A DNA stretch of 64,000 nt. It comes from Myxococcota bacterium (GTDB lineage: Bacteria; Myxococcota_A; UBA9160; JAFDDA01). Below, one piece after another: positions 1-64,000 of the stretch; positions within the stretch are counted from its first letter, which is position 1; the number at the start of each line of letters is the position of its first letter. The DNA is taken from contig OZ245817.1 of NCBI GenBank assembly GCA_965228475.1, positions 3,744,001-3,808,000 of the forward strand. The letters are read 5' to 3'. The position numbers and the translations under genes were made by a program. The notes under the pieces were generated by a model that had not been told where the DNA came from, did not search any database, and saw nothing but the letters and a program-made list of their open reading frames with translations.

Positions 1-86
1 CTTCACGTGCTCGGATTGCATGGCCCGAGGGTGCCACGCGGCGCGGAACACCCGCAAGCGCGACGGCCCGGCCCCGGATGCACGAA

Positions 87-113
87 GCCCCGCCAGCCGA
101 TGGCTGACGGGGC
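87..113 (-). terminator. Probable intrinsic terminator hairpin downstream of flagellin
   Basis: Minus strand reads GCCCCGTCAGCC-ATC-GGCTGGCGGGGC then TTCG, ~25 nt after the flagellin stop; the U-tail is short. Confidence 0.55.
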
Positions 114-137
114 CCGTGTTGCCTTTGCCGATTCGCC

Positions 138-956
138 CTAGAGCAGCGACAGGGCGATGGACGTGGACACGTTGGCCTGGGCCAGAACGCTCACGCCCGC
201 CTGCTGGAGCACCTGGGTGCGCGTCAGGCTCGCCGTCTCCGAAGCCACGTCGACGTCCCGGATGCGCGACTCGGCGGCCGAGAGGTTCTCGACGGCCGTC
301 GCGATCGAGCGCACGGTGGACTCGAGGCGGTTCTGCGTGGTACCGAAGGTCGCCCGCAGCGAAGCGACGCTCGCGATGGCGCTGTCGAGCACGCCGAGCG
401 CCGACTGGGCCGCCCCGGCCGAGGACACCGAGAGGCTCTGCACGCCGAGGCCCGAGGCCGTCGCCGTCACGCCGCTCACGGTGATCTGGTCCGAGGACGT
501 TCCGTTCGCACCGACCTGGAAGTTGATGCCCGAGGCGCCGGCCAGGATCGAGATGCCGTTGAACTCGGTCACCTGCGCGATCCGGTCGATCTCGGAGATC
601 AGGTCCGTCACTTCCTGGTTGAGCGACGACCGCTCGGCACTTCCGAGCGTTCCGTTGGACGCCTGAACCGCCAGCTCGCGGATGCGGATCAGGATGTTGC
701 CGGTCTCGTCCAGCGCACCTTCACCGATCTGAACGAGCGACACGGCGTCGAGCGCGTTGCGCTGCGCCTGCTCGAGGCTGCGAATCTCGGCGCGGAACGA
801 TTCCGAGATCGCGAGACCCGCCGCATCGTCGGCCGCCCGATTGATGCGCTGTCCCGAAGACAGACGCTCGAGCGAACGATTCAGGTTCGACGTCGTGTTG
901 GCGAGGTTTCGCTGCGCGTTCAGCGAAGCCACATTGGTATTGACTCGAAGCCCCAT
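138..956 (-). CDS. fliC: Flagellin, minimal 272 aa (D0/D1 domains, almost no hypervariable region)
   Basis: N-term MGLRVNTNVASLNAQRNL...LERLSSGQRINRAADDAAGLAIS; C-term QNRLE...AESRIRDVDVASETASLTRTQVLQQAGVSVLAQAN; GGAGGA RBS before ATG 956 (the track's 1271 start is over-extended). Confidence 0.97.
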   Translation of the reverse strand: MGLRVNTNVASLNAQRNLANTTSNLNRSLERLSSGQRINRAADDAAGLAISESFRAEIRSLEQAQRNALDAVSLVQIGEGALDETGNILIRIRELAVQASNGTLGSAERSSLNQEVTDLISEIDRIAQVTEFNGISILAGASGINFQVGANGTSSDQITVSGVTATASGLGVQSLSVSSAGAAQSALGVLDSAIASVASLRATFGTTQNRLESTVRSIATAVENLSAAESRIRDVDVASETASLTRTQVLQQAGVSVLAQANVSTSIALSLL

Positions 957-1048
957 GGGATCCTCCTTGCATGCCTTGCTTGGGGGGGAGGCACCTTCCC
1001 TGGCGCTCCCTGCATTCACGTCCGGCCAATCCGGATGTGGGGGGAAAG

Positions 1049-1064
1049 AGCAAGACGAGTGCCA
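1049..1064 (-). promoter_or_regulatory. Sigma-54 (-24/-12) promoter of flagellin
   Basis: Minus strand TGGCAC-TCGTC-TTGCT, an exact match to TGGCAC-N5-TTGCW, ~90 nt upstream of the ATG. Confidence 0.85.
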
Positions 1065-1269
1065 GACACCGCACCCCTCGATCCAGAAAGCCCAGCACGC
1101 ACGGACGGGTTTCAAGACGAAAGACGTAGGGCTTTCGATGCGCCGCAACTGCCTGGGAAACACACGCTTTTCGTCGTGCAGGCGGTGCGCGCGGAGGCGG
1201 CGGCCGCGTTTCGATCTGAACGATCGTGCAACCTGAAACGCAGGGGCTTCGGTGGTATGGTCGCGCGCC

Positions 1270-1968
1270 ATGAGCGACCTCCTCTCCTACGGCCTCCAAG
1301 ACGACGTCGCCGTCCTGCGCATGGACGACGGCAAGGCGAACGCCCTCTCCCACGCGATGATCGATGCGCTGCGCAAGGCGCTCGACCGCGCCGAGAGCGA
1401 GGCGGGCGCCGTAGCCCTGCTCGGCCGCCCGGGACGGCTCTCGGCAGGCTTCGATCTCTCGGTGATGAAGGACGGGCCCGACGCCGCGCGCGAGCTCGTC
1501 ACGGCCGGCGCGGAGCTGCTCCTGCGCCTCTACGAGTTCCCGCTGCCGACCGTCACCGGCGCGAGCGGACACGCCCTGGCGGCAGGAGCGCTCGTGCTGT
1601 GCGCATCCGACACCCGCATCGGCGCACGCGGCGACTTCAAGATCGGCCTGAACGAGACGGCGATCGGCATGGCGCTGCCGATCTTCGGCGTGGAGTTCGC
1701 ACGGGACCGGCTCTCGAAGCGGCACTTCACCGCAGCCGGCGTCCAGGCGCGCATCTACGACCCGGAAGGCGCCGTCGCCGCCGGCTACCTGGACCGCGTC
1801 GTCGATGCGGAAGAGCTCGAAGGGGCGGTGCTCGCCGAGGCGGGCGCGCTCGCGAAGCTCCCGCGCGGCGCCTATGCCGCGACGAAGCGCTCCTCGCGCC
1901 GCGCCACGATCGCCCACATTCGCGAGACCCTGGCCGAGGACATGGGCCGGATCTCGGGCGGGAACTGA
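1270..1968 (+). CDS. Crotonase/enoyl-CoA hydratase-isomerase family protein
   Basis: DDGKANAL, LSAGFDL, GHALAAGA and IGLNETAIG motifs; start at ATG 1270. Confidence 0.9.
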   Translation: MSDLLSYGLQDDVAVLRMDDGKANALSHAMIDALRKALDRAESEAGAVALLGRPGRLSAGFDLSVMKDGPDAARELVTAGAELLLRLYEFPLPTVTGASGHALAAGALVLCASDTRIGARGDFKIGLNETAIGMALPIFGVEFARDRLSKRHFTAAGVQARIYDPEGAVAAGYLDRVVDAEELEGAVLAEAGALAKLPRGAYAATKRSSRRATIAHIRETLAEDMGRISGGN

Positions 1969-2022
1969 TCCCGCCCGAGCCCCTGGTTGGCGGGCGCCGG
2001 AGCGCCCGCCTCGATCGCTGGC

Positions 2023-3129
<1,107 letters not shown>

Positions 3130-3154
3130 CGGGTCGGGCTCCTTCTTGGGGCGC

Positions 3155-3844
3155 TCACGCGGGCGACACGGCGGCAGCCCCGTTCGGGGCGCCGAGGTAG
3201 CTGAGAACGTTGCGGACGAGCTCGTCCGCGATCTCCGAGTCCGAGAGGACGCGCGCTCCCGCGCGCACCTCGCCGAACACGATCATCTGCTGCATGAATC
3301 CGAAGACGAGCTGGACGGCGAGATCCACCGCCAGCGCCGGATCCGGATGGCCGAACTCCTCGCGGCGTGCGTGGAGCAGCGAAACGAAGCGCGCCGAAGC
3401 ATCGCGGCGCAGGGCGCGGACTTCCTGCAGGGTGTCCGCAGTGCCCGTGGCGGCGCGGCCCATGAAGGCGACGAGCAGGGAGCGGCGGTCCTGGAAGACC
3501 TGGATCAGGGTCTCGATGCCGGCGCGAGCGATCTCCGGAATGCCGGCGCCGGCCCAGCGTCCGGGCGCGGCGATCTCGTCGAGCAGGTCGCGCATCTCGG
3601 CGAGGAAGCGCTCCTCGAGGGCGCGCAGCAGCTCGTCCTTGTCCTTGAAGCGGGCGTAGAAGCCGCCCACCGAAGAGCCGGCGCGGGCGACGATCTCCGG
3701 GACCGAGACGTCGGCGATGCCCTTCTCCGCGATCAGCGCCTCGGCCGCATCGAGCAGCCGCTGCAGCGTGGCCTCGCTACGGGCCTGCTTCGGCGCCGCG
3801 ACGGTGCGGAGCTGGGGCGGCTTGCGGGTGACGCGTCGGGACAT
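3155..3844 (-). CDS. TetR/AcrR family transcriptional regulator
   Basis: N-terminal HTH RLLDAAEALIAEKG...VPEIVARAGSSVGGFYARFKDKDELL. Confidence 0.92.
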   Translation of the reverse strand: MSRRVTRKPPQLRTVAAPKQARSEATLQRLLDAAEALIAEKGIADVSVPEIVARAGSSVGGFYARFKDKDELLRALEERFLAEMRDLLDEIAAPGRWAGAGIPEIARAGIETLIQVFQDRRSLLVAFMGRAATGTADTLQEVRALRRDASARFVSLLHARREEFGHPDPALAVDLAVQLVFGFMQQMIVFGEVRAGARVLSDSEIADELVRNVLSYLGAPNGAAAVSPA

Positions 3845-3861
3845 GGGACTTCCTGGCAAGC

Positions 3862-3910
3862 AGAATCAGAATCGGATTCTTATATAGCATCGGACGGCTG
3901 AAGCTGACAA
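3862..3910 (-). promoter_or_regulatory. Sigma-70-like promoter with adjacent palindromic operator for the TetR/di-iron operon
   Basis: Minus strand TTGTCA-N18-TATATA, immediately followed by the inverted repeat AGAATC-AGAATCG-GATTCT (3862-3880). Confidence 0.6.
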
Positions 3911-3941
3911 GATGCGGATAAACGTCAATTGAAACGAACGT

Positions 3942-5081
3942 TTACGGAGAGGTCTCGGCTGCGGCCTCGGGCGGCCCGGCCGAGGAGACTGCGGGAAGCG
4001 AGGCCGCAGCGGGCACCCAGACCAGGCTCGGAGCCGAAGCCGGCCGGAGCGGACGGGAAGCCGTCTCGGGGGTGGCGGCCCCTTCGCCCTGGTTCGTTTC
4101 GGCGTCGAAGTGGACCTGGCAGCGCAGGCCGGCGGGCAGACCGCGGTCGGGGTTGGGCAGATCGAGCTGGACGCCGAAGGTGCCGCTCGCGCCGTCGAGC
4201 ACCGGGTCCACGATGGCGACGCGCGCTTCGCGCTTCGCATCGAGCGGTGCCTCGGGCGTGATCTCGGCGCGGTCCCCCGGACGCATGCGCCCGAACCAGT
4301 CCGCCGGAAGGATCGCCTCCACGCGAAGCGGATCGATGCGGGCGATCTGGACGATCGTGTCGTCGTCGACCACTTCGCCGACGCCCCGGAGACGGTCGAT
4401 CACGACGCCGGAGACCGGCGCGCGAATCGTGCGGCGTTCTAGGTTGGCGCGGGCCTGCTCGAGCTGGAGGCCCGCGAGCCGGTGGTCTTCGCGTTCGCGC
4501 TCGAGTTCGAGCTCGGCGAGCTCGGCGTTCGCGCGGACTTCTTCCCGGGTGTCGAGGGAGAGGACGTCGCGCGAGAAGAGCTCCTCGGCGCGGTCGAGGC
4601 GCCGGCGGCTCAAGGCGAGCTGGGTCTGGCTCGCCGTGATTCCGTCGGTGCGCTCCGCCCGGGCCTGGGCGACGCGAAGGGCCGCCTCCTCGACGCTGGC
4701 TTCGAGCTTCGCAAGGACCTGGCCTTCTTCGACGTAGTCGCCGCGCTCCGCCGCGACCTCCGCGACCACACCGCTGACCGCGCTGCCGACGTCCACCATC
4801 TCGGTCGGCACGATCATGCAGTCGAAGGCACCGCCCTGCCCCGCCGCCGTCGACGCCGCCATCGATTGCGAGGGAGCCTGCCCGAGATCGTCGAGATCGA
4901 TTCCCGTCACCGTGCGCGGTTCGTCGGCCGTGCGCGCGACGGCCGGAGCGTTCTCCGGGACCGCCTCCTTGCGCGCAAAGCCCGGCATGAGCACGAGGCC
5001 GAAGCCGAGGAAGGCGGCCACGCCGCCGAGGGCCTTCAGGATCTGCTTGCGGCGGTCTTCTTTGGAAGTCGTCTCGTTCAT
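3942..5081 (-). CDS. HlyD/RND-type periplasmic adaptor (membrane fusion protein)
   Basis: N-terminal TM helix; GVVAEVAAERGDYVEEGQVLAKL lipoyl half-motif; coiled hairpin; TIRAPVSGVV; VDPVLDGASGTF. Confidence 0.9.
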   Translation of the reverse strand: MNETTSKEDRRKQILKALGGVAAFLGFGLVLMPGFARKEAVPENAPAVARTADEPRTVTGIDLDDLGQAPSQSMAASTAAGQGGAFDCMIVPTEMVDVGSAVSGVVAEVAAERGDYVEEGQVLAKLEASVEEAALRVAQARAERTDGITASQTQLALSRRRLDRAEELFSRDVLSLDTREEVRANAELAELELEREREDHRLAGLQLEQARANLERRTIRAPVSGVVIDRLRGVGEVVDDDTIVQIARIDPLRVEAILPADWFGRMRPGDRAEITPEAPLDAKREARVAIVDPVLDGASGTFGVQLDLPNPDRGLPAGLRCQVHFDAETNQGEGAATPETASRPLRPASAPSLVWVPAAASLPAVSSAGPPEAAAETSP

Positions 5082-5102
5082 CGCCCTGGCTCGCTTCTTC
5101 GT

Positions 5103-7064
5103 TCACTCCCCCTGGCCCGAGAAGGCGAGCAACGCGTCGAGCTTGCGCTCCGCGTCGAGCAACCTTCGGCGGACCCGGGGCCCCCTGCGCTCTTCGGCGC
5201 GACGGAGCCAGTGCGTGAATCTCAAAGTGAAAGACCCGATGCCGGGCAGCGCGAGGCATGCGGCGATGGCGATGCGAAAAACACGCGGCAAGTTCGGTGC
5301 AAGCAGATCGCCGTCGAGGGCGACGATCTGTTCGCAGCTGCCCGGGGTCCCCTGTCGGGCGCAGCGCCCGAAGAGCTGGCGGTCGATGCGCAGCGACTCC
5401 CCGAGCTCCGTGGCGACGACCGCGAGCCCGCCGCGCTCCGCGACGCCGGGGCCGAGCCGGATGTCCGTCCCGCGGCCGGCCATCCGGGTCGCAACCGTGA
5501 TCCGCCCCGCCTCGCCGGCGGTGGCCACGAGCCCGGCCTCCTCCCGGTCTTGAACGGCGTTGAGCACGCGATGTTCGAGGCCGGCCGCGCCGAGCCGCGC
5601 GCTCAGCGCCTCGGAGGAGGCCACGCTGCACGTGCCCACCAGGACGGGGCGATGCTCGGCCCGGAGCTCGGCCGCGCGCTCGACGACCGCCTCCCACTTG
5701 GCCGCCTCATCGGGTAGGACGCGCAGCCCCCGATCGACGCGCCGGGAGGGCAGCCGGGTCGGGACGGCGACGGTCCGCAGGCGGTAGACGTTCCAGAACT
5801 CCTGGGCGACCTCGCGGGCGGTGCCCGTCATCCCCGCCAGCCGCAGGTAGCGGCGGAAGAAGCGCTGGTAGCTGATGCGCGCGACGGTCTCGCGGCGGGG
5901 CGTCGGCACGAGTCCTTCGCGGACCTCGAGCAGGGCCTGGATGCCGCCTTCGAAGCTCCGGTCGGGCGCGCGGCGGCCGGTGGGCAGGTCGATGATCTGC
6001 AATGCGCCCTCGTGGACCACGTAGTGACGCCCCCGCTCGAAGCTCGTCTCGGCGCTCAGCGCGCGTTCGACCCACGCCTCGCGCACGCGGCGGAGGGCCA
6101 GCGGGCCGTCCCGTGAAGCCGCGAGGGCGTCGAGGCGTGCGCGGCCGGCGTCGAGCAGCTCGACCCGGCCGCGGTCCACGGTGAAGTCCCGGCCTTCCTC
6201 GAGGCTGCGCGCCAGGAAGAGCGCCGAGAGAACGAGCGTCTCGTCGACGTCGGGGCCGGGCCTCGAGAGCAAGAGGGGCGTGCGGGCGTCGTCGATCAGG
6301 ACGGCGTCGGCTTCGTCGACGATCGCGAAGCAGAGGCCGCGCAGCACGGTCTGGCCGGGAGCTTCGGCGCCGAATTGCCCTGCAGCGGTGCCCGCGACCC
6401 GGTCCTGGAGGTAGTCGAAGGCGACCTGCTTGTGCGTCACGTAGGTGACGTCGCAGGCATAGGCCTCCCGGCGCGCGGACCGCTCGGGTTCGCTCTCGAG
6501 GGCCGCGCCCGAGGACAGCCCGAGGCGGGCATAGAGCGGGGCCATGCTCTCGGCATCGCGACCCACGAGATAGTCGTTCGCGGTGATCACGTGGACGGGA
6601 ATGCCGGCGAGCCCGGCCAGCGCCGCGGGAAGGGTCGCCGTGAGCGTCTTGCCCTCGCCGGTCTCGAGCTCCGCCAGGCCCCCGGACATCATCACGCGGC
6701 CGCCGAAGAGCTGGACGTCGTAGTGAGGCGTGCCGAGGGTCCGGCGTGCGGCTTCGCGCACGAGGGCGAAGCCGCGCGGCACGAGAGAACGGTCGAGGCC
6801 GCCGCGGCGCAGGCGACGCCGCAGGTCCGTCACGCGAATGTCGAAGGCCGCATCGGCGAGAGCCTCGAGGCCCTTTGCTTCCGCGTCGACGGCGGCGGCG
6901 AAGGCCTCGATCTCGGAGCGCTTCGCCTGGCGCGGCACCGCCGCGAGCCCGCGAAACCGATGGGCCAGGCGGGCGAGCCACGGCTCCTCGCGGTCCGGGC
7001 GCTCGGGCGCCGGCCCCCGTACCACGCCCGGGCGATCCACGAGCTGCGGCGCTGCGTCAGACAC
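5103..7064 (-). CDS. Accessory SecA-like DEAD ATPase lacking the C-terminal scaffold/wing/two-helix-finger region
   Basis: ELETGEGKTL (Walker A), VHVITANDYL, IVDEADAVLIDDARTPL, GMTGTA, MAGRGTDI, QLFGRCARQG; only 653 aa, ending shortly after motif VI; GTG start overlaps the upstream stop. Confidence 0.9.
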   Translation of the reverse strand: MSDAAPQLVDRPGVVRGPAPERPDREEPWLARLAHRFRGLAAVPRQAKRSEIEAFAAAVDAEAKGLEALADAAFDIRVTDLRRRLRRGGLDRSLVPRGFALVREAARRTLGTPHYDVQLFGGRVMMSGGLAELETGEGKTLTATLPAALAGLAGIPVHVITANDYLVGRDAESMAPLYARLGLSSGAALESEPERSARREAYACDVTYVTHKQVAFDYLQDRVAGTAAGQFGAEAPGQTVLRGLCFAIVDEADAVLIDDARTPLLLSRPGPDVDETLVLSALFLARSLEEGRDFTVDRGRVELLDAGRARLDALAASRDGPLALRRVREAWVERALSAETSFERGRHYVVHEGALQIIDLPTGRRAPDRSFEGGIQALLEVREGLVPTPRRETVARISYQRFFRRYLRLAGMTGTAREVAQEFWNVYRLRTVAVPTRLPSRRVDRGLRVLPDEAAKWEAVVERAAELRAEHRPVLVGTCSVASSEALSARLGAAGLEHRVLNAVQDREEAGLVATAGEAGRITVATRMAGRGTDIRLGPGVAERGGLAVVATELGESLRIDRQLFGRCARQGTPGSCEQIVALDGDLLAPNLPRVFRIAIAACLALPGIGSFTLRFTHWLRRAEERRGPRVRRRLLDAERKLDALLAFSGQGE

Positions 7065-9192
7065 CGAGCTGTCTCAGCAGGAGACGCCGGAGCGAACGCC
7101 AGGCGCGGGGGCCGATCGGCTCGGCGCCGTGGTCGAAGCGGGCGTAGACGCGCTCGCCCGCGGCCACGGCGGCCCCGGCCGGCAGCGCCAGATCGAATTG
7201 GAAGACGGACTCGAGCGTTCGCAGGCCCTCGGGGTCCGACGGGTCCACGGCGAAGGGCCCGCCGCCGGCCGTCCCGAGCGCCGGGCTCGGCAGGCGATCC
7301 CGCGCGCCGGGCACCTGACGCTCGATGCGCGCCGGCAGGACCTGCGCCGGGTCGTGTGCCAGGCGCACCGTCACGGCGCGGGTCCGCTCCCGCAGGCGCC
7401 CTGCATCCTCCTGGGAGACCACGACGCGCGCGCTCGCCTCGGCGAGGTCGACGACGTAGGCCACGGTCTCGCCGCGAGCGACGCGGCGGCCCCGCAGCTC
7501 GGCCCGGTCGCGCGGAACGAACACGCCGGCAACTTCGGCCTGCACCCAGACCTGCCGCGCGCGTTCCCGCGCCCGGGCGAGCGCCGCTTCGGCCGCACGC
7601 AGACGCTCCCGAGCGATCGCGGCCTCGACCCGGTCGGCCCCGCGTGCCGCTTCGAGGCGGCGCGCGCTGATCTCGCGCTCGGCGCGGCGCGCCGCGACCT
7701 CCGCTTCGAGCGCCGCATCGCGGATGCGCAGCAGGCGGGTGCCCGCTTCGACCCTCGCGTGGGGCTCCGCCAGAACCTCGTCGACGAACCCGTCGACGCC
7801 GGCCCGGACGTGGGCCTGCTCGGGCAGCCAGACGACCCCCTCGCCCCGGGTCCGCAGCGGAAGCGGGAGCACGAAGAGGAGTACGAGCACCGCTGCGAGA
7901 GATCCGAAGCTCCCTGCGAGCACCCGGCCCCGCCGCTCCCCGGCAGCGGCGTCCGTCGCGAGGAACCTCACGAACGAAACCAGCGGCCGGCCGATCCGCG
8001 AGTAGACCGTGTAGAGCGCGAGCGTGACCCCGAGCGCGAAGAAGTGGCTCGCCAGGTAGAGGGCGATGGCGAGCATCACCGACACGCCGTAGACGTTCGC
8101 CGCGATCGCGTAGCCGACGAGCCAGCGCGCCTCCCCCGGCGCCGTCTCCGGGAGGGGGAGATCGCGCAGGCCGAGCAGGCGGCGGCGCGCCAGGATCTTC
8201 AGGTACTCGTTGGCGCGCTGGGCGAGGTTCGGGATCTCGAGGGCGTCGGCGAGCACGTGATAGCCGTCGAAGCGGAGCAGCGGGTTGCCGTTGAAGAGCA
8301 GCGTCGAGATTCCGCCGACCAGCATCACGGCGTAGGCCGCGTGGCGGACGGCGCCCGGCTCGACCGCCGCCCAGACGAGCATGGCAAGCGATGCGGCGAA
8401 GAGTTCCACCGCGATCCCCGCCCCGCCGACGATCATGCGGTGGCGCTTCTCGGGAAAGACCGAGGCGGCCGACGCGTCGACGTACGGCACCGGGACGAAC
8501 ACGAGGAAGAGGATGCCCATCTCCCGCACCTCGCCGCCCCAACGCTGCACGGCAAAGGCGTGGCCTAGCTCGTGGAAGAACTTCACGATCGGGTAGACAA
8601 ACCAGAACGCCACGAGGCTCTCGGGCTCGAGCAGCGAGCGGCCGGCTCCCGCCAGCTCGGGCGCGTGGCGCGCCGCCGAGACGCCACCGGCCACGAGAAC
8701 GGCCAGCCAGACCCAGGCGCCGGTTCGCGAGAAGATCGGCCGCGCGAGCCAGGCAAAGCGGTCGAGCGCGGCCTGGGGATCGACGAGCGGAACCCGGAAG
8801 GCGATCGGGTTGCGGCGACCGCGCCGCTCCTTGCGCAGCTCGTCGTCCGTCCGACGGAAGAGGACCGCGGTGTCCGAAGGGAGATCGCCGCGCAGGAGCC
8901 CCGCACCGTGGAGGGTGGCCAGGGCGGCGATCGCTTCGTCCTGGGTCGGCGCGTCGTCACCGAAACGTTCGATGCAGCCGAGCCATGCCGCGTCGATGCT
9001 GCGCTCGCCGTCGAGCGCCTCGGCCAGGGCGCGGACGGCGGGCGTCATGCGATGCACGCGGCCACTCGCCGGATCGCGCACGACCCACCAGACCTCGCCG
9101 CGGTAGCGGTGCCGATGGAAGCGCGCTTCGGCGGCGAGCCGGGGCCGGAGCTCGGCAACGCGGTACCAGGAGCTGCTCTCGAGCGGGTCCAT
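7057..9192 (-). CDS. M50 (site-2) intramembrane metalloprotease fused to an N-terminal PqqD/RRE-like domain and a C-terminal HlyD-like domain
   Basis: HELGH (HExxH) in a TM segment, NGNPLLRFDG (NxxPxxxxDG), several TMs; C-terminal VRAGVDGFVDEV...VEAG barrel-sandwich plus coiled coil. Confidence 0.88.
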   Translation of the reverse strand: MDPLESSSWYRVAELRPRLAAEARFHRHRYRGEVWWVVRDPASGRVHRMTPAVRALAEALDGERSIDAAWLGCIERFGDDAPTQDEAIAALATLHGAGLLRGDLPSDTAVLFRRTDDELRKERRGRRNPIAFRVPLVDPQAALDRFAWLARPIFSRTGAWVWLAVLVAGGVSAARHAPELAGAGRSLLEPESLVAFWFVYPIVKFFHELGHAFAVQRWGGEVREMGILFLVFVPVPYVDASAASVFPEKRHRMIVGGAGIAVELFAASLAMLVWAAVEPGAVRHAAYAVMLVGGISTLLFNGNPLLRFDGYHVLADALEIPNLAQRANEYLKILARRRLLGLRDLPLPETAPGEARWLVGYAIAANVYGVSVMLAIALYLASHFFALGVTLALYTVYSRIGRPLVSFVRFLATDAAAGERRGRVLAGSFGSLAAVLVLLFVLPLPLRTRGEGVVWLPEQAHVRAGVDGFVDEVLAEPHARVEAGTRLLRIRDAALEAEVAARRAEREISARRLEAARGADRVEAAIARERLRAAEAALARARERARQVWVQAEVAGVFVPRDRAELRGRRVARGETVAYVVDLAEASARVVVSQEDAGRLRERTRAVTVRLAHDPAQVLPARIERQVPGARDRLPSPALGTAGGGPFAVDPSDPEGLRTLESVFQFDLALPAGAAVAAGERVYARFDHGAEPIGPRAWRSLRRLLLRQLGV

Positions 9193-10920
9193 CTAGGGGA
9201 GCCAGGTCCAGAGCCGCATGCGCAGCCAGTCGACGAGGCCGTGGCTGAAGATCCAGAGCAGCCGGCGGCTCCCGACCTCGACCTTCGCCAGGCCCTCCAT
9301 GCCGGGCCGAAGCCCCTCGACGGGTTCGTCGAGGGCGGCCTCGACGCGGAAGAAGTGACGGCCGTCCTCGGTGCTCGAGACCGGGGTGATGCGCTCCACC
9401 GTGAGCGGCAGGGTTCGCCCCGGGATCGCCGAGAGCGCGAGACGGCCCTCCTGGCCCGCCGCGACGTCCGCGATGTCCCGCCCGTCGACCTCGAGCACGA
9501 TCCGGTAGCCGTCGAGCGGCGCGAGCTCGAAGAGCACGCTGCCGAGTTCCACCGGGGAGCCGAGCGCCTGGCCGAGGTCGCCCTCGAGCACCACGCCGTC
9601 GAAGGGCGCGACCACGCGGGTCCGGGCGAGCTGTTCCTCTACGAGCGCGAGTTTCGCTTCGGCCTGCTCGATCTGGGCGCGCAGCACGCTCACCTCCGTG
9701 CGGTCCCGTGCGGCCAGCGCTTCCCGATACGACTTCTCGAGTTGAGACTTCTCGCTCGCGCGACGCTGACGCGAGAGTGCGAGATCGCGATCGTCGAGCC
9801 GGGCCAGCAGGTCCCCCTCCCGCACGACGTCCCCCGCGCGTGCGTGCGCTTCGGCGAGGTAGCCGTTCACGCCCGCCACGAGGGAGCGCTGCACCCGGCC
9901 TTCGAGGGTGGCCCGCGCCGCCACCCGGTAGCCCGCGGGAACGATCGCAAGAAAAAGAAGCAACGCCGCCGTCGCTGCGAACACGGCCTTCGCGAGCGTT
10001 CGGTCCGGGCCGAGGTGCCGCTCGAGCGCTGCCCGCAGCGATGCGGCGGCCCGCGCTGCCGGCCCGTGCCCCGCGCGTTCGTGCAGCGCGAGGATCGGCC
10101 CGCAGTGGACCGCGACCTCCTCGAGGAACTCGCCCCGGCCGGCCGGTGGGTCCTCGCGCCACTCGCAAAGAAGCGCCCCGACGGTCCGGCCGTTGGCCGG
10201 AAGAGGAATCGTGGCGAGAGAAGCGGAACCCGACGCCTCGCCACAGGTCGCGTGCGCAACGGTGACGAGGGCCGCGCCCTCGGGCTGCGGCCACTCGATT
10301 CGCGCATCCTGATCGACGGACTCCTGCATCGCCTCGCGCAGGTCCCGGACGGTCTCGGTCTCCGCCCGGAAGCGCAGCCCCGTCGAGAGCGCGGCGACCT
10401 GAAGCGTTCCGTCGCGAACGAGGCCGATCGCCACGCGCTCGCACCCCTCGCGGCGCGCGAGTTCGAGGGCCAGCCCATGGGCGGCTTCGTCGGCCCGCTC
10501 CGTGGCCAGCAGGCCGGCAACGAGACCGAGCAGGGCGCCCTGCTCCCCACGCTCGCGCTCGGCCGTGAGCAGGCCGTCGAGCTCGCGCACGTCGGCGGCC
10601 AGGCGTTCACCGAGCTGCTTCAGGTCGGTCGGCCCGACGCCGGGCACCGCGATGCCGAGGGAGCCGACCACGTTGCCGCCGGAGATCACCGGAACCGCCG
10701 CGCAGGCGGTAGCGGCCTCGCTCTCCGCGGCCTGGCCGGCGGGGCCCGCACGATCCCGCGCCGCCTCGGCCGTGGCGAGCAGGCGCGCGCCCGGCTCCCC
10801 CTCGGCAGGCCAGGCGATGCGCTGCGGGCCGAGCAGCAGGAGCGCGGCGCGCACTCCGGGGATCCCCCGACACTCGAGAGCGAGCCATCGCTCGAGTCGG
10901 TTTCGAAGCTCCGGATGCAC
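9193..10920 (-). CDS. GAF-like domain(s) plus HlyD-family periplasmic adaptor
   Basis: GAF-like N-terminal region (CERVAIG...AMQESVDQ...LATIPL...VGALLCE), a TM helix, then NGYLAEAHARAGDVVREGDLLARLD and VVAPFDGVV; probable GTG start at 10920 with GGGGAG RBS. Confidence 0.85.
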   Translation of the reverse strand: MHPELRNRLERWLALECRGIPGVRAALLLLGPQRIAWPAEGEPGARLLATAEAARDRAGPAGQAAESEAATACAAVPVISGGNVVGSLGIAVPGVGPTDLKQLGERLAADVRELDGLLTAERERGEQGALLGLVAGLLATERADEAAHGLALELARREGCERVAIGLVRDGTLQVAALSTGLRFRAETETVRDLREAMQESVDQDARIEWPQPEGAALVTVAHATCGEASGSASLATIPLPANGRTVGALLCEWREDPPAGRGEFLEEVAVHCGPILALHERAGHGPAARAAASLRAALERHLGPDRTLAKAVFAATAALLLFLAIVPAGYRVAARATLEGRVQRSLVAGVNGYLAEAHARAGDVVREGDLLARLDDRDLALSRQRRASEKSQLEKSYREALAARDRTEVSVLRAQIEQAEAKLALVEEQLARTRVVAPFDGVVLEGDLGQALGSPVELGSVLFELAPLDGYRIVLEVDGRDIADVAAGQEGRLALSAIPGRTLPLTVERITPVSSTEDGRHFFRVEAALDEPVEGLRPGMEGLAKVEVGSRRLLWIFSHGLVDWLRMRLWTWLP

Positions 10921-10994
10921 GCTGCCTGACTCCCCGCGCCGAAGGCGTTCCCCGAGCGGTTTCGGGGGCTTGCTTCGGGATCTGCCTGGGTTCG

Positions 10995-11022
10995 TTTTCG
11001 GCGCAACAAACGGCCTGCTTGA
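10995..11022 (-). promoter_or_regulatory. Sigma-28 (FliA)-like promoter for the leftward MFP/M50/SecA operon
   Basis: Minus strand TCAA-GCAGGCCGTTTGTTGC(16)-GCCGAAAA. Confidence 0.6.
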
Positions 11023-11080
11023 CCGCTGCCTGTGAGGGGAATTCCCGTGGCTTTTCAGAGAGTTCGGGACATTCCGCCCG

Positions 11081-11108
11081 TCAAGGCGCGGGGCCGACGC
11101 CCCGATGA
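11081..11108 (+). promoter_or_regulatory. Sigma-28-like promoter for the giant protein/kinase operon
   Basis: TCAA-N16-CCCGATGA, 38 nt upstream of ATG 11147. Confidence 0.5.
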
Positions 11109-11146
11109 GATAGGGACCCCCGGTTCCGCGGGGATGGGAGAGGTGG

Positions 11147-14100
11147 ATGATGAGGCGCCGGCGCGCCGGTTCGGGCGCAGGCAGAGCACGACGTGCGCGC
11201 GTCGAGGCCCTCGAGCCGCGCATCCTGCTCTCGGCGGACTTCCCGGGCCTCGAGGCCCTGCTCGCTCCGGAGGAGACGGCGCCCCTCGAGCTCCGGATGC
11301 CGGAGACGGACGCCTCGCCGCAGCTCGAGCAGAGCGTCCGGCGCGAACTCGTCTTCATCGACCCGCGGGTCGAGAACGCCGACGCGCTGATCGCGGACCT
11401 GACCTCGAGGAACGATCGCGAGCGGCGGATCGAGGTCGTCACTCTCGACGCCGCGCGCGACGGAGTCGCCCAGATCCGCGACGTGCTCGCTCGATCGGAG
11501 GAACCGGTCGACGCCGTGCACGTGGTCTCCCACGGCACCGACTCGGGCTTCCAGCTCGGCGCGACCTGGCTCACGCGCGACAACGTCGCCGATCACGCAG
11601 ACTCCCTCGCCCGCTGGAACGAAACGCTCGCCGAGGACGCCGATCTCCTCCTCTACGGCTGCAACCTCGCCTCGGCCCCGGACGGCCAGGCGCTCGTCGG
11701 CAGCCTCGCCCGCCTCACCGGCGCCGACGTCGCGGCCAGCACCGACCTCACCGGCTCGGCCCGGCAGGGCGGCGACTGGGAGCTCGAGTACACCGAGGGC
11801 CGCGTCGAGAGCACGGTGGCCTTCTCGGCCCAGGCGCGCACGAGCTGGGCGGGCTTGCTCGACGGCACCGCGATCTGGGCCCAGAACGGGCAGACCACAC
11901 CCCTCACGAGCGCCTTCGACGGAACGAGCTTCGGTCCCACCGGGCCCACCGTCGACGTCGGCCACGAGTGGAACGTGATCGCCGGCGCCGAATCGCCGGA
12001 CCGCGACGAGGCCATCGTCGCCGGCATCGGGGACGACGGCAACCTCGTCGGAATGGTCTGGGACGGAACCGCCTGGACCACCAGCGATCCGCTCGGAATC
12101 GGGGTCCCGAACATCACGGAAACCGAGCGCTGGGCAATCGACGTGACCTACGAATCGGCAAGCGGGGACGCGATTCTGGTTTGGAGCTCAGGGAGCACGC
12201 AGATCCTGGGCCAGGAGATCTGGTACGCGACGTGGAACGGAACGAACTGGAGCCTCCCGAAGGGATTGAACGCTCCGGCCGGGGTCGAGATCAACCAGAT
12301 TCGACTCGCCTCCAACCCCAACAGCGACGAGGTCGTGCTGGTTGCCAGCAACGAGGACTACGAGGACTACGCCTTCGTCTGGGACGGCTCGAACTGGGGC
12401 AACGCGATCACCCTGCACGACGGCAACAACGTGCCCGACAACCAGGACGTCCAGATCGTCTACGAGCAGCAATCCGGCCACGCGATGGCCGTCTGGGCGG
12501 AGAACAACCCCAACCTCCGGTACCGGATCTGGGACGGGGCGAGCTGGAGCGCGGAACAAAACCTGACGAAGCCGGGCGGCGTCAACGGCAAGGTCATCTC
12601 GATCGCGGTCGCCGCCGACCCGACCAGCGATCGCATCGTCCTCGGCGCGGTCACCGAAGACAACGAGACCTGGCTCGCCGCCTGGGACGGAGGCAGCTGG
12701 GACCCTTCCGTCCTGGCCACCTCGGACAGCCCCCACACGGACCGGCTGGGCGTGGCGGTCGCCTTCGAGAGCACGAGTGGCGAAGCCCTCGCCGCCTACG
12801 CGACGACGGCGGACGAGGTGCGGTTCCGGACGTGGAGTACGGGCGGTGGGTGGTCCGGGGAAAGTGTTGGGCCCGACATCGGTGCCCAGCCGAACGTACT
12901 CACGCTCGACGCGGATCCGGAATCCGATTCGATCATGCTCTCGGTCGTCGCGGACGACCGGGACATCTGGTTCGCTCACTGGGACGGCGGCTCCTTCGTC
13001 TCCGCGACGGAGCTCGAGACCGACGCCACGACGAACGCCGGCCAACCCTTCCTGTTCCTCTGGGACGCCGGCGAGACCGCACCCAATACCGCCCCGGTCC
13101 TCACACCCGGCGGGGCTGCCCTCACGGGCATCGACGAAGACGACCTGGCGAACGGCGGCGATCTCGTCTCGGCCATCGTCGGCGCGGCCATTGCGGACCC
13201 CGACGGGGGCGCCGCGGAGGGGATCGCGATCTTCGGGCTCGCCAGCGGCAACGGAACCTGGGAATACTCGACGACGGGTGGGGTCTCCTGGAACGCCGTC
13301 GGCGCGGTCGACCCGACGAATGCCCTCGTCCTCCGCTCGACGGACCGGGTGCGCTTCGTCCCGGACGGCGAGAACGGCACGAGCCCTTCCTTCGACTTCC
13401 GCGCCTGGGACCAGACCGACGGGAGCAGCGCCGGCGACAAGGTCGACGTCACCACGAACGGTGGCACCTCGGCCTTTTCCGCAGCGAGTGATACCGCCAC
13501 GATCGCCGTTGCGAGCGTGAACGACGCGCCCGTGCTCGCCCCGGCTTCACCGGCCCTCGCCGGGATCGCCGAGGACGACCTCAACAACGCCGGAGACCTG
13601 GTCTCGGACCTGCTGGGCGGAACCCTGAGCGACGTCGATGCCGTCACCCTGCAGGGCATTGCGATCACGGCCGTCGCGAGCGGCAACGGCACGTGGCAGT
13701 TCTCGACGAACGGTGGCGGCGCTTGGAGCAACGTCGGCGCCGTGGATGCGAGCAACGCCCTGCTCCTGCGCTCGACGGATCGCGTGCGCTTCGTCCCCGA
13801 TGGCCAGAACGCCGATACGGCCTCCTTCGACTTCCTCGGCTGGGACCAGACCTCGGGCGCCTTCGGCACGAAGGCCGACGCCAGCACCACCGGCGGCACG
13901 ACCGCCTTCTCGGACGACGCCAACACGGCCACCGTCACGGTGACGGCGACCAACGATGCCCCCGTCCTCGCGGCGGCCACGCCCTCCCTCACGACCATCG
14001 ACGAAGACGAGACCGGGAACCCGGGGGACCTGGTCTCGGACATCCTCGGCGGTTCGGTGACGGACGGCGACGCCGGTGCGCTCCAGGGCATCGCCATCAC

Positions 14101-17100
14101 TGCCCTCGCCTCGGGCCGGGGGACCTGGCAGTACGACACCGGGGGCGGGTTCACGGACATCGGCGCCGTGAACGCGACGAACGCGCTCCTCCTCCGCGCG
14201 ACGGATCGGATCCGCTTCGTCCCCGACGCCGAGAACGCGGACACCGCCTCCTTCGACTTCCGCGCCTGGGACCAGACCTCGGGCGCGGCCGGAACGAAGG
14301 TCGACGCCAGCACCACCGGCGGAACGACCGCCTTCTCGGACGGTGAGAACACCGCCGGGATCACCGTCACGGCGGTGAACGACGCGCCGACCCTCGCTTC
14401 GGGCGTCCGCGCCACGCTGAATGCGGTCAGCGAAGACGCCGGGGCGCCGGTGGGCGCCGTCGGCACCCTCGTCACGAGCCTGGTGGACGTCGCGGGAGGC
14501 GGCGGCCTCGACAACTACGCCGACGTCGACGCGACGACCGCGGTCGGCATCGCGATCACCAACTCGAAGTTCGCCGACGGAACGTGGTACTTCACGACCG
14601 ACGGCGGCGCGAGCTGGAACCTGCTCGGAACGCCGAACAACAACAACGCCCGGCTCCTCTCGGCGGATGCGCTGACGCGCGTGTACTTCCAGCCGAACCC
14701 GGACTTCGAGGGCACGATCGAGAACGCGATCCGCTTCCGCGCCTGGGACGGGAGCACCGGCGTCGCCGGCGGCATCGCCGACAGCACTCCGGCGGGCGGA
14801 ACGACCGCCTTCAGCAGCGTGAAGAACGGCGCGGACCTGACCGTCACCGCCGTGAACGACGCACCGGTCCTCGACGCAAGTGGAAACATGGTCCTGGCGG
14901 ACGTGGCCCAGGACGACGCCGACCCGCCGGGCACCTCCGTCCTCGGCATCATCGCCAGCGCCGGGGGCGACCGCATCACCGACGCCGACGCGGGCGCCTC
15001 CGAAGGCATCGCCGTCACGGGCGTCGACGACACGAACGGCACCTGGCACTACTCGACGAACGGCGGAGGGGCCTGGATCTCCTTCGCGGCCCAGGGCGTC
15101 TCGGACGGCGGCACGGACGACGCCAATGCCGTCCTGCTCGACACGACGGTCCTCGTTCGCTTCGTGCCCGACGCCGCCTACGTCGGCACCGCGGGCACGA
15201 TCACCTTCCGCGCCTGGGACCAGACCTCCGGCGCGAACGGCGACGTCGGCGTGGACGTCTCGACGAACGGCGGCACCACCGCCTTCAGCACCGCGACCGA
15301 GACCGCGACGCTCGGCGTGAACGCTCCCGTCGGGGTCGACAACATCGTCCCGGGCCCCCAGAACGTCGACGAGGACGGCACGCTCGTGTTCTCCGTCGCG
15401 AACGGCAACTCGATCACCGTGAGCGGCGGCGGCGCCGGCGATGCGACCCTGCGCGTCGTCGTCTCCGTGACGAACGGCGCCTTCACCCTGGCCGGAACCG
15501 TCGGCCTCGCCTCCGTCTCGGGAAACGGAACCGCCTCCGTCACGATGACGGGCTCGAGCGCCGCGATCGACGCCGCCCTCGCAGGGGCGAGCTACCAGCC
15601 GACCGGCGACTACGCCGGAGCGGCGAACGTACAGATCGAAACCACCCTGGCGAGCCTCGAGGGGCACTACACCTTCGACGACACAGGCGACCTCGGGAAC
15701 GACGAGAGCCCCGCGGGCACGAACGACGGCACGGTCACCGGCGCCGTGGCCGGGGTCGACGCGGGCGCCCGCGACTCGATCCTCACCTTCGACGGGAACG
15801 ACCGCGTCGACATCACGGGCCGATTCGGCGATCCGGCCAACGTGACGCTCGCGACCTGGGTGAACCTGGACGCCGGGTTCCAGACGGACGACGTCATCAA
15901 CCTCGGAGGCGGCGTCGTTCTGACCGTGGACGAGACCGGCAACGGGGTGACCGGCCACTTCTGGGATGGCGCGGCGGAACAGCTCACCACTTCGGGAACC
16001 TTCATCGCCGGTACGGGCTGGCACCACGTCGCGTACACCTTCGACGACGGGGCGAACGAGCAGATCCTCTACATCGACGGCGTCGCGGTCAACACGACGA
16101 ACCACGCGGCCTCGATCTCCTACGGCCTCGACCCGGACTCCTACCTCGGGCACGACCCGCTGAACGCCGCCAACGCCCTCCACGGCAGCCTCGACGACGC
16201 TCGCGTCTACGACCGGGCCCTGACCGCCACCGAGGTGGCGGCCCTCGCCGCGGACTCGGCGCGCAGCAGCGACGCCATCGCGGTCACTGTCGACGCGGTG
16301 AACGATGCACCGGCCGGCACCGCCGGCTCCGTCGCCACGAACGAGGACACTCCCTACGTCTTCGAGGCCGTCGACTTCGGGTTCACGGATCCGGTCGAGG
16401 GCCACGCCTTCGCCGGGATCGTCGTCACCACGGCCCCCGGAGCCGGGACCCTGCGGAACGGAGGGGACGTGCTCACGGGCGGCGAGTTCGTGACCGCCGC
16501 GGAGATCGCGGCGGGCGACCTCGTCTTCACGCCGGCGGACGACGCCCACGGCCTCGCCTACACGAGCTTCACGTTCCAGGTCCGCGACGACGGCGGCACG
16601 GCGAACGGTGGCGTCGACACGGACCCCGTCGCGGACACGATGACGATCGACGTCACCCCGGTGAACGACGCGCCGGAAGGGACGAACGCCACGGTGGCAA
16701 CGCCCGAAGACACGGTCTTCACCTTCGCCACCGGCCACTTCGGCTTCAGCGACCCCGTGGAGGGGCACGCCTTCGACGGCATCATCGTGACCACGGTTCC
16801 GGGCGACGGGACGCTGCGGAACGGCGGCACGGTCCTCACGGGGGGAGAGTTCGTGAGCGCGGCTGCGATCGCCGCCAACGCCCTCACCTTCACGCCGGCG
16901 CCCGAGGAGAGCGGCGCGGCCTACGCGAGCTTCACGTTCCAGGTGCAGGACGCCGGCGGCACCACGAACGGCGGCGTCGCCCTCGACCCGACGGCCAACA
17001 CGATCACCATCGACGTCACCAGCGCGAACGACGCGCCGGTCCTCACCCCGGGTGGCTCGGCCCTGACCGGCATCACCGAGGACCAGCAGAACAACGCGGG

Positions 17101-19111
17101 CGACACCGTCGCGGACATCGCCGGCGGAGCCATCACCGACGCCGATGCGGGTGCCGTCGAGGGCATCGCCATCACCTCCCTCGTGAGCGGCACCGGGACC
17201 TGGCAGTTCTCGCTGAACGGCGGCGTCGACTGGAACGCGATCCCCGCCGTCAGCAACGCCAACGCCCTCCTGCTGCGTGCCACGGACCGGGTCCGCTTCG
17301 TCCCGGACGGCCAGAACGCCACGAACCCCTCCTTCACCTTCCGCGCCTGGGACCAGACGTCCGGGCTCGCGGGGAACCAGGTGGACGCGGGCGCCGGCGG
17401 CGGAGCCAGCGCCTTCTCCGCGGCGACCGACGTGGCGACGATCGCGGTGACCGACGTCAACGACGCGCCGACCCTCGCCCCGGGTGCCCCCTCTCTCGGC
17501 GTGATGACCGAGGACGCCGGCGCGACCCCGGGAACCCTCGTCGGGACGGTGCTCGGCGCCTCGATGAGCGACATCGACGCCGTCGCCCCGGAAGGCATCG
17601 CGGTGACCGCCCTCTCCGGCGCGAACGGCACCTGGGAGTTCTCCACCAACGGCGGCGCTTCCTGGAACGCCATCGGTTCGGTCGCCGCCAACAACGCCCT
17701 GCTCCTCCGCGACACCGATCGGATCCGCTTCCGCCCCAACGGCACGAACGGGACGGCCGCGACCCTCGGCTACCACGCGTGGGACCAGAGCACCGGTGCC
17801 GCCGGCATCAAGACCAACGCCTCGGTCCGAGGCGGCACGACCGCCTACTCGACCGCCGGCGACACCCTCCAGCTGACGGTCTCGAGCGTCAACGATGCGC
17901 CGAGCATCGGAGGGGCGACCCTGGCTTCGGTGCCCGGCGGAACGGCCGACCCGCCGGGCGCGAGCGTCGCGGGACTGTTCGGCCCGACCCATGCCGATGT
18001 CGACGCCGGCGCGAGCTTCGCCGGCATCGCCGTCGTCGGAAACGGCGCCAACGCAGGCACCGAAGGCACCTGGCAGTACTCGACCGACTCGGGTGCGAAC
18101 TGGTTCGACGTCGGCACGGTGGCCGACGGTGCGACGGCGCTCGCTCTGCCGTCGACGTCCCTGCTCCGCTTCGTTCCCGCCGCGGGGTTCGAAGGCGAGC
18201 CGGCCTCGCTCTCGGTCCGGAGCCTCGACGACACCTTCGCCGGCGCGTTCTCCTCGACCGCCGGTGGCACCGAGAGCCGACAGTTCGCCGACACGACGGG
18301 CGCCGGAGGCACGAGCGCGATCTCCGGCAACGTGGGCAGCCTCGCCACGATGATCGGGGAGGCGGAGCCGCCGCCCGAACCGCCGCCGGCTCCGCCGCCC
18401 GACCTCGAGCCGCCGGAACCCGGAGAGGATCCCGAGCCCGAGGAGGAACCGGAACCCGAACCCGAGGAGACCCCCGAGCCCGAAACCCCGGAGCCGGGCG
18501 ACTCCGGCGCCCTCCCCGGGGATGGGATCATGCCCCCGCCCCTGGATTCGGAAGAGGATGCACCGCCCGCGCCCGAACTCGCCCCGCCGGCGCCCGTCTA
18601 CTCGATCGACACCGACCTCGATGAAGGCGGCACGGACGGAGACCCGGGAACCCGGCCGGGCGACGACTCCTTCCGGCGCGGACCGCGCGAAGCGGCCGGC
18701 GACCGCGTCGAGTTCCGTCAGCTCACCATCGAGACGGTCCGTAACCTCTTGAACGGCGGGTTCGACTTCCTCTCCGAGGGGGCCGGCCTGCTCGAGGAAC
18801 TCGACCGCTTCAAGGAAGAGGCCGAGGTGAAGACGCTGATCGAGAACGCGGTCGCCGGCTCGAGCGCGGCCGTGAGCGCCGGCCTCTCCCTCGGCTACGT
18901 CGTCTGGCTGACGCGCGGGGGCCTGCTCCTCGCGAGCTTCGCCTCCTCGATGCCCGCCTGGCGCCTGGTCGACCCGATCCCGATCCTCGCGAGCCTCGCG
19001 GTGCAGCAGGAGGGTGAGGACGAGTCCCTCGAGAGCCTCGTCGACGCGAGCGCCGAAGAAGATTCCGATGGCGAGGCCGGGCGGCCGAAGAGCCAGGGCG
19101 AGGTCCACTGA
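11147..19111 (+). CDS. Giant (2654 aa) putative surface adhesin: LEPRxLL motif, DUF4347-like domain, Trp-rich WDG repeat region, cadherin/Ig-like repeats, LamG domain, Pro/Glu linker, hydrophobic C-terminal motif
   Basis: [19 protein letters not shown]...VHVVSHG...LLLYGCNLA...ASTDLTG...GGDWELE (DUF4347-like); N(D/T)AP repeat junctions; WHHVAYTFD...LYIDG...[14 protein letters not shown] (LamG); C-term [32 protein letters not shown]. Confidence 0.92.
13085..18350 (+). repeat. Intragenic tandem cadherin/Ig-like repeats
   Basis: Ten N(D/T)AP junctions at 13085, 13520, 13952, 14378, 14855, 16301, 16664, 17027, 17459, 17891 (spacings mostly 426-477 or 363 nt); recurrent GIAIT..GTWQ(F/Y)[22 protein letters not shown]. 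Confidence 0.9.
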
Positions 19112-19113
19112 CC

Positions 19114-22100
19114 ATGCGCCCGATCGGAGCCACCACCCACATCGCCCTCGGCCAGACGCTCCTGCTGCTGAGCGTCCTGCTGGCCGCGCTGCTGATCGGC
19201 CTCGTGCCCGACCGCGAGGCGGCCCTGCGCGAAGGACGGACCGCCCTGGCCGAGTCCGTCGCCATCCAGGCCTCGGCGCTGGTCACGCGCTCGGACCGCC
19301 TCGCCCTCGAAGCCACGCTGCGCGCCACGGTCTCGCGCAACGAGAGCCTCCTCTCCGCCGCCCTGCGGCGCCAGGATGGCGTCGCCCTCGTCCGCGTGGG
19401 CGAGCATGACGCACGCTGGGACGACTCGACCGGCGAGGTCTCGACGGCGACCCAGATCGTCGTCCCGATCTGGTCGGCCGGGCGTCGCTGGGGCCGGATG
19501 GAGCTCCGCTTCGCACCGCTTGCCACCGGGGGGTTCCTCGGCGCCGCGAACAGCCCGACGGCAAAGCTCTTCGCCTTCATCGCCCTCGGAAGCTTCGCCG
19601 TCTTCTTCTTCTACCTGCGGAAGATGCTGCGCCACCTCGACCCCTCCCAGGCCGTGCCGCCGCACGTCCGCTCGGCGCTCGACACGCTCGCCGAGGGTCT
19701 GCTCGTGATCGACATGAAGCAGAACGTGGTGCTCGCGAACCAGGCCTTCGCCGAGCTGCTCGGCGAGCGGCCGGAGGAGCTGCTCGGCCGCAACGCCTCG
19801 GAGCTCGATTGGCACCGGCCCGAGGGCATGCTCGAGGAGGAGCCCTACCCCTGGCTGCGCGCGCTCTCGGAGGGCTGCCCCCAGCGCAACGACCTGATCC
19901 TGTTCCGGAACCCCGAGGGCGAGCTGCGGACGTTCCTCGTGAACTGCTCCCCCGTCCTCGGGAGCGGCGGCGAGTACGGCGGCGTGCTGATCAGCCTCGA
20001 CGACGTGACCCAGCTCGAGGAACACAAGGTCCAGCTGGCCCAGGCGAAGGAAGAGGCGGAGGCCGCGAACCAGGCGAAGAGCGACTTCCTCGCCAACATG
20101 AGTCACGAGATCCGCACGCCGATGAACGCGATCCTCGGCTTCACGGACGTTCTGCGCCGCGGCATGGGCAAGAGCGAGGCCGATCGGCAGAAGCACCTCG
20201 AAACGATCCATGCGAGCGGCGAGCACCTGCTCCAGCTCATCAACGACGTGCTCGACCTCTCGAAGGTCGAGGCCGGACGGCTCGAGGTCGAGCGCATCCC
20301 CTTCGCGCCGCATCTGCTCGTTCAGGAAGTGGCAAAGGTGCTCGGCGTGAAGGCGCGCGAGAAGGGTATCGGCCTCGACGTCGAGTTCAGCGGCGTCATC
20401 CCCGAGACGATGACCTCGGACCCGACGCGCCTGCGCCAGATCGTCACCAACCTGCTGTCGAACGCCATCAAGTTCACGGAGCAGGGCGGCGTCACGGTCC
20501 GCGCGCGGCTCGATCGGGAGGGCCCGGAGCCGGCCTTCGTGCTCGACGTCGCCGACACGGGCGTCGGGATGCCGCCCGAGGCGCTCGACTCGATCTTCGA
20601 GGCCTTCGTCCAGGCGGACACCTCGGTTACGCGGAAGTTCGGCGGCACCGGCCTCGGCCTCGACATCAGCCGCCGCTTCGCCCGCCTGATGGGCGGCGAC
20701 ATCACCGTCACGAGCGAAGTCGGGCGCGGCAGCACGTTCACCGTCCGCCTCGACCCGGGCCCCCTCGAGGAGGTCCGGCTGCTCGATCCGGAAGAAGCGC
20801 AGGCCGCGACGGCGAAGGCCGACGCGGAGGAAGACGGACACTGGGTCTTCCCCTCGCGGCGGATCCTCGTGGTCGACGACGGCGACGAGAACCGCGAACT
20901 CGTCCGGCTCGTCCTGAACGAGGCGGGCCTCGAGGTCGCCGAGGCCGAGAACGGCCAGGTCGGCGTCGACCGCGCCTGCGCCGAGCGCTTCGACCTCATC
21001 CTGATGGACATGCAGATGCCCGTCATGGACGGCTACACGGCGACGGCGACGCTCCGCGAACGCGGGCACGACCTCCCGATCCTCGCCCTCACCGCCAACG
21101 CGATGAAGGGCTTCGAAGAGAAGTGCCTCGATGCCGGTTGCAGCGGCTTCCTGACCAAACCGATCGACATCGACCTCCTGCTGGCGACGCTGGCCGAACG
21201 TCTGGGTGGCGAACGCCGGCCCGGGCCGGCACCGGGCAGCGTGCCTCCGGCGGAGACCGCGGACGCCGCCGCGTCCGAACCGGCGCTCGGGCCGATCGTC
21301 TCGCGCCTCGCCGGGAACCCGAAGCTGCGGCCGACGATCGAGAAGTTCACGGTACGCGTGGCGGAGCAGCTCGACGCCATGGACGCCGCCCTCACGGCGG
21401 CGAACTTCGAGGCGCTCGCGGGCCTCGGACACTGGCTGAAGGGTGCCGGCGGAACCGTCGGGTTCGATGCCTTCACCGAGCCGGCCAAGCGCTTCGAAGA
21501 CCTGGCCCGCGAGAACGATGCCGCGGGGCTCGGGCCGGTGCTCGCCGAACTCCGAGCGCTCGCGGGACGCATCGTCGTCGACCCGGCGCCGGCGACGGCG
21601 GGCGCACCGCTCGTCTCCCGACTGGCTGGCAACCCGAAGCTCCTCCCGACGATCGAGAAGTTCGCGACGCGGATCCAGGAGAAGATCGAAGCGATGCAGG
21701 CCGCGCTCGACGCGGCGGACTTCGAGACCCTGGCCGGCCTCGGGCACTGGTTGAAGGGCGCCGGGGGTACGGTCGGCTTCGACGCCTTCACCGAGCCCGG
21801 CAAACGGCTCGAGGAGCTCGCCCGCGCCGGGCAGGCAGCGGCCCTCGCCGACGTGCTCGCGGAAGTCCGGGCTCTCGCGAGCCGCATCTCGACCCGCCCT
21901 GCGGACGACACCTCTCCGCCCCAGGAGCCGATCGCGACGAGCGGCCCTGCGACGGTCACGGCGCAAACCGCCCCGCCGCTGGCCGAAGGACCCGTCGTCT
22001 CCCGGCTTGCCGGAAACGCCAAGCTCCGCCCCACGGTCGAGAAGTTCGTCGCGCGCCTCGCCCAGCGGCTCGAGGCGATGGAGTCGAGCCTGGCGGAACG

Positions 22101-22293
22101 GGACTTCGAGGCGCTGGCGGGCCACGCCCACTGGCTCAAGGGCGCCGGCGGCACCGTGGGCTTCGATGCCTTCACCGGCCCCGCCGCCGTTCTCGAGCAG
22201 CAGGCCCGGGCCGGCAAGGCCTCCGAGATCGAAGCGACGATCGCCGATCTCCGCAGCCTGGCGGACCGGATCGAACTGGAGCCTTCCCCCTAG
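19114..22293 (+). CDS. Membrane hybrid sensor histidine kinase (2 TM, PAS, HisKA, HATPase, REC, three HPt)
   Basis: [18 protein letters not shown] (H-box), [38 protein letters not shown] receiver; three (G/A)[12 protein letters not shown] repeats. Confidence 0.95.
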
Positions 22294-22326
22294 AACCCGC
22301 GTGCTCCGGTCCGGGTCGCGCGTCCC

Positions 22327-22355
22327 TCAAGTCGGCGCGCCCCGTTGGCCGAAAA
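22327..22355 (+). promoter_or_regulatory. Sigma-28-like promoter before the REC-HPt genes
   Basis: TCAA-N17-GCCGAAAA in the 100-nt intergenic gap; spacer 1 nt longer than the other copies. Confidence 0.45.
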
Positions 22356-22396
22356 GCACCCAGGGGACGCGCGGTCCCCGGAGAGAAGCCGAGACG

Positions 22397-23206
22397 ATGT
22401 CCCAGGGAAACGTGGCCGCCGCCGAAGACGCGCAGGCCTTCCAGAGCGCCACCATCGTCGTCGTCGACGACGAGCCGACCACGGTCGAGATGATCGAGAT
22501 GTTCCTCGAGGCCCAGGGCTACGAGAACGTCGTGGCGCTCTGCGATTCTTCGAAGGCGGTCGAGACGATCCGCCGGTCGAAGGCAGATCTCGTCCTGCTC
22601 GACCTGATGATGCCGGACGTCGGCGGCCTCGACATCCTGCGAACCCTGGCGGCGGACGAGGTCCTCTCCTCGATTCCCGTCGTGATCTTCTCCTCGACGA
22701 CCGACCGCGAAGCCAAGCTCGAAGCGCTCGAACTCGGTGCCGCCGAGTTCCTCGCCAAGCCCGTCGACCCGAGCGAGCTCGCCCTCCGCGTTCGCAACAC
22801 CCTCGCCTACCGCGCCTACCAGCAGCGCTTCGGCCACAAAAAGGGCGCCGCCCATCTGCTCGATCGCATGGACCGTGCCCTGCGCCGGAGCGGCCCGATG
22901 ATCCGCTCCCGGCTCGGGAGCGACCCGCGCTACCGCCCCACGATCGAGCGCTTCGTCGCGCGCCTCGACGAGCGCCTCGACTGGATGGAGAAACGCCTCG
23001 AGAACGAGCAGTTCGAAGAGCTCGCCACCCTCGCCCACTGGCTGAAGGGCTCCGCCACCATGGTCGGCTTCGAAGCGTTCTCCGAGCCGGCGGACACGCT
23101 CGAGATCCTCGCCAAGAAACAGCGCACCGAAGAGGCACAGGAAGTCCTCGAAGAGCTCCACTCCCTCGCGGAGCGCATCGTGGTGGACGACGGCACCGAT
23201 GACTGA
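22397..23206 (+). CDS. Response regulator: receiver plus HPt domain
   Basis: VVVDDEP, LVLLDLMMP, FLAKP; C-term AHWLKGSATMVGF; ATG 22397. Confidence 0.9.
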   Translation: MSQGNVAAAEDAQAFQSATIVVVDDEPTTVEMIEMFLEAQGYENVVALCDSSKAVETIRRSKADLVLLDLMMPDVGGLDILRTLAADEVLSSIPVVIFSSTTDREAKLEALELGAAEFLAKPVDPSELALRVRNTLAYRAYQQRFGHKKGAAHLLDRMDRALRRSGPMIRSRLGSDPRYRPTIERFVARLDERLDWMEKRLENEQFEELATLAHWLKGSATMVGFEAFSEPADTLEILAKKQRTEEAQEVLEELHSLAERIVVDDGTDD

Positions 23207-23966
23207 TCGCGCCCCCGTCGAAGAAGCCGTGCTCGAGAGCCTGAAGGCCGCGCGGATCCTGATGGTCGACGACGAGCCGACCACGCTCGACGTCCTCGAG
23301 ATGTTCCTCGAAGCCGACGGCTATCTCGAGATCGTGAAGCTCTGCGATCCGGGCAAGGCCCTCGAGACCGTGGTCCGGATGGACCCGGACATCGTCCTGC
23401 TGAACCTGATGATGCCCGAGGTGTCGGGCCTCGACGTGCTCGAAGCCATGCGGGCGAACGAGGCGGTGCGCGACATCCCCGTCGTGATCATCACCGGCTC
23501 GGGCGACCCCGAACAGAAGCGCAAGGCGCTCGAAGCGGGCGCCAGCGACTTCCTCGGCAAGCCCGTCGACCCGAGCGAGCTCACGCTCCGCGTAAGGAAC
23601 CTCCTTGCCACGCGGCCGTTCCGGGAGGGCGCCGAGTTCGTTCCGTCGAAGCCGTCCGCGAGCGACGGCCCCTTGTCCGAGGAGCGCGTTCGCCGGATCG
23701 TGGAGACGTTCCTCGACCGCCTGCGCCCGCGCCTCGACGAGATGGACGCCGCCCTGGCCTGCCAGGACTTCGTCACGCTCGCGGAGCTGGCCCACTGGCT
23801 GAAGGGCTCCGCGGGAACCGTCGGGATCCACGACTTCACGGAACCCGCCGAGTCGCTCGAGGAGAGCGCCCGGGTCCAGGATGCACTCGGCTGCGGCACC
23901 GCGATGCGCACCCTGCGCCAGCGCCTCGAGCGTGTCGACGGCCGCCAGGAGTCCACGCCGTGCTGA
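23199..23966 (+). CDS. Atypical receiver (acceptor D->N) plus HPt domain protein
   Basis: MVDDEP, IVLLNLMMP (AAC at 23403-23405), FLGKP; AHWLKGSAGTVG. Confidence 0.9.
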   Translation: MTDRAPVEEAVLESLKAARILMVDDEPTTLDVLEMFLEADGYLEIVKLCDPGKALETVVRMDPDIVLLNLMMPEVSGLDVLEAMRANEAVRDIPVVIITGSGDPEQKRKALEAGASDFLGKPVDPSELTLRVRNLLATRPFREGAEFVPSKPSASDGPLSEERVRRIVETFLDRLRPRLDEMDAALACQDFVTLAELAHWLKGSAGTVGIHDFTEPAESLEESARVQDALGCGTAMRTLRQRLERVDGRQESTPC

Positions 23967-25711
23967 ACCAGGCGCGCGAGGGAACCAGCGAACCGGCCGA
24001 TTGCACCATCATGATGGTCGACGACGAGTCGACCACGCTCGACGTGATCGAGGCCTTCCTCCAGGGCGAGGGCTACGAGCGGTTCGTGATCGTCGAAGAC
24101 TCGCGCGAGGCCATGGACCAGGCCGAGCGGAACCTGCCGGACGTCATCCTCCTCGACCTGATGATGCCCCACGTCGGCGGGCTCGAGATCCTCGAGCAGC
24201 TCCGCGCGCACCCGAGGCTGAAGCGCACGCCGGTGCTGATCCTCACTTCGGCCACGGACCCCGAGACGAAGCTCAAGGCCCTCGAGCTCGGCGTGAACGA
24301 CTTCCTCGCCAAGCCGGTGGACGCGAGCGAGCTCGCCCTCCGGCTCCGCAACACGCTGACCGTGAAGGCACACCAGGACCGGCTGACCTACTACGACGGC
24401 CTGACGGGGCTTCCCAACCGCCTGCGCTTCACCGAGTGGCTCGACGAGTTCCTCGCCGGGCGGGCCGAGTCCGATGCGAACGCCGCCGTCTTCCACCTGC
24501 GGCTCGGCCGACTCCAGGAGATCTCCGACGCCTTCGGCCGCCCGGCGAGCCACGAGGCCCTGCGCATCGTCGCCGACCGCCTCCACGCGAGCCTCCAGCC
24601 GGGCGAGATCATGGGGAACCCCAACGCCCCCGAGCTACAGATCCTCTGCCAGGCGGGAGAAGGCGAGTTCCTGATCCTCCTCGAGGAAGCGGGCGACCCG
24701 GAGCGCGCCGCGCGCATCGCACGCCACGTCCTCGACCAGCTCAAGATCCCGGTCAACATCGGCGGCGAGGAGCTCATGGTGACGGGGCACCTGGGTGTCA
24801 CGCTCATCCCCGACGACGGCGAAGACGCCGAGACGCTGCTCGACAACGCGAGCCTCGCGCTCTCGCACGCCCAGGGCCTCGGCGGTTCGGGCTTCCAGTT
24901 CCACGACGAGACCCTGAACGCCGAGACCCGCGAGCGGCTCCACCTCGAGAGCCTCCTGCGCGGCGCCGTCGAGCGCGAAGAGGTCCACCTGCACTACCAG
25001 CCGAAGGTCGACGTCGAGAGCGGGCGGGTGGTCGGCGCCGAAGCGCTCATGCGCTGGCACAGCCCCGTGCTCGGCCAGGTCCCGCCCGACCGCTTCATCC
25101 CCGTCGCGGAGGAGTCGGACCTCATCGTGCGCCTCGGCTCCTGGGCCATTCGCACCGTCTGCTGGCAGATCCGCACCTGGCTCGATGCCGGCCTCCCGCC
25201 GATCTGCGTCGCGGTGAACGTCTCGAGCAAACAGTTCCGCACGGGCGACCTCGCGAGCGTCGTGCGCTCGTCGCTCGAAGACTTCCGTCTCGAAGGCCGG
25301 CACCTGGTGATCGAGCTGACCGAGAGCATGATCATGGAAGACCCCGCGGAGACCGCGCGCATCCTCGATGGCCTGAAGGCGCTCGGCGTCGCGATCTCCC
25401 TCGACGACTTCGGCACCGGGTACTCCTCGCTCAGCAACCTGAAGCGCTTCCCGATCACCGAGCTCAAGATCGACCGCTCCTTCGTGAAGGGCGTGCCCGA
25501 CGATTCGGACGACGCCGCCATCACCGCCGCGGTGATCGCGATGGGGCACGCGCTCGGGATGCGGCTCGTCGCCGAGGGCGTCGAGACCGAGGCCCAGGTC
25601 GACTTCCTGCGTGAGCGCGGCTGCGAGATCTACCAGGGATTCCTCTGCAGCCGGCCCCTGGCGGCCACGGACTGGCCGATGCTGCTCAGTCAGCTCGGCA
25701 CCGAAGACTGA
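23960..25711 (+). CDS. REC - degenerate GGDEF - EAL c-di-GMP phosphodiesterase
   Basis: Intact receiver; DGLTGLPNR but the A-site reads AGEGEF; EAL motifs YQPKV, EALMRW, VNVS, ELTES, DDFGTGYSSL, KIDRSFV, EGVET. Confidence 0.92.
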   Translation: MLNQAREGTSEPADCTIMMVDDESTTLDVIEAFLQGEGYERFVIVEDSREAMDQAERNLPDVILLDLMMPHVGGLEILEQLRAHPRLKRTPVLILTSATDPETKLKALELGVNDFLAKPVDASELALRLRNTLTVKAHQDRLTYYDGLTGLPNRLRFTEWLDEFLAGRAESDANAAVFHLRLGRLQEISDAFGRPASHEALRIVADRLHASLQPGEIMGNPNAPELQILCQAGEGEFLILLEEAGDPERAARIARHVLDQLKIPVNIGGEELMVTGHLGVTLIPDDGEDAETLLDNASLALSHAQGLGGSGFQFHDETLNAETRERLHLESLLRGAVEREEVHLHYQPKVDVESGRVVGAEALMRWHSPVLGQVPPDRFIPVAEESDLIVRLGSWAIRTVCWQIRTWLDAGLPPICVAVNVSSKQFRTGDLASVVRSSLEDFRLEGRHLVIELTESMIMEDPAETARILDGLKALGVAISLDDFGTGYSSLSNLKRFPITELKIDRSFVKGVPDDSDDAAITAAVIAMGHALGMRLVAEGVETEAQVDFLRERGCEIYQGFLCSRPLAATDWPMLLSQLGTED

Positions 25712-25902
25712 GCTCGCCGGCGCGACTTGGCCCTCCAGGCCGAGACTTCGACTCGAAATCCCCTCGGGGATCATCAACTTCCACGAAATAACCGAGTTTT
25801 TGCCGATTTCCCCAAGGGGATACTGGACTTTTCGGCTTGATCGGACGATTCTGCTCGAACGAACTCCCGGAGTACCGGGGGTCGCACCGAGCCGAGGAAG
25901 CC

Positions 25903-27630
<1,728 letters not shown>

Positions 27631-27632
27631 TC

Positions 27633-28166
27633 ATGAGCGCGCAGCCGATCCTGCACGACGACAAAGAAGAGATTCGCAGGCACCTCCACACGATCTCGCT
27701 GTTCGTGAACGACAAGCCCGGCGTGCTGGTGCGCGTGGCCCTGGTCTTCTCGCGGCGGGGCTACAACATCGAGAGCCTGGTCGTGAGCCCCTCGGCCCAG
27801 GGCGGGTTCTCGCGCATGACGATCACCTGCTCGGGCGCGCCGGACACGCTCGAGCAGATCATCAAGCAGCTCGCGAAGCTCGTGGACGTGGTCCACGCGA
27901 TCGACCACACGGACGGCAAGTCCTACGAGACCGAGATCGCCCTGGTGAAGATCGCGGCCGCCCTCGACCAGCGGACCCAGATCCTGCAGATCGCCGAGCA
28001 CTACGACTCCAAGGTCGTCGACTACGGCGCGGACTCGCTGATGCTCCGGATCTTCGGCTCGAGCGACAAGCTCGACGCCGCGATCGCCCTGCTCCGCCCC
28101 TTCGGCATCGTGGAGCTCGTGCGGTCCGGGAAGATCCTCATGGCCCGGGGCGCCGAGACCACCTAG
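27633..28166 (+). CDS. ilvN: Acetolactate synthase small (regulatory ACT) subunit
   Basis: HTISLFVNDKPGVLVRVALVFSRRGYNIESL...EQIIKQLAKLVDV; starts 2 nt after the ilvB stop. Confidence 0.95.
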   Translation: MSAQPILHDDKEEIRRHLHTISLFVNDKPGVLVRVALVFSRRGYNIESLVVSPSAQGGFSRMTITCSGAPDTLEQIIKQLAKLVDVVHAIDHTDGKSYETEIALVKIAAALDQRTQILQIAEHYDSKVVDYGADSLMLRIFGSSDKLDAAIALLRPFGIVELVRSGKILMARGAETT

Positions 28167-28197
28167 CCGCGCCTGCCGCGCCCGGGAACGGCCCGGC

Positions 28198-28225
28198 TCA
28201 AGGGCCCCGGCTCGACTGCCGATCC
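28198..28225 (+). promoter_or_regulatory. Sigma-28-like promoter; transcript would be near-leaderless for ATG 28233
   Basis: TCAA-N16-GCCGATCC. Confidence 0.55.
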
Positions 28226-28232
28226 GTTGCGC

Positions 28233-28982
28233 ATGGGAATCCGTGCGAGCAACACCGAGGCCTGCGACTTCCCGCCCACCCGCTGCACGCGGAGCTACCT
28301 CGTGGCCTCGAGCCCGGGCAGCGAAAGCCCCCTCCTGTGCCGCGCCCTCTGGGAGACCGGCGCCGCGGGCGCCCCGAAGGCGTACTTCGACCCGATCGAG
28401 ATGGAGGAGCTGACGGCCCGCTTCGCCTCGACCTCCGTGCGCGACTACACCCTTCGCCTGCTGCGGCTGCGAACGAGCTCGAACGGGGCCTTCGGACTGG
28501 ACATCGACTACGGCACCTTCCGCGATCAGATCCTCGAGCAGGACCTGCTCGGCCTCCTGCCCCGCCTGCGCTTCCTGAAGATCGACCGCGACGACCGGCT
28601 CGGCCAGGCGATCGCCTTCGTCCGGGGCCAGCGGGCCGGTTCGCGGGAGAGCGCCAAGGCCGGGGGCGAAGCGCGCTTCGATGCGGGCCGGATCTCGACC
28701 GCGCTCCAGAGGATCCACGGCGAGGAAGCGGCCTGGGAGCGGTTCTTCTCGCGGGAAGGCATCGAACCGTTCCGGGTCCGGCACGAAGCGCTCGACGAGG
28801 ACTACGCAGGAACGGTCCAGCGCGTCGTCGACTTCCTCGGCGTCACTCCGAAGCGTCCGCTTCCACCCGTGGCCGCAGCGCGGCGAGATCCCCGCGCCGA
28901 GGAGTGGCGGCGCCGCTACCTCGAAGCGACCCGCAGCCGGTGCCGCGGCCTCGCAGTCGGAGCGAGCGGCAGCGCGCCCTAG
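28233..28982 (+). CDS. Stf0-like sulfotransferase-fold protein with a degenerate PAPS-binding loop
   Basis: SYLVASSPGSESPLLC..L..TG.AGAPKAYF, RTSSNGAFG, RDDRLGQAI, WERFF...GIEPFRV.HEAL; start uncertain (28227 TTG or 28233 ATG). Confidence 0.7.
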   Translation: MGIRASNTEACDFPPTRCTRSYLVASSPGSESPLLCRALWETGAAGAPKAYFDPIEMEELTARFASTSVRDYTLRLLRLRTSSNGAFGLDIDYGTFRDQILEQDLLGLLPRLRFLKIDRDDRLGQAIAFVRGQRAGSRESAKAGGEARFDAGRISTALQRIHGEEAAWERFFSREGIEPFRVRHEALDEDYAGTVQRVVDFLGVTPKRPLPPVAAARRDPRAEEWRRRYLEATRSRCRGLAVGASGSAP

Positions 28983-29042
28983 CGCGCCGCACCCGCCCTC
29001 GGGCTTCCACTCCCCCGGGGCCCCGATTCATCCGGTCTTTCC

Positions 29043-29070
29043 TTTAGTTGCGGACCGTCCCTGCCGATGC
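29043..29070 (+). promoter_or_regulatory. Sigma-28-like promoter
   Basis: TTTA-N16-GCCGATGC, followed by GGAGG RBS and ATG 29092. Confidence 0.5.
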
Positions 29071-29091
29071 GTGAAGCGGAGGTGCGTACCC

Positions 29092-31020
29092 ATGAAGGTT
29101 CGCCAGGAACCCCTCGCGGCCGGCCCGGAGCCGGTCCGCCTGACCCCCGAGCACGACTACCGCGTGCGCCGGCTTCCGCTCGCCTGGTACGTCGAGCGCA
29201 TCCGGCGCCGCGACTACTTCTCGTACACGAAGATCAACCACCGCTTCTGGGAGCTCGAGGCGGAGCTCCACCGCAACCCGCCCGGGCGAAGCCCCGAGGC
29301 GCGCGCTGCCGCCGATCATGCCCTGGGCCGGGTCGCCTACCTCGAGACGGGCTTCCGCGAAGAACTCCTCGCCGACCTCGGAACGCTCCCCCTCGAAGAC
29401 CCGAGCCTGGTCTTCGCGACCAGCCACGAGGGCTACCCCGGCTCGTGCCGCCTGGAGGGCGCGACGCCGGACCCGGCCGCCATCTTCGCCGTCATGAATC
29501 GCCTCCTGCCGCGTGGGCTGGTTCCGCACGACGGCATGCTCTTCAAGCGCGCCACGATCTCGGGCGAGATTCTCGCCTTCTACCGCGCGCTCCGGGATCT
29601 GCCGCTGCTCGTGGTGGGGCCCGAGTGGCTCTCGGCCCTCGCCGGGCGCTTCGATCTGCCGAACGCGACCCACCTGGCCATTCCGAGCCGCGAGGCCCGC
29701 GCGGAACGCTGGGAACTGCTCGAGCGGATTGCCGCGGCACGCGAGGCCATCGGTGCGGAAACCCCGGCCGCCGTGATCTTCGAAGCCGGCACGCTCGCAC
29801 CGTGGCTGATCCGCCGGCTGCACGGCCGGGTGGACCACACGTTCTTGATCGACGTCGGCCGGCCGCTCGACGTCTGCCGCCCGGCCATCGTCTTCCGTCA
29901 CAACTGGGCGCGCGTCTTCCGGCGCGAGCTGGCCGAGAACCTCGGCGTGATCGACCCGCGCGTCCGCGACTCCCGCTCGTACTTCGCGGGGGGTTCCAAC
30001 GCGAGCGCAGCGTCGAAGATCTCCTCCAGCGCGAAGCCGTCGGAGATCGAGCGCTTCGAGCGTGAGGGCGCCGAGCTCCTCGAGCTCCCGGACGAGACGC
30101 GCCTCGTCGCCACGGCCTCGGGCCCGGCGGCGCTCCGCACCCTGACCCGGCTCGAGACCCTCCGGACGGGAAAGCCGCTGCGTTGGGTGGCTCCGGCCTG
30201 GATGGACTCGAAGGCAGCCACCGTCAGCGCGATCGCGCGGGCTCGTCGGCTCGATACGGACGCCCGCGGCCTGCTCGACGCCCGCGCCCTCGCCGGGCTC
30301 GACCCGAACGCCTGGCACGGCGCCATCGTGTCGGACCCCTTTGGCCTCGCCGAAAGCTTCGAACCCGTCGCCCGGGTCTGCCGCCGCTTCGGCAAGAGTC
30401 TCGTGGTCGAGGGCTTCGCCGCCTTCGACGCGATCCGCAGGCGCCGCACCGGTCGGCTCCCGGAAGCACTGTGTCTCGATGTGGAACGTCCCTGGGGCGC
30501 CGCCGCACTGGGCCTCATGGCGGTCTCCCTCGAAGACGAAGCGAGCGCCCGGGAGCTCGTCGCCGGCGGCGGAAACGCCACGCCGTGCCCCGCCTCGGAG
30601 GCAGCCGTCCTCGCCGTTCGTGAGCGCCTCCTCGACCTGACCCAGGAAGGCACGCGACGGCACCTGCAGTACAAGCGGCTCGCCGGCTTCGCCGCCGAAC
30701 TCGGCTGGACCGTGCTCGGCCCGCACTCGACCCTCGAACGCTGCGCCACGCCGAGCGCCATCCCGCTGCTCGCGCCGGGCCCGCTCGACCCCGGCGCCTT
30801 CCGCATGGGACGCCTCGGCCTTCAGCCGGCCGCGCCCGCTCCCGGCCGGGGCGGCAGCGTCGCCGACTCGCTCCACGCTCGGCTCCTGCGCGTGCCCTGC
30901 GACGCGCGCCTCGAGCAGTTCTCGAACGACGAGATCCGCGCCGAGCTCCGCGCCGCCCTGCCCCGCGTCCGGACCATCCCGCGCGTCCGCGCGGTGTCCG
31001 CCGCGCGAGCCGGACTGTGA
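29092..31020 (+). CDS. Two-domain protein: N-terminal domain of uncertain function (possibly GT-D-like), C-terminal degenerate DegT/DnrJ PLP-aminotransferase-like domain
   Basis: C-half has DegT-like layout (ERFE...ATASGPAAL...DPFGL...VVEGFAA...ERPWG...LRVPC) without a clear catalytic Lys or Asp; N-half FSYTKINH...LLVVGP...FEAGTLA...IDVGRPLD. Confidence 0.55.
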   Translation: MKVRQEPLAAGPEPVRLTPEHDYRVRRLPLAWYVERIRRRDYFSYTKINHRFWELEAELHRNPPGRSPEARAAADHALGRVAYLETGFREELLADLGTLPLEDPSLVFATSHEGYPGSCRLEGATPDPAAIFAVMNRLLPRGLVPHDGMLFKRATISGEILAFYRALRDLPLLVVGPEWLSALAGRFDLPNATHLAIPSREARAERWELLERIAAAREAIGAETPAAVIFEAGTLAPWLIRRLHGRVDHTFLIDVGRPLDVCRPAIVFRHNWARVFRRELAENLGVIDPRVRDSRSYFAGGSNASAASKISSSAKPSEIERFEREGAELLELPDETRLVATASGPAALRTLTRLETLRTGKPLRWVAPAWMDSKAATVSAIARARRLDTDARGLLDARALAGLDPNAWHGAIVSDPFGLAESFEPVARVCRRFGKSLVVEGFAAFDAIRRRRTGRLPEALCLDVERPWGAAALGLMAVSLEDEASARELVAGGGNATPCPASEAAVLAVRERLLDLTQEGTRRHLQYKRLAGFAAELGWTVLGPHSTLERCATPSAIPLLAPGPLDPGAFRMGRLGLQPAAPAPGRGGSVADSLHARLLRVPCDARLEQFSNDEIRAELRAALPRVRTIPRVRAVSAARAGL

Positions 31021-32084
31021 CGAGCCCCGCCCATCCGCTCCCGCCCGCAACGCCCGTCGGCGCCCGGGCGCCTTCCCGGCGGAGCGCGGATTTCGAACGC
31101 AACCCGGCCCTCGATGCAGCCCTCGCCGAGCTGAACGGGCTCCTGGCCGAAACGCGAGGCCAAACCCTCGAGCGCCATCGCATGCCGCGCCACCCGGTCG
31201 TCCTGCTCGTCGGCTGTCCGCGCTCGGGGACCACGCTCTTCACGCAATGGCTCGCGCGTTCGGGCCGGTTCGCCTACCCGACGAACCTGATGGCCCGCTT
31301 CTACGAAGCGCCGGCCGTCGGCGCGTGGGTCCAGCGCATCCTGACCGACCCGGCCCTCCGTTTCCGCGACGAGTTCGACGACGTCGGAAGCGCCTTCGGC
31401 CAGGAGCCCTTCCGCTCGAACCTCGGCAAGACGCGGGGCGTCCTCGCACCGAACGTGTTCTGGCACTTCTGGCGGCGCTTCTTCCCGGAGGGCCCGACCC
31501 ACGCGCTCTCCGAGGATGCGCTCGCGCAGGTCGACGGGAAGGGCTTCGCGGCGGAGCTCGCCGCGATCGAGTCGGTCTTCGAGCGTCCGGTCTCGATGAA
31601 GGCCATGTGGATCGACTGGAACATCCCCTTCGTCTCCTCCCTGCTCGAACGGGTGGTGTTCGTGAACCTCGTCCGCTCGCCCTTCTACGCCGTTCAGTCG
31701 GTGATCGAAGCCCGCGAACGCTTCTGCGGCGATCGCGCGGGGTGGTGGTCCTTCCGGCCGCCCGACTACGACGCCCTGCGCGCGCTCGACCCGATCCGCC
31801 AGGTCGTGGGCCAGATCGCGAGCATCCGCGGCGGCGTCGCGGAGGGGCTCGCTTCCCTTCCGCCCGAACGCGTGCTCGAGCTCGATTACGAGGTGTTCTG
31901 CGCCGACCCGCGCGCCGCCTGGCAGGGCCTCGCGGACCGCATGGGCCGGCAGGGCTTCGAGCTGGACACGTACGCCGGCCCCGAACGCTTCGAACATCGG
32001 GACCGTCGACGCCTCTCGGCCTCGGACAGCGACGCCGTCGTGCGCGCCTGGCGGGAACGAACCGGAGAGACCCTCGAACCATGA
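31017..32084 (+). CDS. Sulfotransferase family protein
   Basis: Intact 5'-PSB LVGCPRSGTTL, 3'-PB LVRSP...S, YEVFCADP; GTG overlaps the upstream stop. Confidence 0.88.
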   Translation: MTSPAHPLPPATPVGARAPSRRSADFERNPALDAALAELNGLLAETRGQTLERHRMPRHPVVLLVGCPRSGTTLFTQWLARSGRFAYPTNLMARFYEAPAVGAWVQRILTDPALRFRDEFDDVGSAFGQEPFRSNLGKTRGVLAPNVFWHFWRRFFPEGPTHALSEDALAQVDGKGFAAELAAIESVFERPVSMKAMWIDWNIPFVSSLLERVVFVNLVRSPFYAVQSVIEARERFCGDRAGWWSFRPPDYDALRALDPIRQVVGQIASIRGGVAEGLASLPPERVLELDYEVFCADPRAAWQGLADRMGRQGFELDTYAGPERFEHRDRRRLSASDSDAVVRAWRERTGETLEP

Positions 32085-32740
32085 GTGAACTGCAGCCCGT
32101 CGTGATCCTGGGCGCCGGCGCCCAGGGGCGCATCTCGGCCGAGACGTGCCTGGCGCTCGACCGGCCCGTCGCCGGATTCCTCGACGATACGCGCGAACCC
32201 GGCTCCCAGATCGACGGCTTCTCCGTGATCGGCGCCTTCGCCGAAGCGACCCGGTCCGAGGGGCTCGCCGACTGTGCCTTCCTCGTCGCGCTCGGCGACC
32301 CGGCGGCCCGCGTGGTCTCGAGCCAGGCCATCGAGTTCGCCGGGCGGAAGCTCACGACGCTCGTCCACCCCGATGCCCGCGTGTCGCGGACGGCGCGGGT
32401 CGGGCGCGGGAGCTTCGTGAACGCCTTCGCGACGATCTTCCCGGGGGCGACCGTCGGCCCCTTCGCGCTGATCGACAACCACGCGAGCGTCGGCGTCGAC
32501 AACCACCTCGGCGCGGGGGTGTTCGTCGGACCGGGCTGCCAGATCAACAGCGGCGTCCGCTGCGGAGAAGGCGTCTACCTGGGTTCGGGCGCGGTGCTGC
32601 TGCCCGGGGTGACCGTCGGATCGGGAGCCGTCGTGGGTGCGGGCTCGACCGTCGTGCGCGGGCTTCCCGCGGGCTGCGTCGCCGTCGGAACGCCGGCGCG
32701 GCCGCGACCGCAGCCGACCGAATCGCACACGACCCACTGA
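32081..32740 (+). CDS. NeuD/PglD-family sugar acetyltransferase (left-handed beta-helix)
   Basis: VILGAGAQGR, GFLDD, TLVHPDA, hexapeptide repeats, VAVGTPARP. Confidence 0.88.
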   Translation: MSELQPVVILGAGAQGRISAETCLALDRPVAGFLDDTREPGSQIDGFSVIGAFAEATRSEGLADCAFLVALGDPAARVVSSQAIEFAGRKLTTLVHPDARVSRTARVGRGSFVNAFATIFPGATVGPFALIDNHASVGVDNHLGAGVFVGPGCQINSGVRCGEGVYLGSGAVLLPGVTVGSGAVVGAGSTVVRGLPAGCVAVGTPARPRPQPTESHTTH

Positions 32741-32762
32741 TCGCGCCGCCCTGGGGCGAGCG

Positions 32763-34775
32763 TCAAGCGCCCTGCGGCGCCGCCAGCTCGCTTCGGCCCA
32801 CGAAGGCGTCGAGGGCCTCCGGGTTGCGCAGCGCCTTGCGGTTCGGAACCGCGCGCCCGTGGACGGACTCGCGAACCGCGAGCTCGGCGATCTTCCCGGT
32901 ATGGGTGTAGGGGACGTCGTCCACCTCGACGATGCAGGCCGGAACGTGGCGGGGCGTCGCCGCATCGCGGATGGCGCGGCGGATCTCGCTCTCGAGTGCG
33001 GCGTCGAGCCCATGGCCCGGCGCGAGCTTCACGAACAGCACGACGCGCACGTCCTCCTTCCACTCCTGGGCGATCGCGACGCTGTCTTCGACCGCCTCGA
33101 GGCGGTTCACCGGGCGGTAGAGCTCGGCCGTCCCGATGCGGATGCCTCCCGGCTTGAGCGTCGCGTCGGAGCGCCCGTGGATCAGGAAGCCGCCGCTCGG
33201 CCCCCAACCGGCCCAGTCGCCGTGGTGCCAGGTGCCCGGGAAGCGTTCGAGGTAGGCCGCGCGAAAGCGCGCCCCGGTCGGATCGTTCCAGAAGCCGAGG
33301 GGCACCGAGGGGAAGGCCTGGCTGCAGACGAGTTCGCCGGAGCCGGTCGCCCTGGGCTTCCCGGCGTCGTCGAAGACTTCGACCTGCATGCCGAGGGCCG
33401 GGACCTGGAGTTCGCCGCGATGGACCGGCCCGGTCGGGTCGCCGGTGGCGAAACAGGTCATGACCTCGGTGCCACCGGAGATCGAGGAGAGGCAGACGTC
33501 GGGTTTCACCTTCTCGTAGACGAAATCGAAGGCGTGTCCGGGTAGCGGCGAGCCCGTCGAGAGGACCGCGCGCAGGTTCGAGAGATCGTGGTGTTCCCCC
33601 GGGCGGGCGCCGCTGCGCCGGAGCCGCTCGAGATAGGCCGGCGACGTCCCGAAGTGCGTGACGCCTTCGGCGGCCGCCATGTGGAAGAGGATCTCCTCGA
33701 CGGGATGGAACGGCGAGCCGTCGTAGAGCACGGCGGTCGCCTCGACGGCCAGGGCCGTCACGAGCCAGTACCACATGTTCCAGCCGGTCGTGGTGAACTG
33801 GAAGAACCGATCGTGGGGCTTCAGGTCGTAGTGGAGCACGTGCTCCTTCATGAGCTGGAGCAACACGCCGCCCTGACCGTGCAGGATGCACTTGGGTGGA
33901 CCGGTCGTACCCGAAGTGAAGAAGACGAAGGCGGGATGGTCGAACGGCAGCCGCTCCGCGTCGAGGTGGAGGGCCGGGTGGTCCGCCAGGAAGCGTTCGA
34001 GGCCGACCTCGCCCGGGAGGCCGGCCGGTTCGCCGACCGAGATCGTGTGTTCGAGCGTCGGGAGCCGGGCTGCGAGGCCACGCAGCATCTCGCGGCGGTC
34101 GTGGAGATTCCCTTTGTAGAGCGAGGAAGCCTGGGCGAACAGGACCCGGGGCTCGAGCGGAGCGAAGCGCTCGGCCAGGGCTTCCGCGCCGAAGTCCGGC
34201 GAAGCCACGGACCAGATCGCGCCGACGGCGTTGGTCGCGAGCATGGCGACCATGGCGTCCGCCTGGTTCGGCAGGACGCCCACCACCCGGTCTCCGCGCC
34301 CGACGCCCATCGCGCGCAGGCCCTTCGCCGCGCGGGCGGTGCGTTCGTGGAGGGCCCGCCAGGAGACCACTTCCCGGCCGCGGTCCTCGCGCCAGCCGAT
34401 GAGGGCCGGGGATTCGTCGCGACGGCGCAGGACGTTCTCTGCAAAGGAGAGCCGCGTGCCGGGGAACCAGCGGCAGCGGGCGATGCTGCGCACGTCGGTC
34501 GCGACGCGTGCATCGTCGCGATCCGCGACGAGGCCGAGCCAGTCGAACAGGAAGCGCCAGAAGTGCTCCGGCTCGGACAGGGAGAAGCGGTGCAGGCTCG
34601 CGTAGTCGGGCAACGAAACGCCGGAATCGGCTTCGAGGCCCAGGCGGAACGACGTCAGGTGTGCGAGGGAGGCCCGGCGCTCGGTCGGCGCCCAGAGGCG
34701 CTCTCCGAGCCCGCCCGCGCGCGAGCGCTTCGCGGCCACCGCGCCACCGCCGCGGCTAGCACTCGCGGGCGTCAT
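32763..34775 (-). CDS. Acetoacetate--CoA ligase
   Basis: FTSGTTGPPKCILHGQGG, FTTTGWNMW, SISGGTE, WHHGDW, GRSDATLKPGGIRIGTAE, TGKIAE. Confidence 0.92.
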   Translation of the reverse strand: MTPASASRGGGAVAAKRSRAGGLGERLWAPTERRASLAHLTSFRLGLEADSGVSLPDYASLHRFSLSEPEHFWRFLFDWLGLVADRDDARVATDVRSIARCRWFPGTRLSFAENVLRRRDESPALIGWREDRGREVVSWRALHERTARAAKGLRAMGVGRGDRVVGVLPNQADAMVAMLATNAVGAIWSVASPDFGAEALAERFAPLEPRVLFAQASSLYKGNLHDRREMLRGLAARLPTLEHTISVGEPAGLPGEVGLERFLADHPALHLDAERLPFDHPAFVFFTSGTTGPPKCILHGQGGVLLQLMKEHVLHYDLKPHDRFFQFTTTGWNMWYWLVTALAVEATAVLYDGSPFHPVEEILFHMAAAEGVTHFGTSPAYLERLRRSGARPGEHHDLSNLRAVLSTGSPLPGHAFDFVYEKVKPDVCLSSISGGTEVMTCFATGDPTGPVHRGELQVPALGMQVEVFDDAGKPRATGSGELVCSQAFPSVPLGFWNDPTGARFRAAYLERFPGTWHHGDWAGWGPSGGFLIHGRSDATLKPGGIRIGTAELYRPVNRLEAVEDSVAIAQEWKEDVRVVLFVKLAPGHGLDAALESEIRRAIRDAATPRHVPACIVEVDDVPYTHTGKIAELAVRESVHGRAVPNRKALRNPEALDAFVGRSELAAPQGA

Positions 34776-34792
34776 GGGAGCGGTGTGTTTCC

Positions 34793-35545
34793 CTAGCGCG
34801 TCCGAATCGCATCGATCTGCGAAGCGGAGACGCCGTCGACGACGGTGCGGTTGATCATCGGGTGGATCTCGTCGGTCGGCCCGTAGTCGCTGTCGGGGTG
34901 GTACGCGATCACGACCATGTCGGAGCCACGCAGCGTGCGGAACTTGTGACGCCCCTCGGCGTGGATGCGGAAGATCTTCCCGGCTTCGAGCTTCTCGACG
35001 CCGTCCGGCGTCACGCAATCGCCGCGGCCCCAGAGGATCAGGCCGATCCGGTCCGAAGGATGCGTGTGCGCGGTCTGGTCGATGCCTTCCGGGAAGTAGA
35101 GCAGGTTCAGGCACGGGTCGCCGAGCTTGATCGGCGCGACGAGCAGGGAGTCCGTGCAGCCGTCGATGTACTTGAGCCGGCCGCCGCGCTCGACGGGGCC
35201 ACCGACCTGGAAGAAGCTCTCGTGACCGACGCGGGTCATGGCGATGCCGCGTCCACCGCGGACCTCGCCTTCGCCCGGCACCGAGAAGTACATGCCTTCG
35301 CAGAGCTCGAAGCGGCCCTGGGGCACCTCGAGCACGGCACCGCCCTCCGCGACGAATCCGAAGTGCGAGCCGTTCGGCGAGAGGGCGAGCGGCGCCTCGT
35401 CCCAGGCGGACAGGACGCTCGGAAAGTTCGGGTCGCAGTCGGCGAGCTGCCCGGTCTGCCATTCGTAGGAGGAGAAGGCGGTGCGGGGGCCGCGGTTGCG
35501 GCGCGAGGCGGGAAGCGGCGTGGCGGGCGTGGTCTGGGTGTTCAT
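34793..35545 (-). CDS. Cupin-domain protein of unknown function
   Basis: QTAHTHPSDRIG...GRHKFRT metal-binding cupin motifs; probable ATG 35545. Confidence 0.75.
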   Translation of the reverse strand: MNTQTTPATPLPASRRNRGPRTAFSSYEWQTGQLADCDPNFPSVLSAWDEAPLALSPNGSHFGFVAEGGAVLEVPQGRFELCEGMYFSVPGEGEVRGGRGIAMTRVGHESFFQVGGPVERGGRLKYIDGCTDSLLVAPIKLGDPCLNLLYFPEGIDQTAHTHPSDRIGLILWGRGDCVTPDGVEKLEAGKIFRIHAEGRHKFRTLRGSDMVVIAYHPDSDYGPTDEIHPMINRTVVDGVSASQIDAIRTR

Positions 35546-35778
35546 GACTTTCTCCGTCGGGCCGCCTGGATCCGGTCGCGGGCGGCGCTTCGATGACGCG
35601 AATTCCGTCATGTGGATCGGTCGCCGGAGGCCGCGAGTTGAGCGCAAGGCCTCGGATTTGATCTTTGAAACCGGAGCGTTGGGGGCAAGCCCGCACGCCG
35701 CCTGCGGCGAACGTGCGAGCCGGGTGCTCGGGGTTTCCCCCTAGCCGGGGGCGGCCACGCCGTGGGCGCGTCGGATGC

Positions 35779-37449
35779 CTAGGCGCGCAGCACCCGCCCG
35801 GGCAGCGCCTCGGACGCCCCGAGCACGTCGCTACCGGCGCGACGCAGGATGGTGCCGTTCACCACGACCGCCTCGATGCCCGTGGCGTCCGAGACGAGAC
35901 GGTCGGCACCTGCCGGGAAGTCGTGGACGCGGCGCAGCGGGGTACACCCGACCGTGTCGGGGTCGAAGATCGCCACGTCCCCGGCCATGCCCGGCGCGAG
36001 GCGTCCGCGATCGGACAGCCCGAAGAGCTCCGCGGGCTGGGAGGTCAGTCGGCGCACGCCCTCCTCGAGCGGCATCGCGCGCCGCTCCCGAACCCAGTGG
36101 CCGAGCAGGTGCGTCGGCGCACAGGCGTCACAGAGCTGGCTCGCGTGGGCGCCGGCATCGCTCAGGCCGAGCACGCTGGCGGGATGCGTCAGGAGTTCCC
36201 CGACGACGTCTTCGTCGGTGTTGGCGACGGCCATGCGGAAGCGGGCCTCGAGATCGCTCTCGAGGGAGAGGTCGAGCACGAGGTCCGCCGGGTGGAGGCC
36301 CCGTTCCTCCGCGACCTCGGCGAGGTTGCGCTCCGCGAGTTCCTCCTGGCCGGGCACCGCCGAGATCGTCGTCTCCTCCCAGGCGCCGGCGAGGAGACCG
36401 CCGCTGCCCTTCTCGCGGAAGTCCGCGCGGAAGGCGGGGTCGGCGTAGATCGCCTTGCGGCCCTCGAGGTCCGCGGCCGAGACCGGCTCGAAGATGCCGA
36501 GGCTCTGGAAGGGAAACGGCGCCTTCATCTGGTACTCGGTCATGAGCGGGCGGCAGGAGACCTGGGGCCAGACGGGTGCGCCGGACTGCTGGAGCTTCTC
36601 GCACTTCTCGAGAATGCTGCGGTGGCCGTCCGCACCGAACATGCCGGCGAGCAGCGCCGTCCAGGTGACCGGGCGCCCCGTCGCCCGGGCGAAGCGCTCG
36701 AACGGTTCGAGGAACAGGCCGCGGCCGACCGTCGCCTGGAAGACGCCGCGCCCGGCCTCGCCGAGACACCCGACGAGCGTCTCGATCTCTTCGATGCTCG
36801 CGGCTCGGCTCGGCACCGGCTTGCCCGCGTAGCCGACGTGGGTCGGCGCCTTCGAGGTCGCGAAGCCGACGGCGCCCGCCTCGAGGGCTTCGGCCACGCC
36901 GCGTCGCATCGTTTCGATCTCGTCCGGCGTCGCCTCGCGCTCGGTGGCGTCCTCGCCCATGGCGTGGAGGCGCAGCGGCGTATGGCCGACGAGGGCGGCG
37001 AAGTTGACGGCGGTCCCGCGCGCTTCGACGGCGTCGAGATACTCGGGGAAGGTTTCGAAGGGCCACTCTTCTCCGACGCCTTCCCGCAGCGCGGCCAGGG
37101 ACATCCCCTCCACGTTCTCGAGCGTGCGCAGGATGAGGTCCCGGTGGGCGGCGCGCGTCGGCGCGATGCCGAAGCCACAGTTGCCGACGACGACGGTCGT
37201 CACGCCGTGCCACGGCGAGATCGTGAGCATGCGGTCCCAGAGCACCTGGGCGTCGTAGTGGGTGTGGATGTCGACGAAGCCCGGTGCGACGGCATGACCC
37301 GCGGCGTCGACCACCTCGGCCGCCTCTCCCGGAAGCTCCGGCTCGATGGCCGCGATGCGGCCACCGGTGATGCCGACGTCGGCGCGGCGGGCCGGCGCAC
37401 CGGTCCCGTCGACGACGTCCCCGCCCCGGATCAAGAGGTCGAAACCCAT
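35779..37449 (-). CDS. N-acyl-D-amino-acid deacylase family amidohydrolase
   Basis: DLLIRGGDVVDGTG, PGFVDIHTHYD, GNCG, SDAGAH, GRLAPGMAGDVAIFD. Confidence 0.92.
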   Translation of the reverse strand: MGFDLLIRGGDVVDGTGAPARRADVGITGGRIAAIEPELPGEAAEVVDAAGHAVAPGFVDIHTHYDAQVLWDRMLTISPWHGVTTVVVGNCGFGIAPTRAAHRDLILRTLENVEGMSLAALREGVGEEWPFETFPEYLDAVEARGTAVNFAALVGHTPLRLHAMGEDATEREATPDEIETMRRGVAEALEAGAVGFATSKAPTHVGYAGKPVPSRAASIEEIETLVGCLGEAGRGVFQATVGRGLFLEPFERFARATGRPVTWTALLAGMFGADGHRSILEKCEKLQQSGAPVWPQVSCRPLMTEYQMKAPFPFQSLGIFEPVSAADLEGRKAIYADPAFRADFREKGSGGLLAGAWEETTISAVPGQEELAERNLAEVAEERGLHPADLVLDLSLESDLEARFRMAVANTDEDVVGELLTHPASVLGLSDAGAHASQLCDACAPTHLLGHWVRERRAMPLEEGVRRLTSQPAELFGLSDRGRLAPGMAGDVAIFDPDTVGCTPLRRVHDFPAGADRLVSDATGIEAVVVNGTILRRAGSDVLGASEALPGRVLRA

Positions 37450-37530
37450 GCGCACAGCCTCCCGGAGCCAGCCTACACGCCGCGGGACCGCCGAGGGAAG
37501 CATGGACCCCCCGATCCGGCGAAAGCCGGA

Positions 37531-37558
37531 TCGAACCGAGGCCCCTGCGCGCCGATGA
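37531..37558 (+). promoter_or_regulatory. Possible sigma-28-like promoter of the diguanylate cyclase
   Basis: TCGA-N16-GCCGATGA; the -35 overlaps a palindrome. Confidence 0.4.
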
Positions 37559-37600
37559 GGAAGTCGGGACGCCCGCGTTCCGACGGAGGCCCGAGACCCG

Positions 37601-38731
37601 ATGTTCTGGAAGCGCCGCGAAGCCCCCAAGGCCCAGCCGAAACCGTCTGCAGCGGCGCCCAGCGCGAAGGATGCAGCCCTCCTCGAGGCCGCCCTCGACG
37701 CCGTGGCCGACTTCCTGCGCGCCTACGGTTCCCACGGATTCGAGATCGAGCACTGGAACCCCGAGGATCTCGAGGCGCACTGCCAGGCCTGGGCACAGCA
37801 CCTGCTGGTCGGAACCCCGGAGCCCAACCGGACCCGGGTCGCCACCGCCGAAGCGCCTCCGCCGGGCCCGCCGCGCCGCAACTGGGCCGGGGCGCGGCGC
37901 TTCGTCTCCGAGCATCGCGAGGCGGAAGTGAGCGACGTGCAGGAGGGCATCGCGAGCATGCGCGACGCGCTCTGGGCCTTCATCCAGGCCCTCTCCCACA
38001 GCCTGCGCGACGACCGCTCGGGCGACGGTCAGCTCCTGCGACAGATGCACCGCCTGAAGAGCGCCGTCGACCAGAACCGCCCGGACGAGATCCGCTCCCA
38101 CGCACTCGAAGCCGTGGACCTCGTCCGCGACGTCGTCGAAGCGCGCAAGGGCCGGCAGAGCCGCCAGATGGAGGCGCTCGGCGCGCGGGTCGAGGAGATG
38201 CGCAGCCGCCTGAACCAGGCGCGCAAGGCCGCCTCCATCGACCCCTTGACCACGCTGTTCAACCGGGCCGCCTTCGACGAGCACGTGCAGCACGTCGCCG
38301 ATCTCGGCCAGGCGTTCGGGCGCTCGGCGTGCCTCGTGCTCGTCGACATCGACCACTTCAAGTGGCTGAACGACCGCTACGGACACCAGGCCGGCGACGC
38401 CGCGCTGCGCGCCCTCGGCGAATGTCTGAACCAGGTCTTCCTGCGCAAGGCGGACTTCGTCGCCCGCTACGGGGGCGAGGAGTTCGCCGTCGTGCTCGAC
38501 GCGGAAGAGATCGAGGGAGCCACCGTGGCGGCCGAGCGCATGCTCGAATCGATCCGCGCGATCGAGGTCGAACACGGCGACGAGCAGCTCCGCATCACCG
38601 CGTCGGCGGGGCTCTCCCGGCTCGTTCCCGGCGAGGACATCACCGGCTGGATCGAGCGGGCGGACCAGGCGCTCTACCGCGCCAAGGACGGCGGGCGCGA
38701 TCGGCTGGCCCTCGAGAACGAATCCGCCTGA
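37601..38731 (+). CDS. Cytoplasmic diguanylate cyclase (GGEEF) with RxxD I-site
   Basis: DPLTTLFNR, DIDHFK..ND.YGH..GD, RKADFVARYGGEEF; helical N-terminus. Confidence 0.95.
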   Translation: MFWKRREAPKAQPKPSAAAPSAKDAALLEAALDAVADFLRAYGSHGFEIEHWNPEDLEAHCQAWAQHLLVGTPEPNRTRVATAEAPPPGPPRRNWAGARRFVSEHREAEVSDVQEGIASMRDALWAFIQALSHSLRDDRSGDGQLLRQMHRLKSAVDQNRPDEIRSHALEAVDLVRDVVEARKGRQSRQMEALGARVEEMRSRLNQARKAASIDPLTTLFNRAAFDEHVQHVADLGQAFGRSACLVLVDIDHFKWLNDRYGHQAGDAALRALGECLNQVFLRKADFVARYGGEEFAVVLDAEEIEGATVAAERMLESIRAIEVEHGDEQLRITASAGLSRLVPGEDITGWIERADQALYRAKDGGRDRLALENESA

Positions 38732-38753
38732 CCCGCATTGCCGGAATGGCTCG

Positions 38754-39695
38754 CTAGCGGCCGCCCCGTCCCGGCAGCAGATGGCCGAGGGACCAGCGCT
38801 CGATCCGGTAGCGAAGCGTGCTGCGCGGAATGCCGAGGCTCCGCGCCGCACGCCGCACGTTCCCACCGCACTCCGCGAGAACCCGGACGACCCGCTCGCG
38901 CGTCATGGCCTCGTCCGGCCGCACGTGCGTCAGCGGTTTCGCCGACGCCGGCGCGGGCCGTCGAGAGAGCGCGCGCTCGATGGCGACCGGATCGAGGCGC
39001 CCCTCGAGCGTCAGCACCCGCTCGACGACGTTCGCCAGCTCCCGAACGTTTCCCGGCCAGTCGTGCTGCGCGAGCGCGTCCAGCACGTCGGGGGTCGGCG
39101 GCTCCGTGACTCCGAACGCGGCCTGGAGCTGTTCGAGCAGCGCCGGCAGATCCTCGCGCCGCTCTCGCAGGGGAGGGACGCGCAGGGAGAGCACGTCGAG
39201 CCGATAGAACAGGTCGCTGCGGAAACGCCCGGCCGCGACCTGGGCCGGGAGGTCCCGGTGGGTCGCGGCGACGACCCGCGCCCGCAGGTGCAGCGTCTCC
39301 ACCCCTCCGACCCGTTCGTACTCGCGGTCCTGAAGCACGCGCAGGAGCTTCGCCTGGAGCTCGGGCGCGAGGTCGCCGATCTCGTCGAGGAAGAGCGTTC
39401 CCCGGCCGGCCAGCTCGAACCGGCCCGGCCGCCTCGCGACGGCGTCGGTGAAGGCGCCGCGCTCGTGTCCGAACAGTTCGCTCTCGATCACGGTCGGCGA
39501 GAGCGCCGCGCAGTCGACGTGGACGAAGGGACGACCGCGCCGGGCGCTTCGCGCGTGGAGCGCCCTCGCGACCAGGCCCTTCCCGCTCCCGGTCTCGCCC
39601 CAGATCAAGACGCTGGCGTCGCTCGCCGCGACGCGCGGGAGCTCCGCCCGCAGCCGGACGATGCCCTCGCTCTGCCCCACTAGATCGTGCCGCAC
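38754..39695 (-). CDS. Sigma-54-dependent enhancer-binding protein (AAA+ plus Fis HTH) with no N-terminal sensory domain
   Basis: [63 protein letters not shown]; start 39695 (GTG) or 39755. Confidence 0.9.
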
Positions 39696-39891
39696 GGACC
39701 CATCGCGCTCCCCGGAACCGATCTCAGGGAAGCGCGGACGCACGTTTCCGATCAACCGTCGAGCGAGGCAGGTTCTTGCCGGCGGCTGCTGGCGAGCTGC
39801 CGCGGGGCTTCCGGCTCAAGCAAGCTTCAGGGGCGGCTCGGCCTCCACCGGGGAGGGGGAACCGGGAGGTCCGGTCCGGCATCCTACTGCC

Positions 39892-40857
<966 letters not shown>

Positions 40858-40892
40858 CGTTCGCCGAAGCCCCGCTCGCCCCGGGGAGTTCC

Positions 40893-41498
40893 GTGCTGAA
40901 GCGAATCGCCCGTCCGTCCGTGGTCGCCACCCTCGGCCTGATTCCGCTCGCCGTCGTCGCCGGGCGCTTCTTCTTCGGCGACGGGCTCGGTGCAGAGCCC
41001 GTCGAGGTCGCCACCCACGTCACCGGGGAGTGGGCCCTGCGCCTCCTGCTCTTGACCCTCGCGATCACCCCGCTGCGCATCGCCTTCGGGTTCCGCCACC
41101 TCGCCCCGCTGCGCCGCACCCTCGGCCTGCTCGCCTTCACCTACGCGACGCTCCACATGCTGACCTGGCTCGCCCTCGACCAGACCTTCGACTGGGCCTT
41201 CATCGTCGAGGACGTGACCGAGCGCCCCTTCGTGATGGCCGGGCTCGCCTCCTTCCTCGCGATGGTGCCCCTGGCGGCCACCTCTTCGCGGGCGGCGATC
41301 CGCCGGCTCGGACGCCGCTGGGTCCGGCTCCACCGGCTCGTCTACTTCGCCGCGATCGCCGCCATCGCCCACTACGTCTGGCTGGTAAAGGCGGATCTCC
41401 TCGCCCCGCTCGTACATGGGGCCATCCTGGCCCTCCTGCTCGGCTGGCGGGTCCTCGAAGCCCGGCGGCGGAGTCAGGGCGCGCAGGCTCAGGGCTGA
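40893..41498 (+). CDS. msrQ: MsrQ heme-binding membrane subunit
   Basis: TGEWAL..L..TLAITP, RRTLGL..F.YATLH, WVRLHRLVY...HY.W; adjacent to msrP. Confidence 0.93.
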   Translation: MLKRIARPSVVATLGLIPLAVVAGRFFFGDGLGAEPVEVATHVTGEWALRLLLLTLAITPLRIAFGFRHLAPLRRTLGLLAFTYATLHMLTWLALDQTFDWAFIVEDVTERPFVMAGLASFLAMVPLAATSSRAAIRRLGRRWVRLHRLVYFAAIAAIAHYVWLVKADLLAPLVHGAILALLLGWRVLEARRRSQGAQAQG

Positions 41499-41613
41499 AC
41501 GCTTCGTTTTTGTTCCATTTCCAGCTCGGTTTCTTCTATAAAGCCCACCTCGGCCCCAACCGGCTCAGATCCGCGCGGCGTCCGTTCGCGCTCACGGGCT
41601 GCAAGGAGAAGCA

Positions 41614-42957
41614 ATGCACCTCGCCCCGTCCCTCCGCGAAACCCGCCTCCGGGCCCTTCCGGCGATCGCCGCCGCCCTCGGCGCGGGGCTCGCATCCCCG
41701 GCCGCCGCCCAGGAGACGAGCCTCGACAGCGGCGACACGGCCTGGATCCTGGTCTCGAGCGCACTCGTCCTGTTCATGACCATCCCGGGCCTCGCCCTCT
41801 TCTACGGCGGGCTCGTCCGCACGAAGAACGTCCTGTCGGTCCTGATGCAGTGCCTCGCGCTGACCGCGCTCTGCACCCTGCTCTGGCTCGCCTGCGGCTA
41901 CAGCCTCGCCTTCGACACCACGGGCATGGCGGCGGGGACGACCAACCTCCACAGCTTCATCGGAAGCTTCGGCAAAGCCTTCGCGAGCGGGCTCACCGTC
42001 GACGCGCTCTCGGGCACGATCCCCGAGATCCTCTTCTTCGTCTTCCAGATGACCTTCGCGATCATCACGCCGGCCCTGATCGTCGGCGCCTTCGCCGAGC
42101 GCATGAAGTTCAGCGCGATGCTCTGGTTCTCCGGCGTCTGGCTGATCCTCGTCTACACCCCGATCTGCCACATGACCTGGGGCGGCGACGGCGGCTGGTT
42201 CTGGGACATGGGCGTGTTCGACTTCGCCGGCGGGATCGTCGTGCACATCACGGCGGGCGTGGCGGCACTCGTGGCGTGCATCGTGATCGGACCCCGGCAC
42301 CGCTACCTCGAGGCCGCGATGCCCCCCCACAACATGACGATGTGCGCGACGGGCACGGGCATGCTGTGGGTCGGCTGGTACGGCTTCAACGGCGGCAGCG
42401 CGCTCTCGGCCAGCGGCGACGCGGCCATGGCGATCGCCGTGACGCAGATCTCCGCGTCGACCGCGGCGCTCACCTGGATGTTCATCGAGTGGACCCAGAA
42501 CGGGAAGCCGAGCGTGCTCGGGCTCGCGACGGGCGCCATCGCCGGCCTCGCCGCCGTGACGCCCGCCTCGGGCTTCATCGGCCCGATCGGCGGCTTCGGA
42601 ATTGGCCTGGCCTCGGGCTTCATCTGCTGGTGGGCCTCGACCGTGATCAAGATCAAGCTCGGCTACGACGACTCCCTCGACGTCTTCGGCGTGCACGGGG
42701 TCGGCGGCTTCGTCGGCACGATGCTCGTCGCCGTGTTCGCCTCGGGCACCTTCGGCGGCAAGGAGGGCGATCTCGCCATCGCGTCGCAGTTCGGGGTCCA
42801 GCTGCTCGCGAGCGTCGTGACCATCGTCTACACCGGGATCATGAGCTACGGAATCCTGAAGGCGATCGACGCCACGATCGGCCTCCGCGTCACCCAGGAG
42901 CACGAGGTCATGGGTCTCGACACCACCCTTCACGCCGAAACGGGTTACGACCTCTAG
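41614..42957 (+). CDS. amtB: Ammonium transporter (copy 1)
   Basis: GDTAW, PGLALFYGG, FQMTFAIITPAL, DFAGGIVVH, GWYGFNGGS, DDSLDVFGVHG. Confidence 0.96.
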   Translation: MHLAPSLRETRLRALPAIAAALGAGLASPAAAQETSLDSGDTAWILVSSALVLFMTIPGLALFYGGLVRTKNVLSVLMQCLALTALCTLLWLACGYSLAFDTTGMAAGTTNLHSFIGSFGKAFASGLTVDALSGTIPEILFFVFQMTFAIITPALIVGAFAERMKFSAMLWFSGVWLILVYTPICHMTWGGDGGWFWDMGVFDFAGGIVVHITAGVAALVACIVIGPRHRYLEAAMPPHNMTMCATGTGMLWVGWYGFNGGSALSASGDAAMAIAVTQISASTAALTWMFIEWTQNGKPSVLGLATGAIAGLAAVTPASGFIGPIGGFGIGLASGFICWWASTVIKIKLGYDDSLDVFGVHGVGGFVGTMLVAVFASGTFGGKEGDLAIASQFGVQLLASVVTIVYTGIMSYGILKAIDATIGLRVTQEHEVMGLDTTLHAETGYDL

Positions 42958-42971
42958 GGCCTCGCCTCTAG

Positions 42972-43331
<360 letters not shown>

Positions 43332-43335
43332 TCGC

Positions 43336-44574
43336 TCACTCGAGCTCGCGAACGGGCTTCAGGAAGAGGAGCGCCGTCACCCCGACGACGGCGGCGACGC
43401 AGCCCGAGAGCAGCATCATCCGCTCGGCGCCGATCGCCGTCGTGAGCTGGCCCGCCTGGAAGTAGCCGAGCGGCGAAGACGCCAGGAACATCAGCGTGTA
43501 CATGCTCATGACCCGCCCGATGAGCGGCGGCGACGCGTAGGTCTGGAGCAGCACGACGGCGTAGTTGATGAAGATCGATGCGCCGAGCCCCCACACGACG
43601 AGCAGCGCGGCCGAGAGAGCGAGCGAGCGGCTCTGGCTGTAGGCGACGAGCACCAGCCCGCCCGCCACGATGGAGACGCACAGCGCGCGCCCCCGGTGCG
43701 GGAGCGGGCGCAGCGTCAGCCCGATCGAGCCCGCGACGACGCCGCCCCCGAAGCACCCCCACAGCAGGCCGACCCAGAGGTCCGTCGCACCGAACACGTC
43801 GGGCACGAGGATCGGGAGGGTCACGGCGAAGGGGCCGATGAAGAAGATGCCGGGGACCGCCGCCAGCAGCAGGACGCCGAGCAGCGCGGGCTCCCCGGCG
43901 ACGTAGCGCAGGCCGTCGGCGAGGTCGTGCAGCACCTTGCGGTCGCTCGGCGGCGGCGGCCGGGTGCGGATCGTCGAGAAGGCGAGCGCGCCGAGCACCA
44001 GGAACGCGACCTCGATCGAGAAGGCGCTCGCGAGCCCGAAGGCTTCGGTCGCGAGGCCGCCGAGCGCGGGGCCGACGAACTGCAGCGAGGCCATGAAGCC
44101 CATCGTCCCGAGGATCACGCCGTTCGGCAGCGCTTCGGGGGCGACGATCTGGGGCAGCATGCTCTGACGCGTGGGGTTCGTGAAGGCGCCCGCGGTGCCG
44201 ACGAGCGCGGCCAGCGGGTAGACGGGCCAGATCAGGCCGGAATCCGAGAGACACAGCCAGACGTAGAGCATCGAGACCACGGCGCCGACGGCGTACGTCC
44301 GCACGAGGATGCGGCGATGCTCGATCCGGTCGGCCGCCGTGCCTCCGAACAGGACGACCAGGGCGGCCGGCAGCGTCTGGGCGATCAGGGCCGTCGAGAT
44401 CGCGAGCGCCCGCTCCTCGGAATCGACGCGGTCCCGGATGTAGAGCGGGACCGTCACGGCCTGGATCCCGACGCCCGTTCCCGCGACGAAGGACGCCATC
44501 CACCAGCGGCGGAAGCGGGGCGAGGTGAACGGATTGCGCGAGCCCGCGGGCGTCGCCGGCGAGGGCTCGGTCAC
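43336..44574 (-). CDS. MFS transporter
   Basis: About 12 hydrophobic segments; GGTAADRIEHRR motif A-like; GRVMS. Confidence 0.88.
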   Translation of the reverse strand: MTEPSPATPAGSRNPFTSPRFRRWWMASFVAGTGVGIQAVTVPLYIRDRVDSEERALAISTALIAQTLPAALVVLFGGTAADRIEHRRILVRTYAVGAVVSMLYVWLCLSDSGLIWPVYPLAALVGTAGAFTNPTRQSMLPQIVAPEALPNGVILGTMGFMASLQFVGPALGGLATEAFGLASAFSIEVAFLVLGALAFSTIRTRPPPPSDRKVLHDLADGLRYVAGEPALLGVLLLAAVPGIFFIGPFAVTLPILVPDVFGATDLWVGLLWGCFGGGVVAGSIGLTLRPLPHRGRALCVSIVAGGLVLVAYSQSRSLALSAALLVVWGLGASIFINYAVVLLQTYASPPLIGRVMSMYTLMFLASSPLGYFQAGQLTTAIGAERMMLLSGCVAAVVGVTALLFLKPVRELE

Positions 44575-44605
44575 GCGGCTTGCAATCGCATGGGCGGGGA
44601 CGCCC

Positions 44606-45538
44606 TCACGGGCGGATCGTGCGCCCGGCCGCGAAGTCGGCGACGAGCTCGGCCATTCGCTCGGGGCGCGTGATGGGCAGCATGTGACTCCCGCCCTCGA
44701 GCACGACGAGCTGGCCCCGCTTGGCGCGCTCGGCCAGGTGCTCCCCGACGGAGAGGGGAACCAGCCGGTCGTCGTCGCCGTGGATCACGAGGATGGGCAG
44801 ATCGATGGGCGCCGGGTCGAGCTCCTCGTTCCACTCGAAGTACCGACCCTCTTCCCGCCAGGTCTCCATGGTATGGGGCGCCGAGAAGTTCGCTTCGAGC
44901 TGCGGCCCCCACCACTCGGGGATGGGTTCGTCGCTGAAGGCCTGCTGGCTCATCATCCCCTGGACCGCTCGGCCGGCGGGCGGCACCGCGGCCACCCAAC
45001 GAAGGACCGGGTCCGAGAACAGGAGCTTGAACAGGAACGGATCCTCGGGCGCATCGGGCCAGGGGCCGGCGCTGCCGACCAGCACGATCCGCCGGATGTG
45101 GGTCGGGTCCTTCAGGGCGGCCCGGATCGCGGTCGCGCCGCCGTAGGACCAACCGACGACCGTGACGTCGCGCAGGCCTTCGGCCGAGATCAGGGCGAGC
45201 AGGTCCGCGGCGCTGCCGTCGGGCGTGAAGGCGCCGTTGCGCCGGCGGTCCGAACGGTTGTAGCCGACGCGCGAATAGGCGATCACCCGATGCCCGCGCT
45301 TCGCGAGGGGCTCCATCATCGGAAACCAGTCGAGCGCCTGTCCGGGCAGGCCATGAACCAGCACGACCACGGGGCCGCGCCCCCGCGCCAGGGCCGCCAC
45401 CGAGGTATTGCCGGAAACGGCGATGCGGCCGTCCGCAGGCGGAAGCTCGGGGACCTCGCTCGGCACGGCGGCGTAGTAGAGCGGCGGCAGGGCGAGGAGA
45501 GCCCCCAACACGACCAACGCCACCAGGATCTTTCGCAC
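44606..45538 (-). CDS. Alpha/beta hydrolase with N-terminal membrane anchor
   Basis: LVHGLPG, GWSYGG nucleophile elbow, HGDDDRLVP, GSHML. Confidence 0.9.
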   Translation of the reverse strand: MRKILVALVVLGALLALPPLYYAAVPSEVPELPPADGRIAVSGNTSVAALARGRGPVVVLVHGLPGQALDWFPMMEPLAKRGHRVIAYSRVGYNRSDRRRNGAFTPDGSAADLLALISAEGLRDVTVVGWSYGGATAIRAALKDPTHIRRIVLVGSAGPWPDAPEDPFLFKLLFSDPVLRWVAAVPPAGRAVQGMMSQQAFSDEPIPEWWGPQLEANFSAPHTMETWREEGRYFEWNEELDPAPIDLPILVIHGDDDRLVPLSVGEHLAERAKRGQLVVLEGGSHMLPITRPERMAELVADFAAGRTIRP

Positions 45539-45590
45539 GGGCCTCCCCTTCCGACCCGACTCAACTGCGCGGGCCGCGGAAAGTCAAGCC

Positions 45591-45629
45591 TGCACGGTTC
45601 TTGGGCACCCCCTGCCCGGCTTCCAGGCA
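45591..45629 (+). promoter_or_regulatory. Tandem NtrC-like enhancer sites
   Basis: TGCAC-N7-GGGCA (45591-45607) and TGCCC-N7-AGGCA (45613-45629), compared with the NtrC consensus TGCAC-N7-GTGCA, 70-100 nt upstream of a sigma-54 promoter. Confidence 0.55.
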
Positions 45630-45696
45630 GTCGGCGGGCCTTCACCGGCCCGACACGGCCCAGGGTCCCCCAGGTGCGCCTCCGCCCGCGCAAGCG

Positions 45697-45712
45697 TGGC
45701 ACGCGCCTTGCT
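45697..45712 (+). promoter_or_regulatory. Sigma-54 promoter of the second amtB-glnK operon
   Basis: TGGCAC-GCGCC-TTGCT, an exact -24/-12 consensus. Confidence 0.88.
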
Positions 45713-45797
45713 CTTGGCCTCCGGTCTGAGTCGGAAACCAAGGCCCGGAGCGCGCCGCAAGGGTGCCGCGCGCAGCTTCGGGCAGGAAAGGGTCCCC

Positions 45798-47479
<1,682 letters not shown>

Positions 47480-47529
47480 CTCCGAGAACGGAGCCGCGTC
47501 GCTTTCGAAACGGCGCAGCGATTCGACAG

Positions 47530-47561
47530 ACGGCCGGGTCCGCGCTCGCGGACCCGGCCGT
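47530..47561. terminator. Perfect 15-bp inverted repeat after glnK copy 2, probable terminator
   Basis: ACGGCCGGGTCCGCG-CT-CGCGGACCCGGCCGT. Confidence 0.6.
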
Positions 47562-47623
47562 TGCGCGTTTCCGGAACCGGTGGGCGAGCCGGGCCGCCGC
47601 GCTTCCCGTATCCTGCGTCCCGC

Positions 47624-48886
47624 ATGAACGGCCTCGCCGGCTTCACGAACGCCTTCCTCCTCCTCTACGGTCTCGACGCGGGCTTCTCCCTCTTCGAGGA
47701 GCTCTTCCGCCTGGCGACGGGCTCGACGGCCTTGCTCGGGCCGCGCAACCTGCTGGCGTTTCCGGTCGTCCTGGCGGCCCTCGGCGGGTTCCCGTGCCTC
47801 GTGATCTCGCCGGCCCTCCCGGCCCGACTGCTCGTCCCGCTCTTCGTCTCGGTCCTCTGGCTCAACTGGGGTGCGGCGCCGCTCGCGATGTTCCTGGCGC
47901 CTCCGGCCCTCGGATTCGCAGCGACGGCCATCCAGTGCGGGGCAGCGCTGATCGCGTTCTCGTGGGTACGCCGCCAGAACGCCCGGCGCGGCGAAGCGTC
48001 GAGCTGGTGGCTCGGCGACCCGGCGGCACCGCCCTTCTCCGCGTCCCACAGCCTGCGCATGCTGCTGCTCTACGGTTTCGTACTGCTGCCGGCGTTCGGC
48101 CTCTACGGCGTGCTCCTGTTCGCGACGACGGTGCAGGTGGCGACCCGTGAATTCGTCACCTTCGACCGCGAAGGCATCTCTCTCGCGGACCGGCGCTACG
48201 AACGCGAAGGGCAAAAGCTCCGGCTGGTCGGAATGATGCACATCGGGGAAGCCTCGAACTATCGAGAAGTCGTCGAGAGCTTCGTGGCCCCCGGAACGAT
48301 CGTGCTCGAAGAGGGCGTGACCGACACCACCGGCGTGATGAGCGAGACCCTCGCGTACGACGGCGTGGCGAGCGTTCTCGGACTCGACGCCCAGGACGAA
48401 CTCTCCGAGTACCTGCGCGAATCCGAGGAGGCGCCGCTTCCCGAGTGGCCGGTCTTCCGCCACGCAGACGTCGACCTCGAGACCTTCTCGCCGAAGACGA
48501 TCGAGTGGCTCGGCTACACCCAGGAGATCTGGGCGGGCGAGGACTGGCTCGCCGCGCTCCGACAGATCCTCACGAAGGCCGGCGAAGACCCGGAGCTTGC
48601 CAAGGCCATCGAATGGGACCTCTTCACCCAGCGCAACGCGCAGCTCCTCGAACACATCGCGGAGGCCCAGGGCGAGTTCGAGACCGTCGTCGTGCCCTGG
48701 GGTGCGCTCCACCTCCCCGCGATCGAGCGGCAGATCCTCGCCGACGGCTACGAACCCGCGGGCGAGGTCCGGCGGCGGCTCGTCGACTGGGAGACCGTGA
48801 GCGAGGCCCTCGCACGAAGGAACGCCGTGAAGGACGAGGAGGCGGCCGGTCCCGACTCCGACGTCGACGGTCCACCGGACGCCTGA
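47624..48886 (+). CDS. Membrane protein with C-terminal TraB/GumN-like domain
   Basis: About 5 N-terminal TMs; LVGMMHIG, VLEEG, QRN, VPWGALHL. Confidence 0.65.
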   Translation: MNGLAGFTNAFLLLYGLDAGFSLFEELFRLATGSTALLGPRNLLAFPVVLAALGGFPCLVISPALPARLLVPLFVSVLWLNWGAAPLAMFLAPPALGFAATAIQCGAALIAFSWVRRQNARRGEASSWWLGDPAAPPFSASHSLRMLLLYGFVLLPAFGLYGVLLFATTVQVATREFVTFDREGISLADRRYEREGQKLRLVGMMHIGEASNYREVVESFVAPGTIVLEEGVTDTTGVMSETLAYDGVASVLGLDAQDELSEYLRESEEAPLPEWPVFRHADVDLETFSPKTIEWLGYTQEIWAGEDWLAALRQILTKAGEDPELAKAIEWDLFTQRNAQLLEHIAEAQGEFETVVVPWGALHLPAIERQILADGYEPAGEVRRRLVDWETVSEALARRNAVKDEEAAGPDSDVDGPPDA

Positions 48887-48905
48887 CACCGTATACTGGC
48901 GCGCC

Positions 48906-49727
48906 ATGTACGAGCAGATCCTCTACGAAGTCGAAGAGCCCATCGCCACCATCACGCTGAACCGACCCGACCGGCTCAACGCCTGGACGGACCGCATGGG
49001 CGCGGAGGTTCGCCACGCCGTGGGCGAGGCCGAGAAGGACCCCTCGGTCGTCGGCATCATCCTCACCGGCGCCGGGCGCGGCTTCTGCGCGGGCGCCGAC
49101 CTCGGCACCCTCGAAGCGATCGGCGAGGGCGACCGCGGGGGCAGCGACTTCCCGGAACTCGCCGCGGACCCGGGCGACCCCGGCATGGGGGAGTCCTTCC
49201 GCGGCTCCTACACCTACCTGATGTCGGTCCGGAAACCCGTGATCGCCGCGATCAACGGGCCCTGCGCGGGCATGGCCATGCCGATCTCGCTGTGCGCCGA
49301 CCTCCGCTTCGCCTCGGACCGGGCGGTGTTCACGACGGCCTTCGTCCAGCGCGGCCTGATCGCCGAGTGGGGCATCAGCTGGCTCCTGCCGCGCCTCGTC
49401 GGAACGGCCCACGCCATGGACCTCTTGATCTCCGCGCGCAAGATCGACGGCGCGGAAGCCGAGCGCATCGGCCTCGTGAACCGCACCCTGCCTCACGACG
49501 AGCTGCTGCCCTTCGTCCGCGACTACGTCCGCAACCTCGCGGAGAACTGCTCGCCCACCTCCATGCGGATCATGAAGCAGCAGGTCTATCGCGATCTCAC
49601 CGAGAGTCTCGAGGATGCGCATGCCACGGCGGTGAGCGAGATGATCGCCACCTTCGACCGCCCCGACTTCAAGGAAGGCGTCCAGTCCTTCCTGGCGAAG
49701 CGCAAGCCGCGCTTCGAGCGCTTCTAG
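48906..49727 (+). CDS. Enoyl-CoA hydratase/isomerase family protein
   Basis: TLNRPDRLNA, LTGAGRGFCAGADL, KPVIAAINGPCAG, DFKEGVQSFLAKRKPRF. Confidence 0.93.
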   Translation: MYEQILYEVEEPIATITLNRPDRLNAWTDRMGAEVRHAVGEAEKDPSVVGIILTGAGRGFCAGADLGTLEAIGEGDRGGSDFPELAADPGDPGMGESFRGSYTYLMSVRKPVIAAINGPCAGMAMPISLCADLRFASDRAVFTTAFVQRGLIAEWGISWLLPRLVGTAHAMDLLISARKIDGAEAERIGLVNRTLPHDELLPFVRDYVRNLAENCSPTSMRIMKQQVYRDLTESLEDAHATAVSEMIATFDRPDFKEGVQSFLAKRKPRFERF

Positions 49728-49755
49728 TCCGCGCGTGGGGGAAGGCAGCCAGGCC

Positions 49756-50943
49756 GTGCGCGAAGGCCCCACCCATCCCGGGATTCGGCTGCTCGACGGC
49801 GATTTCTACGCCTCGGACCCGCACCCGCACTACCGGTGGATGCGCGAGAACGCCCCCGTCTACTGGGATCCGAGCGCGGAGCTCTTCGGCGTCGCGAGCC
49901 ACGCCAACGTCCAGTTCGTCTCGAAGCACCCGGAGACGTTCTGCTCGGGCCGGAGCTCCCGCCCGGACGCGCCCGCCATCCCCTCGATGATCAACCTCGA
50001 CGACCCGCTGCACATGCAGCGCAGGAACCTGGTGAACCGCGGCTTCACGCCGCGCCGGGTCCGCGAGCACGAGCCGCGCATCCGCGAGATCTGCCGCAAC
50101 CTGATCGCCGGCGTCCGGGACCGCACGTCCTTCGACTTCGTGCGGGAGGTCGCCGCGCCGCTTCCACTGATCGTGATCGGCGACCTGCTCGGCGTGAAGG
50201 AGGAGGATCACGCGGACCTCCTGCGCTGGTCCGACGATCTGATCGCCGCGACGCGGCGCGACGCGCCCGAGGACGTCGCCGAGCGCGCGGCCCGGGCCTT
50301 CGGCGAGTACGCCGCCTACCACGCGGCCTCCGTCGCCGAGCGGCGCGCAAATCCGACGGACGATCTCCTGAGCGTCCTCGTCCACGCGGAGGTCGACGGC
50401 CTCGAGCTCGACGACGAGGCGCTCCTCCACGAATCGCTGCTCATCCTGATCGGCGGCGACGAGACCACCCGCCACGTGATCTCGGGCGGCATGGAGGCCC
50501 TGATCCGCAACCCGGACGAGCGGCGGCGCCTCGAGGCCGACCCCGCGCTCCTCCCGGGCGCGGTCGAGGAGATGCTCCGCTTCGTTTCACCCATCGCGAA
50601 CATGAACCGCACGGCGACCCGGGACACGGAGCTCGCGGGCGTTCCGGTCCGCGAGGGCGACCGCCTGCTCCTGCTCTACCCCTCGGCCAACCGCGACGCC
50701 CGGGTCTTCGACGCCCCCGACGCCTTCGACGTCGGCCGCGACCCGAACCCGCACCTCGCCTTCGGCGGCTTCGGCGCCCACTTCTGCCTGGGCGCGAGCC
50801 TTGCCCGTCTTGAGCTGCGGATCATGTTCGAGGAGCTGCTCACCGGACTGCCCGCCCTCGCCCTCGAGAGCGACGCGCCGCTGCCGCGCACGCCGAGCAA
50901 CTTCATCCCGGGCATCCGGGAGATGAAGGTCGGTTTCGCCTAG
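49756..50943 (+). CDS. Cytochrome P450, CYP142-like
   Basis: LLILIGGDETTRH (I-helix), EEMLR (ExxR), HLAFGGFGAHFCLG (heme Cys); start 49756 (GTG) or 49735. Confidence 0.93.
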   Translation: MREGPTHPGIRLLDGDFYASDPHPHYRWMRENAPVYWDPSAELFGVASHANVQFVSKHPETFCSGRSSRPDAPAIPSMINLDDPLHMQRRNLVNRGFTPRRVREHEPRIREICRNLIAGVRDRTSFDFVREVAAPLPLIVIGDLLGVKEEDHADLLRWSDDLIAATRRDAPEDVAERAARAFGEYAAYHAASVAERRANPTDDLLSVLVHAEVDGLELDDEALLHESLLILIGGDETTRHVISGGMEALIRNPDERRRLEADPALLPGAVEEMLRFVSPIANMNRTATRDTELAGVPVREGDRLLLLYPSANRDARVFDAPDAFDVGRDPNPHLAFGGFGAHFCLGASLARLELRIMFEELLTGLPALALESDAPLPRTPSNFIPGIREMKVGFA

Positions 50944-52370
50944 TCGTCGCCGACGGTCATGACGCGGATCATGTCCGTGCTTCCGGTCTGCTTCGAGAGA
51001 CCCGCGGTGACGATCACGATGTCGCCGGGCACGACGAAGCCCGCCTCCCGGGCCTGCTGGATGCCGTAGGCGATCCGGGCATCGTCGCCGACTTCGCCGT
51101 CGTAGCGCAGCGCGGTGATGCCCCAGTTCAGGCAGAGCTGCCGCGCCACGTGCTCCGAGTTCGTGAGCGCCAGGATCGGACACGGCGGGCGGTACTTCGA
51201 GATCATGCGCGAAGTGAAGCCGCTCTCGGTCAGCGCGAGGATCGCCGCAGCGTGGAGGTGCTTCGCCATCGTGATCGCCGCCTGGCTGACGGCCTCGCTG
51301 ACCTGGTTCTCCGGGTCGGGGTGGACGTGCTGCAGGTGGCCGTAGTCGGCGAGGGAGGCTTCGGCGTGCTGGGCCAGGCGCGACATCGTGGCGACGGCCT
51401 GCACGGGGTGGGCGCCGATCGCCGTCTCCCCGGAGAGCATCACGGCCGAGGTGCCGTCGAAGATCGCGTTGGCCACGTCGCTCGCTTCGGCGCGGGTCGG
51501 GCGCGGGTTGCGCTCCATCGAATCGAGCATCTGGGTCGCCGTGATGACGGGTTTTCCGTTCATCACGGTGGCCCGGATGATCCGCTTCTGCACCGCAGGC
51601 ACCTGCTCGACCGGCAGCTCCACGCCGAGGTCGCCGCGGGCGACCATGGTCCCGTTCGCCGCCGAGACGATCGCGTCGAGGTGCTCGACCCCGGAGCGGC
51701 TCTCGATCTTCGCGATGATCGGGATCTGCGCTCCGTTGGCGGCGAGCACCTCGCGGATCTCCTCGACGTCCGCCGGGTTGCGCACGAAGGACGCCGCGAT
51801 GTAGTCGAAGTCGTGCTCGGCGGCGAAGACGAGGTCCGCTTCGTTCTCGCGTCCCATCGAGCGGAACTGGAGCTCGGTGTGCGGCAGGTTGACGCCCTTG
51901 CGGCTGCGCAGGATCCCCCCGCTCTCGACGCGGCAGCGCACCCGGGCGCCCTCGACTGCCAGGACCGTGAGTTCGATGGCCCCGTCGTCGAGCAGGATCG
52001 GATCCCCGACCTCCACGCTCCGCGCGAGCCCGGAGTCGCTCACCGAGACGCCGGTCGCGTCGCCCTCGCGGGGTTCGCAGTGCAGGTCGAAGTCGTTCCC
52101 CGCCTCGAGCTCGGCCAGGTTCCCGGCGATCTCGCCGACGCGGACTTCGATTCCGCGCGTGTCGAGCATGGTGGCCACGGGGCGGCCGGTGCGCTCGCAG
52201 GCCTGGGCGAGGCGGTCGAGGCGGGCTTCGTGCTCGGCGGGGTCGCCATGGGAGAAGTTCAGGCGGGCGACGTTCATGCCGGCATGGATCATCTGGGCCA
52301 GGACGCCCACGTCGTCACAGGCCGGCCCGAGCGTGGCGATCACCTTCGTCTTTCGGATGCGCTGGTTCAC
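50940..52370 (-). CDS. pyk: Pyruvate kinase
   Basis: RKTKVIATLGPA, ARLNFSHG, IIAKIE, MVARGDLGVE, TATQMLDSM, PTRAEASDVANA, MLSGETA. Confidence 0.97.
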   Translation of the reverse strand: MNQRIRKTKVIATLGPACDDVGVLAQMIHAGMNVARLNFSHGDPAEHEARLDRLAQACERTGRPVATMLDTRGIEVRVGEIAGNLAELEAGNDFDLHCEPREGDATGVSVSDSGLARSVEVGDPILLDDGAIELTVLAVEGARVRCRVESGGILRSRKGVNLPHTELQFRSMGRENEADLVFAAEHDFDYIAASFVRNPADVEEIREVLAANGAQIPIIAKIESRSGVEHLDAIVSAANGTMVARGDLGVELPVEQVPAVQKRIIRATVMNGKPVITATQMLDSMERNPRPTRAEASDVANAIFDGTSAVMLSGETAIGAHPVQAVATMSRLAQHAEASLADYGHLQHVHPDPENQVSEAVSQAAITMAKHLHAAAILALTESGFTSRMISKYRPPCPILALTNSEHVARQLCLNWGITALRYDGEVGDDARIAYGIQQAREAGFVVPGDIVIVTAGLSKQTGSTDMIRVMTVGDD

Positions 52371-52499
52371 TCGGGGTTCCCTGCTCGTCGCTGCGGGCCG
52401 GCTCGATCCGACCTCCGAGCTTCCGAGTTAGCCACCCCTTCCGAGGGGGTCAAGCAAGGCGCCAGCGTGGGCGTGCTACCGGTCGAGGGGGAGGATGCC

Positions 52500-53264
52500 A
52501 TGACCGTCCACTACGAAGCCGAGGCGCCGATCGCCATCATCACCCTCGACCGCCCGGAGGTCCGCAACGCCGTCGACTCGGCCACCGCGGAGGCGCTCGC
52601 AGCGGCCTTCCGGCGTTTCGAATCCGACGACGACCTGGTCGCCGCCGTCTTGACCGGCGCCGCGGGAACGTTCTGCGCGGGCGCCGATCTCAAGGCGGTC
52701 TCCGCCGGCCGGGGCAACCCGGTCCGCGAAGAGGGCGACGGCCCCATGGGCCCGACGCGGATGCGGCTCGACAAGCCGGTCATCGCCGCCGTCGAGGGGC
52801 ACGCCGTGGCCGGCGGCCTCGAGCTGGCGCTCTGGTGCGATCTCCGCGTCGCGGCCGAAGATGCGATCTTCGGGGTCTACTGCCGGCGCTGGGGCGTACC
52901 GCTGATCGATGGCGGCACCGTCCGGCTCCCGCGCATCGTCGGCGAGGGAAACGCGCTCGACCTGATCCTCACGGGCCGGCCGGTCTCCGGCGACGAGGCC
53001 CTGCGGATGGGCCTGGTGAACCGCCTGGTCGCGCCGGGAGCGGCCCTCGCCGCCGCCCGCGAACTCGCCGCGAGCCTCGCCGCCTTCCCCCAGCGCTGCC
53101 TGCGAAGCGACCGCCGCTCGGCGATCGACCAGCACGGCCTGCCGCTCGCCGACGCGATCCGCAACGAGTTCCGCCAGGGCATCGAAGTGATCGAATCGGG
53201 CGAGACGCGCGAGGGCGCCAGCCGCTTCGCCGGCGGCGCGGGCCGGCATGGCCGATTCGAGTGA
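52500..53264 (+). CDS. Crotonase/enoyl-CoA hydratase family protein
   Basis: LDRPEVRNAVD, FCAGADL, KPVIAAVEGHAVAGGLELALWCDLR, GVPLIDGG; GGGGAGG RBS. Confidence 0.93.
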   Translation: MTVHYEAEAPIAIITLDRPEVRNAVDSATAEALAAAFRRFESDDDLVAAVLTGAAGTFCAGADLKAVSAGRGNPVREEGDGPMGPTRMRLDKPVIAAVEGHAVAGGLELALWCDLRVAAEDAIFGVYCRRWGVPLIDGGTVRLPRIVGEGNALDLILTGRPVSGDEALRMGLVNRLVAPGAALAAARELAASLAAFPQRCLRSDRRSAIDQHGLPLADAIRNEFRQGIEVIESGETREGASRFAGGAGRHGRFE

Positions 53265-53365
53265 CCCCGGATGGGCTATTCCTGAGGATTCAAAGAGGAA
53301 TGACCCATCGCATTCAATCCCTAAGTTGCAGATTAAAAAGGGATATGTGTCCTTCATCCGAAATT

Positions 53366-53382
53366 GATTGAATGACTCAATC
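53366..53382. promoter_or_regulatory. Palindromic operator upstream of a TetR gene in an AT-rich intergenic segment
   Basis: GATTGA-ATGAC-TCAATC, 19 nt before ATG 53402. Confidence 0.6.
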
Positions 53383-53401
53383 GATCGGGTAACCAGAGGA
53401 C

Positions 53402-54121
53402 ATGGCGCGTCCCCGGAGCCAGGAAACCCTCGAACGCCTGCAGGAGGCTGCTCTATGGGTTTTTGCCCACGACGGCATCCACAGCGCCCGCATGGGCGAG
53501 GTGGCGAAGCGGGCCGGGATCGCCCACGGCACGGTCTACGGCTACGTCGCCGGGAAGGAGGCCCTCCTCTGGCTGGCCCTGCGCGTGGGCGACCTGCCGC
53601 GCCTGGCCGAGCTCCCGCTCCGCGAACCCGGCCGCCGCGCCCTCGAATCGACCGTCGAGAAGCGGGCGCACGCCCTTCATGCCCTGCCTCCCCTCGAACG
53701 GGCCCTCGACCGCGCCGGCACCCCGGCCGGGCCCGAGGAGCTCGGACACATTCTCGCGGACCACTACGACCGGGCTCGGCGAACCGCCCGGGAACTCGCC
53801 TTCCTCGAGCGGGCGGCGCAGGAACGCCCGCTCGTCCGGCGCCATCTTCACCGGGAACGGGCGGCGCTCCTGGATCGCATGCAGCGCTACCTCGAGAGCC
53901 GCATCGCGCTCGGCTGGGTGGAGCCCGTGGGCGATGCGCGCGTCGCGGGGCGCGTGGCGCTCGATGCCGTCGCCCACTGCGCGCGGCGTCACGAAGAGGA
54001 GCCGGACCCGGTGTTCCGGCCAGACTCCGTGGCCCGGGAGACCGTCGTCACCCTGGCCGCGCGCGGCCTGCTCGCCCAGGCGTCGCGGCCACCGTCGACG
54101 GGCGGCGCTTCGGTCCACTAG
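53402..54121 (+). CDS. TetR/AcrR family transcriptional regulator
   Basis: MARPRS...AALWVFAHDG...MGEVAKRAGIAHGTVYGYVAGKEALL. Confidence 0.88.
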   Translation: MARPRSQETLERLQEAALWVFAHDGIHSARMGEVAKRAGIAHGTVYGYVAGKEALLWLALRVGDLPRLAELPLREPGRRALESTVEKRAHALHALPPLERALDRAGTPAGPEELGHILADHYDRARRTARELAFLERAAQERPLVRRHLHRERAALLDRMQRYLESRIALGWVEPVGDARVAGRVALDAVAHCARRHEEEPDPVFRPDSVARETVVTLAARGLLAQASRPPSTGGASVH

Positions 54122-54182
54122 GGCGCTTCTCGGAGTCACCAGAGGCTCGGCGGTGTAGGATGCAGCCGCGCCCGGAGGCCCC

Positions 54183-55133
54183 ATGTCCCGACCGTTCCGC
54201 TTTGGTGTCCAGCTCTCCACCCTGCCCGCCGAAGGCTGGGCCGAACGGCTCCGCACGATCGAAGCCCTCGGCTACTCGACGGTCTTCGTTCCGGATCACT
54301 TCGGCCCCCAGTGGGAACCGGCGACCACCCTCGCCGCGGCGGCCGCCGTCACGGAGCGCCTGAACGTGGGTTCGCTGGTCTACGACGTCGACTACCGGCA
54401 CCCGGTGATCCTCGCCAAGGCCGCGGCCACGACCCACGTGCTTTCCGGCGGGCGCCACGAGTTCGGCCTCGGCGCGGGCTGGATGGAGTCCGACTACGTC
54501 GAAGCCGGCATGACCTACGACCGCCCCGGGATCCGCATCTCGCGCCTCGAAGAGGCGCTGCAGATCGTTCGCAGCATGTGGGCGAACGAGAAGACGAGCT
54601 TCGAAGGCGAGCACTACACGATCCGCGAGATCGCTCGCGCCGTGGATCTTCCGGAGGGGGATGCGCCGCGCGTGCTCGTCGGGGGCGGCGGCAAGCGCGT
54701 CCTGTCGATCGCCGGCCGCTACGCGGACATCGTCGGCATCAACCCGAGCCTCGTCGAGGGGCGCATCACCGCGCAGACCGCTGCGGACCTCGCACCGGAC
54801 AAGGTGAAGGAGAAGGTCGGCTGGGTGCGCGCCGCAGCCGAGAAGGCCGGGCGGGATCCGGAGGCGATCGAACTCAACAGCCTCTCCTTCGTGGTCGCGA
54901 TCGCCGACGACGTCTCGGGCCTGCGCCAGGGGCTCGCCGGAAGCTCCGGCATGACCCCGGAAGAGGTCGCCGACTGCCCGATCTTCCTCACGGGATCGGC
55001 GGCGGAACTGCGCGACCGGCTCGAAGCCCGGAGGGAGCAGACCGGCATCAGCTACGTCGTGATCCCCGGCAAGGACCTGGCCGTCCTCGAGCAGTTCGCC
55101 GAGGCCGTGGTGGAGCCGCTCGCCGGCAAGTAG
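54183..55133 (+). CDS. LLM-class (probably F420-dependent) oxidoreductase
   Basis: RPFRFGVQ, VPDHF, YRHPVILAKAAAT...SGGR.EFGLGAGW, VGGGGKRVL..A.RYADIVG. Confidence 0.88.
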   Translation: MSRPFRFGVQLSTLPAEGWAERLRTIEALGYSTVFVPDHFGPQWEPATTLAAAAAVTERLNVGSLVYDVDYRHPVILAKAAATTHVLSGGRHEFGLGAGWMESDYVEAGMTYDRPGIRISRLEEALQIVRSMWANEKTSFEGEHYTIREIARAVDLPEGDAPRVLVGGGGKRVLSIAGRYADIVGINPSLVEGRITAQTAADLAPDKVKEKVGWVRAAAEKAGRDPEAIELNSLSFVVAIADDVSGLRQGLAGSSGMTPEEVADCPIFLTGSAAELRDRLEARREQTGISYVVIPGKDLAVLEQFAEAVVEPLAGK

Positions 55134-55150
55134 GAGCCCGGCCCGGAGCG

Positions 55151-56506
55151 CTAGCGGGCGAAACGGACCTTCACCCAGACGCGGTCGTTCGAATCGTACT
55201 GGCCGAAGACGCCGGCACCGTTGCCATAGAAGAAATCCGCGCCGAGCGAGAGCTCCGTATCGTCCCGCCACTCCCAGGCGACGCGCGGGCGCACGAGGCC
55301 GTCGCGGTCGTTCCAGCTCTGGATCACCTGGAGCTCGAGCTGCAGCCGATCGTTCAGGAAGTCGCGCTGAACCACCAGCGTCACGTTCGTGTCGAGCGAC
55401 TTCCGCAGCATCGTGCTGCGATGCCCCGGCAGCCAGCTCTGGAACACCTGCAGCGAGACGAAGGTCTCCTCGAAGCCGAACCAGTCGAAGCCGAACATCC
55501 AGCCGACGTCCGCGGTCTCCGCGATGCCGTCGCGATCGGTGGCGTCGTCGACGGGGAGGTAGCGGTCGAGGGCTAGAGCCACCTCGCTGCGAACCGTGAG
55601 GTGACCGAAGGCGGTGCTCGCCGAACCGCCGGCCACGTGCTGCCGCCGGTATTCCGGAAGGAACCGGACGGCGCCGCCCGGCGCGCCGGGAAGCCGCCGG
55701 ACCTGGACCGGGAAGTCGCCGTACTGGTAGAGGTAGTTCAGCGTCCAGTCGATGCCGTGGGCGAAGCCGGAGAGGCGAAGACCCGCGTCGGAATCCTCGA
55801 ACCACTTCGGCGGACGCTTCACCTGGGCCTCGGCGATGGGAATGCCGGGCGGCGGCGGGAGAACGAGGCGCTCGGAGCGGATCGCGAACAGGGCGTCGGC
55901 TTCGGGCAGCTCGTGGTGGGTGGGGTCCGGGATCCAGAGAAGCTGCAGGGTCGTATCGCCCAGGGGCAACGGCAGCTCGGCGTTCACCATCCAGAGCGGA
56001 ATGCGCGAGTCCTCGAAGGCGGGGAGGATGAACTCCCGGAACTGCTGAGGGTTCACGACGTCGAGGAGCTTCAGGCCGTCGGCCTCGCCCCACACGACCT
56101 GCTGTTTGCCGAGGCGCAGGAAGGCGGGCCCGACGCTCGCGTCGAGGTAGAGCTCACGCAGCTCGCCCTCGGCGCTGCTCCCGATGAAGCCTCGCCGGCT
56201 CCAGGCCGAGACCTCGTGCGGAACGGGGGCGCCGGGCTCGAGGCGATCGAAGAAGTCCGCCCGGGCGCGGCCGATGGCCACGAGGTCCATGCCGTGGGGC
56301 AAGGAGATCTCGAGCTCGGGCTGGAGCGTCGCGGCGAGCTCGTGGGTTTCGCCGGTGCCGGTGTCGACGGTCCATTCGAAGTCGAAACGGGTCGAGAAGG
56401 TGAAGCGATCGTGCCAGGCCGCGGCCGACGCCGGGCCGGCCGACGCCAGGATGGAACCGAGGATCAGGGTGCCGACGAAACCCCGAATCCGTACGCATGC
56501 CCCCAT
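55151..56506 (-). CDS. Outer-membrane beta-barrel protein (DUF1302-like)
   Basis: Signal peptide ending ASA; ELRELYLD, LRLGKQQVVWGEADG..LLDVVNP; C-term GVFGQY..NDRVWVKVRF; start 56506 or 56527. Confidence 0.75.
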   Translation of the reverse strand: MGACVRIRGFVGTLILGSILASAGPASAAAWHDRFTFSTRFDFEWTVDTGTGETHELAATLQPELEISLPHGMDLVAIGRARADFFDRLEPGAPVPHEVSAWSRRGFIGSSAEGELRELYLDASVGPAFLRLGKQQVVWGEADGLKLLDVVNPQQFREFILPAFEDSRIPLWMVNAELPLPLGDTTLQLLWIPDPTHHELPEADALFAIRSERLVLPPPPGIPIAEAQVKRPPKWFEDSDAGLRLSGFAHGIDWTLNYLYQYGDFPVQVRRLPGAPGGAVRFLPEYRRQHVAGGSASTAFGHLTVRSEVALALDRYLPVDDATDRDGIAETADVGWMFGFDWFGFEETFVSLQVFQSWLPGHRSTMLRKSLDTNVTLVVQRDFLNDRLQLELQVIQSWNDRDGLVRPRVAWEWRDDTELSLGADFFYGNGAGVFGQYDSNDRVWVKVRFAR

Positions 56507-56643
56507 CGCCGCGATTGCCTCCCCCATTGGCCGCCGGAAGTTACGGTCCCGTGGCCCCACGCGCCCCTGGAACGTTCCTCCCGCCCCGGGGCCGGTCCGG
56601 GCCCGCGTAGACGACCCGCACGCGCCCGCGTAGACTGCCGCGC

Positions 56644-57633
56644 ATGGAGTTGAGCGAGAGCGACCTGCGCCGTTTCGGCGTCGAGCCGAGCGACGAGGCC
56701 CCCCACGCCTTCGACCCCGACGTCGAATGGTGGAATGAGTCCTGGTTCTGGGATTGGTACGACGCACGCGGCGAACGGGCCGGGCACTGCCGCATCGGCA
56801 TCCATCCGAACCAGGACCGACTCTGGGTCTGGTTCTATCTGAAGCACGGCGAAGAGTGGGTCTGCGTCGAGCAGCCGCGCCTTCCGCTCGCGGACTTCGA
56901 CCCGGCACGCCTGGCCTACGAGAGCTTCGGCCTGCGCTTCTCCTGGGACGTCGCCTCGCCGATCCGCCAGGGCCGGCTGCGCTTCGACGGCTTCGGCCGC
57001 GTGCTCTCCGGGCCTCGCACCGGCAGCATGCGCGCGGTCCACGCGGATCTCGAAGCGACCGCCATGGGCCCGCCCCACGCACCGCCGAAGATGGAGGCGA
57101 GCCACGCCTCGCCGAAGTACGGCGCGAGCCGCTTCGAACAGCCCGTCTCCTTCCGTGGCACGACGGGGATCGCGGGGGACGTCACCCCCTTCGAGGGACG
57201 CGGCGAGCGCGACCACTCCTGGGGCCCGCGCCACTGGAACATGAACTGGACCTTCATCGTGCTGAACGGCGAACGCCTGCGCATGCAGGCCGCGGTCGCG
57301 GAGATCCCGAACGCCGGCCGCTTCCCGGGCGGCTACCTCTACCGCGAAGGCTTCGAGGCGCTCTCGGAGGTCGAGCTCGACGTCGAGATCGAGGGACGCC
57401 CCGTGCTCGACCCGGTCGCGGGGAAGTTCCGCGTGGCGACGGAAGCCGGCGAGGCCCTGCGCGGAGAGATCACGAGCCTCTCGGGGGTCGAGATCGACCT
57501 CACCCACACCTTCACGCCTCCCCAGCGCTCGCTCTACCGGCGCGGCCTCATCCGCGTCGCGCTCGAGGGCGAAGCGGAGCCGCTCACGGGCTGGCTCGAG
57601 TTCAACCGCCTGCGCGATGGGGGCGGCGCTTGA
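56644..57633 (+). CDS. Conserved hypothetical beta-rich protein (tocopherol-cyclase/AttH-like)
   Basis: WNESWFWD, RFEQP, GERDHSWGPRHW motifs. Confidence 0.6.
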   Translation: MELSESDLRRFGVEPSDEAPHAFDPDVEWWNESWFWDWYDARGERAGHCRIGIHPNQDRLWVWFYLKHGEEWVCVEQPRLPLADFDPARLAYESFGLRFSWDVASPIRQGRLRFDGFGRVLSGPRTGSMRAVHADLEATAMGPPHAPPKMEASHASPKYGASRFEQPVSFRGTTGIAGDVTPFEGRGERDHSWGPRHWNMNWTFIVLNGERLRMQAAVAEIPNAGRFPGGYLYREGFEALSEVELDVEIEGRPVLDPVAGKFRVATEAGEALRGEITSLSGVEIDLTHTFTPPQRSLYRRGLIRVALEGEAEPLTGWLEFNRLRDGGGA

Positions 57634-58706
57634 CCACCGTCAAGGGACGGGACCTCGAAGCGACGCGCGCGGACTTCGCCGCCTGGCTCAGGCGGACGCT
57701 GCCGGACGCCCGCAACCTCGAGGTCTCCGAACTCACCGCACCGGGCGCCACGGGCTTCTCGAACGACACCCTCTTCTTCGAGCTCGCCTACGACGGCGCC
57801 GAGGGCCGGGTCGAGGAATCGCTCGTCCTCCGCATCCAGCCGACGGAGAACCAGGTCTTCCCGCACTACGACCTCGGCAACCAGATCCGCTGCATGCAGC
57901 TCCTCGAATCCACCGACGTCCCTGTGGCGCGCGTGCTCTGGTACGAGCCCGATTCCGGCACCCTCGGCGCGCCCTTCTACGTCATGGCCCGCATCGAAGG
58001 AAAGATCCCGACGGACAACCCGCCCTACCACGTCGGCGGTTGGGTCACGGAAGCGCCCGAGAGCGAGCGCGCCAGCATGTGGTGGAGCGGGATCGAAGCC
58101 CTCGCCACCATCCATCGCATCGGTTGGCGCGAAGCGGGCTTCGGCTACCTCGACGAGACCGGCGGCGAGCGAACGCCGCTGGCCGTCCAGCTCGACCAGT
58201 ACCGCCGCTTCCTCGCCTGGGCCGCCGGGGGCAAGCCTCAGCCCGTCTGCGACCCGGCCCTCGCCTGGCTCGAGGCCAATGCCCCCGACGGCGAGCCGAC
58301 CACCCTGAACTGGGGCGACGCGCGCATCGGCAACATGATCTTCGCCGAAGGCCGCTGCGCCGCGGTCCTCGACTGGGAGATGGTGACGATCGGAAGCCCC
58401 GAAGCGGACCTCGCCTGGTTCCTCTTCCTCGACGAGCACCACTCGCTGGGCGTGAACGTTCCGCGCCTGCCGGGCTTCCCGTCGAAGGAGGAGAGCGTCG
58501 CGCGCTACGCGGAACTCACGGGCCACACGCCGAGGCACCTGGCCTACTACGAGGCCTTCGCGGCCTTCCGCTTCTCGGTGATCATGATCCGGCTGGCGCA
58601 CCAGTTCAAAGCGCTCGGGATCCTGCCCGAGGAGTCCGACTTCGACGTGAACAACATCCCGAGCCGGATGCTCGCCAAGATGCTGGGGCTTCCCCCGCCG
58701 GGCTGA
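57630..58706 (+). CDS. APH/choline-kinase-like phosphotransferase family protein (ACAD10-N type)
   Basis: GFSNDT, LVLR, GAPFYVM, WGDARIGNMIF, VLDWEM...G.PEADLAW; TTG start overlaps the upstream stop. Confidence 0.88.
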   Translation: MTTVKGRDLEATRADFAAWLRRTLPDARNLEVSELTAPGATGFSNDTLFFELAYDGAEGRVEESLVLRIQPTENQVFPHYDLGNQIRCMQLLESTDVPVARVLWYEPDSGTLGAPFYVMARIEGKIPTDNPPYHVGGWVTEAPESERASMWWSGIEALATIHRIGWREAGFGYLDETGGERTPLAVQLDQYRRFLAWAAGGKPQPVCDPALAWLEANAPDGEPTTLNWGDARIGNMIFAEGRCAAVLDWEMVTIGSPEADLAWFLFLDEHHSLGVNVPRLPGFPSKEESVARYAELTGHTPRHLAYYEAFAAFRFSVIMIRLAHQFKALGILPEESDFDVNNIPSRMLAKMLGLPPPG

Positions 58707-58721
58707 GCGGATCCGCCGAGC

Positions 58722-58777
58722 CCGGCCGAGCGGCCTGGCGGCCTGGCGGCCTGGCGGCCGAGCGGCCTAGCGGCCTA
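58722..58777. repeat. 8-bp tandem repeat (GCGGCC(T/G)(G/A)), about 7 units, overlapping the phoU stop
   Basis: CCGGCCGA GCGGCCTG GCGGCCTG GCGGCCTG GCGGCCGA GCGGCCTA GCGGCCTA. Confidence 0.85.
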
Positions 58778-59429
58778 GCTTGGCCGCGTGCTTGAGGTTG
58801 CGCGCCTCGGCCATCAGCACGACCTCCTCGGCGATGTTCGTGGCGTGGTCACCGACGCGCTCGAGGCTCTCGGCCACGAGGATCAGGTCCACGGCCCCCG
58901 CGGCGCGCGACGGGTCGCTGTTCAGGCGCTCGATCTCCTCGCGCACGAGTTCGTCCTGGAGGTCGTCGATCACGTCGTCGCCGTCGATCACGTCCCGGGC
59001 CTTGCCCGCGTCGAGATCCGAGAGCGAATCGAGCGCGTCCCGCAGGATCGTCTGGACCAGCCCGGCGAGCCGCTTCATCTTCTCTGGATCCTGCACGCCG
59101 GCGACCGCACCGAGCCGCTTCGCGCTGGACGCGATGTTGCGCGCCAGGTCGCCGACCCGCTCGAGGTCCGTCGCGATCATCTTGATGGCGACCACCTTGC
59201 GGAGGTCCTCCGCCAGGGGCGCGCCGAGCGCCAGCGCCTTCAGCACCGCGTCGTCGACCGCCACGTCGAGCCGGTCGATCTCGATGTCGTCGGCCTGGAC
59301 CTCGTCGGCAAGCGCGGAATCCCGGCTGAACAGGGAGCGGATCGACTTCTCGAGGATGGCCTCGGAGCGGCTCCCCATGCGCAGGATCGTCTCTCGTAGG
59401 TCGTTCAGGCGAGGTTCGAACAGTCGCAT
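58767..59429 (-). CDS. phoU: Phosphate signalling protein PhoU
   Basis: DIEIDRL, A.DLR.V, DLERVGDLARNIA, DDVIDDL, LERVGDHATNIAE; GGAGGA RBS. Confidence 0.95.
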   Translation of the reverse strand: MRLFEPRLNDLRETILRMGSRSEAILEKSIRSLFSRDSALADEVQADDIEIDRLDVAVDDAVLKALALGAPLAEDLRKVVAIKMIATDLERVGDLARNIASSAKRLGAVAGVQDPEKMKRLAGLVQTILRDALDSLSDLDAGKARDVIDGDDVIDDLQDELVREEIERLNSDPSRAAGAVDLILVAESLERVGDHATNIAEEVVLMAEARNLKHAAKLGR

Positions 59430-59465
59430 CAGTCCTCCGCCAGCCCGCAGGCTGACCCGAGCCGG

Positions 59466-59507
59466 AGTCTACCCCCGGACCGGGCCGTTTCGTGACGAAA
59501 CGGTGAC
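59466..59507 (-). promoter_or_regulatory. Pho box plus -10 element for phoU
   Basis: Minus strand GTCAC-N6-GTCAC (59507-59492, 11-bp period) and TAGACT at 59471-59466. Confidence 0.7.
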
Positions 59508-59547
59508 GGAAGCGGGGCGGCCGCGAGAAGAACTCCCCCGGGTCTTC

Positions 59548-59596
59548 TTCACGGTTTTGTAACAGATGCGTCGGGCCCGCGTCACCGCACCTTCGC
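59548..59596 (+). promoter_or_regulatory. Pho-box array upstream of pstS
   Basis: TTCAC, GTAAC, GTCGG, GTCAC, TTCGC at exact 11-bp period (59548, 59559, 59570, 59581, 59592). Confidence 0.7.
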
Positions 59597-59673
59597 ACTC
59601 TTGGCGCGCTTTCCGCGAATCGTCCGCGGCCGGATCCGTCCAAATCGAGTCAACACCAAAGGAGAGATGACTC

Positions 59674-60642
59674 ATGCGATTGCGAACTCTTGGTACCGCC
59701 CTGCTCGGTCTGGCCTTCGGCCTCTCGGCCCAGGCTGCCCCCGTCGAGGTGGATCCGGAAATCCCCGGCTACTCCAAGACCAGCGGCGTTTCGGGAAGCC
59801 TGAACTCGATGGGCTCCGACACCCTCAACAACCTGATGACCTTCTGGAGTGAGGGCTTCCGCAAGGAGTACCCGAGCGTCCGGATCCAGGTCGAGGGCAA
59901 GGGCTCGTCCACGGCGCCCCCGGCCCTGATCGAAGGGACGGCCCAGCTCGGCCCGATGAGCCGCGCCATGAAGAGCTCCGAACTCGACGCCTTCGAGAAG
60001 GAGTTCGGTTACCCGCCGACCCAGATCCGCGTGGCGGTCGATGCCCTGGCCGTCTACCTGCACAAGGACAACCCGCTCCAGAAGATGACCCTCGAGCAGG
60101 TGGACGCGGTCTTCAGCAAGACCCGCCGCTGCGGCGGGACCGCCGGAATCGACACCTGGGGCGGCCTCGGCCTCACCGGGGCGTGGGCGAACAAGCCCAT
60201 CCGCCTGTATGGTCGGAACTCGGCTTCGGGCACCTACGGCTACTTCAAGAAAGTGGCCCTGTGCAAGGGCGACTTCCAGGACTCGGTGAAGGAGCAGCCG
60301 GGGTCGGCTTCGGTCGTCCAGGGCGTCACGGAGGACGAGTACGCGATGGGCTACAGCGGAATCGGGTACAAGACCTCGGGCGTGAACGCGCTGGCCCTCG
60401 CGAAGAAGCCGGGCGACGCTTACGGTACCGTGGACCCGGCCGACGTGTACGCGGGCAAGTACCCGCTCGCTCGCTTCCTCTACGTCTACGTCAACAAGCC
60501 GCCGAACTCGCCGGCGGACCCGCTGATGCGCGAGTTCATCCGCTTCGTCCTCTCGAAGCCCGGCCAGGAGATCGTGGTGAAGGACGGATACCTCCCGGTC
60601 GGGAAGTCCATCGTCGATCAGGAACTCGCGAAGCTCCAGTAG
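59674..60642 (+). CDS. pstS: Phosphate ABC transporter substrate-binding protein
   Basis: Signal peptide; GSDTL, GKGSSTAPPAL, MSR, GRNSASGTYGYF, YPLARFLYVY. Confidence 0.96.
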   Translation: MRLRTLGTALLGLAFGLSAQAAPVEVDPEIPGYSKTSGVSGSLNSMGSDTLNNLMTFWSEGFRKEYPSVRIQVEGKGSSTAPPALIEGTAQLGPMSRAMKSSELDAFEKEFGYPPTQIRVAVDALAVYLHKDNPLQKMTLEQVDAVFSKTRRCGGTAGIDTWGGLGLTGAWANKPIRLYGRNSASGTYGYFKKVALCKGDFQDSVKEQPGSASVVQGVTEDEYAMGYSGIGYKTSGVNALALAKKPGDAYGTVDPADVYAGKYPLARFLYVYVNKPPNSPADPLMREFIRFVLSKPGQEIVVKDGYLPVGKSIVDQELAKLQ

Positions 60643-62949
60643 ATGGCGACACTCGAGCCCCCCATCGCCACCGGCAAGAACGTTCGCCGGGGGATCGATA
60701 CGATCCCCCGGCGACGACTTCTGGTGGACCGCTGGAATCGGCGCCTGATCTCGGTGGGCGGCCAGGCGGTGATCGCCCTGATCCTCGCCATGTTCGTGTT
60801 CCTGGTGATCGAGGCCTTCCCGCTCTCCCAGGGCGCCACGATCGTCCCCAAGAGCGAGATGTCGGTGCCGGACGCACCCCGGGTGGTCCGGCTCGACACC
60901 CACCAGACCCATGCCGCCGCCCTCGCGGCCGACGGCACGCTCCGGGTCCTGCGCCTCGCCGACGGGGAACTCGTGCTGGAGCGGTCGCTTCTGGCGACCG
61001 GCGCCTCCACACCCGCCTCCGCTCCCGAGACGGCGGCGGAACCTGCAGCCGAGGCGGAGGCCTTGGCCGAAACGGTGCCGGCTTCCGTCCAGGCCATCTT
61101 CCCGACCCCGAAGGACCAGCCCTTCCTGCTCGGGACGTCGGATGGCCGCGTCGTGGCCGCCGAGCTCGCCTTCGAGATCGAGTTCGAGAACAACCAGCGG
61201 ATCGTCGAGCCCGCGCTCCGCGAACCCACCGTCTACACCCTCGACCCGACGGGCGCCCCGGTCCGGATCGCGACCCTCCGCGCGGGCGACGAACGAACCA
61301 CCGTGGTCGGTCAGCTCGCGGGCGGGGAGATCGCGATGCTCCGCATCGCGGTCGAAGAGAACCTCTTCACCGGGGAACGGACCGAGACCGTCGAGCGCAC
61401 GGTCCTCGAGGGCGACCTCGCCCTGACCCACCTCCTCCTCGACCCCGACCAGCGTTCCCTGTACGGGGCGACGGCGGCGGGGGAGCTGGCCTGGTGGGAC
61501 CTCGACGGGGGCCCGGCGCCGGTCGAGATCCTCCGCGCCAACGCCGTCGAGATCACCTCGGCGACCCTCTTGAAGGGGGGGCGCACCCTCGTCGTCGGCC
61601 GCGCCGACGGGACGATCGAGAACTACTTCCGGATCCGCCGCGGCTTGAGCGAGAACCTGACCCTCGTTCGAGAGCTCGAGCCCCTGAACGCCGCCGTGAC
61701 CCACCTCGTCGCGTCGGATCGGGACCGCAGCCTGCTCGCGATGAGCGCGAAGGACACCGGCGCCCTCTACTTCGCGACCTCGGGCCGCACCCTGTGGAGC
61801 GGCCTGTCGCCGATCGCGGGCACCAGCGCCGTCACCCTCGCCCCGAAGGGCGACGCCGCGATCTTCGGCGGCACCGGCGGCATGGCCTCCCTCGAGATCG
61901 ACAACCCGCACCCCGAAGTCTCCTGGAAGACCTACTTCGGCCGGCTCTGGTACGAAGGGTCGGAAAAGGCCGAAGCGATCTGGCAGTCGACCGGTGGCAC
62001 CGACGACTTCGAGTCCAAGCTCGGACTGCTTCCGCTCCTGTTCGGCACCTTGAAGGGGACGATCTACTCCCTCTTCCTCGCCGTGCCGATCGCGATCCTC
62101 GGGGCGATGTACACCTCGCAGTTCGTCCACCCGAGCTTCCAGCGCATCGTGAAGCCGACCGTGGAGATGATGGCCTCGCTGCCGAGCGTCGTGCTCGGCC
62201 TGGTGGCGGGCCTCTGGCTGGCCCCGCGCCTCGAAGACCACTTCCCCGCCCTCGTGCTGATGCTCATGGCGACACCGTTCATGCTGATCGCCGCCGGCGC
62301 GGTGTGGAGCGCTGCCCCGGCCGCCCTTCGCGCCCGCCTGCCGAACGGCTCGGAGGTCATCTGGTTCGCGGTGGTGCTGGTGGCCGGCTGGGCCGGGATC
62401 ATCCAGGCGGGGCCCTGGTTCGAAGCGGTCCTGTTCGGCGGCGACTACCAGGCCTGGCTCTTCGAGACCCTCGACCTGCGCTACGACCAGCGCAACGCGG
62501 CGGTCGTCGGGATCGCCATGGGCTTCGCCGTCATTCCGATCATCTTCTCGATCGCGGAGGACGCCTTCTCGAGCGTCCCCCAGACGCTCGCCGCCGGTTC
62601 CCTGGCCCTCGGCGCAAACCGATGGGAGACGGTGACCCAGGTCGTCCTGCCGACGGCGAGCCCGGCGATCTTCTCGGCCGTCATGGTCGGCCTTGGCCGC
62701 GCCGTCGGTGAGACGATGATCGTGCTGATGGCGACGGGCAACACGCCGATCATGGATTGGAGCGTGTTCAACGGCTTCCGCACGCTCTCGGCGAACATCG
62801 CCGTCGAGATCCCCGAGGCACCCCACGGCGGAACGCTCTACCGAACCCTCTTCCTGACGGCGCTCATCCTGTTCGCCTTCACCTTCGTGATCAACACGCT
62901 GGCGGAACTCGTGCGGGTCCGGCTGCGCCGGAAGTTCGGGAGGCTCTGA
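60643..62949 (+). CDS. pstC: Phosphate ABC permease PstC with a large extracytoplasmic insertion
   Basis: GTLKGT, KPTVEMMASLPSVVLG, GSLALGANRWET, GRAVGETMIVLMATGN, RTLSANIAVEIPEA. Confidence 0.93.
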   Translation: MATLEPPIATGKNVRRGIDTIPRRRLLVDRWNRRLISVGGQAVIALILAMFVFLVIEAFPLSQGATIVPKSEMSVPDAPRVVRLDTHQTHAAALAADGTLRVLRLADGELVLERSLLATGASTPASAPETAAEPAAEAEALAETVPASVQAIFPTPKDQPFLLGTSDGRVVAAELAFEIEFENNQRIVEPALREPTVYTLDPTGAPVRIATLRAGDERTTVVGQLAGGEIAMLRIAVEENLFTGERTETVERTVLEGDLALTHLLLDPDQRSLYGATAAGELAWWDLDGGPAPVEILRANAVEITSATLLKGGRTLVVGRADGTIENYFRIRRGLSENLTLVRELEPLNAAVTHLVASDRDRSLLAMSAKDTGALYFATSGRTLWSGLSPIAGTSAVTLAPKGDAAIFGGTGGMASLEIDNPHPEVSWKTYFGRLWYEGSEKAEAIWQSTGGTDDFESKLGLLPLLFGTLKGTIYSLFLAVPIAILGAMYTSQFVHPSFQRIVKPTVEMMASLPSVVLGLVAGLWLAPRLEDHFPALVLMLMATPFMLIAAGAVWSAAPAALRARLPNGSEVIWFAVVLVAGWAGIIQAGPWFEAVLFGGDYQAWLFETLDLRYDQRNAAVVGIAMGFAVIPIIFSIAEDAFSSVPQTLAAGSLALGANRWETVTQVVLPTASPAIFSAVMVGLGRAVGETMIVLMATGNTPIMDWSVFNGFRTLSANIAVEIPEAPHGGTLYRTLFLTALILFAFTFVINTLAELVRVRLRRKFGRL

Positions 62950-64000
62950 TGGAGGACGTCTCCAAGGCGGCCGTGCGCAAGCGGAATGCCATCTCCCAGG
63001 TCATGGTCAGCCTGACCGGCGGCGCGCTCGCGGTCTCCATCGTGATGATCACGTCGCTCTTCGCACTGATCTCCGTCCAGGGCCTCGCGCACTTCTGGCC
63101 GGACGATCTCGTCGAGTTCACCTTCGAGGACGGAACGACCGTGCTCGGCGAGGTCCACGAGCGCAAGGTCAGCGAAGACCATCCGGAGGGGCGTCTGCGC
63201 CTCAAGATCGGCAACCGCGACCTCACCGGCCTCGATTTCCGATGGATCCGCGAGGCCGAGGTCACTTCCCGGGAGCTTCCTCGAGATGCTTCGGTCGTCG
63301 AGCGCCTCGAGTGGGGGAACTTCCACGGGCGCATCGTCGAACTCCGGCGCGGCGACGAGATCCTGGCGAGCGGCCCCGCGGCCCGTGAGGCTTTCGACGA
63401 GCTCCACGCCGAGAAGCTCGAAGCCGCGGAGGCGATGGACGAGTTCGCGAACGACGAGATCGGCGAGGTGAACCACCAGATCGAGGAGCTGCGGCTCGAC
63501 CTGCGCCGCATCGAACTCGCCGGGCTCAGCGTCGGCGAGACCCAGCGCCGCCAGCGCGAGGTCTCGGAGCGGACGGCCGAACTCGAGGCGGAGTACGCCG
63601 TCCTGGCCGATCGGCTCGTCGAGATGCGCGAGGATCTCGAGCACGAGACGATCGTGCTCGAGGCCGCGGGCGGCCGGCGGACCGAGATCCCCGTGGCCCA
63701 CGTGGTGCGCGTCTTCGAGCCCAACGCCCTGGGCGCCTTCGGCCGCCTGGCCCTCTTCGTGGAACGCGTCGGGGAGTTCATCTTCGCCGAGCCGCGCGAG
63801 TCGAACACCGAGGGCGGCGTCTTCCCGGCCATCTTCGGCACGGTCCTGATGGTCTTCCTGATGTCCCTCGCCGTCGTGCCCTTCGGCGTGGTCGCTGCGG
63901 TCTACCTGCGCGACTACGCGAAGGAGGGCCCGGTCGTCCAGCTCATCCGCATCGCGGTGAACAACCTCGCGGGCGTCCCCTCGATCGTGTTCGGCGTCTT
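62949..64000 (+). CDS. pstA: Phosphate ABC permease PstA, long form, truncated by the window end
   Basis: ATG overlaps the pstC stop; HFWP, EPRESNTEGGVFPAIFGTVLMV, IRIAVNNLAGVPSIVFGV; open to the end of the window. Confidence 0.92.
   Translation, partial: MEDVSKAAVRKRNAISQVMVSLTGGALAVSIVMITSLFALISVQGLAHFWPDDLVEFTFEDGTTVLGEVHERKVSEDHPEGRLRLKIGNRDLTGLDFRWIREAEVTSRELPRDASVVERLEWGNFHGRIVELRRGDEILASGPAAREAFDELHAEKLEAAEAMDEFANDEIGEVNHQIEELRLDLRRIELAGLSVGETQRRQREVSERTAELEAEYAVLADRLVEMREDLEHETIVLEAAGGRRTEIPVAHVVRVFEPNALGAFGRLALFVERVGEFIFAEPRESNTEGGVFPAIFGTVLMVFLMSLAVVPFGVVAAVYLRDYAKEGPVVQLIRIAVNNLAGVPSIVFGV

Follow-up and report, generated by a model that had tools for sequence, protein, structure and literature searches.

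A giant LEPR-XLL protein encoded beside a probable ABC-less export cassette carries a C-terminal domain paired with a membrane sensor with c-di-GMP outputs

In the window, i.e., the whole 64,000-nucleotide stretch of DNA analysed here, a giant LEPR-XLL protein is encoded beside a conserved core of GAF-HlyD, RRE-M50-HlyD and HlyD proteins, with a SecA paralog in this lineage; its C-terminal tail is genetically locked to one family of membrane sensors with c-di-GMP outputs. The signalling link, a tail domain (giantC) together with its dedicated sensor, is the new part of the finding and hints at a so far undescribed means by which cells sense the activity of an adhesin. We believe that functional coupling of tail and sensor is very probable, and we favour, by a modest balance of probability, a tethered-adhesin signalling system as the best explanation.

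Results

An ORF check and profile annotation found all nine ORFs in the positions, in the order and with the domains described by the initial annotation, and the two divergent, tightly packed operons that it had proposed are indeed there (Table 1). The gaps are 0, -8 and 21 nt in the minus-strand operon; on the plus strand the giant gene is followed after 2 nt by the hybrid kinase, which is followed after 103 nt by the first REC-HPt gene. No sigma-70-type consensus was found in the 226-nt divergent region. Neither an ABC nor a TolC gene is present within 3942-25711, in agreement with the ABC ATPase having been described as missing from the locus.

Table 1. Features of the locus (positions in the window)
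Feature	Position	Strand	Evidence
HlyD/RND-type MFP periplasmic adaptor, 379 aa	3942..5081	-	PF16576, PF13437, TIGR01730 above cut-off
Secondary SecA, 653 aa: SecA_DEAD + PP_bind + P-loop	5103..7064	-	PF07517, PF21090, PF01043
PqqD-like (RRE-like) + M50 + HlyD protein, 711 aa	7057..9192	-	profiles, motifs
GAF + membrane helix + HlyD adaptor, 575 aa	9193..10920	-	PF01590, PF13437, TIGR01730
Divergent intergenic region, 226 nt	10921..11146	.	sequence
LEPR-XLL surface protein, 2654 aa	11147..19111	+	NF012209 above cut-off, DUF4347, LamG, cadherin-like repeats
LEPR-XLL leader motif, aa 18-31	11198..11239	+	NF012209 29.5 bits, cut-off 17
DUF4347, aa 68-238	11348..11860	+	AlphaFold model, structural matches, conservation
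Pro/Glu/Asp-rich low-complexity linker, aa 2409-2520	18371..18706	+	composition
Unannotated C-terminal domain giantC, aa 2530-2654	18734..19108	+	alignments, hydropathy, helical model
Membrane hybrid histidine kinase	19114..22293	+	sensor module, PAS, HisKA, HATPase, REC, three HPt
Unannotated sensor module, kinase aa 1-186	19114..19671	+	hydropathy, alignment
REC-HPt, 269 aa, Asp and His intact	22397..23206	+	domain profiles, motif check
REC-HPt, 255 aa, HPt His intact	23199..23966	+	domain profiles, motif check
REC-GGDEF-EAL	23960..25711	+	profiles, motif check

The 379-aa adaptor has a single N-terminal membrane helix by hydropathy. The GAF-HlyD gene starts at a GTG with a ribosome-binding-like GGGGAG, placed by sequence and homolog alignment; the mechanical 796-aa ORF would overrun into the giant gene. 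All three HlyD-domain proteins of the locus score under the TIGR01843 cut-off. The 711-aa protein matches PF05402 (E=0.001), PF02163 (E=0.001) and NF041824 (E=1.6e-46), all below cut-off, and has about six hydrophobic segments; HExxH and NxxP..DG are intact within membrane segments (in relatives, 69/73 and 65/73, respectively), and its middle part is predicted from these motifs to be an M50-type intramembrane metalloprotease. The SecA-like gene has the M50-HlyD gene immediately upstream in 76 of 80 related genome loci; the remaining four have less than 200 nt on that side, and this gene order is more than chance.

In the SecA-like protein, Walker A, DEAD and motif VI are intact (retained in 70-75 of 75 relatives), and SecA_SW has no profile match; aligned to the canonical SecA of the genome, it is without the distal scaffold, wing, two-helix finger and zinc tail. 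It is 38% identical to that SecA and 42-65% identical to 80 short paralogs. The separate full-length secA, for which a search had been advised, exists as a single canonical gene apart from the paralog. An accessory SecA2/SecY2 system does not fit: the scores are under the SecA2 cut-offs (TIGR03714, 410 of 930 bits; TIGR04221, 364 of 725), and no SecY2 or Asp proteins adjoin the SecA-like gene.

The giant protein is built in the order LEPR-XLL leader, DUF4347, repeated cadherin/Ig-like modules, LamG, Pro/Glu linker and conserved C-terminal domain. Hydropathy gives it no hydrophobic N-terminal segment, and it holds no RTX array: PF00353 has no match, and there is one isolated GGxGxD (aa 1117), so the description of the protein as free of a Sec signal and of RTX repeats is correct. 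The leader has an Arg-rich stretch before the motif and no hydrophobic core, and its E23 and R25 are invariant in 29 sequences. The AlphaFold model of DUF4347 (pLDDT>90 across the domain) is best matched by 9qpe_G (Z 13.6), then by the SAVED-CHAT structure 8tl0 (Z 9.6, rmsd 3.0, 136 aligned), and further by C11 proteases, legumain and caspases (Z 6-7). As modelled, it has a caspase/CHAT-like (clan CD) fold with putative His-Gly/Gly-Cys dyad motifs (His129-Gly and Gly-Cys172, this His and this Cys each being conserved in at least 90% of 29 sequences), and it is a candidate self-processing cysteine protease. The linker contains 33 Pro, 20 Glu and 14 Asp per 112 aa; in 28 relatives Pro makes up 12.7% of the linker versus 4.1% further upstream.

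GiantC comprises an amphipathic helix, an uncharged segment of about 22 residues rich in Gly/Ser/Ala in the alignments, Arg-Gly-Gly, a second hydrophobic segment, Pro-x-Trp-xxx-Asp-Pro and a charged tail. The family has 3,385 clusters at E<=0.001 and matched no Pfam or NCBIfam family. Its model is helical, with no globular plug domain. The hydrophobicity is marginal (median best 19-residue Kyte-Doolittle value 1.53 versus 2.0-2.5 for the sensor helices), and the charge that follows the hydrophobic part is mostly acidic (median -4), not positive-inside. Among 32 long giantC proteins 24 have a LEPR start, and the other eight begin within repeats.

The sensor module consists of a helix, a periplasmic domain of about 120 aa, a second helix and a conserved Leu-Asp-Pro linker. 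None of 24 members has a Pfam match above cut-off (best E 0.006-0.05, in one or two of the 24), and no solved structural relative was found by sequence. The nearest families by language model are GAPES4, sCache_4, CHASE8 and LapD_MoxY_N (similarity 0.94-0.96); the periplasmic domain is probably of the single-Cache type. The phospho-sites of the hybrid kinase are intact; the second REC-HPt protein has Asn in place of the phospho-accepting receiver Asp. The last gene product, with a degenerate GGDEF site (GEGEF) and intact EAL catalytic motifs, is predicted to be a phosphorylation-controlled c-di-GMP phosphodiesterase.

Two signalling traits named in the initial annotation turned out to be local. 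A standalone REC-HPt gene occurs in only 1 of 42 relatives, which makes the multi-HPt phosphorelay a local feature; c-di-GMP breakdown is not the general output, since 25 of 50 partner proteins have an intact GGDEF and in other lineages the same sensor carries an intact GGEEF cyclase as a direct fusion. The outputs vary between a hybrid kinase with a GGDEF-EAL regulator and a fused GGDEF or GGDEF-EAL, and they are c-di-GMP-linked wherever resolved (97 non-redundant adjacent pairs: 62 kinases, 26 GGDEF, 9 without a resolved output).

GiantC and the sensor were found in an identical set of 24 genomes among 401/400 Gammaproteobacteria, only two of which were in the training alignments, and neither was found alone in the 401-genome sample. 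In the organism's own phylum, giantC occurs in 9 and the sensor in 10 of 221 genomes, the 9 being inside the 10; in Desulfobacterota both occur in the same 2 of 146 genomes, one of them the search centre. Related genomes make the samples of all these co-occurrence counts non-independent. The sensor-side search of metagenomes placed a giantC gene directly upstream of the sensor in 74 of 80 loci, and in 64 of the 68 that remain when de-replicated at 90%. Of 29 gammaproteobacterial sensor genes 23 have a giantC gene directly upstream, and three more stand beside a cassette MFP gene; all 13 in the own phylum follow giantC (4) or a cassette MFP (9). The pairing is also kept where the genes are ordered differently, the sensor gene standing within the export operon, and copy numbers usually match. 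In two single-contig genomes the parts are separated, by 20 kb in one (G101/G177, one cluster) and by 1.7 Mb in the other (G657). Where a non-redundant locus extends far enough downstream, the kinase gene is followed by a REC-GGDEF-EAL gene in 40 of 42 cases. Together with the co-occurrence and adjacency of giantC and the sensor, this speaks against the refuting case named in the initial annotation, in which the kinase and phosphodiesterase genes would not be conserved beside homologous loci.

Residue-level signals are at control level: mutual information between giantC and the sensor in 97 pairs peaks at z 6.57 versus 5.2-6.6 for scrambled pairings, and their mirror correlation (0.71) equals that of a PAS control (0.73), so co-inheritance explains it. 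A physical contact between tail and sensor is suggested by the gene pairing only.

All 10 own-phylum genomes with giantC or the sensor are among the 14 with full-length M50-HlyD, and in Gammaproteobacteria M50-HlyD occurs in 19 of 22 positive genomes versus one partial match in 22 negative ones; in our opinion, export of the giant by the adjoining ABC-less cassette is probable. A search of the 19 exporter-positive Gammaproteobacteria gave no SecA paralog in 12 (one of these genomes is a single contig with only housekeeping SecA), and the paralog is therefore not the universal motor; there are SecA-less cassettes with no replacement ATPase nearby. Neither giantC nor the sensor was found in 18 of 50 exporter-positive genomes, which makes the signalling module optional for the exporter. 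The leader also heads cassette giants without giantC (L030, L033). Some cassette giants carry GGxGxD arrays and have SapC and TolC neighbours; in none of the nine tested genomes whose cassette giants end in such arrays was giantC or the sensor found, i.e., the two cargo classes exclude each other.

This single-contig genome has no type I ABC above the cut-offs of TIGR01842 and TIGR03375. The best scores are 230 of 510 bits and 308 of 693, respectively, and its five full-length ABC exporters (176-308 bits) all lie away from the locus. The search for TolC, also suggested at the outset, gave five outer-membrane-efflux (OEP) genes, all outside the locus and none above the TIGR01844 cut-off. One stands outside any RND operon, and this orphan TolC-like gene (C1:1931947-1933593) is the best candidate duct.

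Discussion

We presume that the M50 protein uses its PqqD-like domain to bind the LEPR leader at the N-terminus of the giant; export would then start from that end, opposite to type I. The SecA paralog would feed the chain here, and housekeeping SecA or another energy source would do so where the paralog is missing; the three adaptors would form the link across the periplasm to a TolC from another locus, and either M50 or DUF4347, with its caspase-like fold, could cleave off the leader. Export would halt at the C-terminal domain, its uncharged helix remaining in the inner membrane, with the Pro/Glu linker spanning the periplasm, the repeats and LamG displayed outside and the tail inside. For N-first export with an inner-membrane tether we see about even chances. 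The tail would serve as the protein ligand of the sensor, whose state would change when the adhesin is pulled, cleaved or lost. At the locus described here the signal would pass from the kinase His to REC, HPt and the REC of the EAL protein, tuning c-di-GMP breakdown; in other lineages the same sensor would drive a fused cyclase or cyclase-phosphodiesterase. Several observations count against this model: the marginal hydrophobicity of giantC and its acidic trailing charge, a SecA paralog that is without the two-helix finger and was often not found, sensor and giant genes that lie apart in two single-contig genomes, M50, PqqD and Cache assignments under curated cut-offs, a contact signal no higher than in scrambled pairs, and the assignment of two Chlorobium LEPR giants, in the preprint text, to a Sap-like type I route, C-terminus first (bioRxiv 10.64898/2026.03.19.712371).

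Substrates of intramembrane proteases tend to have helix-breaking, Gly/Ser/Ala-rich segments, and the uncharged segment of giantC is of this kind. The tail could be an M50 substrate or, as an inverted LapA retention module, a periplasmic plug that keeps the adhesin in TolC; the periplasmic domain of the sensor would bind the free or cleaved tail, and the sensor would report finished export or shedding rather than force. The conserved M50 motifs, the resemblance of the sensor in language-model features to protein-binding periplasmic domains of the LapD/CHASE8 type and the freeing of RsgI by an M50 protease after ectodomain loss, as the preprint describes it (bioRxiv 10.1101/2023.06.27.546760), agree with this. 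We nevertheless hold it to be unlikely: the exporter-positive genomes without giantC and the LEPR leaders on giantC-less giants make the leader look like the constant partner of M50, and the tail model has no globular plug. Still less likely is a two-step SecYEG route, with the paralog or housekeeping SecA delivering the giant, the lateral gate inserting the tail, and M50-HlyD, the adaptors and TolC moving the periplasmic part out (the sensor being coupled as in the tether model). SecYEG releases stop-transfer helices laterally, so the insertion would match its known job, the paralog retains the preprotein-binding domain, and SecA-less cassettes do exist. However, the leader has no hydrophobic core, the paralog has no domains docking on SecY, and M50 and GAF adaptors have cytoplasm-side domains ahead of the membrane helices, a hint that recognition takes place in the cytoplasm.

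The sensor might instead read a small molecule or envelope cue and merely share the operon, the tail being a sorting or anchoring signal without sensor contact. Covariation at the level of scrambled controls, translational coupling, which favours inheritance as a block, and the kinase PAS domain as a possible second, independent input would fit; yet the pairing is kept in the samples from three phyla, under either gene order and with any of the three output architectures, copy numbers usually being matched, and loose operon inertia rarely leaves neither part alone in 401 genomes. We regard co-regulation only as improbable. Ordinary type I secretion would have the giant leave C-terminus first, with the tail as its signal, by way of these adaptors and an ABC transporter from another place in the genome; it is very improbable in our estimate. 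It is favoured by the GGxGxD arrays, SapC and TolC neighbours of some cassette giants, by the C-terminal RTX domains described in the literature for a Vibrio LEPR giant and by the five ABC exporters of this genome; none of the latter reaches a type I cut-off, the giant has no RTX array, and the conserved N-terminal leader, RRE-M50 fusion and sensor pairing would go unexplained. Neither a dedicated ABC nor C-terminal GGxGxD repeats were found here.

The export half of the proposed tethered-adhesin system is the already known locus of Kamneva, Poudel and Ward 2015 (PMC4452313), correctly cited in the initial annotation, and its function is a prediction. Common to both are GAF-HlyD, M50-HlyD, SecA_DEAD without SecA_SW (here beside a separate canonical SecA) and HlyD genes with no ABC in the locus, and an OEP gene is only sometimes adjacent. 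That SecA is the ATPase and M50 the pore was proposed there, so this part of the initial annotation is not new, and it is weakened by a paralog that is not universal and is without the C-terminal domains with which canonical SecA pushes its substrate. In the text consulted, that paper defines the locus by the SecA paralog, dispensable in many genomes here, reports no experiment on function and names no substrate, LEPR leader, C-terminal domain, sensor or c-di-GMP link. Of the secrete-and-sense module proposed initially, the signalling link is supported, the SecA motor is not universal, and the multi-HPt relay and the phosphodiesterase-only output are local.

The other likenesses are given as the cited sources present them. 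Lap of Pseudomonas fluorescens (LapA/LapBCE/LapD/LapG; bioRxiv 10.1101/198937) shares with the proposed system a giant repeat adhesin, a terminal retention element, a TolC-type duct, a c-di-GMP link and a periplasmic sensor-like domain. It has an ABC transporter and an N-terminal retention module, whereas here there is no ABC, the N-terminus is LEPR plus DUF4347, the retained end is proposed to be C-terminal, and no gene of the locus reaches the LapD cut-off. In Lap the release of the adhesin is governed by c-di-GMP (inside-out), whereas the genes next to the adhesin here encode a kinase or c-di-GMP enzymes, and the signal would accordingly travel outside-in. YfiBNR of Pseudomonas aeruginosa (PMC4887326, PMC4655355) also has an inner-membrane diguanylate cyclase with a periplasmic domain under partner control, but its partner is a small soluble repressor in the periplasm, which a lipoprotein sequesters, rather than the tail of a giant exported protein, and no gene resembling YfiR or YfiB was noticed here. 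RsgI/SigI with the SEAL domain and RasP (bioRxiv 10.1101/2023.06.27.546760) combines a membrane anchor, an extracellular binding part, a flexible linker, self-processing, a site-2 (M50) protease and proposed mechanosensing; it is Gram-positive and Sec-exported, and the sigma factor is held by the same polypeptide, whereas here the output is on a separate membrane protein and no SEAL domain was detected. Chlorobium chlorochromatii Cag_663/Cag_665 (bioRxiv 10.64898/2026.03.19.712371) are giants with an N-terminal LEPRxLL, transcribed full length, and, like some loci here, they have TolC-like and SapC neighbours; they differ in beta-helical shafts, MtxA-like C-termini and export ascribed to the Sap-like type I route, and the accessible preprint text mentions SecA once and M50 not at all.

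No experiments on any member of the family were found in the literature. We tentatively propose that leader-guided, ABC-free, N-first export of an inner-membrane-tethered adhesin, whose tail is the ligand of a dedicated sensor, constitutes an undescribed class of Gram-negative transenvelope receptors. If this is true, attachment or force would be turned directly into a change in c-di-GMP, an outside-in mirror of Lap, and the receptor class would span thousands of sequence clusters.

Results

The genome is a single contig (C1) of 5.0 Mb with the window at C1:3,744,001-3,808,000, and the closest relatives of the window genes carry Myxococcota or Deltaproteobacteria labels. ORF and domain annotation recovered the genes in the order described by the initial annotation: two divergent runs separated by a 226-nt gap (see the table). 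Promoter and terminator scans gave nothing informative, with no sigma-70-type consensus in the gap, and no RNA run was listed among the sequencing runs. A 796-aa reading of GAF-HlyD is rejected, as it runs into the gene for the giant (the LEPR-XLL protein) and the alignment with homologs starts at the GTG at 10920. The giant lacks a hydrophobic signal peptide, and GGxGxD occurs in it only once.

Features of the locus, its flanks and the rest of the genome (window coordinates unless C1 is given)
Feature	Position	Run or strand	Remark
Short flagellin	138-1271	minus	N- and C-terminal helical domains only
TetR regulator, ferritin-like di-iron protein	2023-3859	minus	immediately past the export operon
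HlyD adaptor	3942-5081	leftward	
SecA-like	5103-7064	leftward	
PqqD-like/M50/HlyD	7057-9192	leftward	
GAF-HlyD	9193-10920	leftward	
2654-aa LEPR-XLL protein	11147-19111	rightward	
DUF4347 of the giant	11348-11860		
Hybrid kinase	19114-22293	rightward	starts 2 nt after the giant gene
Two REC-HPt genes, then REC-GGDEF-EAL	last ends 25711	rightward	
Second REC-HPt	23199-23966	rightward	phospho-accepting Asp replaced by Asn
Stf0 sulfotransferase, unannotated 779-aa ORF, second sulfotransferase, hexapeptide acyltransferase	28227-32740		possible glycan-modifying cluster
Further GGDEF protein	37601-39755		adjoins a sigma-54 activator
Two adjoining ORFs, ~4,000 aa each	C1:1592234-1616186		without LEPR
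Stand-alone TolC-like gene	C1:1931947-1933593		convergent with presumed secD/secF-like genes
Three large ORFs	C1:2832525-2837036, 4099496-4111091		end in Cys-Gly-Leu-Gly, hydrophobic stretch, Arg cluster

The last 125 residues of the giant (the tail, aa 2530-2654) have relatives in 3,385 clusters (50% identity) and belong to no Pfam or NCBIfam family. Among the matches listed, the tail is C-terminal in 150 of 150, with 18-89 residues past a Trp-xxx-Asp-Pro motif, and 24 of the 32 proteins of at least 900 aa begin with LEPR. The tail starts with an amphipathic helix, followed by an uncharged run (median 22 residues) whose hydropathy of 1.53 is marginal; another short hydrophobic stretch comes next, and the end is charged. 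In 28 relatives the tail is preceded by 120 Pro/Glu-rich residues. The structure model is a long helix (pTM 0.36); an atlas search with the tail returned unnamed clusters only, at a low recognition score. The endings of the three large ORFs elsewhere in the genome resemble what we take to be a C-terminal sorting signal.

The sensor, i.e., the first 186 residues of the kinase, is a periplasmic domain flanked by two membrane helices; the domain resembles single-Cache sensors in language-model features only, and the best match of the sensor profile to sequences of solved structures had E 0.9.

The window and 23 loci from 22 genomes served to train the tail and sensor profiles. In the Gammaproteobacteria sample, the tail was found in 24 of 401 genomes and the sensor in 24 of 400 scored, and these are the same 24 genomes (two being training genomes). 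The tail lies directly upstream of 23 of their 29 sensor genes, three have a cassette MFP (HlyD-type adaptor) beside them, and three have neither, one of these with 87 nt upstream. M50-HlyD is present in 19/22 tail-positive Gammaproteobacteria versus 1/22 negative ones (one partial hit). Among 221 genomes of the window's own phylum, tail (9), sensor (10) and full-length M50-HlyD (14) are nested in that order; four of the 13 sensor genes follow a tail and nine follow a cassette MFP. In Desulfobacterota, both occur in the same 2 of 146 genomes, one being the search centre. The 50 exporter-positive genomes, mostly fragmented assemblies and two of them also in the own-phylum sample, showed both in 27 cases (22 in training), the sensor only in 4, the tail only in 1 and neither in 18. 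Both are carried by the cultured isolates Desulforhopalus sp. IMCC35007 and Candidatus Litorirhabdus singularis IMCC14734. Of the first 30 loci, taken from 50 of the 80 exporter genomes, 27 have a sensor homolog as the gene after the giant, mostly with a 4-nt overlap.

A nine-sequence sensor alignment yielded 353 metagenome relatives, of which 80 were kept; in these loci, found by sensor motifs alone, the tail is upstream in 74 of 80. The association with signalling genes claimed in the initial annotation was not refuted beside homologous loci, the tail being directly upstream of the sensor in 64 of 68 non-redundant metagenome loci. A metagenome scan with a single sensor protein gave no match, and neither tail nor sensor was matched in the plasmid collection. 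The counts are given without a P value because kin are not independent.

In 97 non-redundant adjacent pairs, the sensor is fused to a kinase (62), to GGDEF (26) or to an undefined output (9). A GGDEF-EAL gene follows the kinase-type sensor in 40 of the 42 loci having 2.2 kb downstream, and a standalone REC-HPt gene is found in 1/42. The GGDEF-EAL partners retain an EAL-type motif in 50/50 cases and GG[DE]EF in 25/50. Twenty regions hand-picked to sample non-kinase forms comprise 7 PAS-GGDEF, 12 PAS-GGDEF-GGDEF-EAL and 1 kinase, with GGEEF in all cyclase forms. Considering the GGEEF of the fused cyclases and the intact half of the partners, the link is to c-di-GMP and not specifically to its breakdown. 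Breakdown, as initially proposed, agrees with the window's own partner (GGDEF degenerate, EAL intact), but is rejected as the constant output. The multi-HPt phosphorelay is likewise present in the window, where three of the five HPt domains belong to the kinase, but is not shared by the family: motif counts give one HPt in 82 of 120 relatives, two in 30, none in 7 and three in 1. The five-HPt set is a local expansion.

In an alignment with the separate SecA of the genome, the SecA paralog stops early in what we take to be the scaffold helix and lacks the regions presumably corresponding to the wing, two-helix finger and zinc tail. It is present in 13/13 exporter-positive own-phylum genomes and in only 7/22 tail-positive Gammaproteobacteria. 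A family search in three Gammaproteobacteria that have M50-HlyD and no match to the window-type SecA query (one a single 4.7-Mb contig) found the housekeeping SecA only. In seven Gammaproteobacteria regions and four metagenome loci, HlyD directly follows M50-HlyD, and no type I ATPase was found beside these SecA-less cassettes. In two loci (L313 and L314; G652:C60 and G367:C8), the paralog is off the cassette and stands, in convergent orientation, where the giant-kinase-EAL operon ends. No ABC transporter in the window's genome scores above the PrtD or LssB cut-offs. The suggestion that SecA replaces an ABC ATPase is weakened, and the paralog is rejected as an obligatory motor, since the window-type query did not find it in 12 of 19 M50-HlyD-positive Gammaproteobacteria. 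The constant core is three adaptors, the PqqD-like (RRE-like)/M50 protein and the LEPR giant.

The genome searches proposed in the initial annotation gave a separate full-length SecA elsewhere and five outer-membrane-efflux genes, four presumably within RND-type operons and one stand-alone, facing what we take to be secD/secF-like genes. The latter product is the best match (24%) to cassette-linked TolC proteins and is a candidate duct of the cassette. A tblastn search of this genome for SapC and DUF3467, which adjoin some cassettes elsewhere, gave no match. Near the cassette, the 80 loci have an HDOD-domain gene in 7 cases (L021, L025, L031, L047, L055, L065, L070; e.g., L021:4130-5002), SapC and an OEP gene in 6 each, and DUF3467 in 3.

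A second cargo class, giants with 7-31 GGxGxD motifs whose gene ends just upstream of GAF-HlyD, occurs in 11 of 80 loci (L013, L017, L027, L034, L037, L050, L054, L059, L073, L077, L079); SapC is often nearby. Tail and sensor were both not found in the 9/9 tested genomes with such giants (three from one genus), and 21 of 23 DUF4347-giant loci tested are from genomes with tail or sensor; therefore LEPR, DUF4347, tail and sensor constitute one subclass. The structure model of DUF4347 shows a caspase/CHAT-like fold, in which His129 and Cys172 are conserved within His-Gly and Gly-Cys motifs; among solved structures, its nearest match is 9qpe_G, a type VI effector chain (Z 13.6). Given this likeness and these motifs, both may be cysteine proteases; the two papers found to mention DUF4347 call it uncharacterised or describe it otherwise.

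Discussion

We observe a conserved locus in which tail and sensor are paired. The four-gene cassette was already described in silico (PMC4452313, Kamneva, Poudel and Ward 2015), with ATP hydrolysis proposed for the SecA_DEAD protein and the pore for the M50 protein; no substrate is named in the text covered, the supplements searched (9/19) gave no match either, and we found no experimental follow-up since 2015. The window locus is a member by the three features tested. Gene order (GAF-HlyD, M50-HlyD, SecA, HlyD) is kept across the 80 genome loci; HExxH of M50 is retained in 69/73 scored sequences, and DEAD and motif VI of the SecA paralog in 75/75. The locus is a real, signalling-coupled form of the known one, the tail-sensor link being the new part; no prior description of the pair was found in the literature searched, most subscription papers being outside its scope.

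We presume that the LEPR leader would be read by the PqqD-like domain and the giant exported N-first through the adaptors and the distant TolC. The tail would stop export and remain in the inner membrane, and the periplasm would be spanned by the Pro/Glu linker; bound by the sensor, the tail would report the adhesin state to the c-di-GMP enzymes. The dispensable SecA paralog tells against this mechanism, and the C-first type I export suggested, in the accessible part of bioRxiv 10.64898/2026.03.19.712371, for other LEPR giants tells against the N-first order. Ordinary type I secretion would be the corresponding alternative; however, the window locus differs from a type I system in having no dedicated ABC transporter and no RTX array in the giant. 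A two-step route through SecYEG is a further alternative.

Concerning the tail, residue covariation and mirror-tree tests against the sensor gave nothing above controls, its hydrophobicity is marginal, and the charge after the helix is mostly acidic, which all argues against a tail tethered in the membrane and bound by the sensor. Complex prediction of sensor plus PAS with the tail scored 0.00 in two runs, the partner fold being uncertain, and weighs on neither side. The sensor could instead report cleavage or release of the giant, or the adjoining genes could be co-regulated only.

The locus is not a member of SecA2/SecY2. As far as the accessible parts of the sources go, a tail retained for sensing would act as an inverted version of the Lap system (bioRxiv 10.1101/198937), with echoes of YfiBNR (PMC4887326, PMC4655355) and RsgI (bioRxiv 10.1101/2023.06.27.546760).

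The observation bears on two open questions: how bacteria sense surface contact and turn it into c-di-GMP, and by which route the largest bacterial proteins exit. It offers small testable parts, each definable by a profile (14-residue leader, 125-residue tail, 186-residue sensor module), a candidate function for two unannotated families, tail and sensor, and a candidate protease role for DUF4347; the secretion locus of Kamneva and co-authors gains a cargo and an output. Even if the genes are co-regulated only, the tail is a reliable marker of a c-di-GMP-linked class of adhesins.
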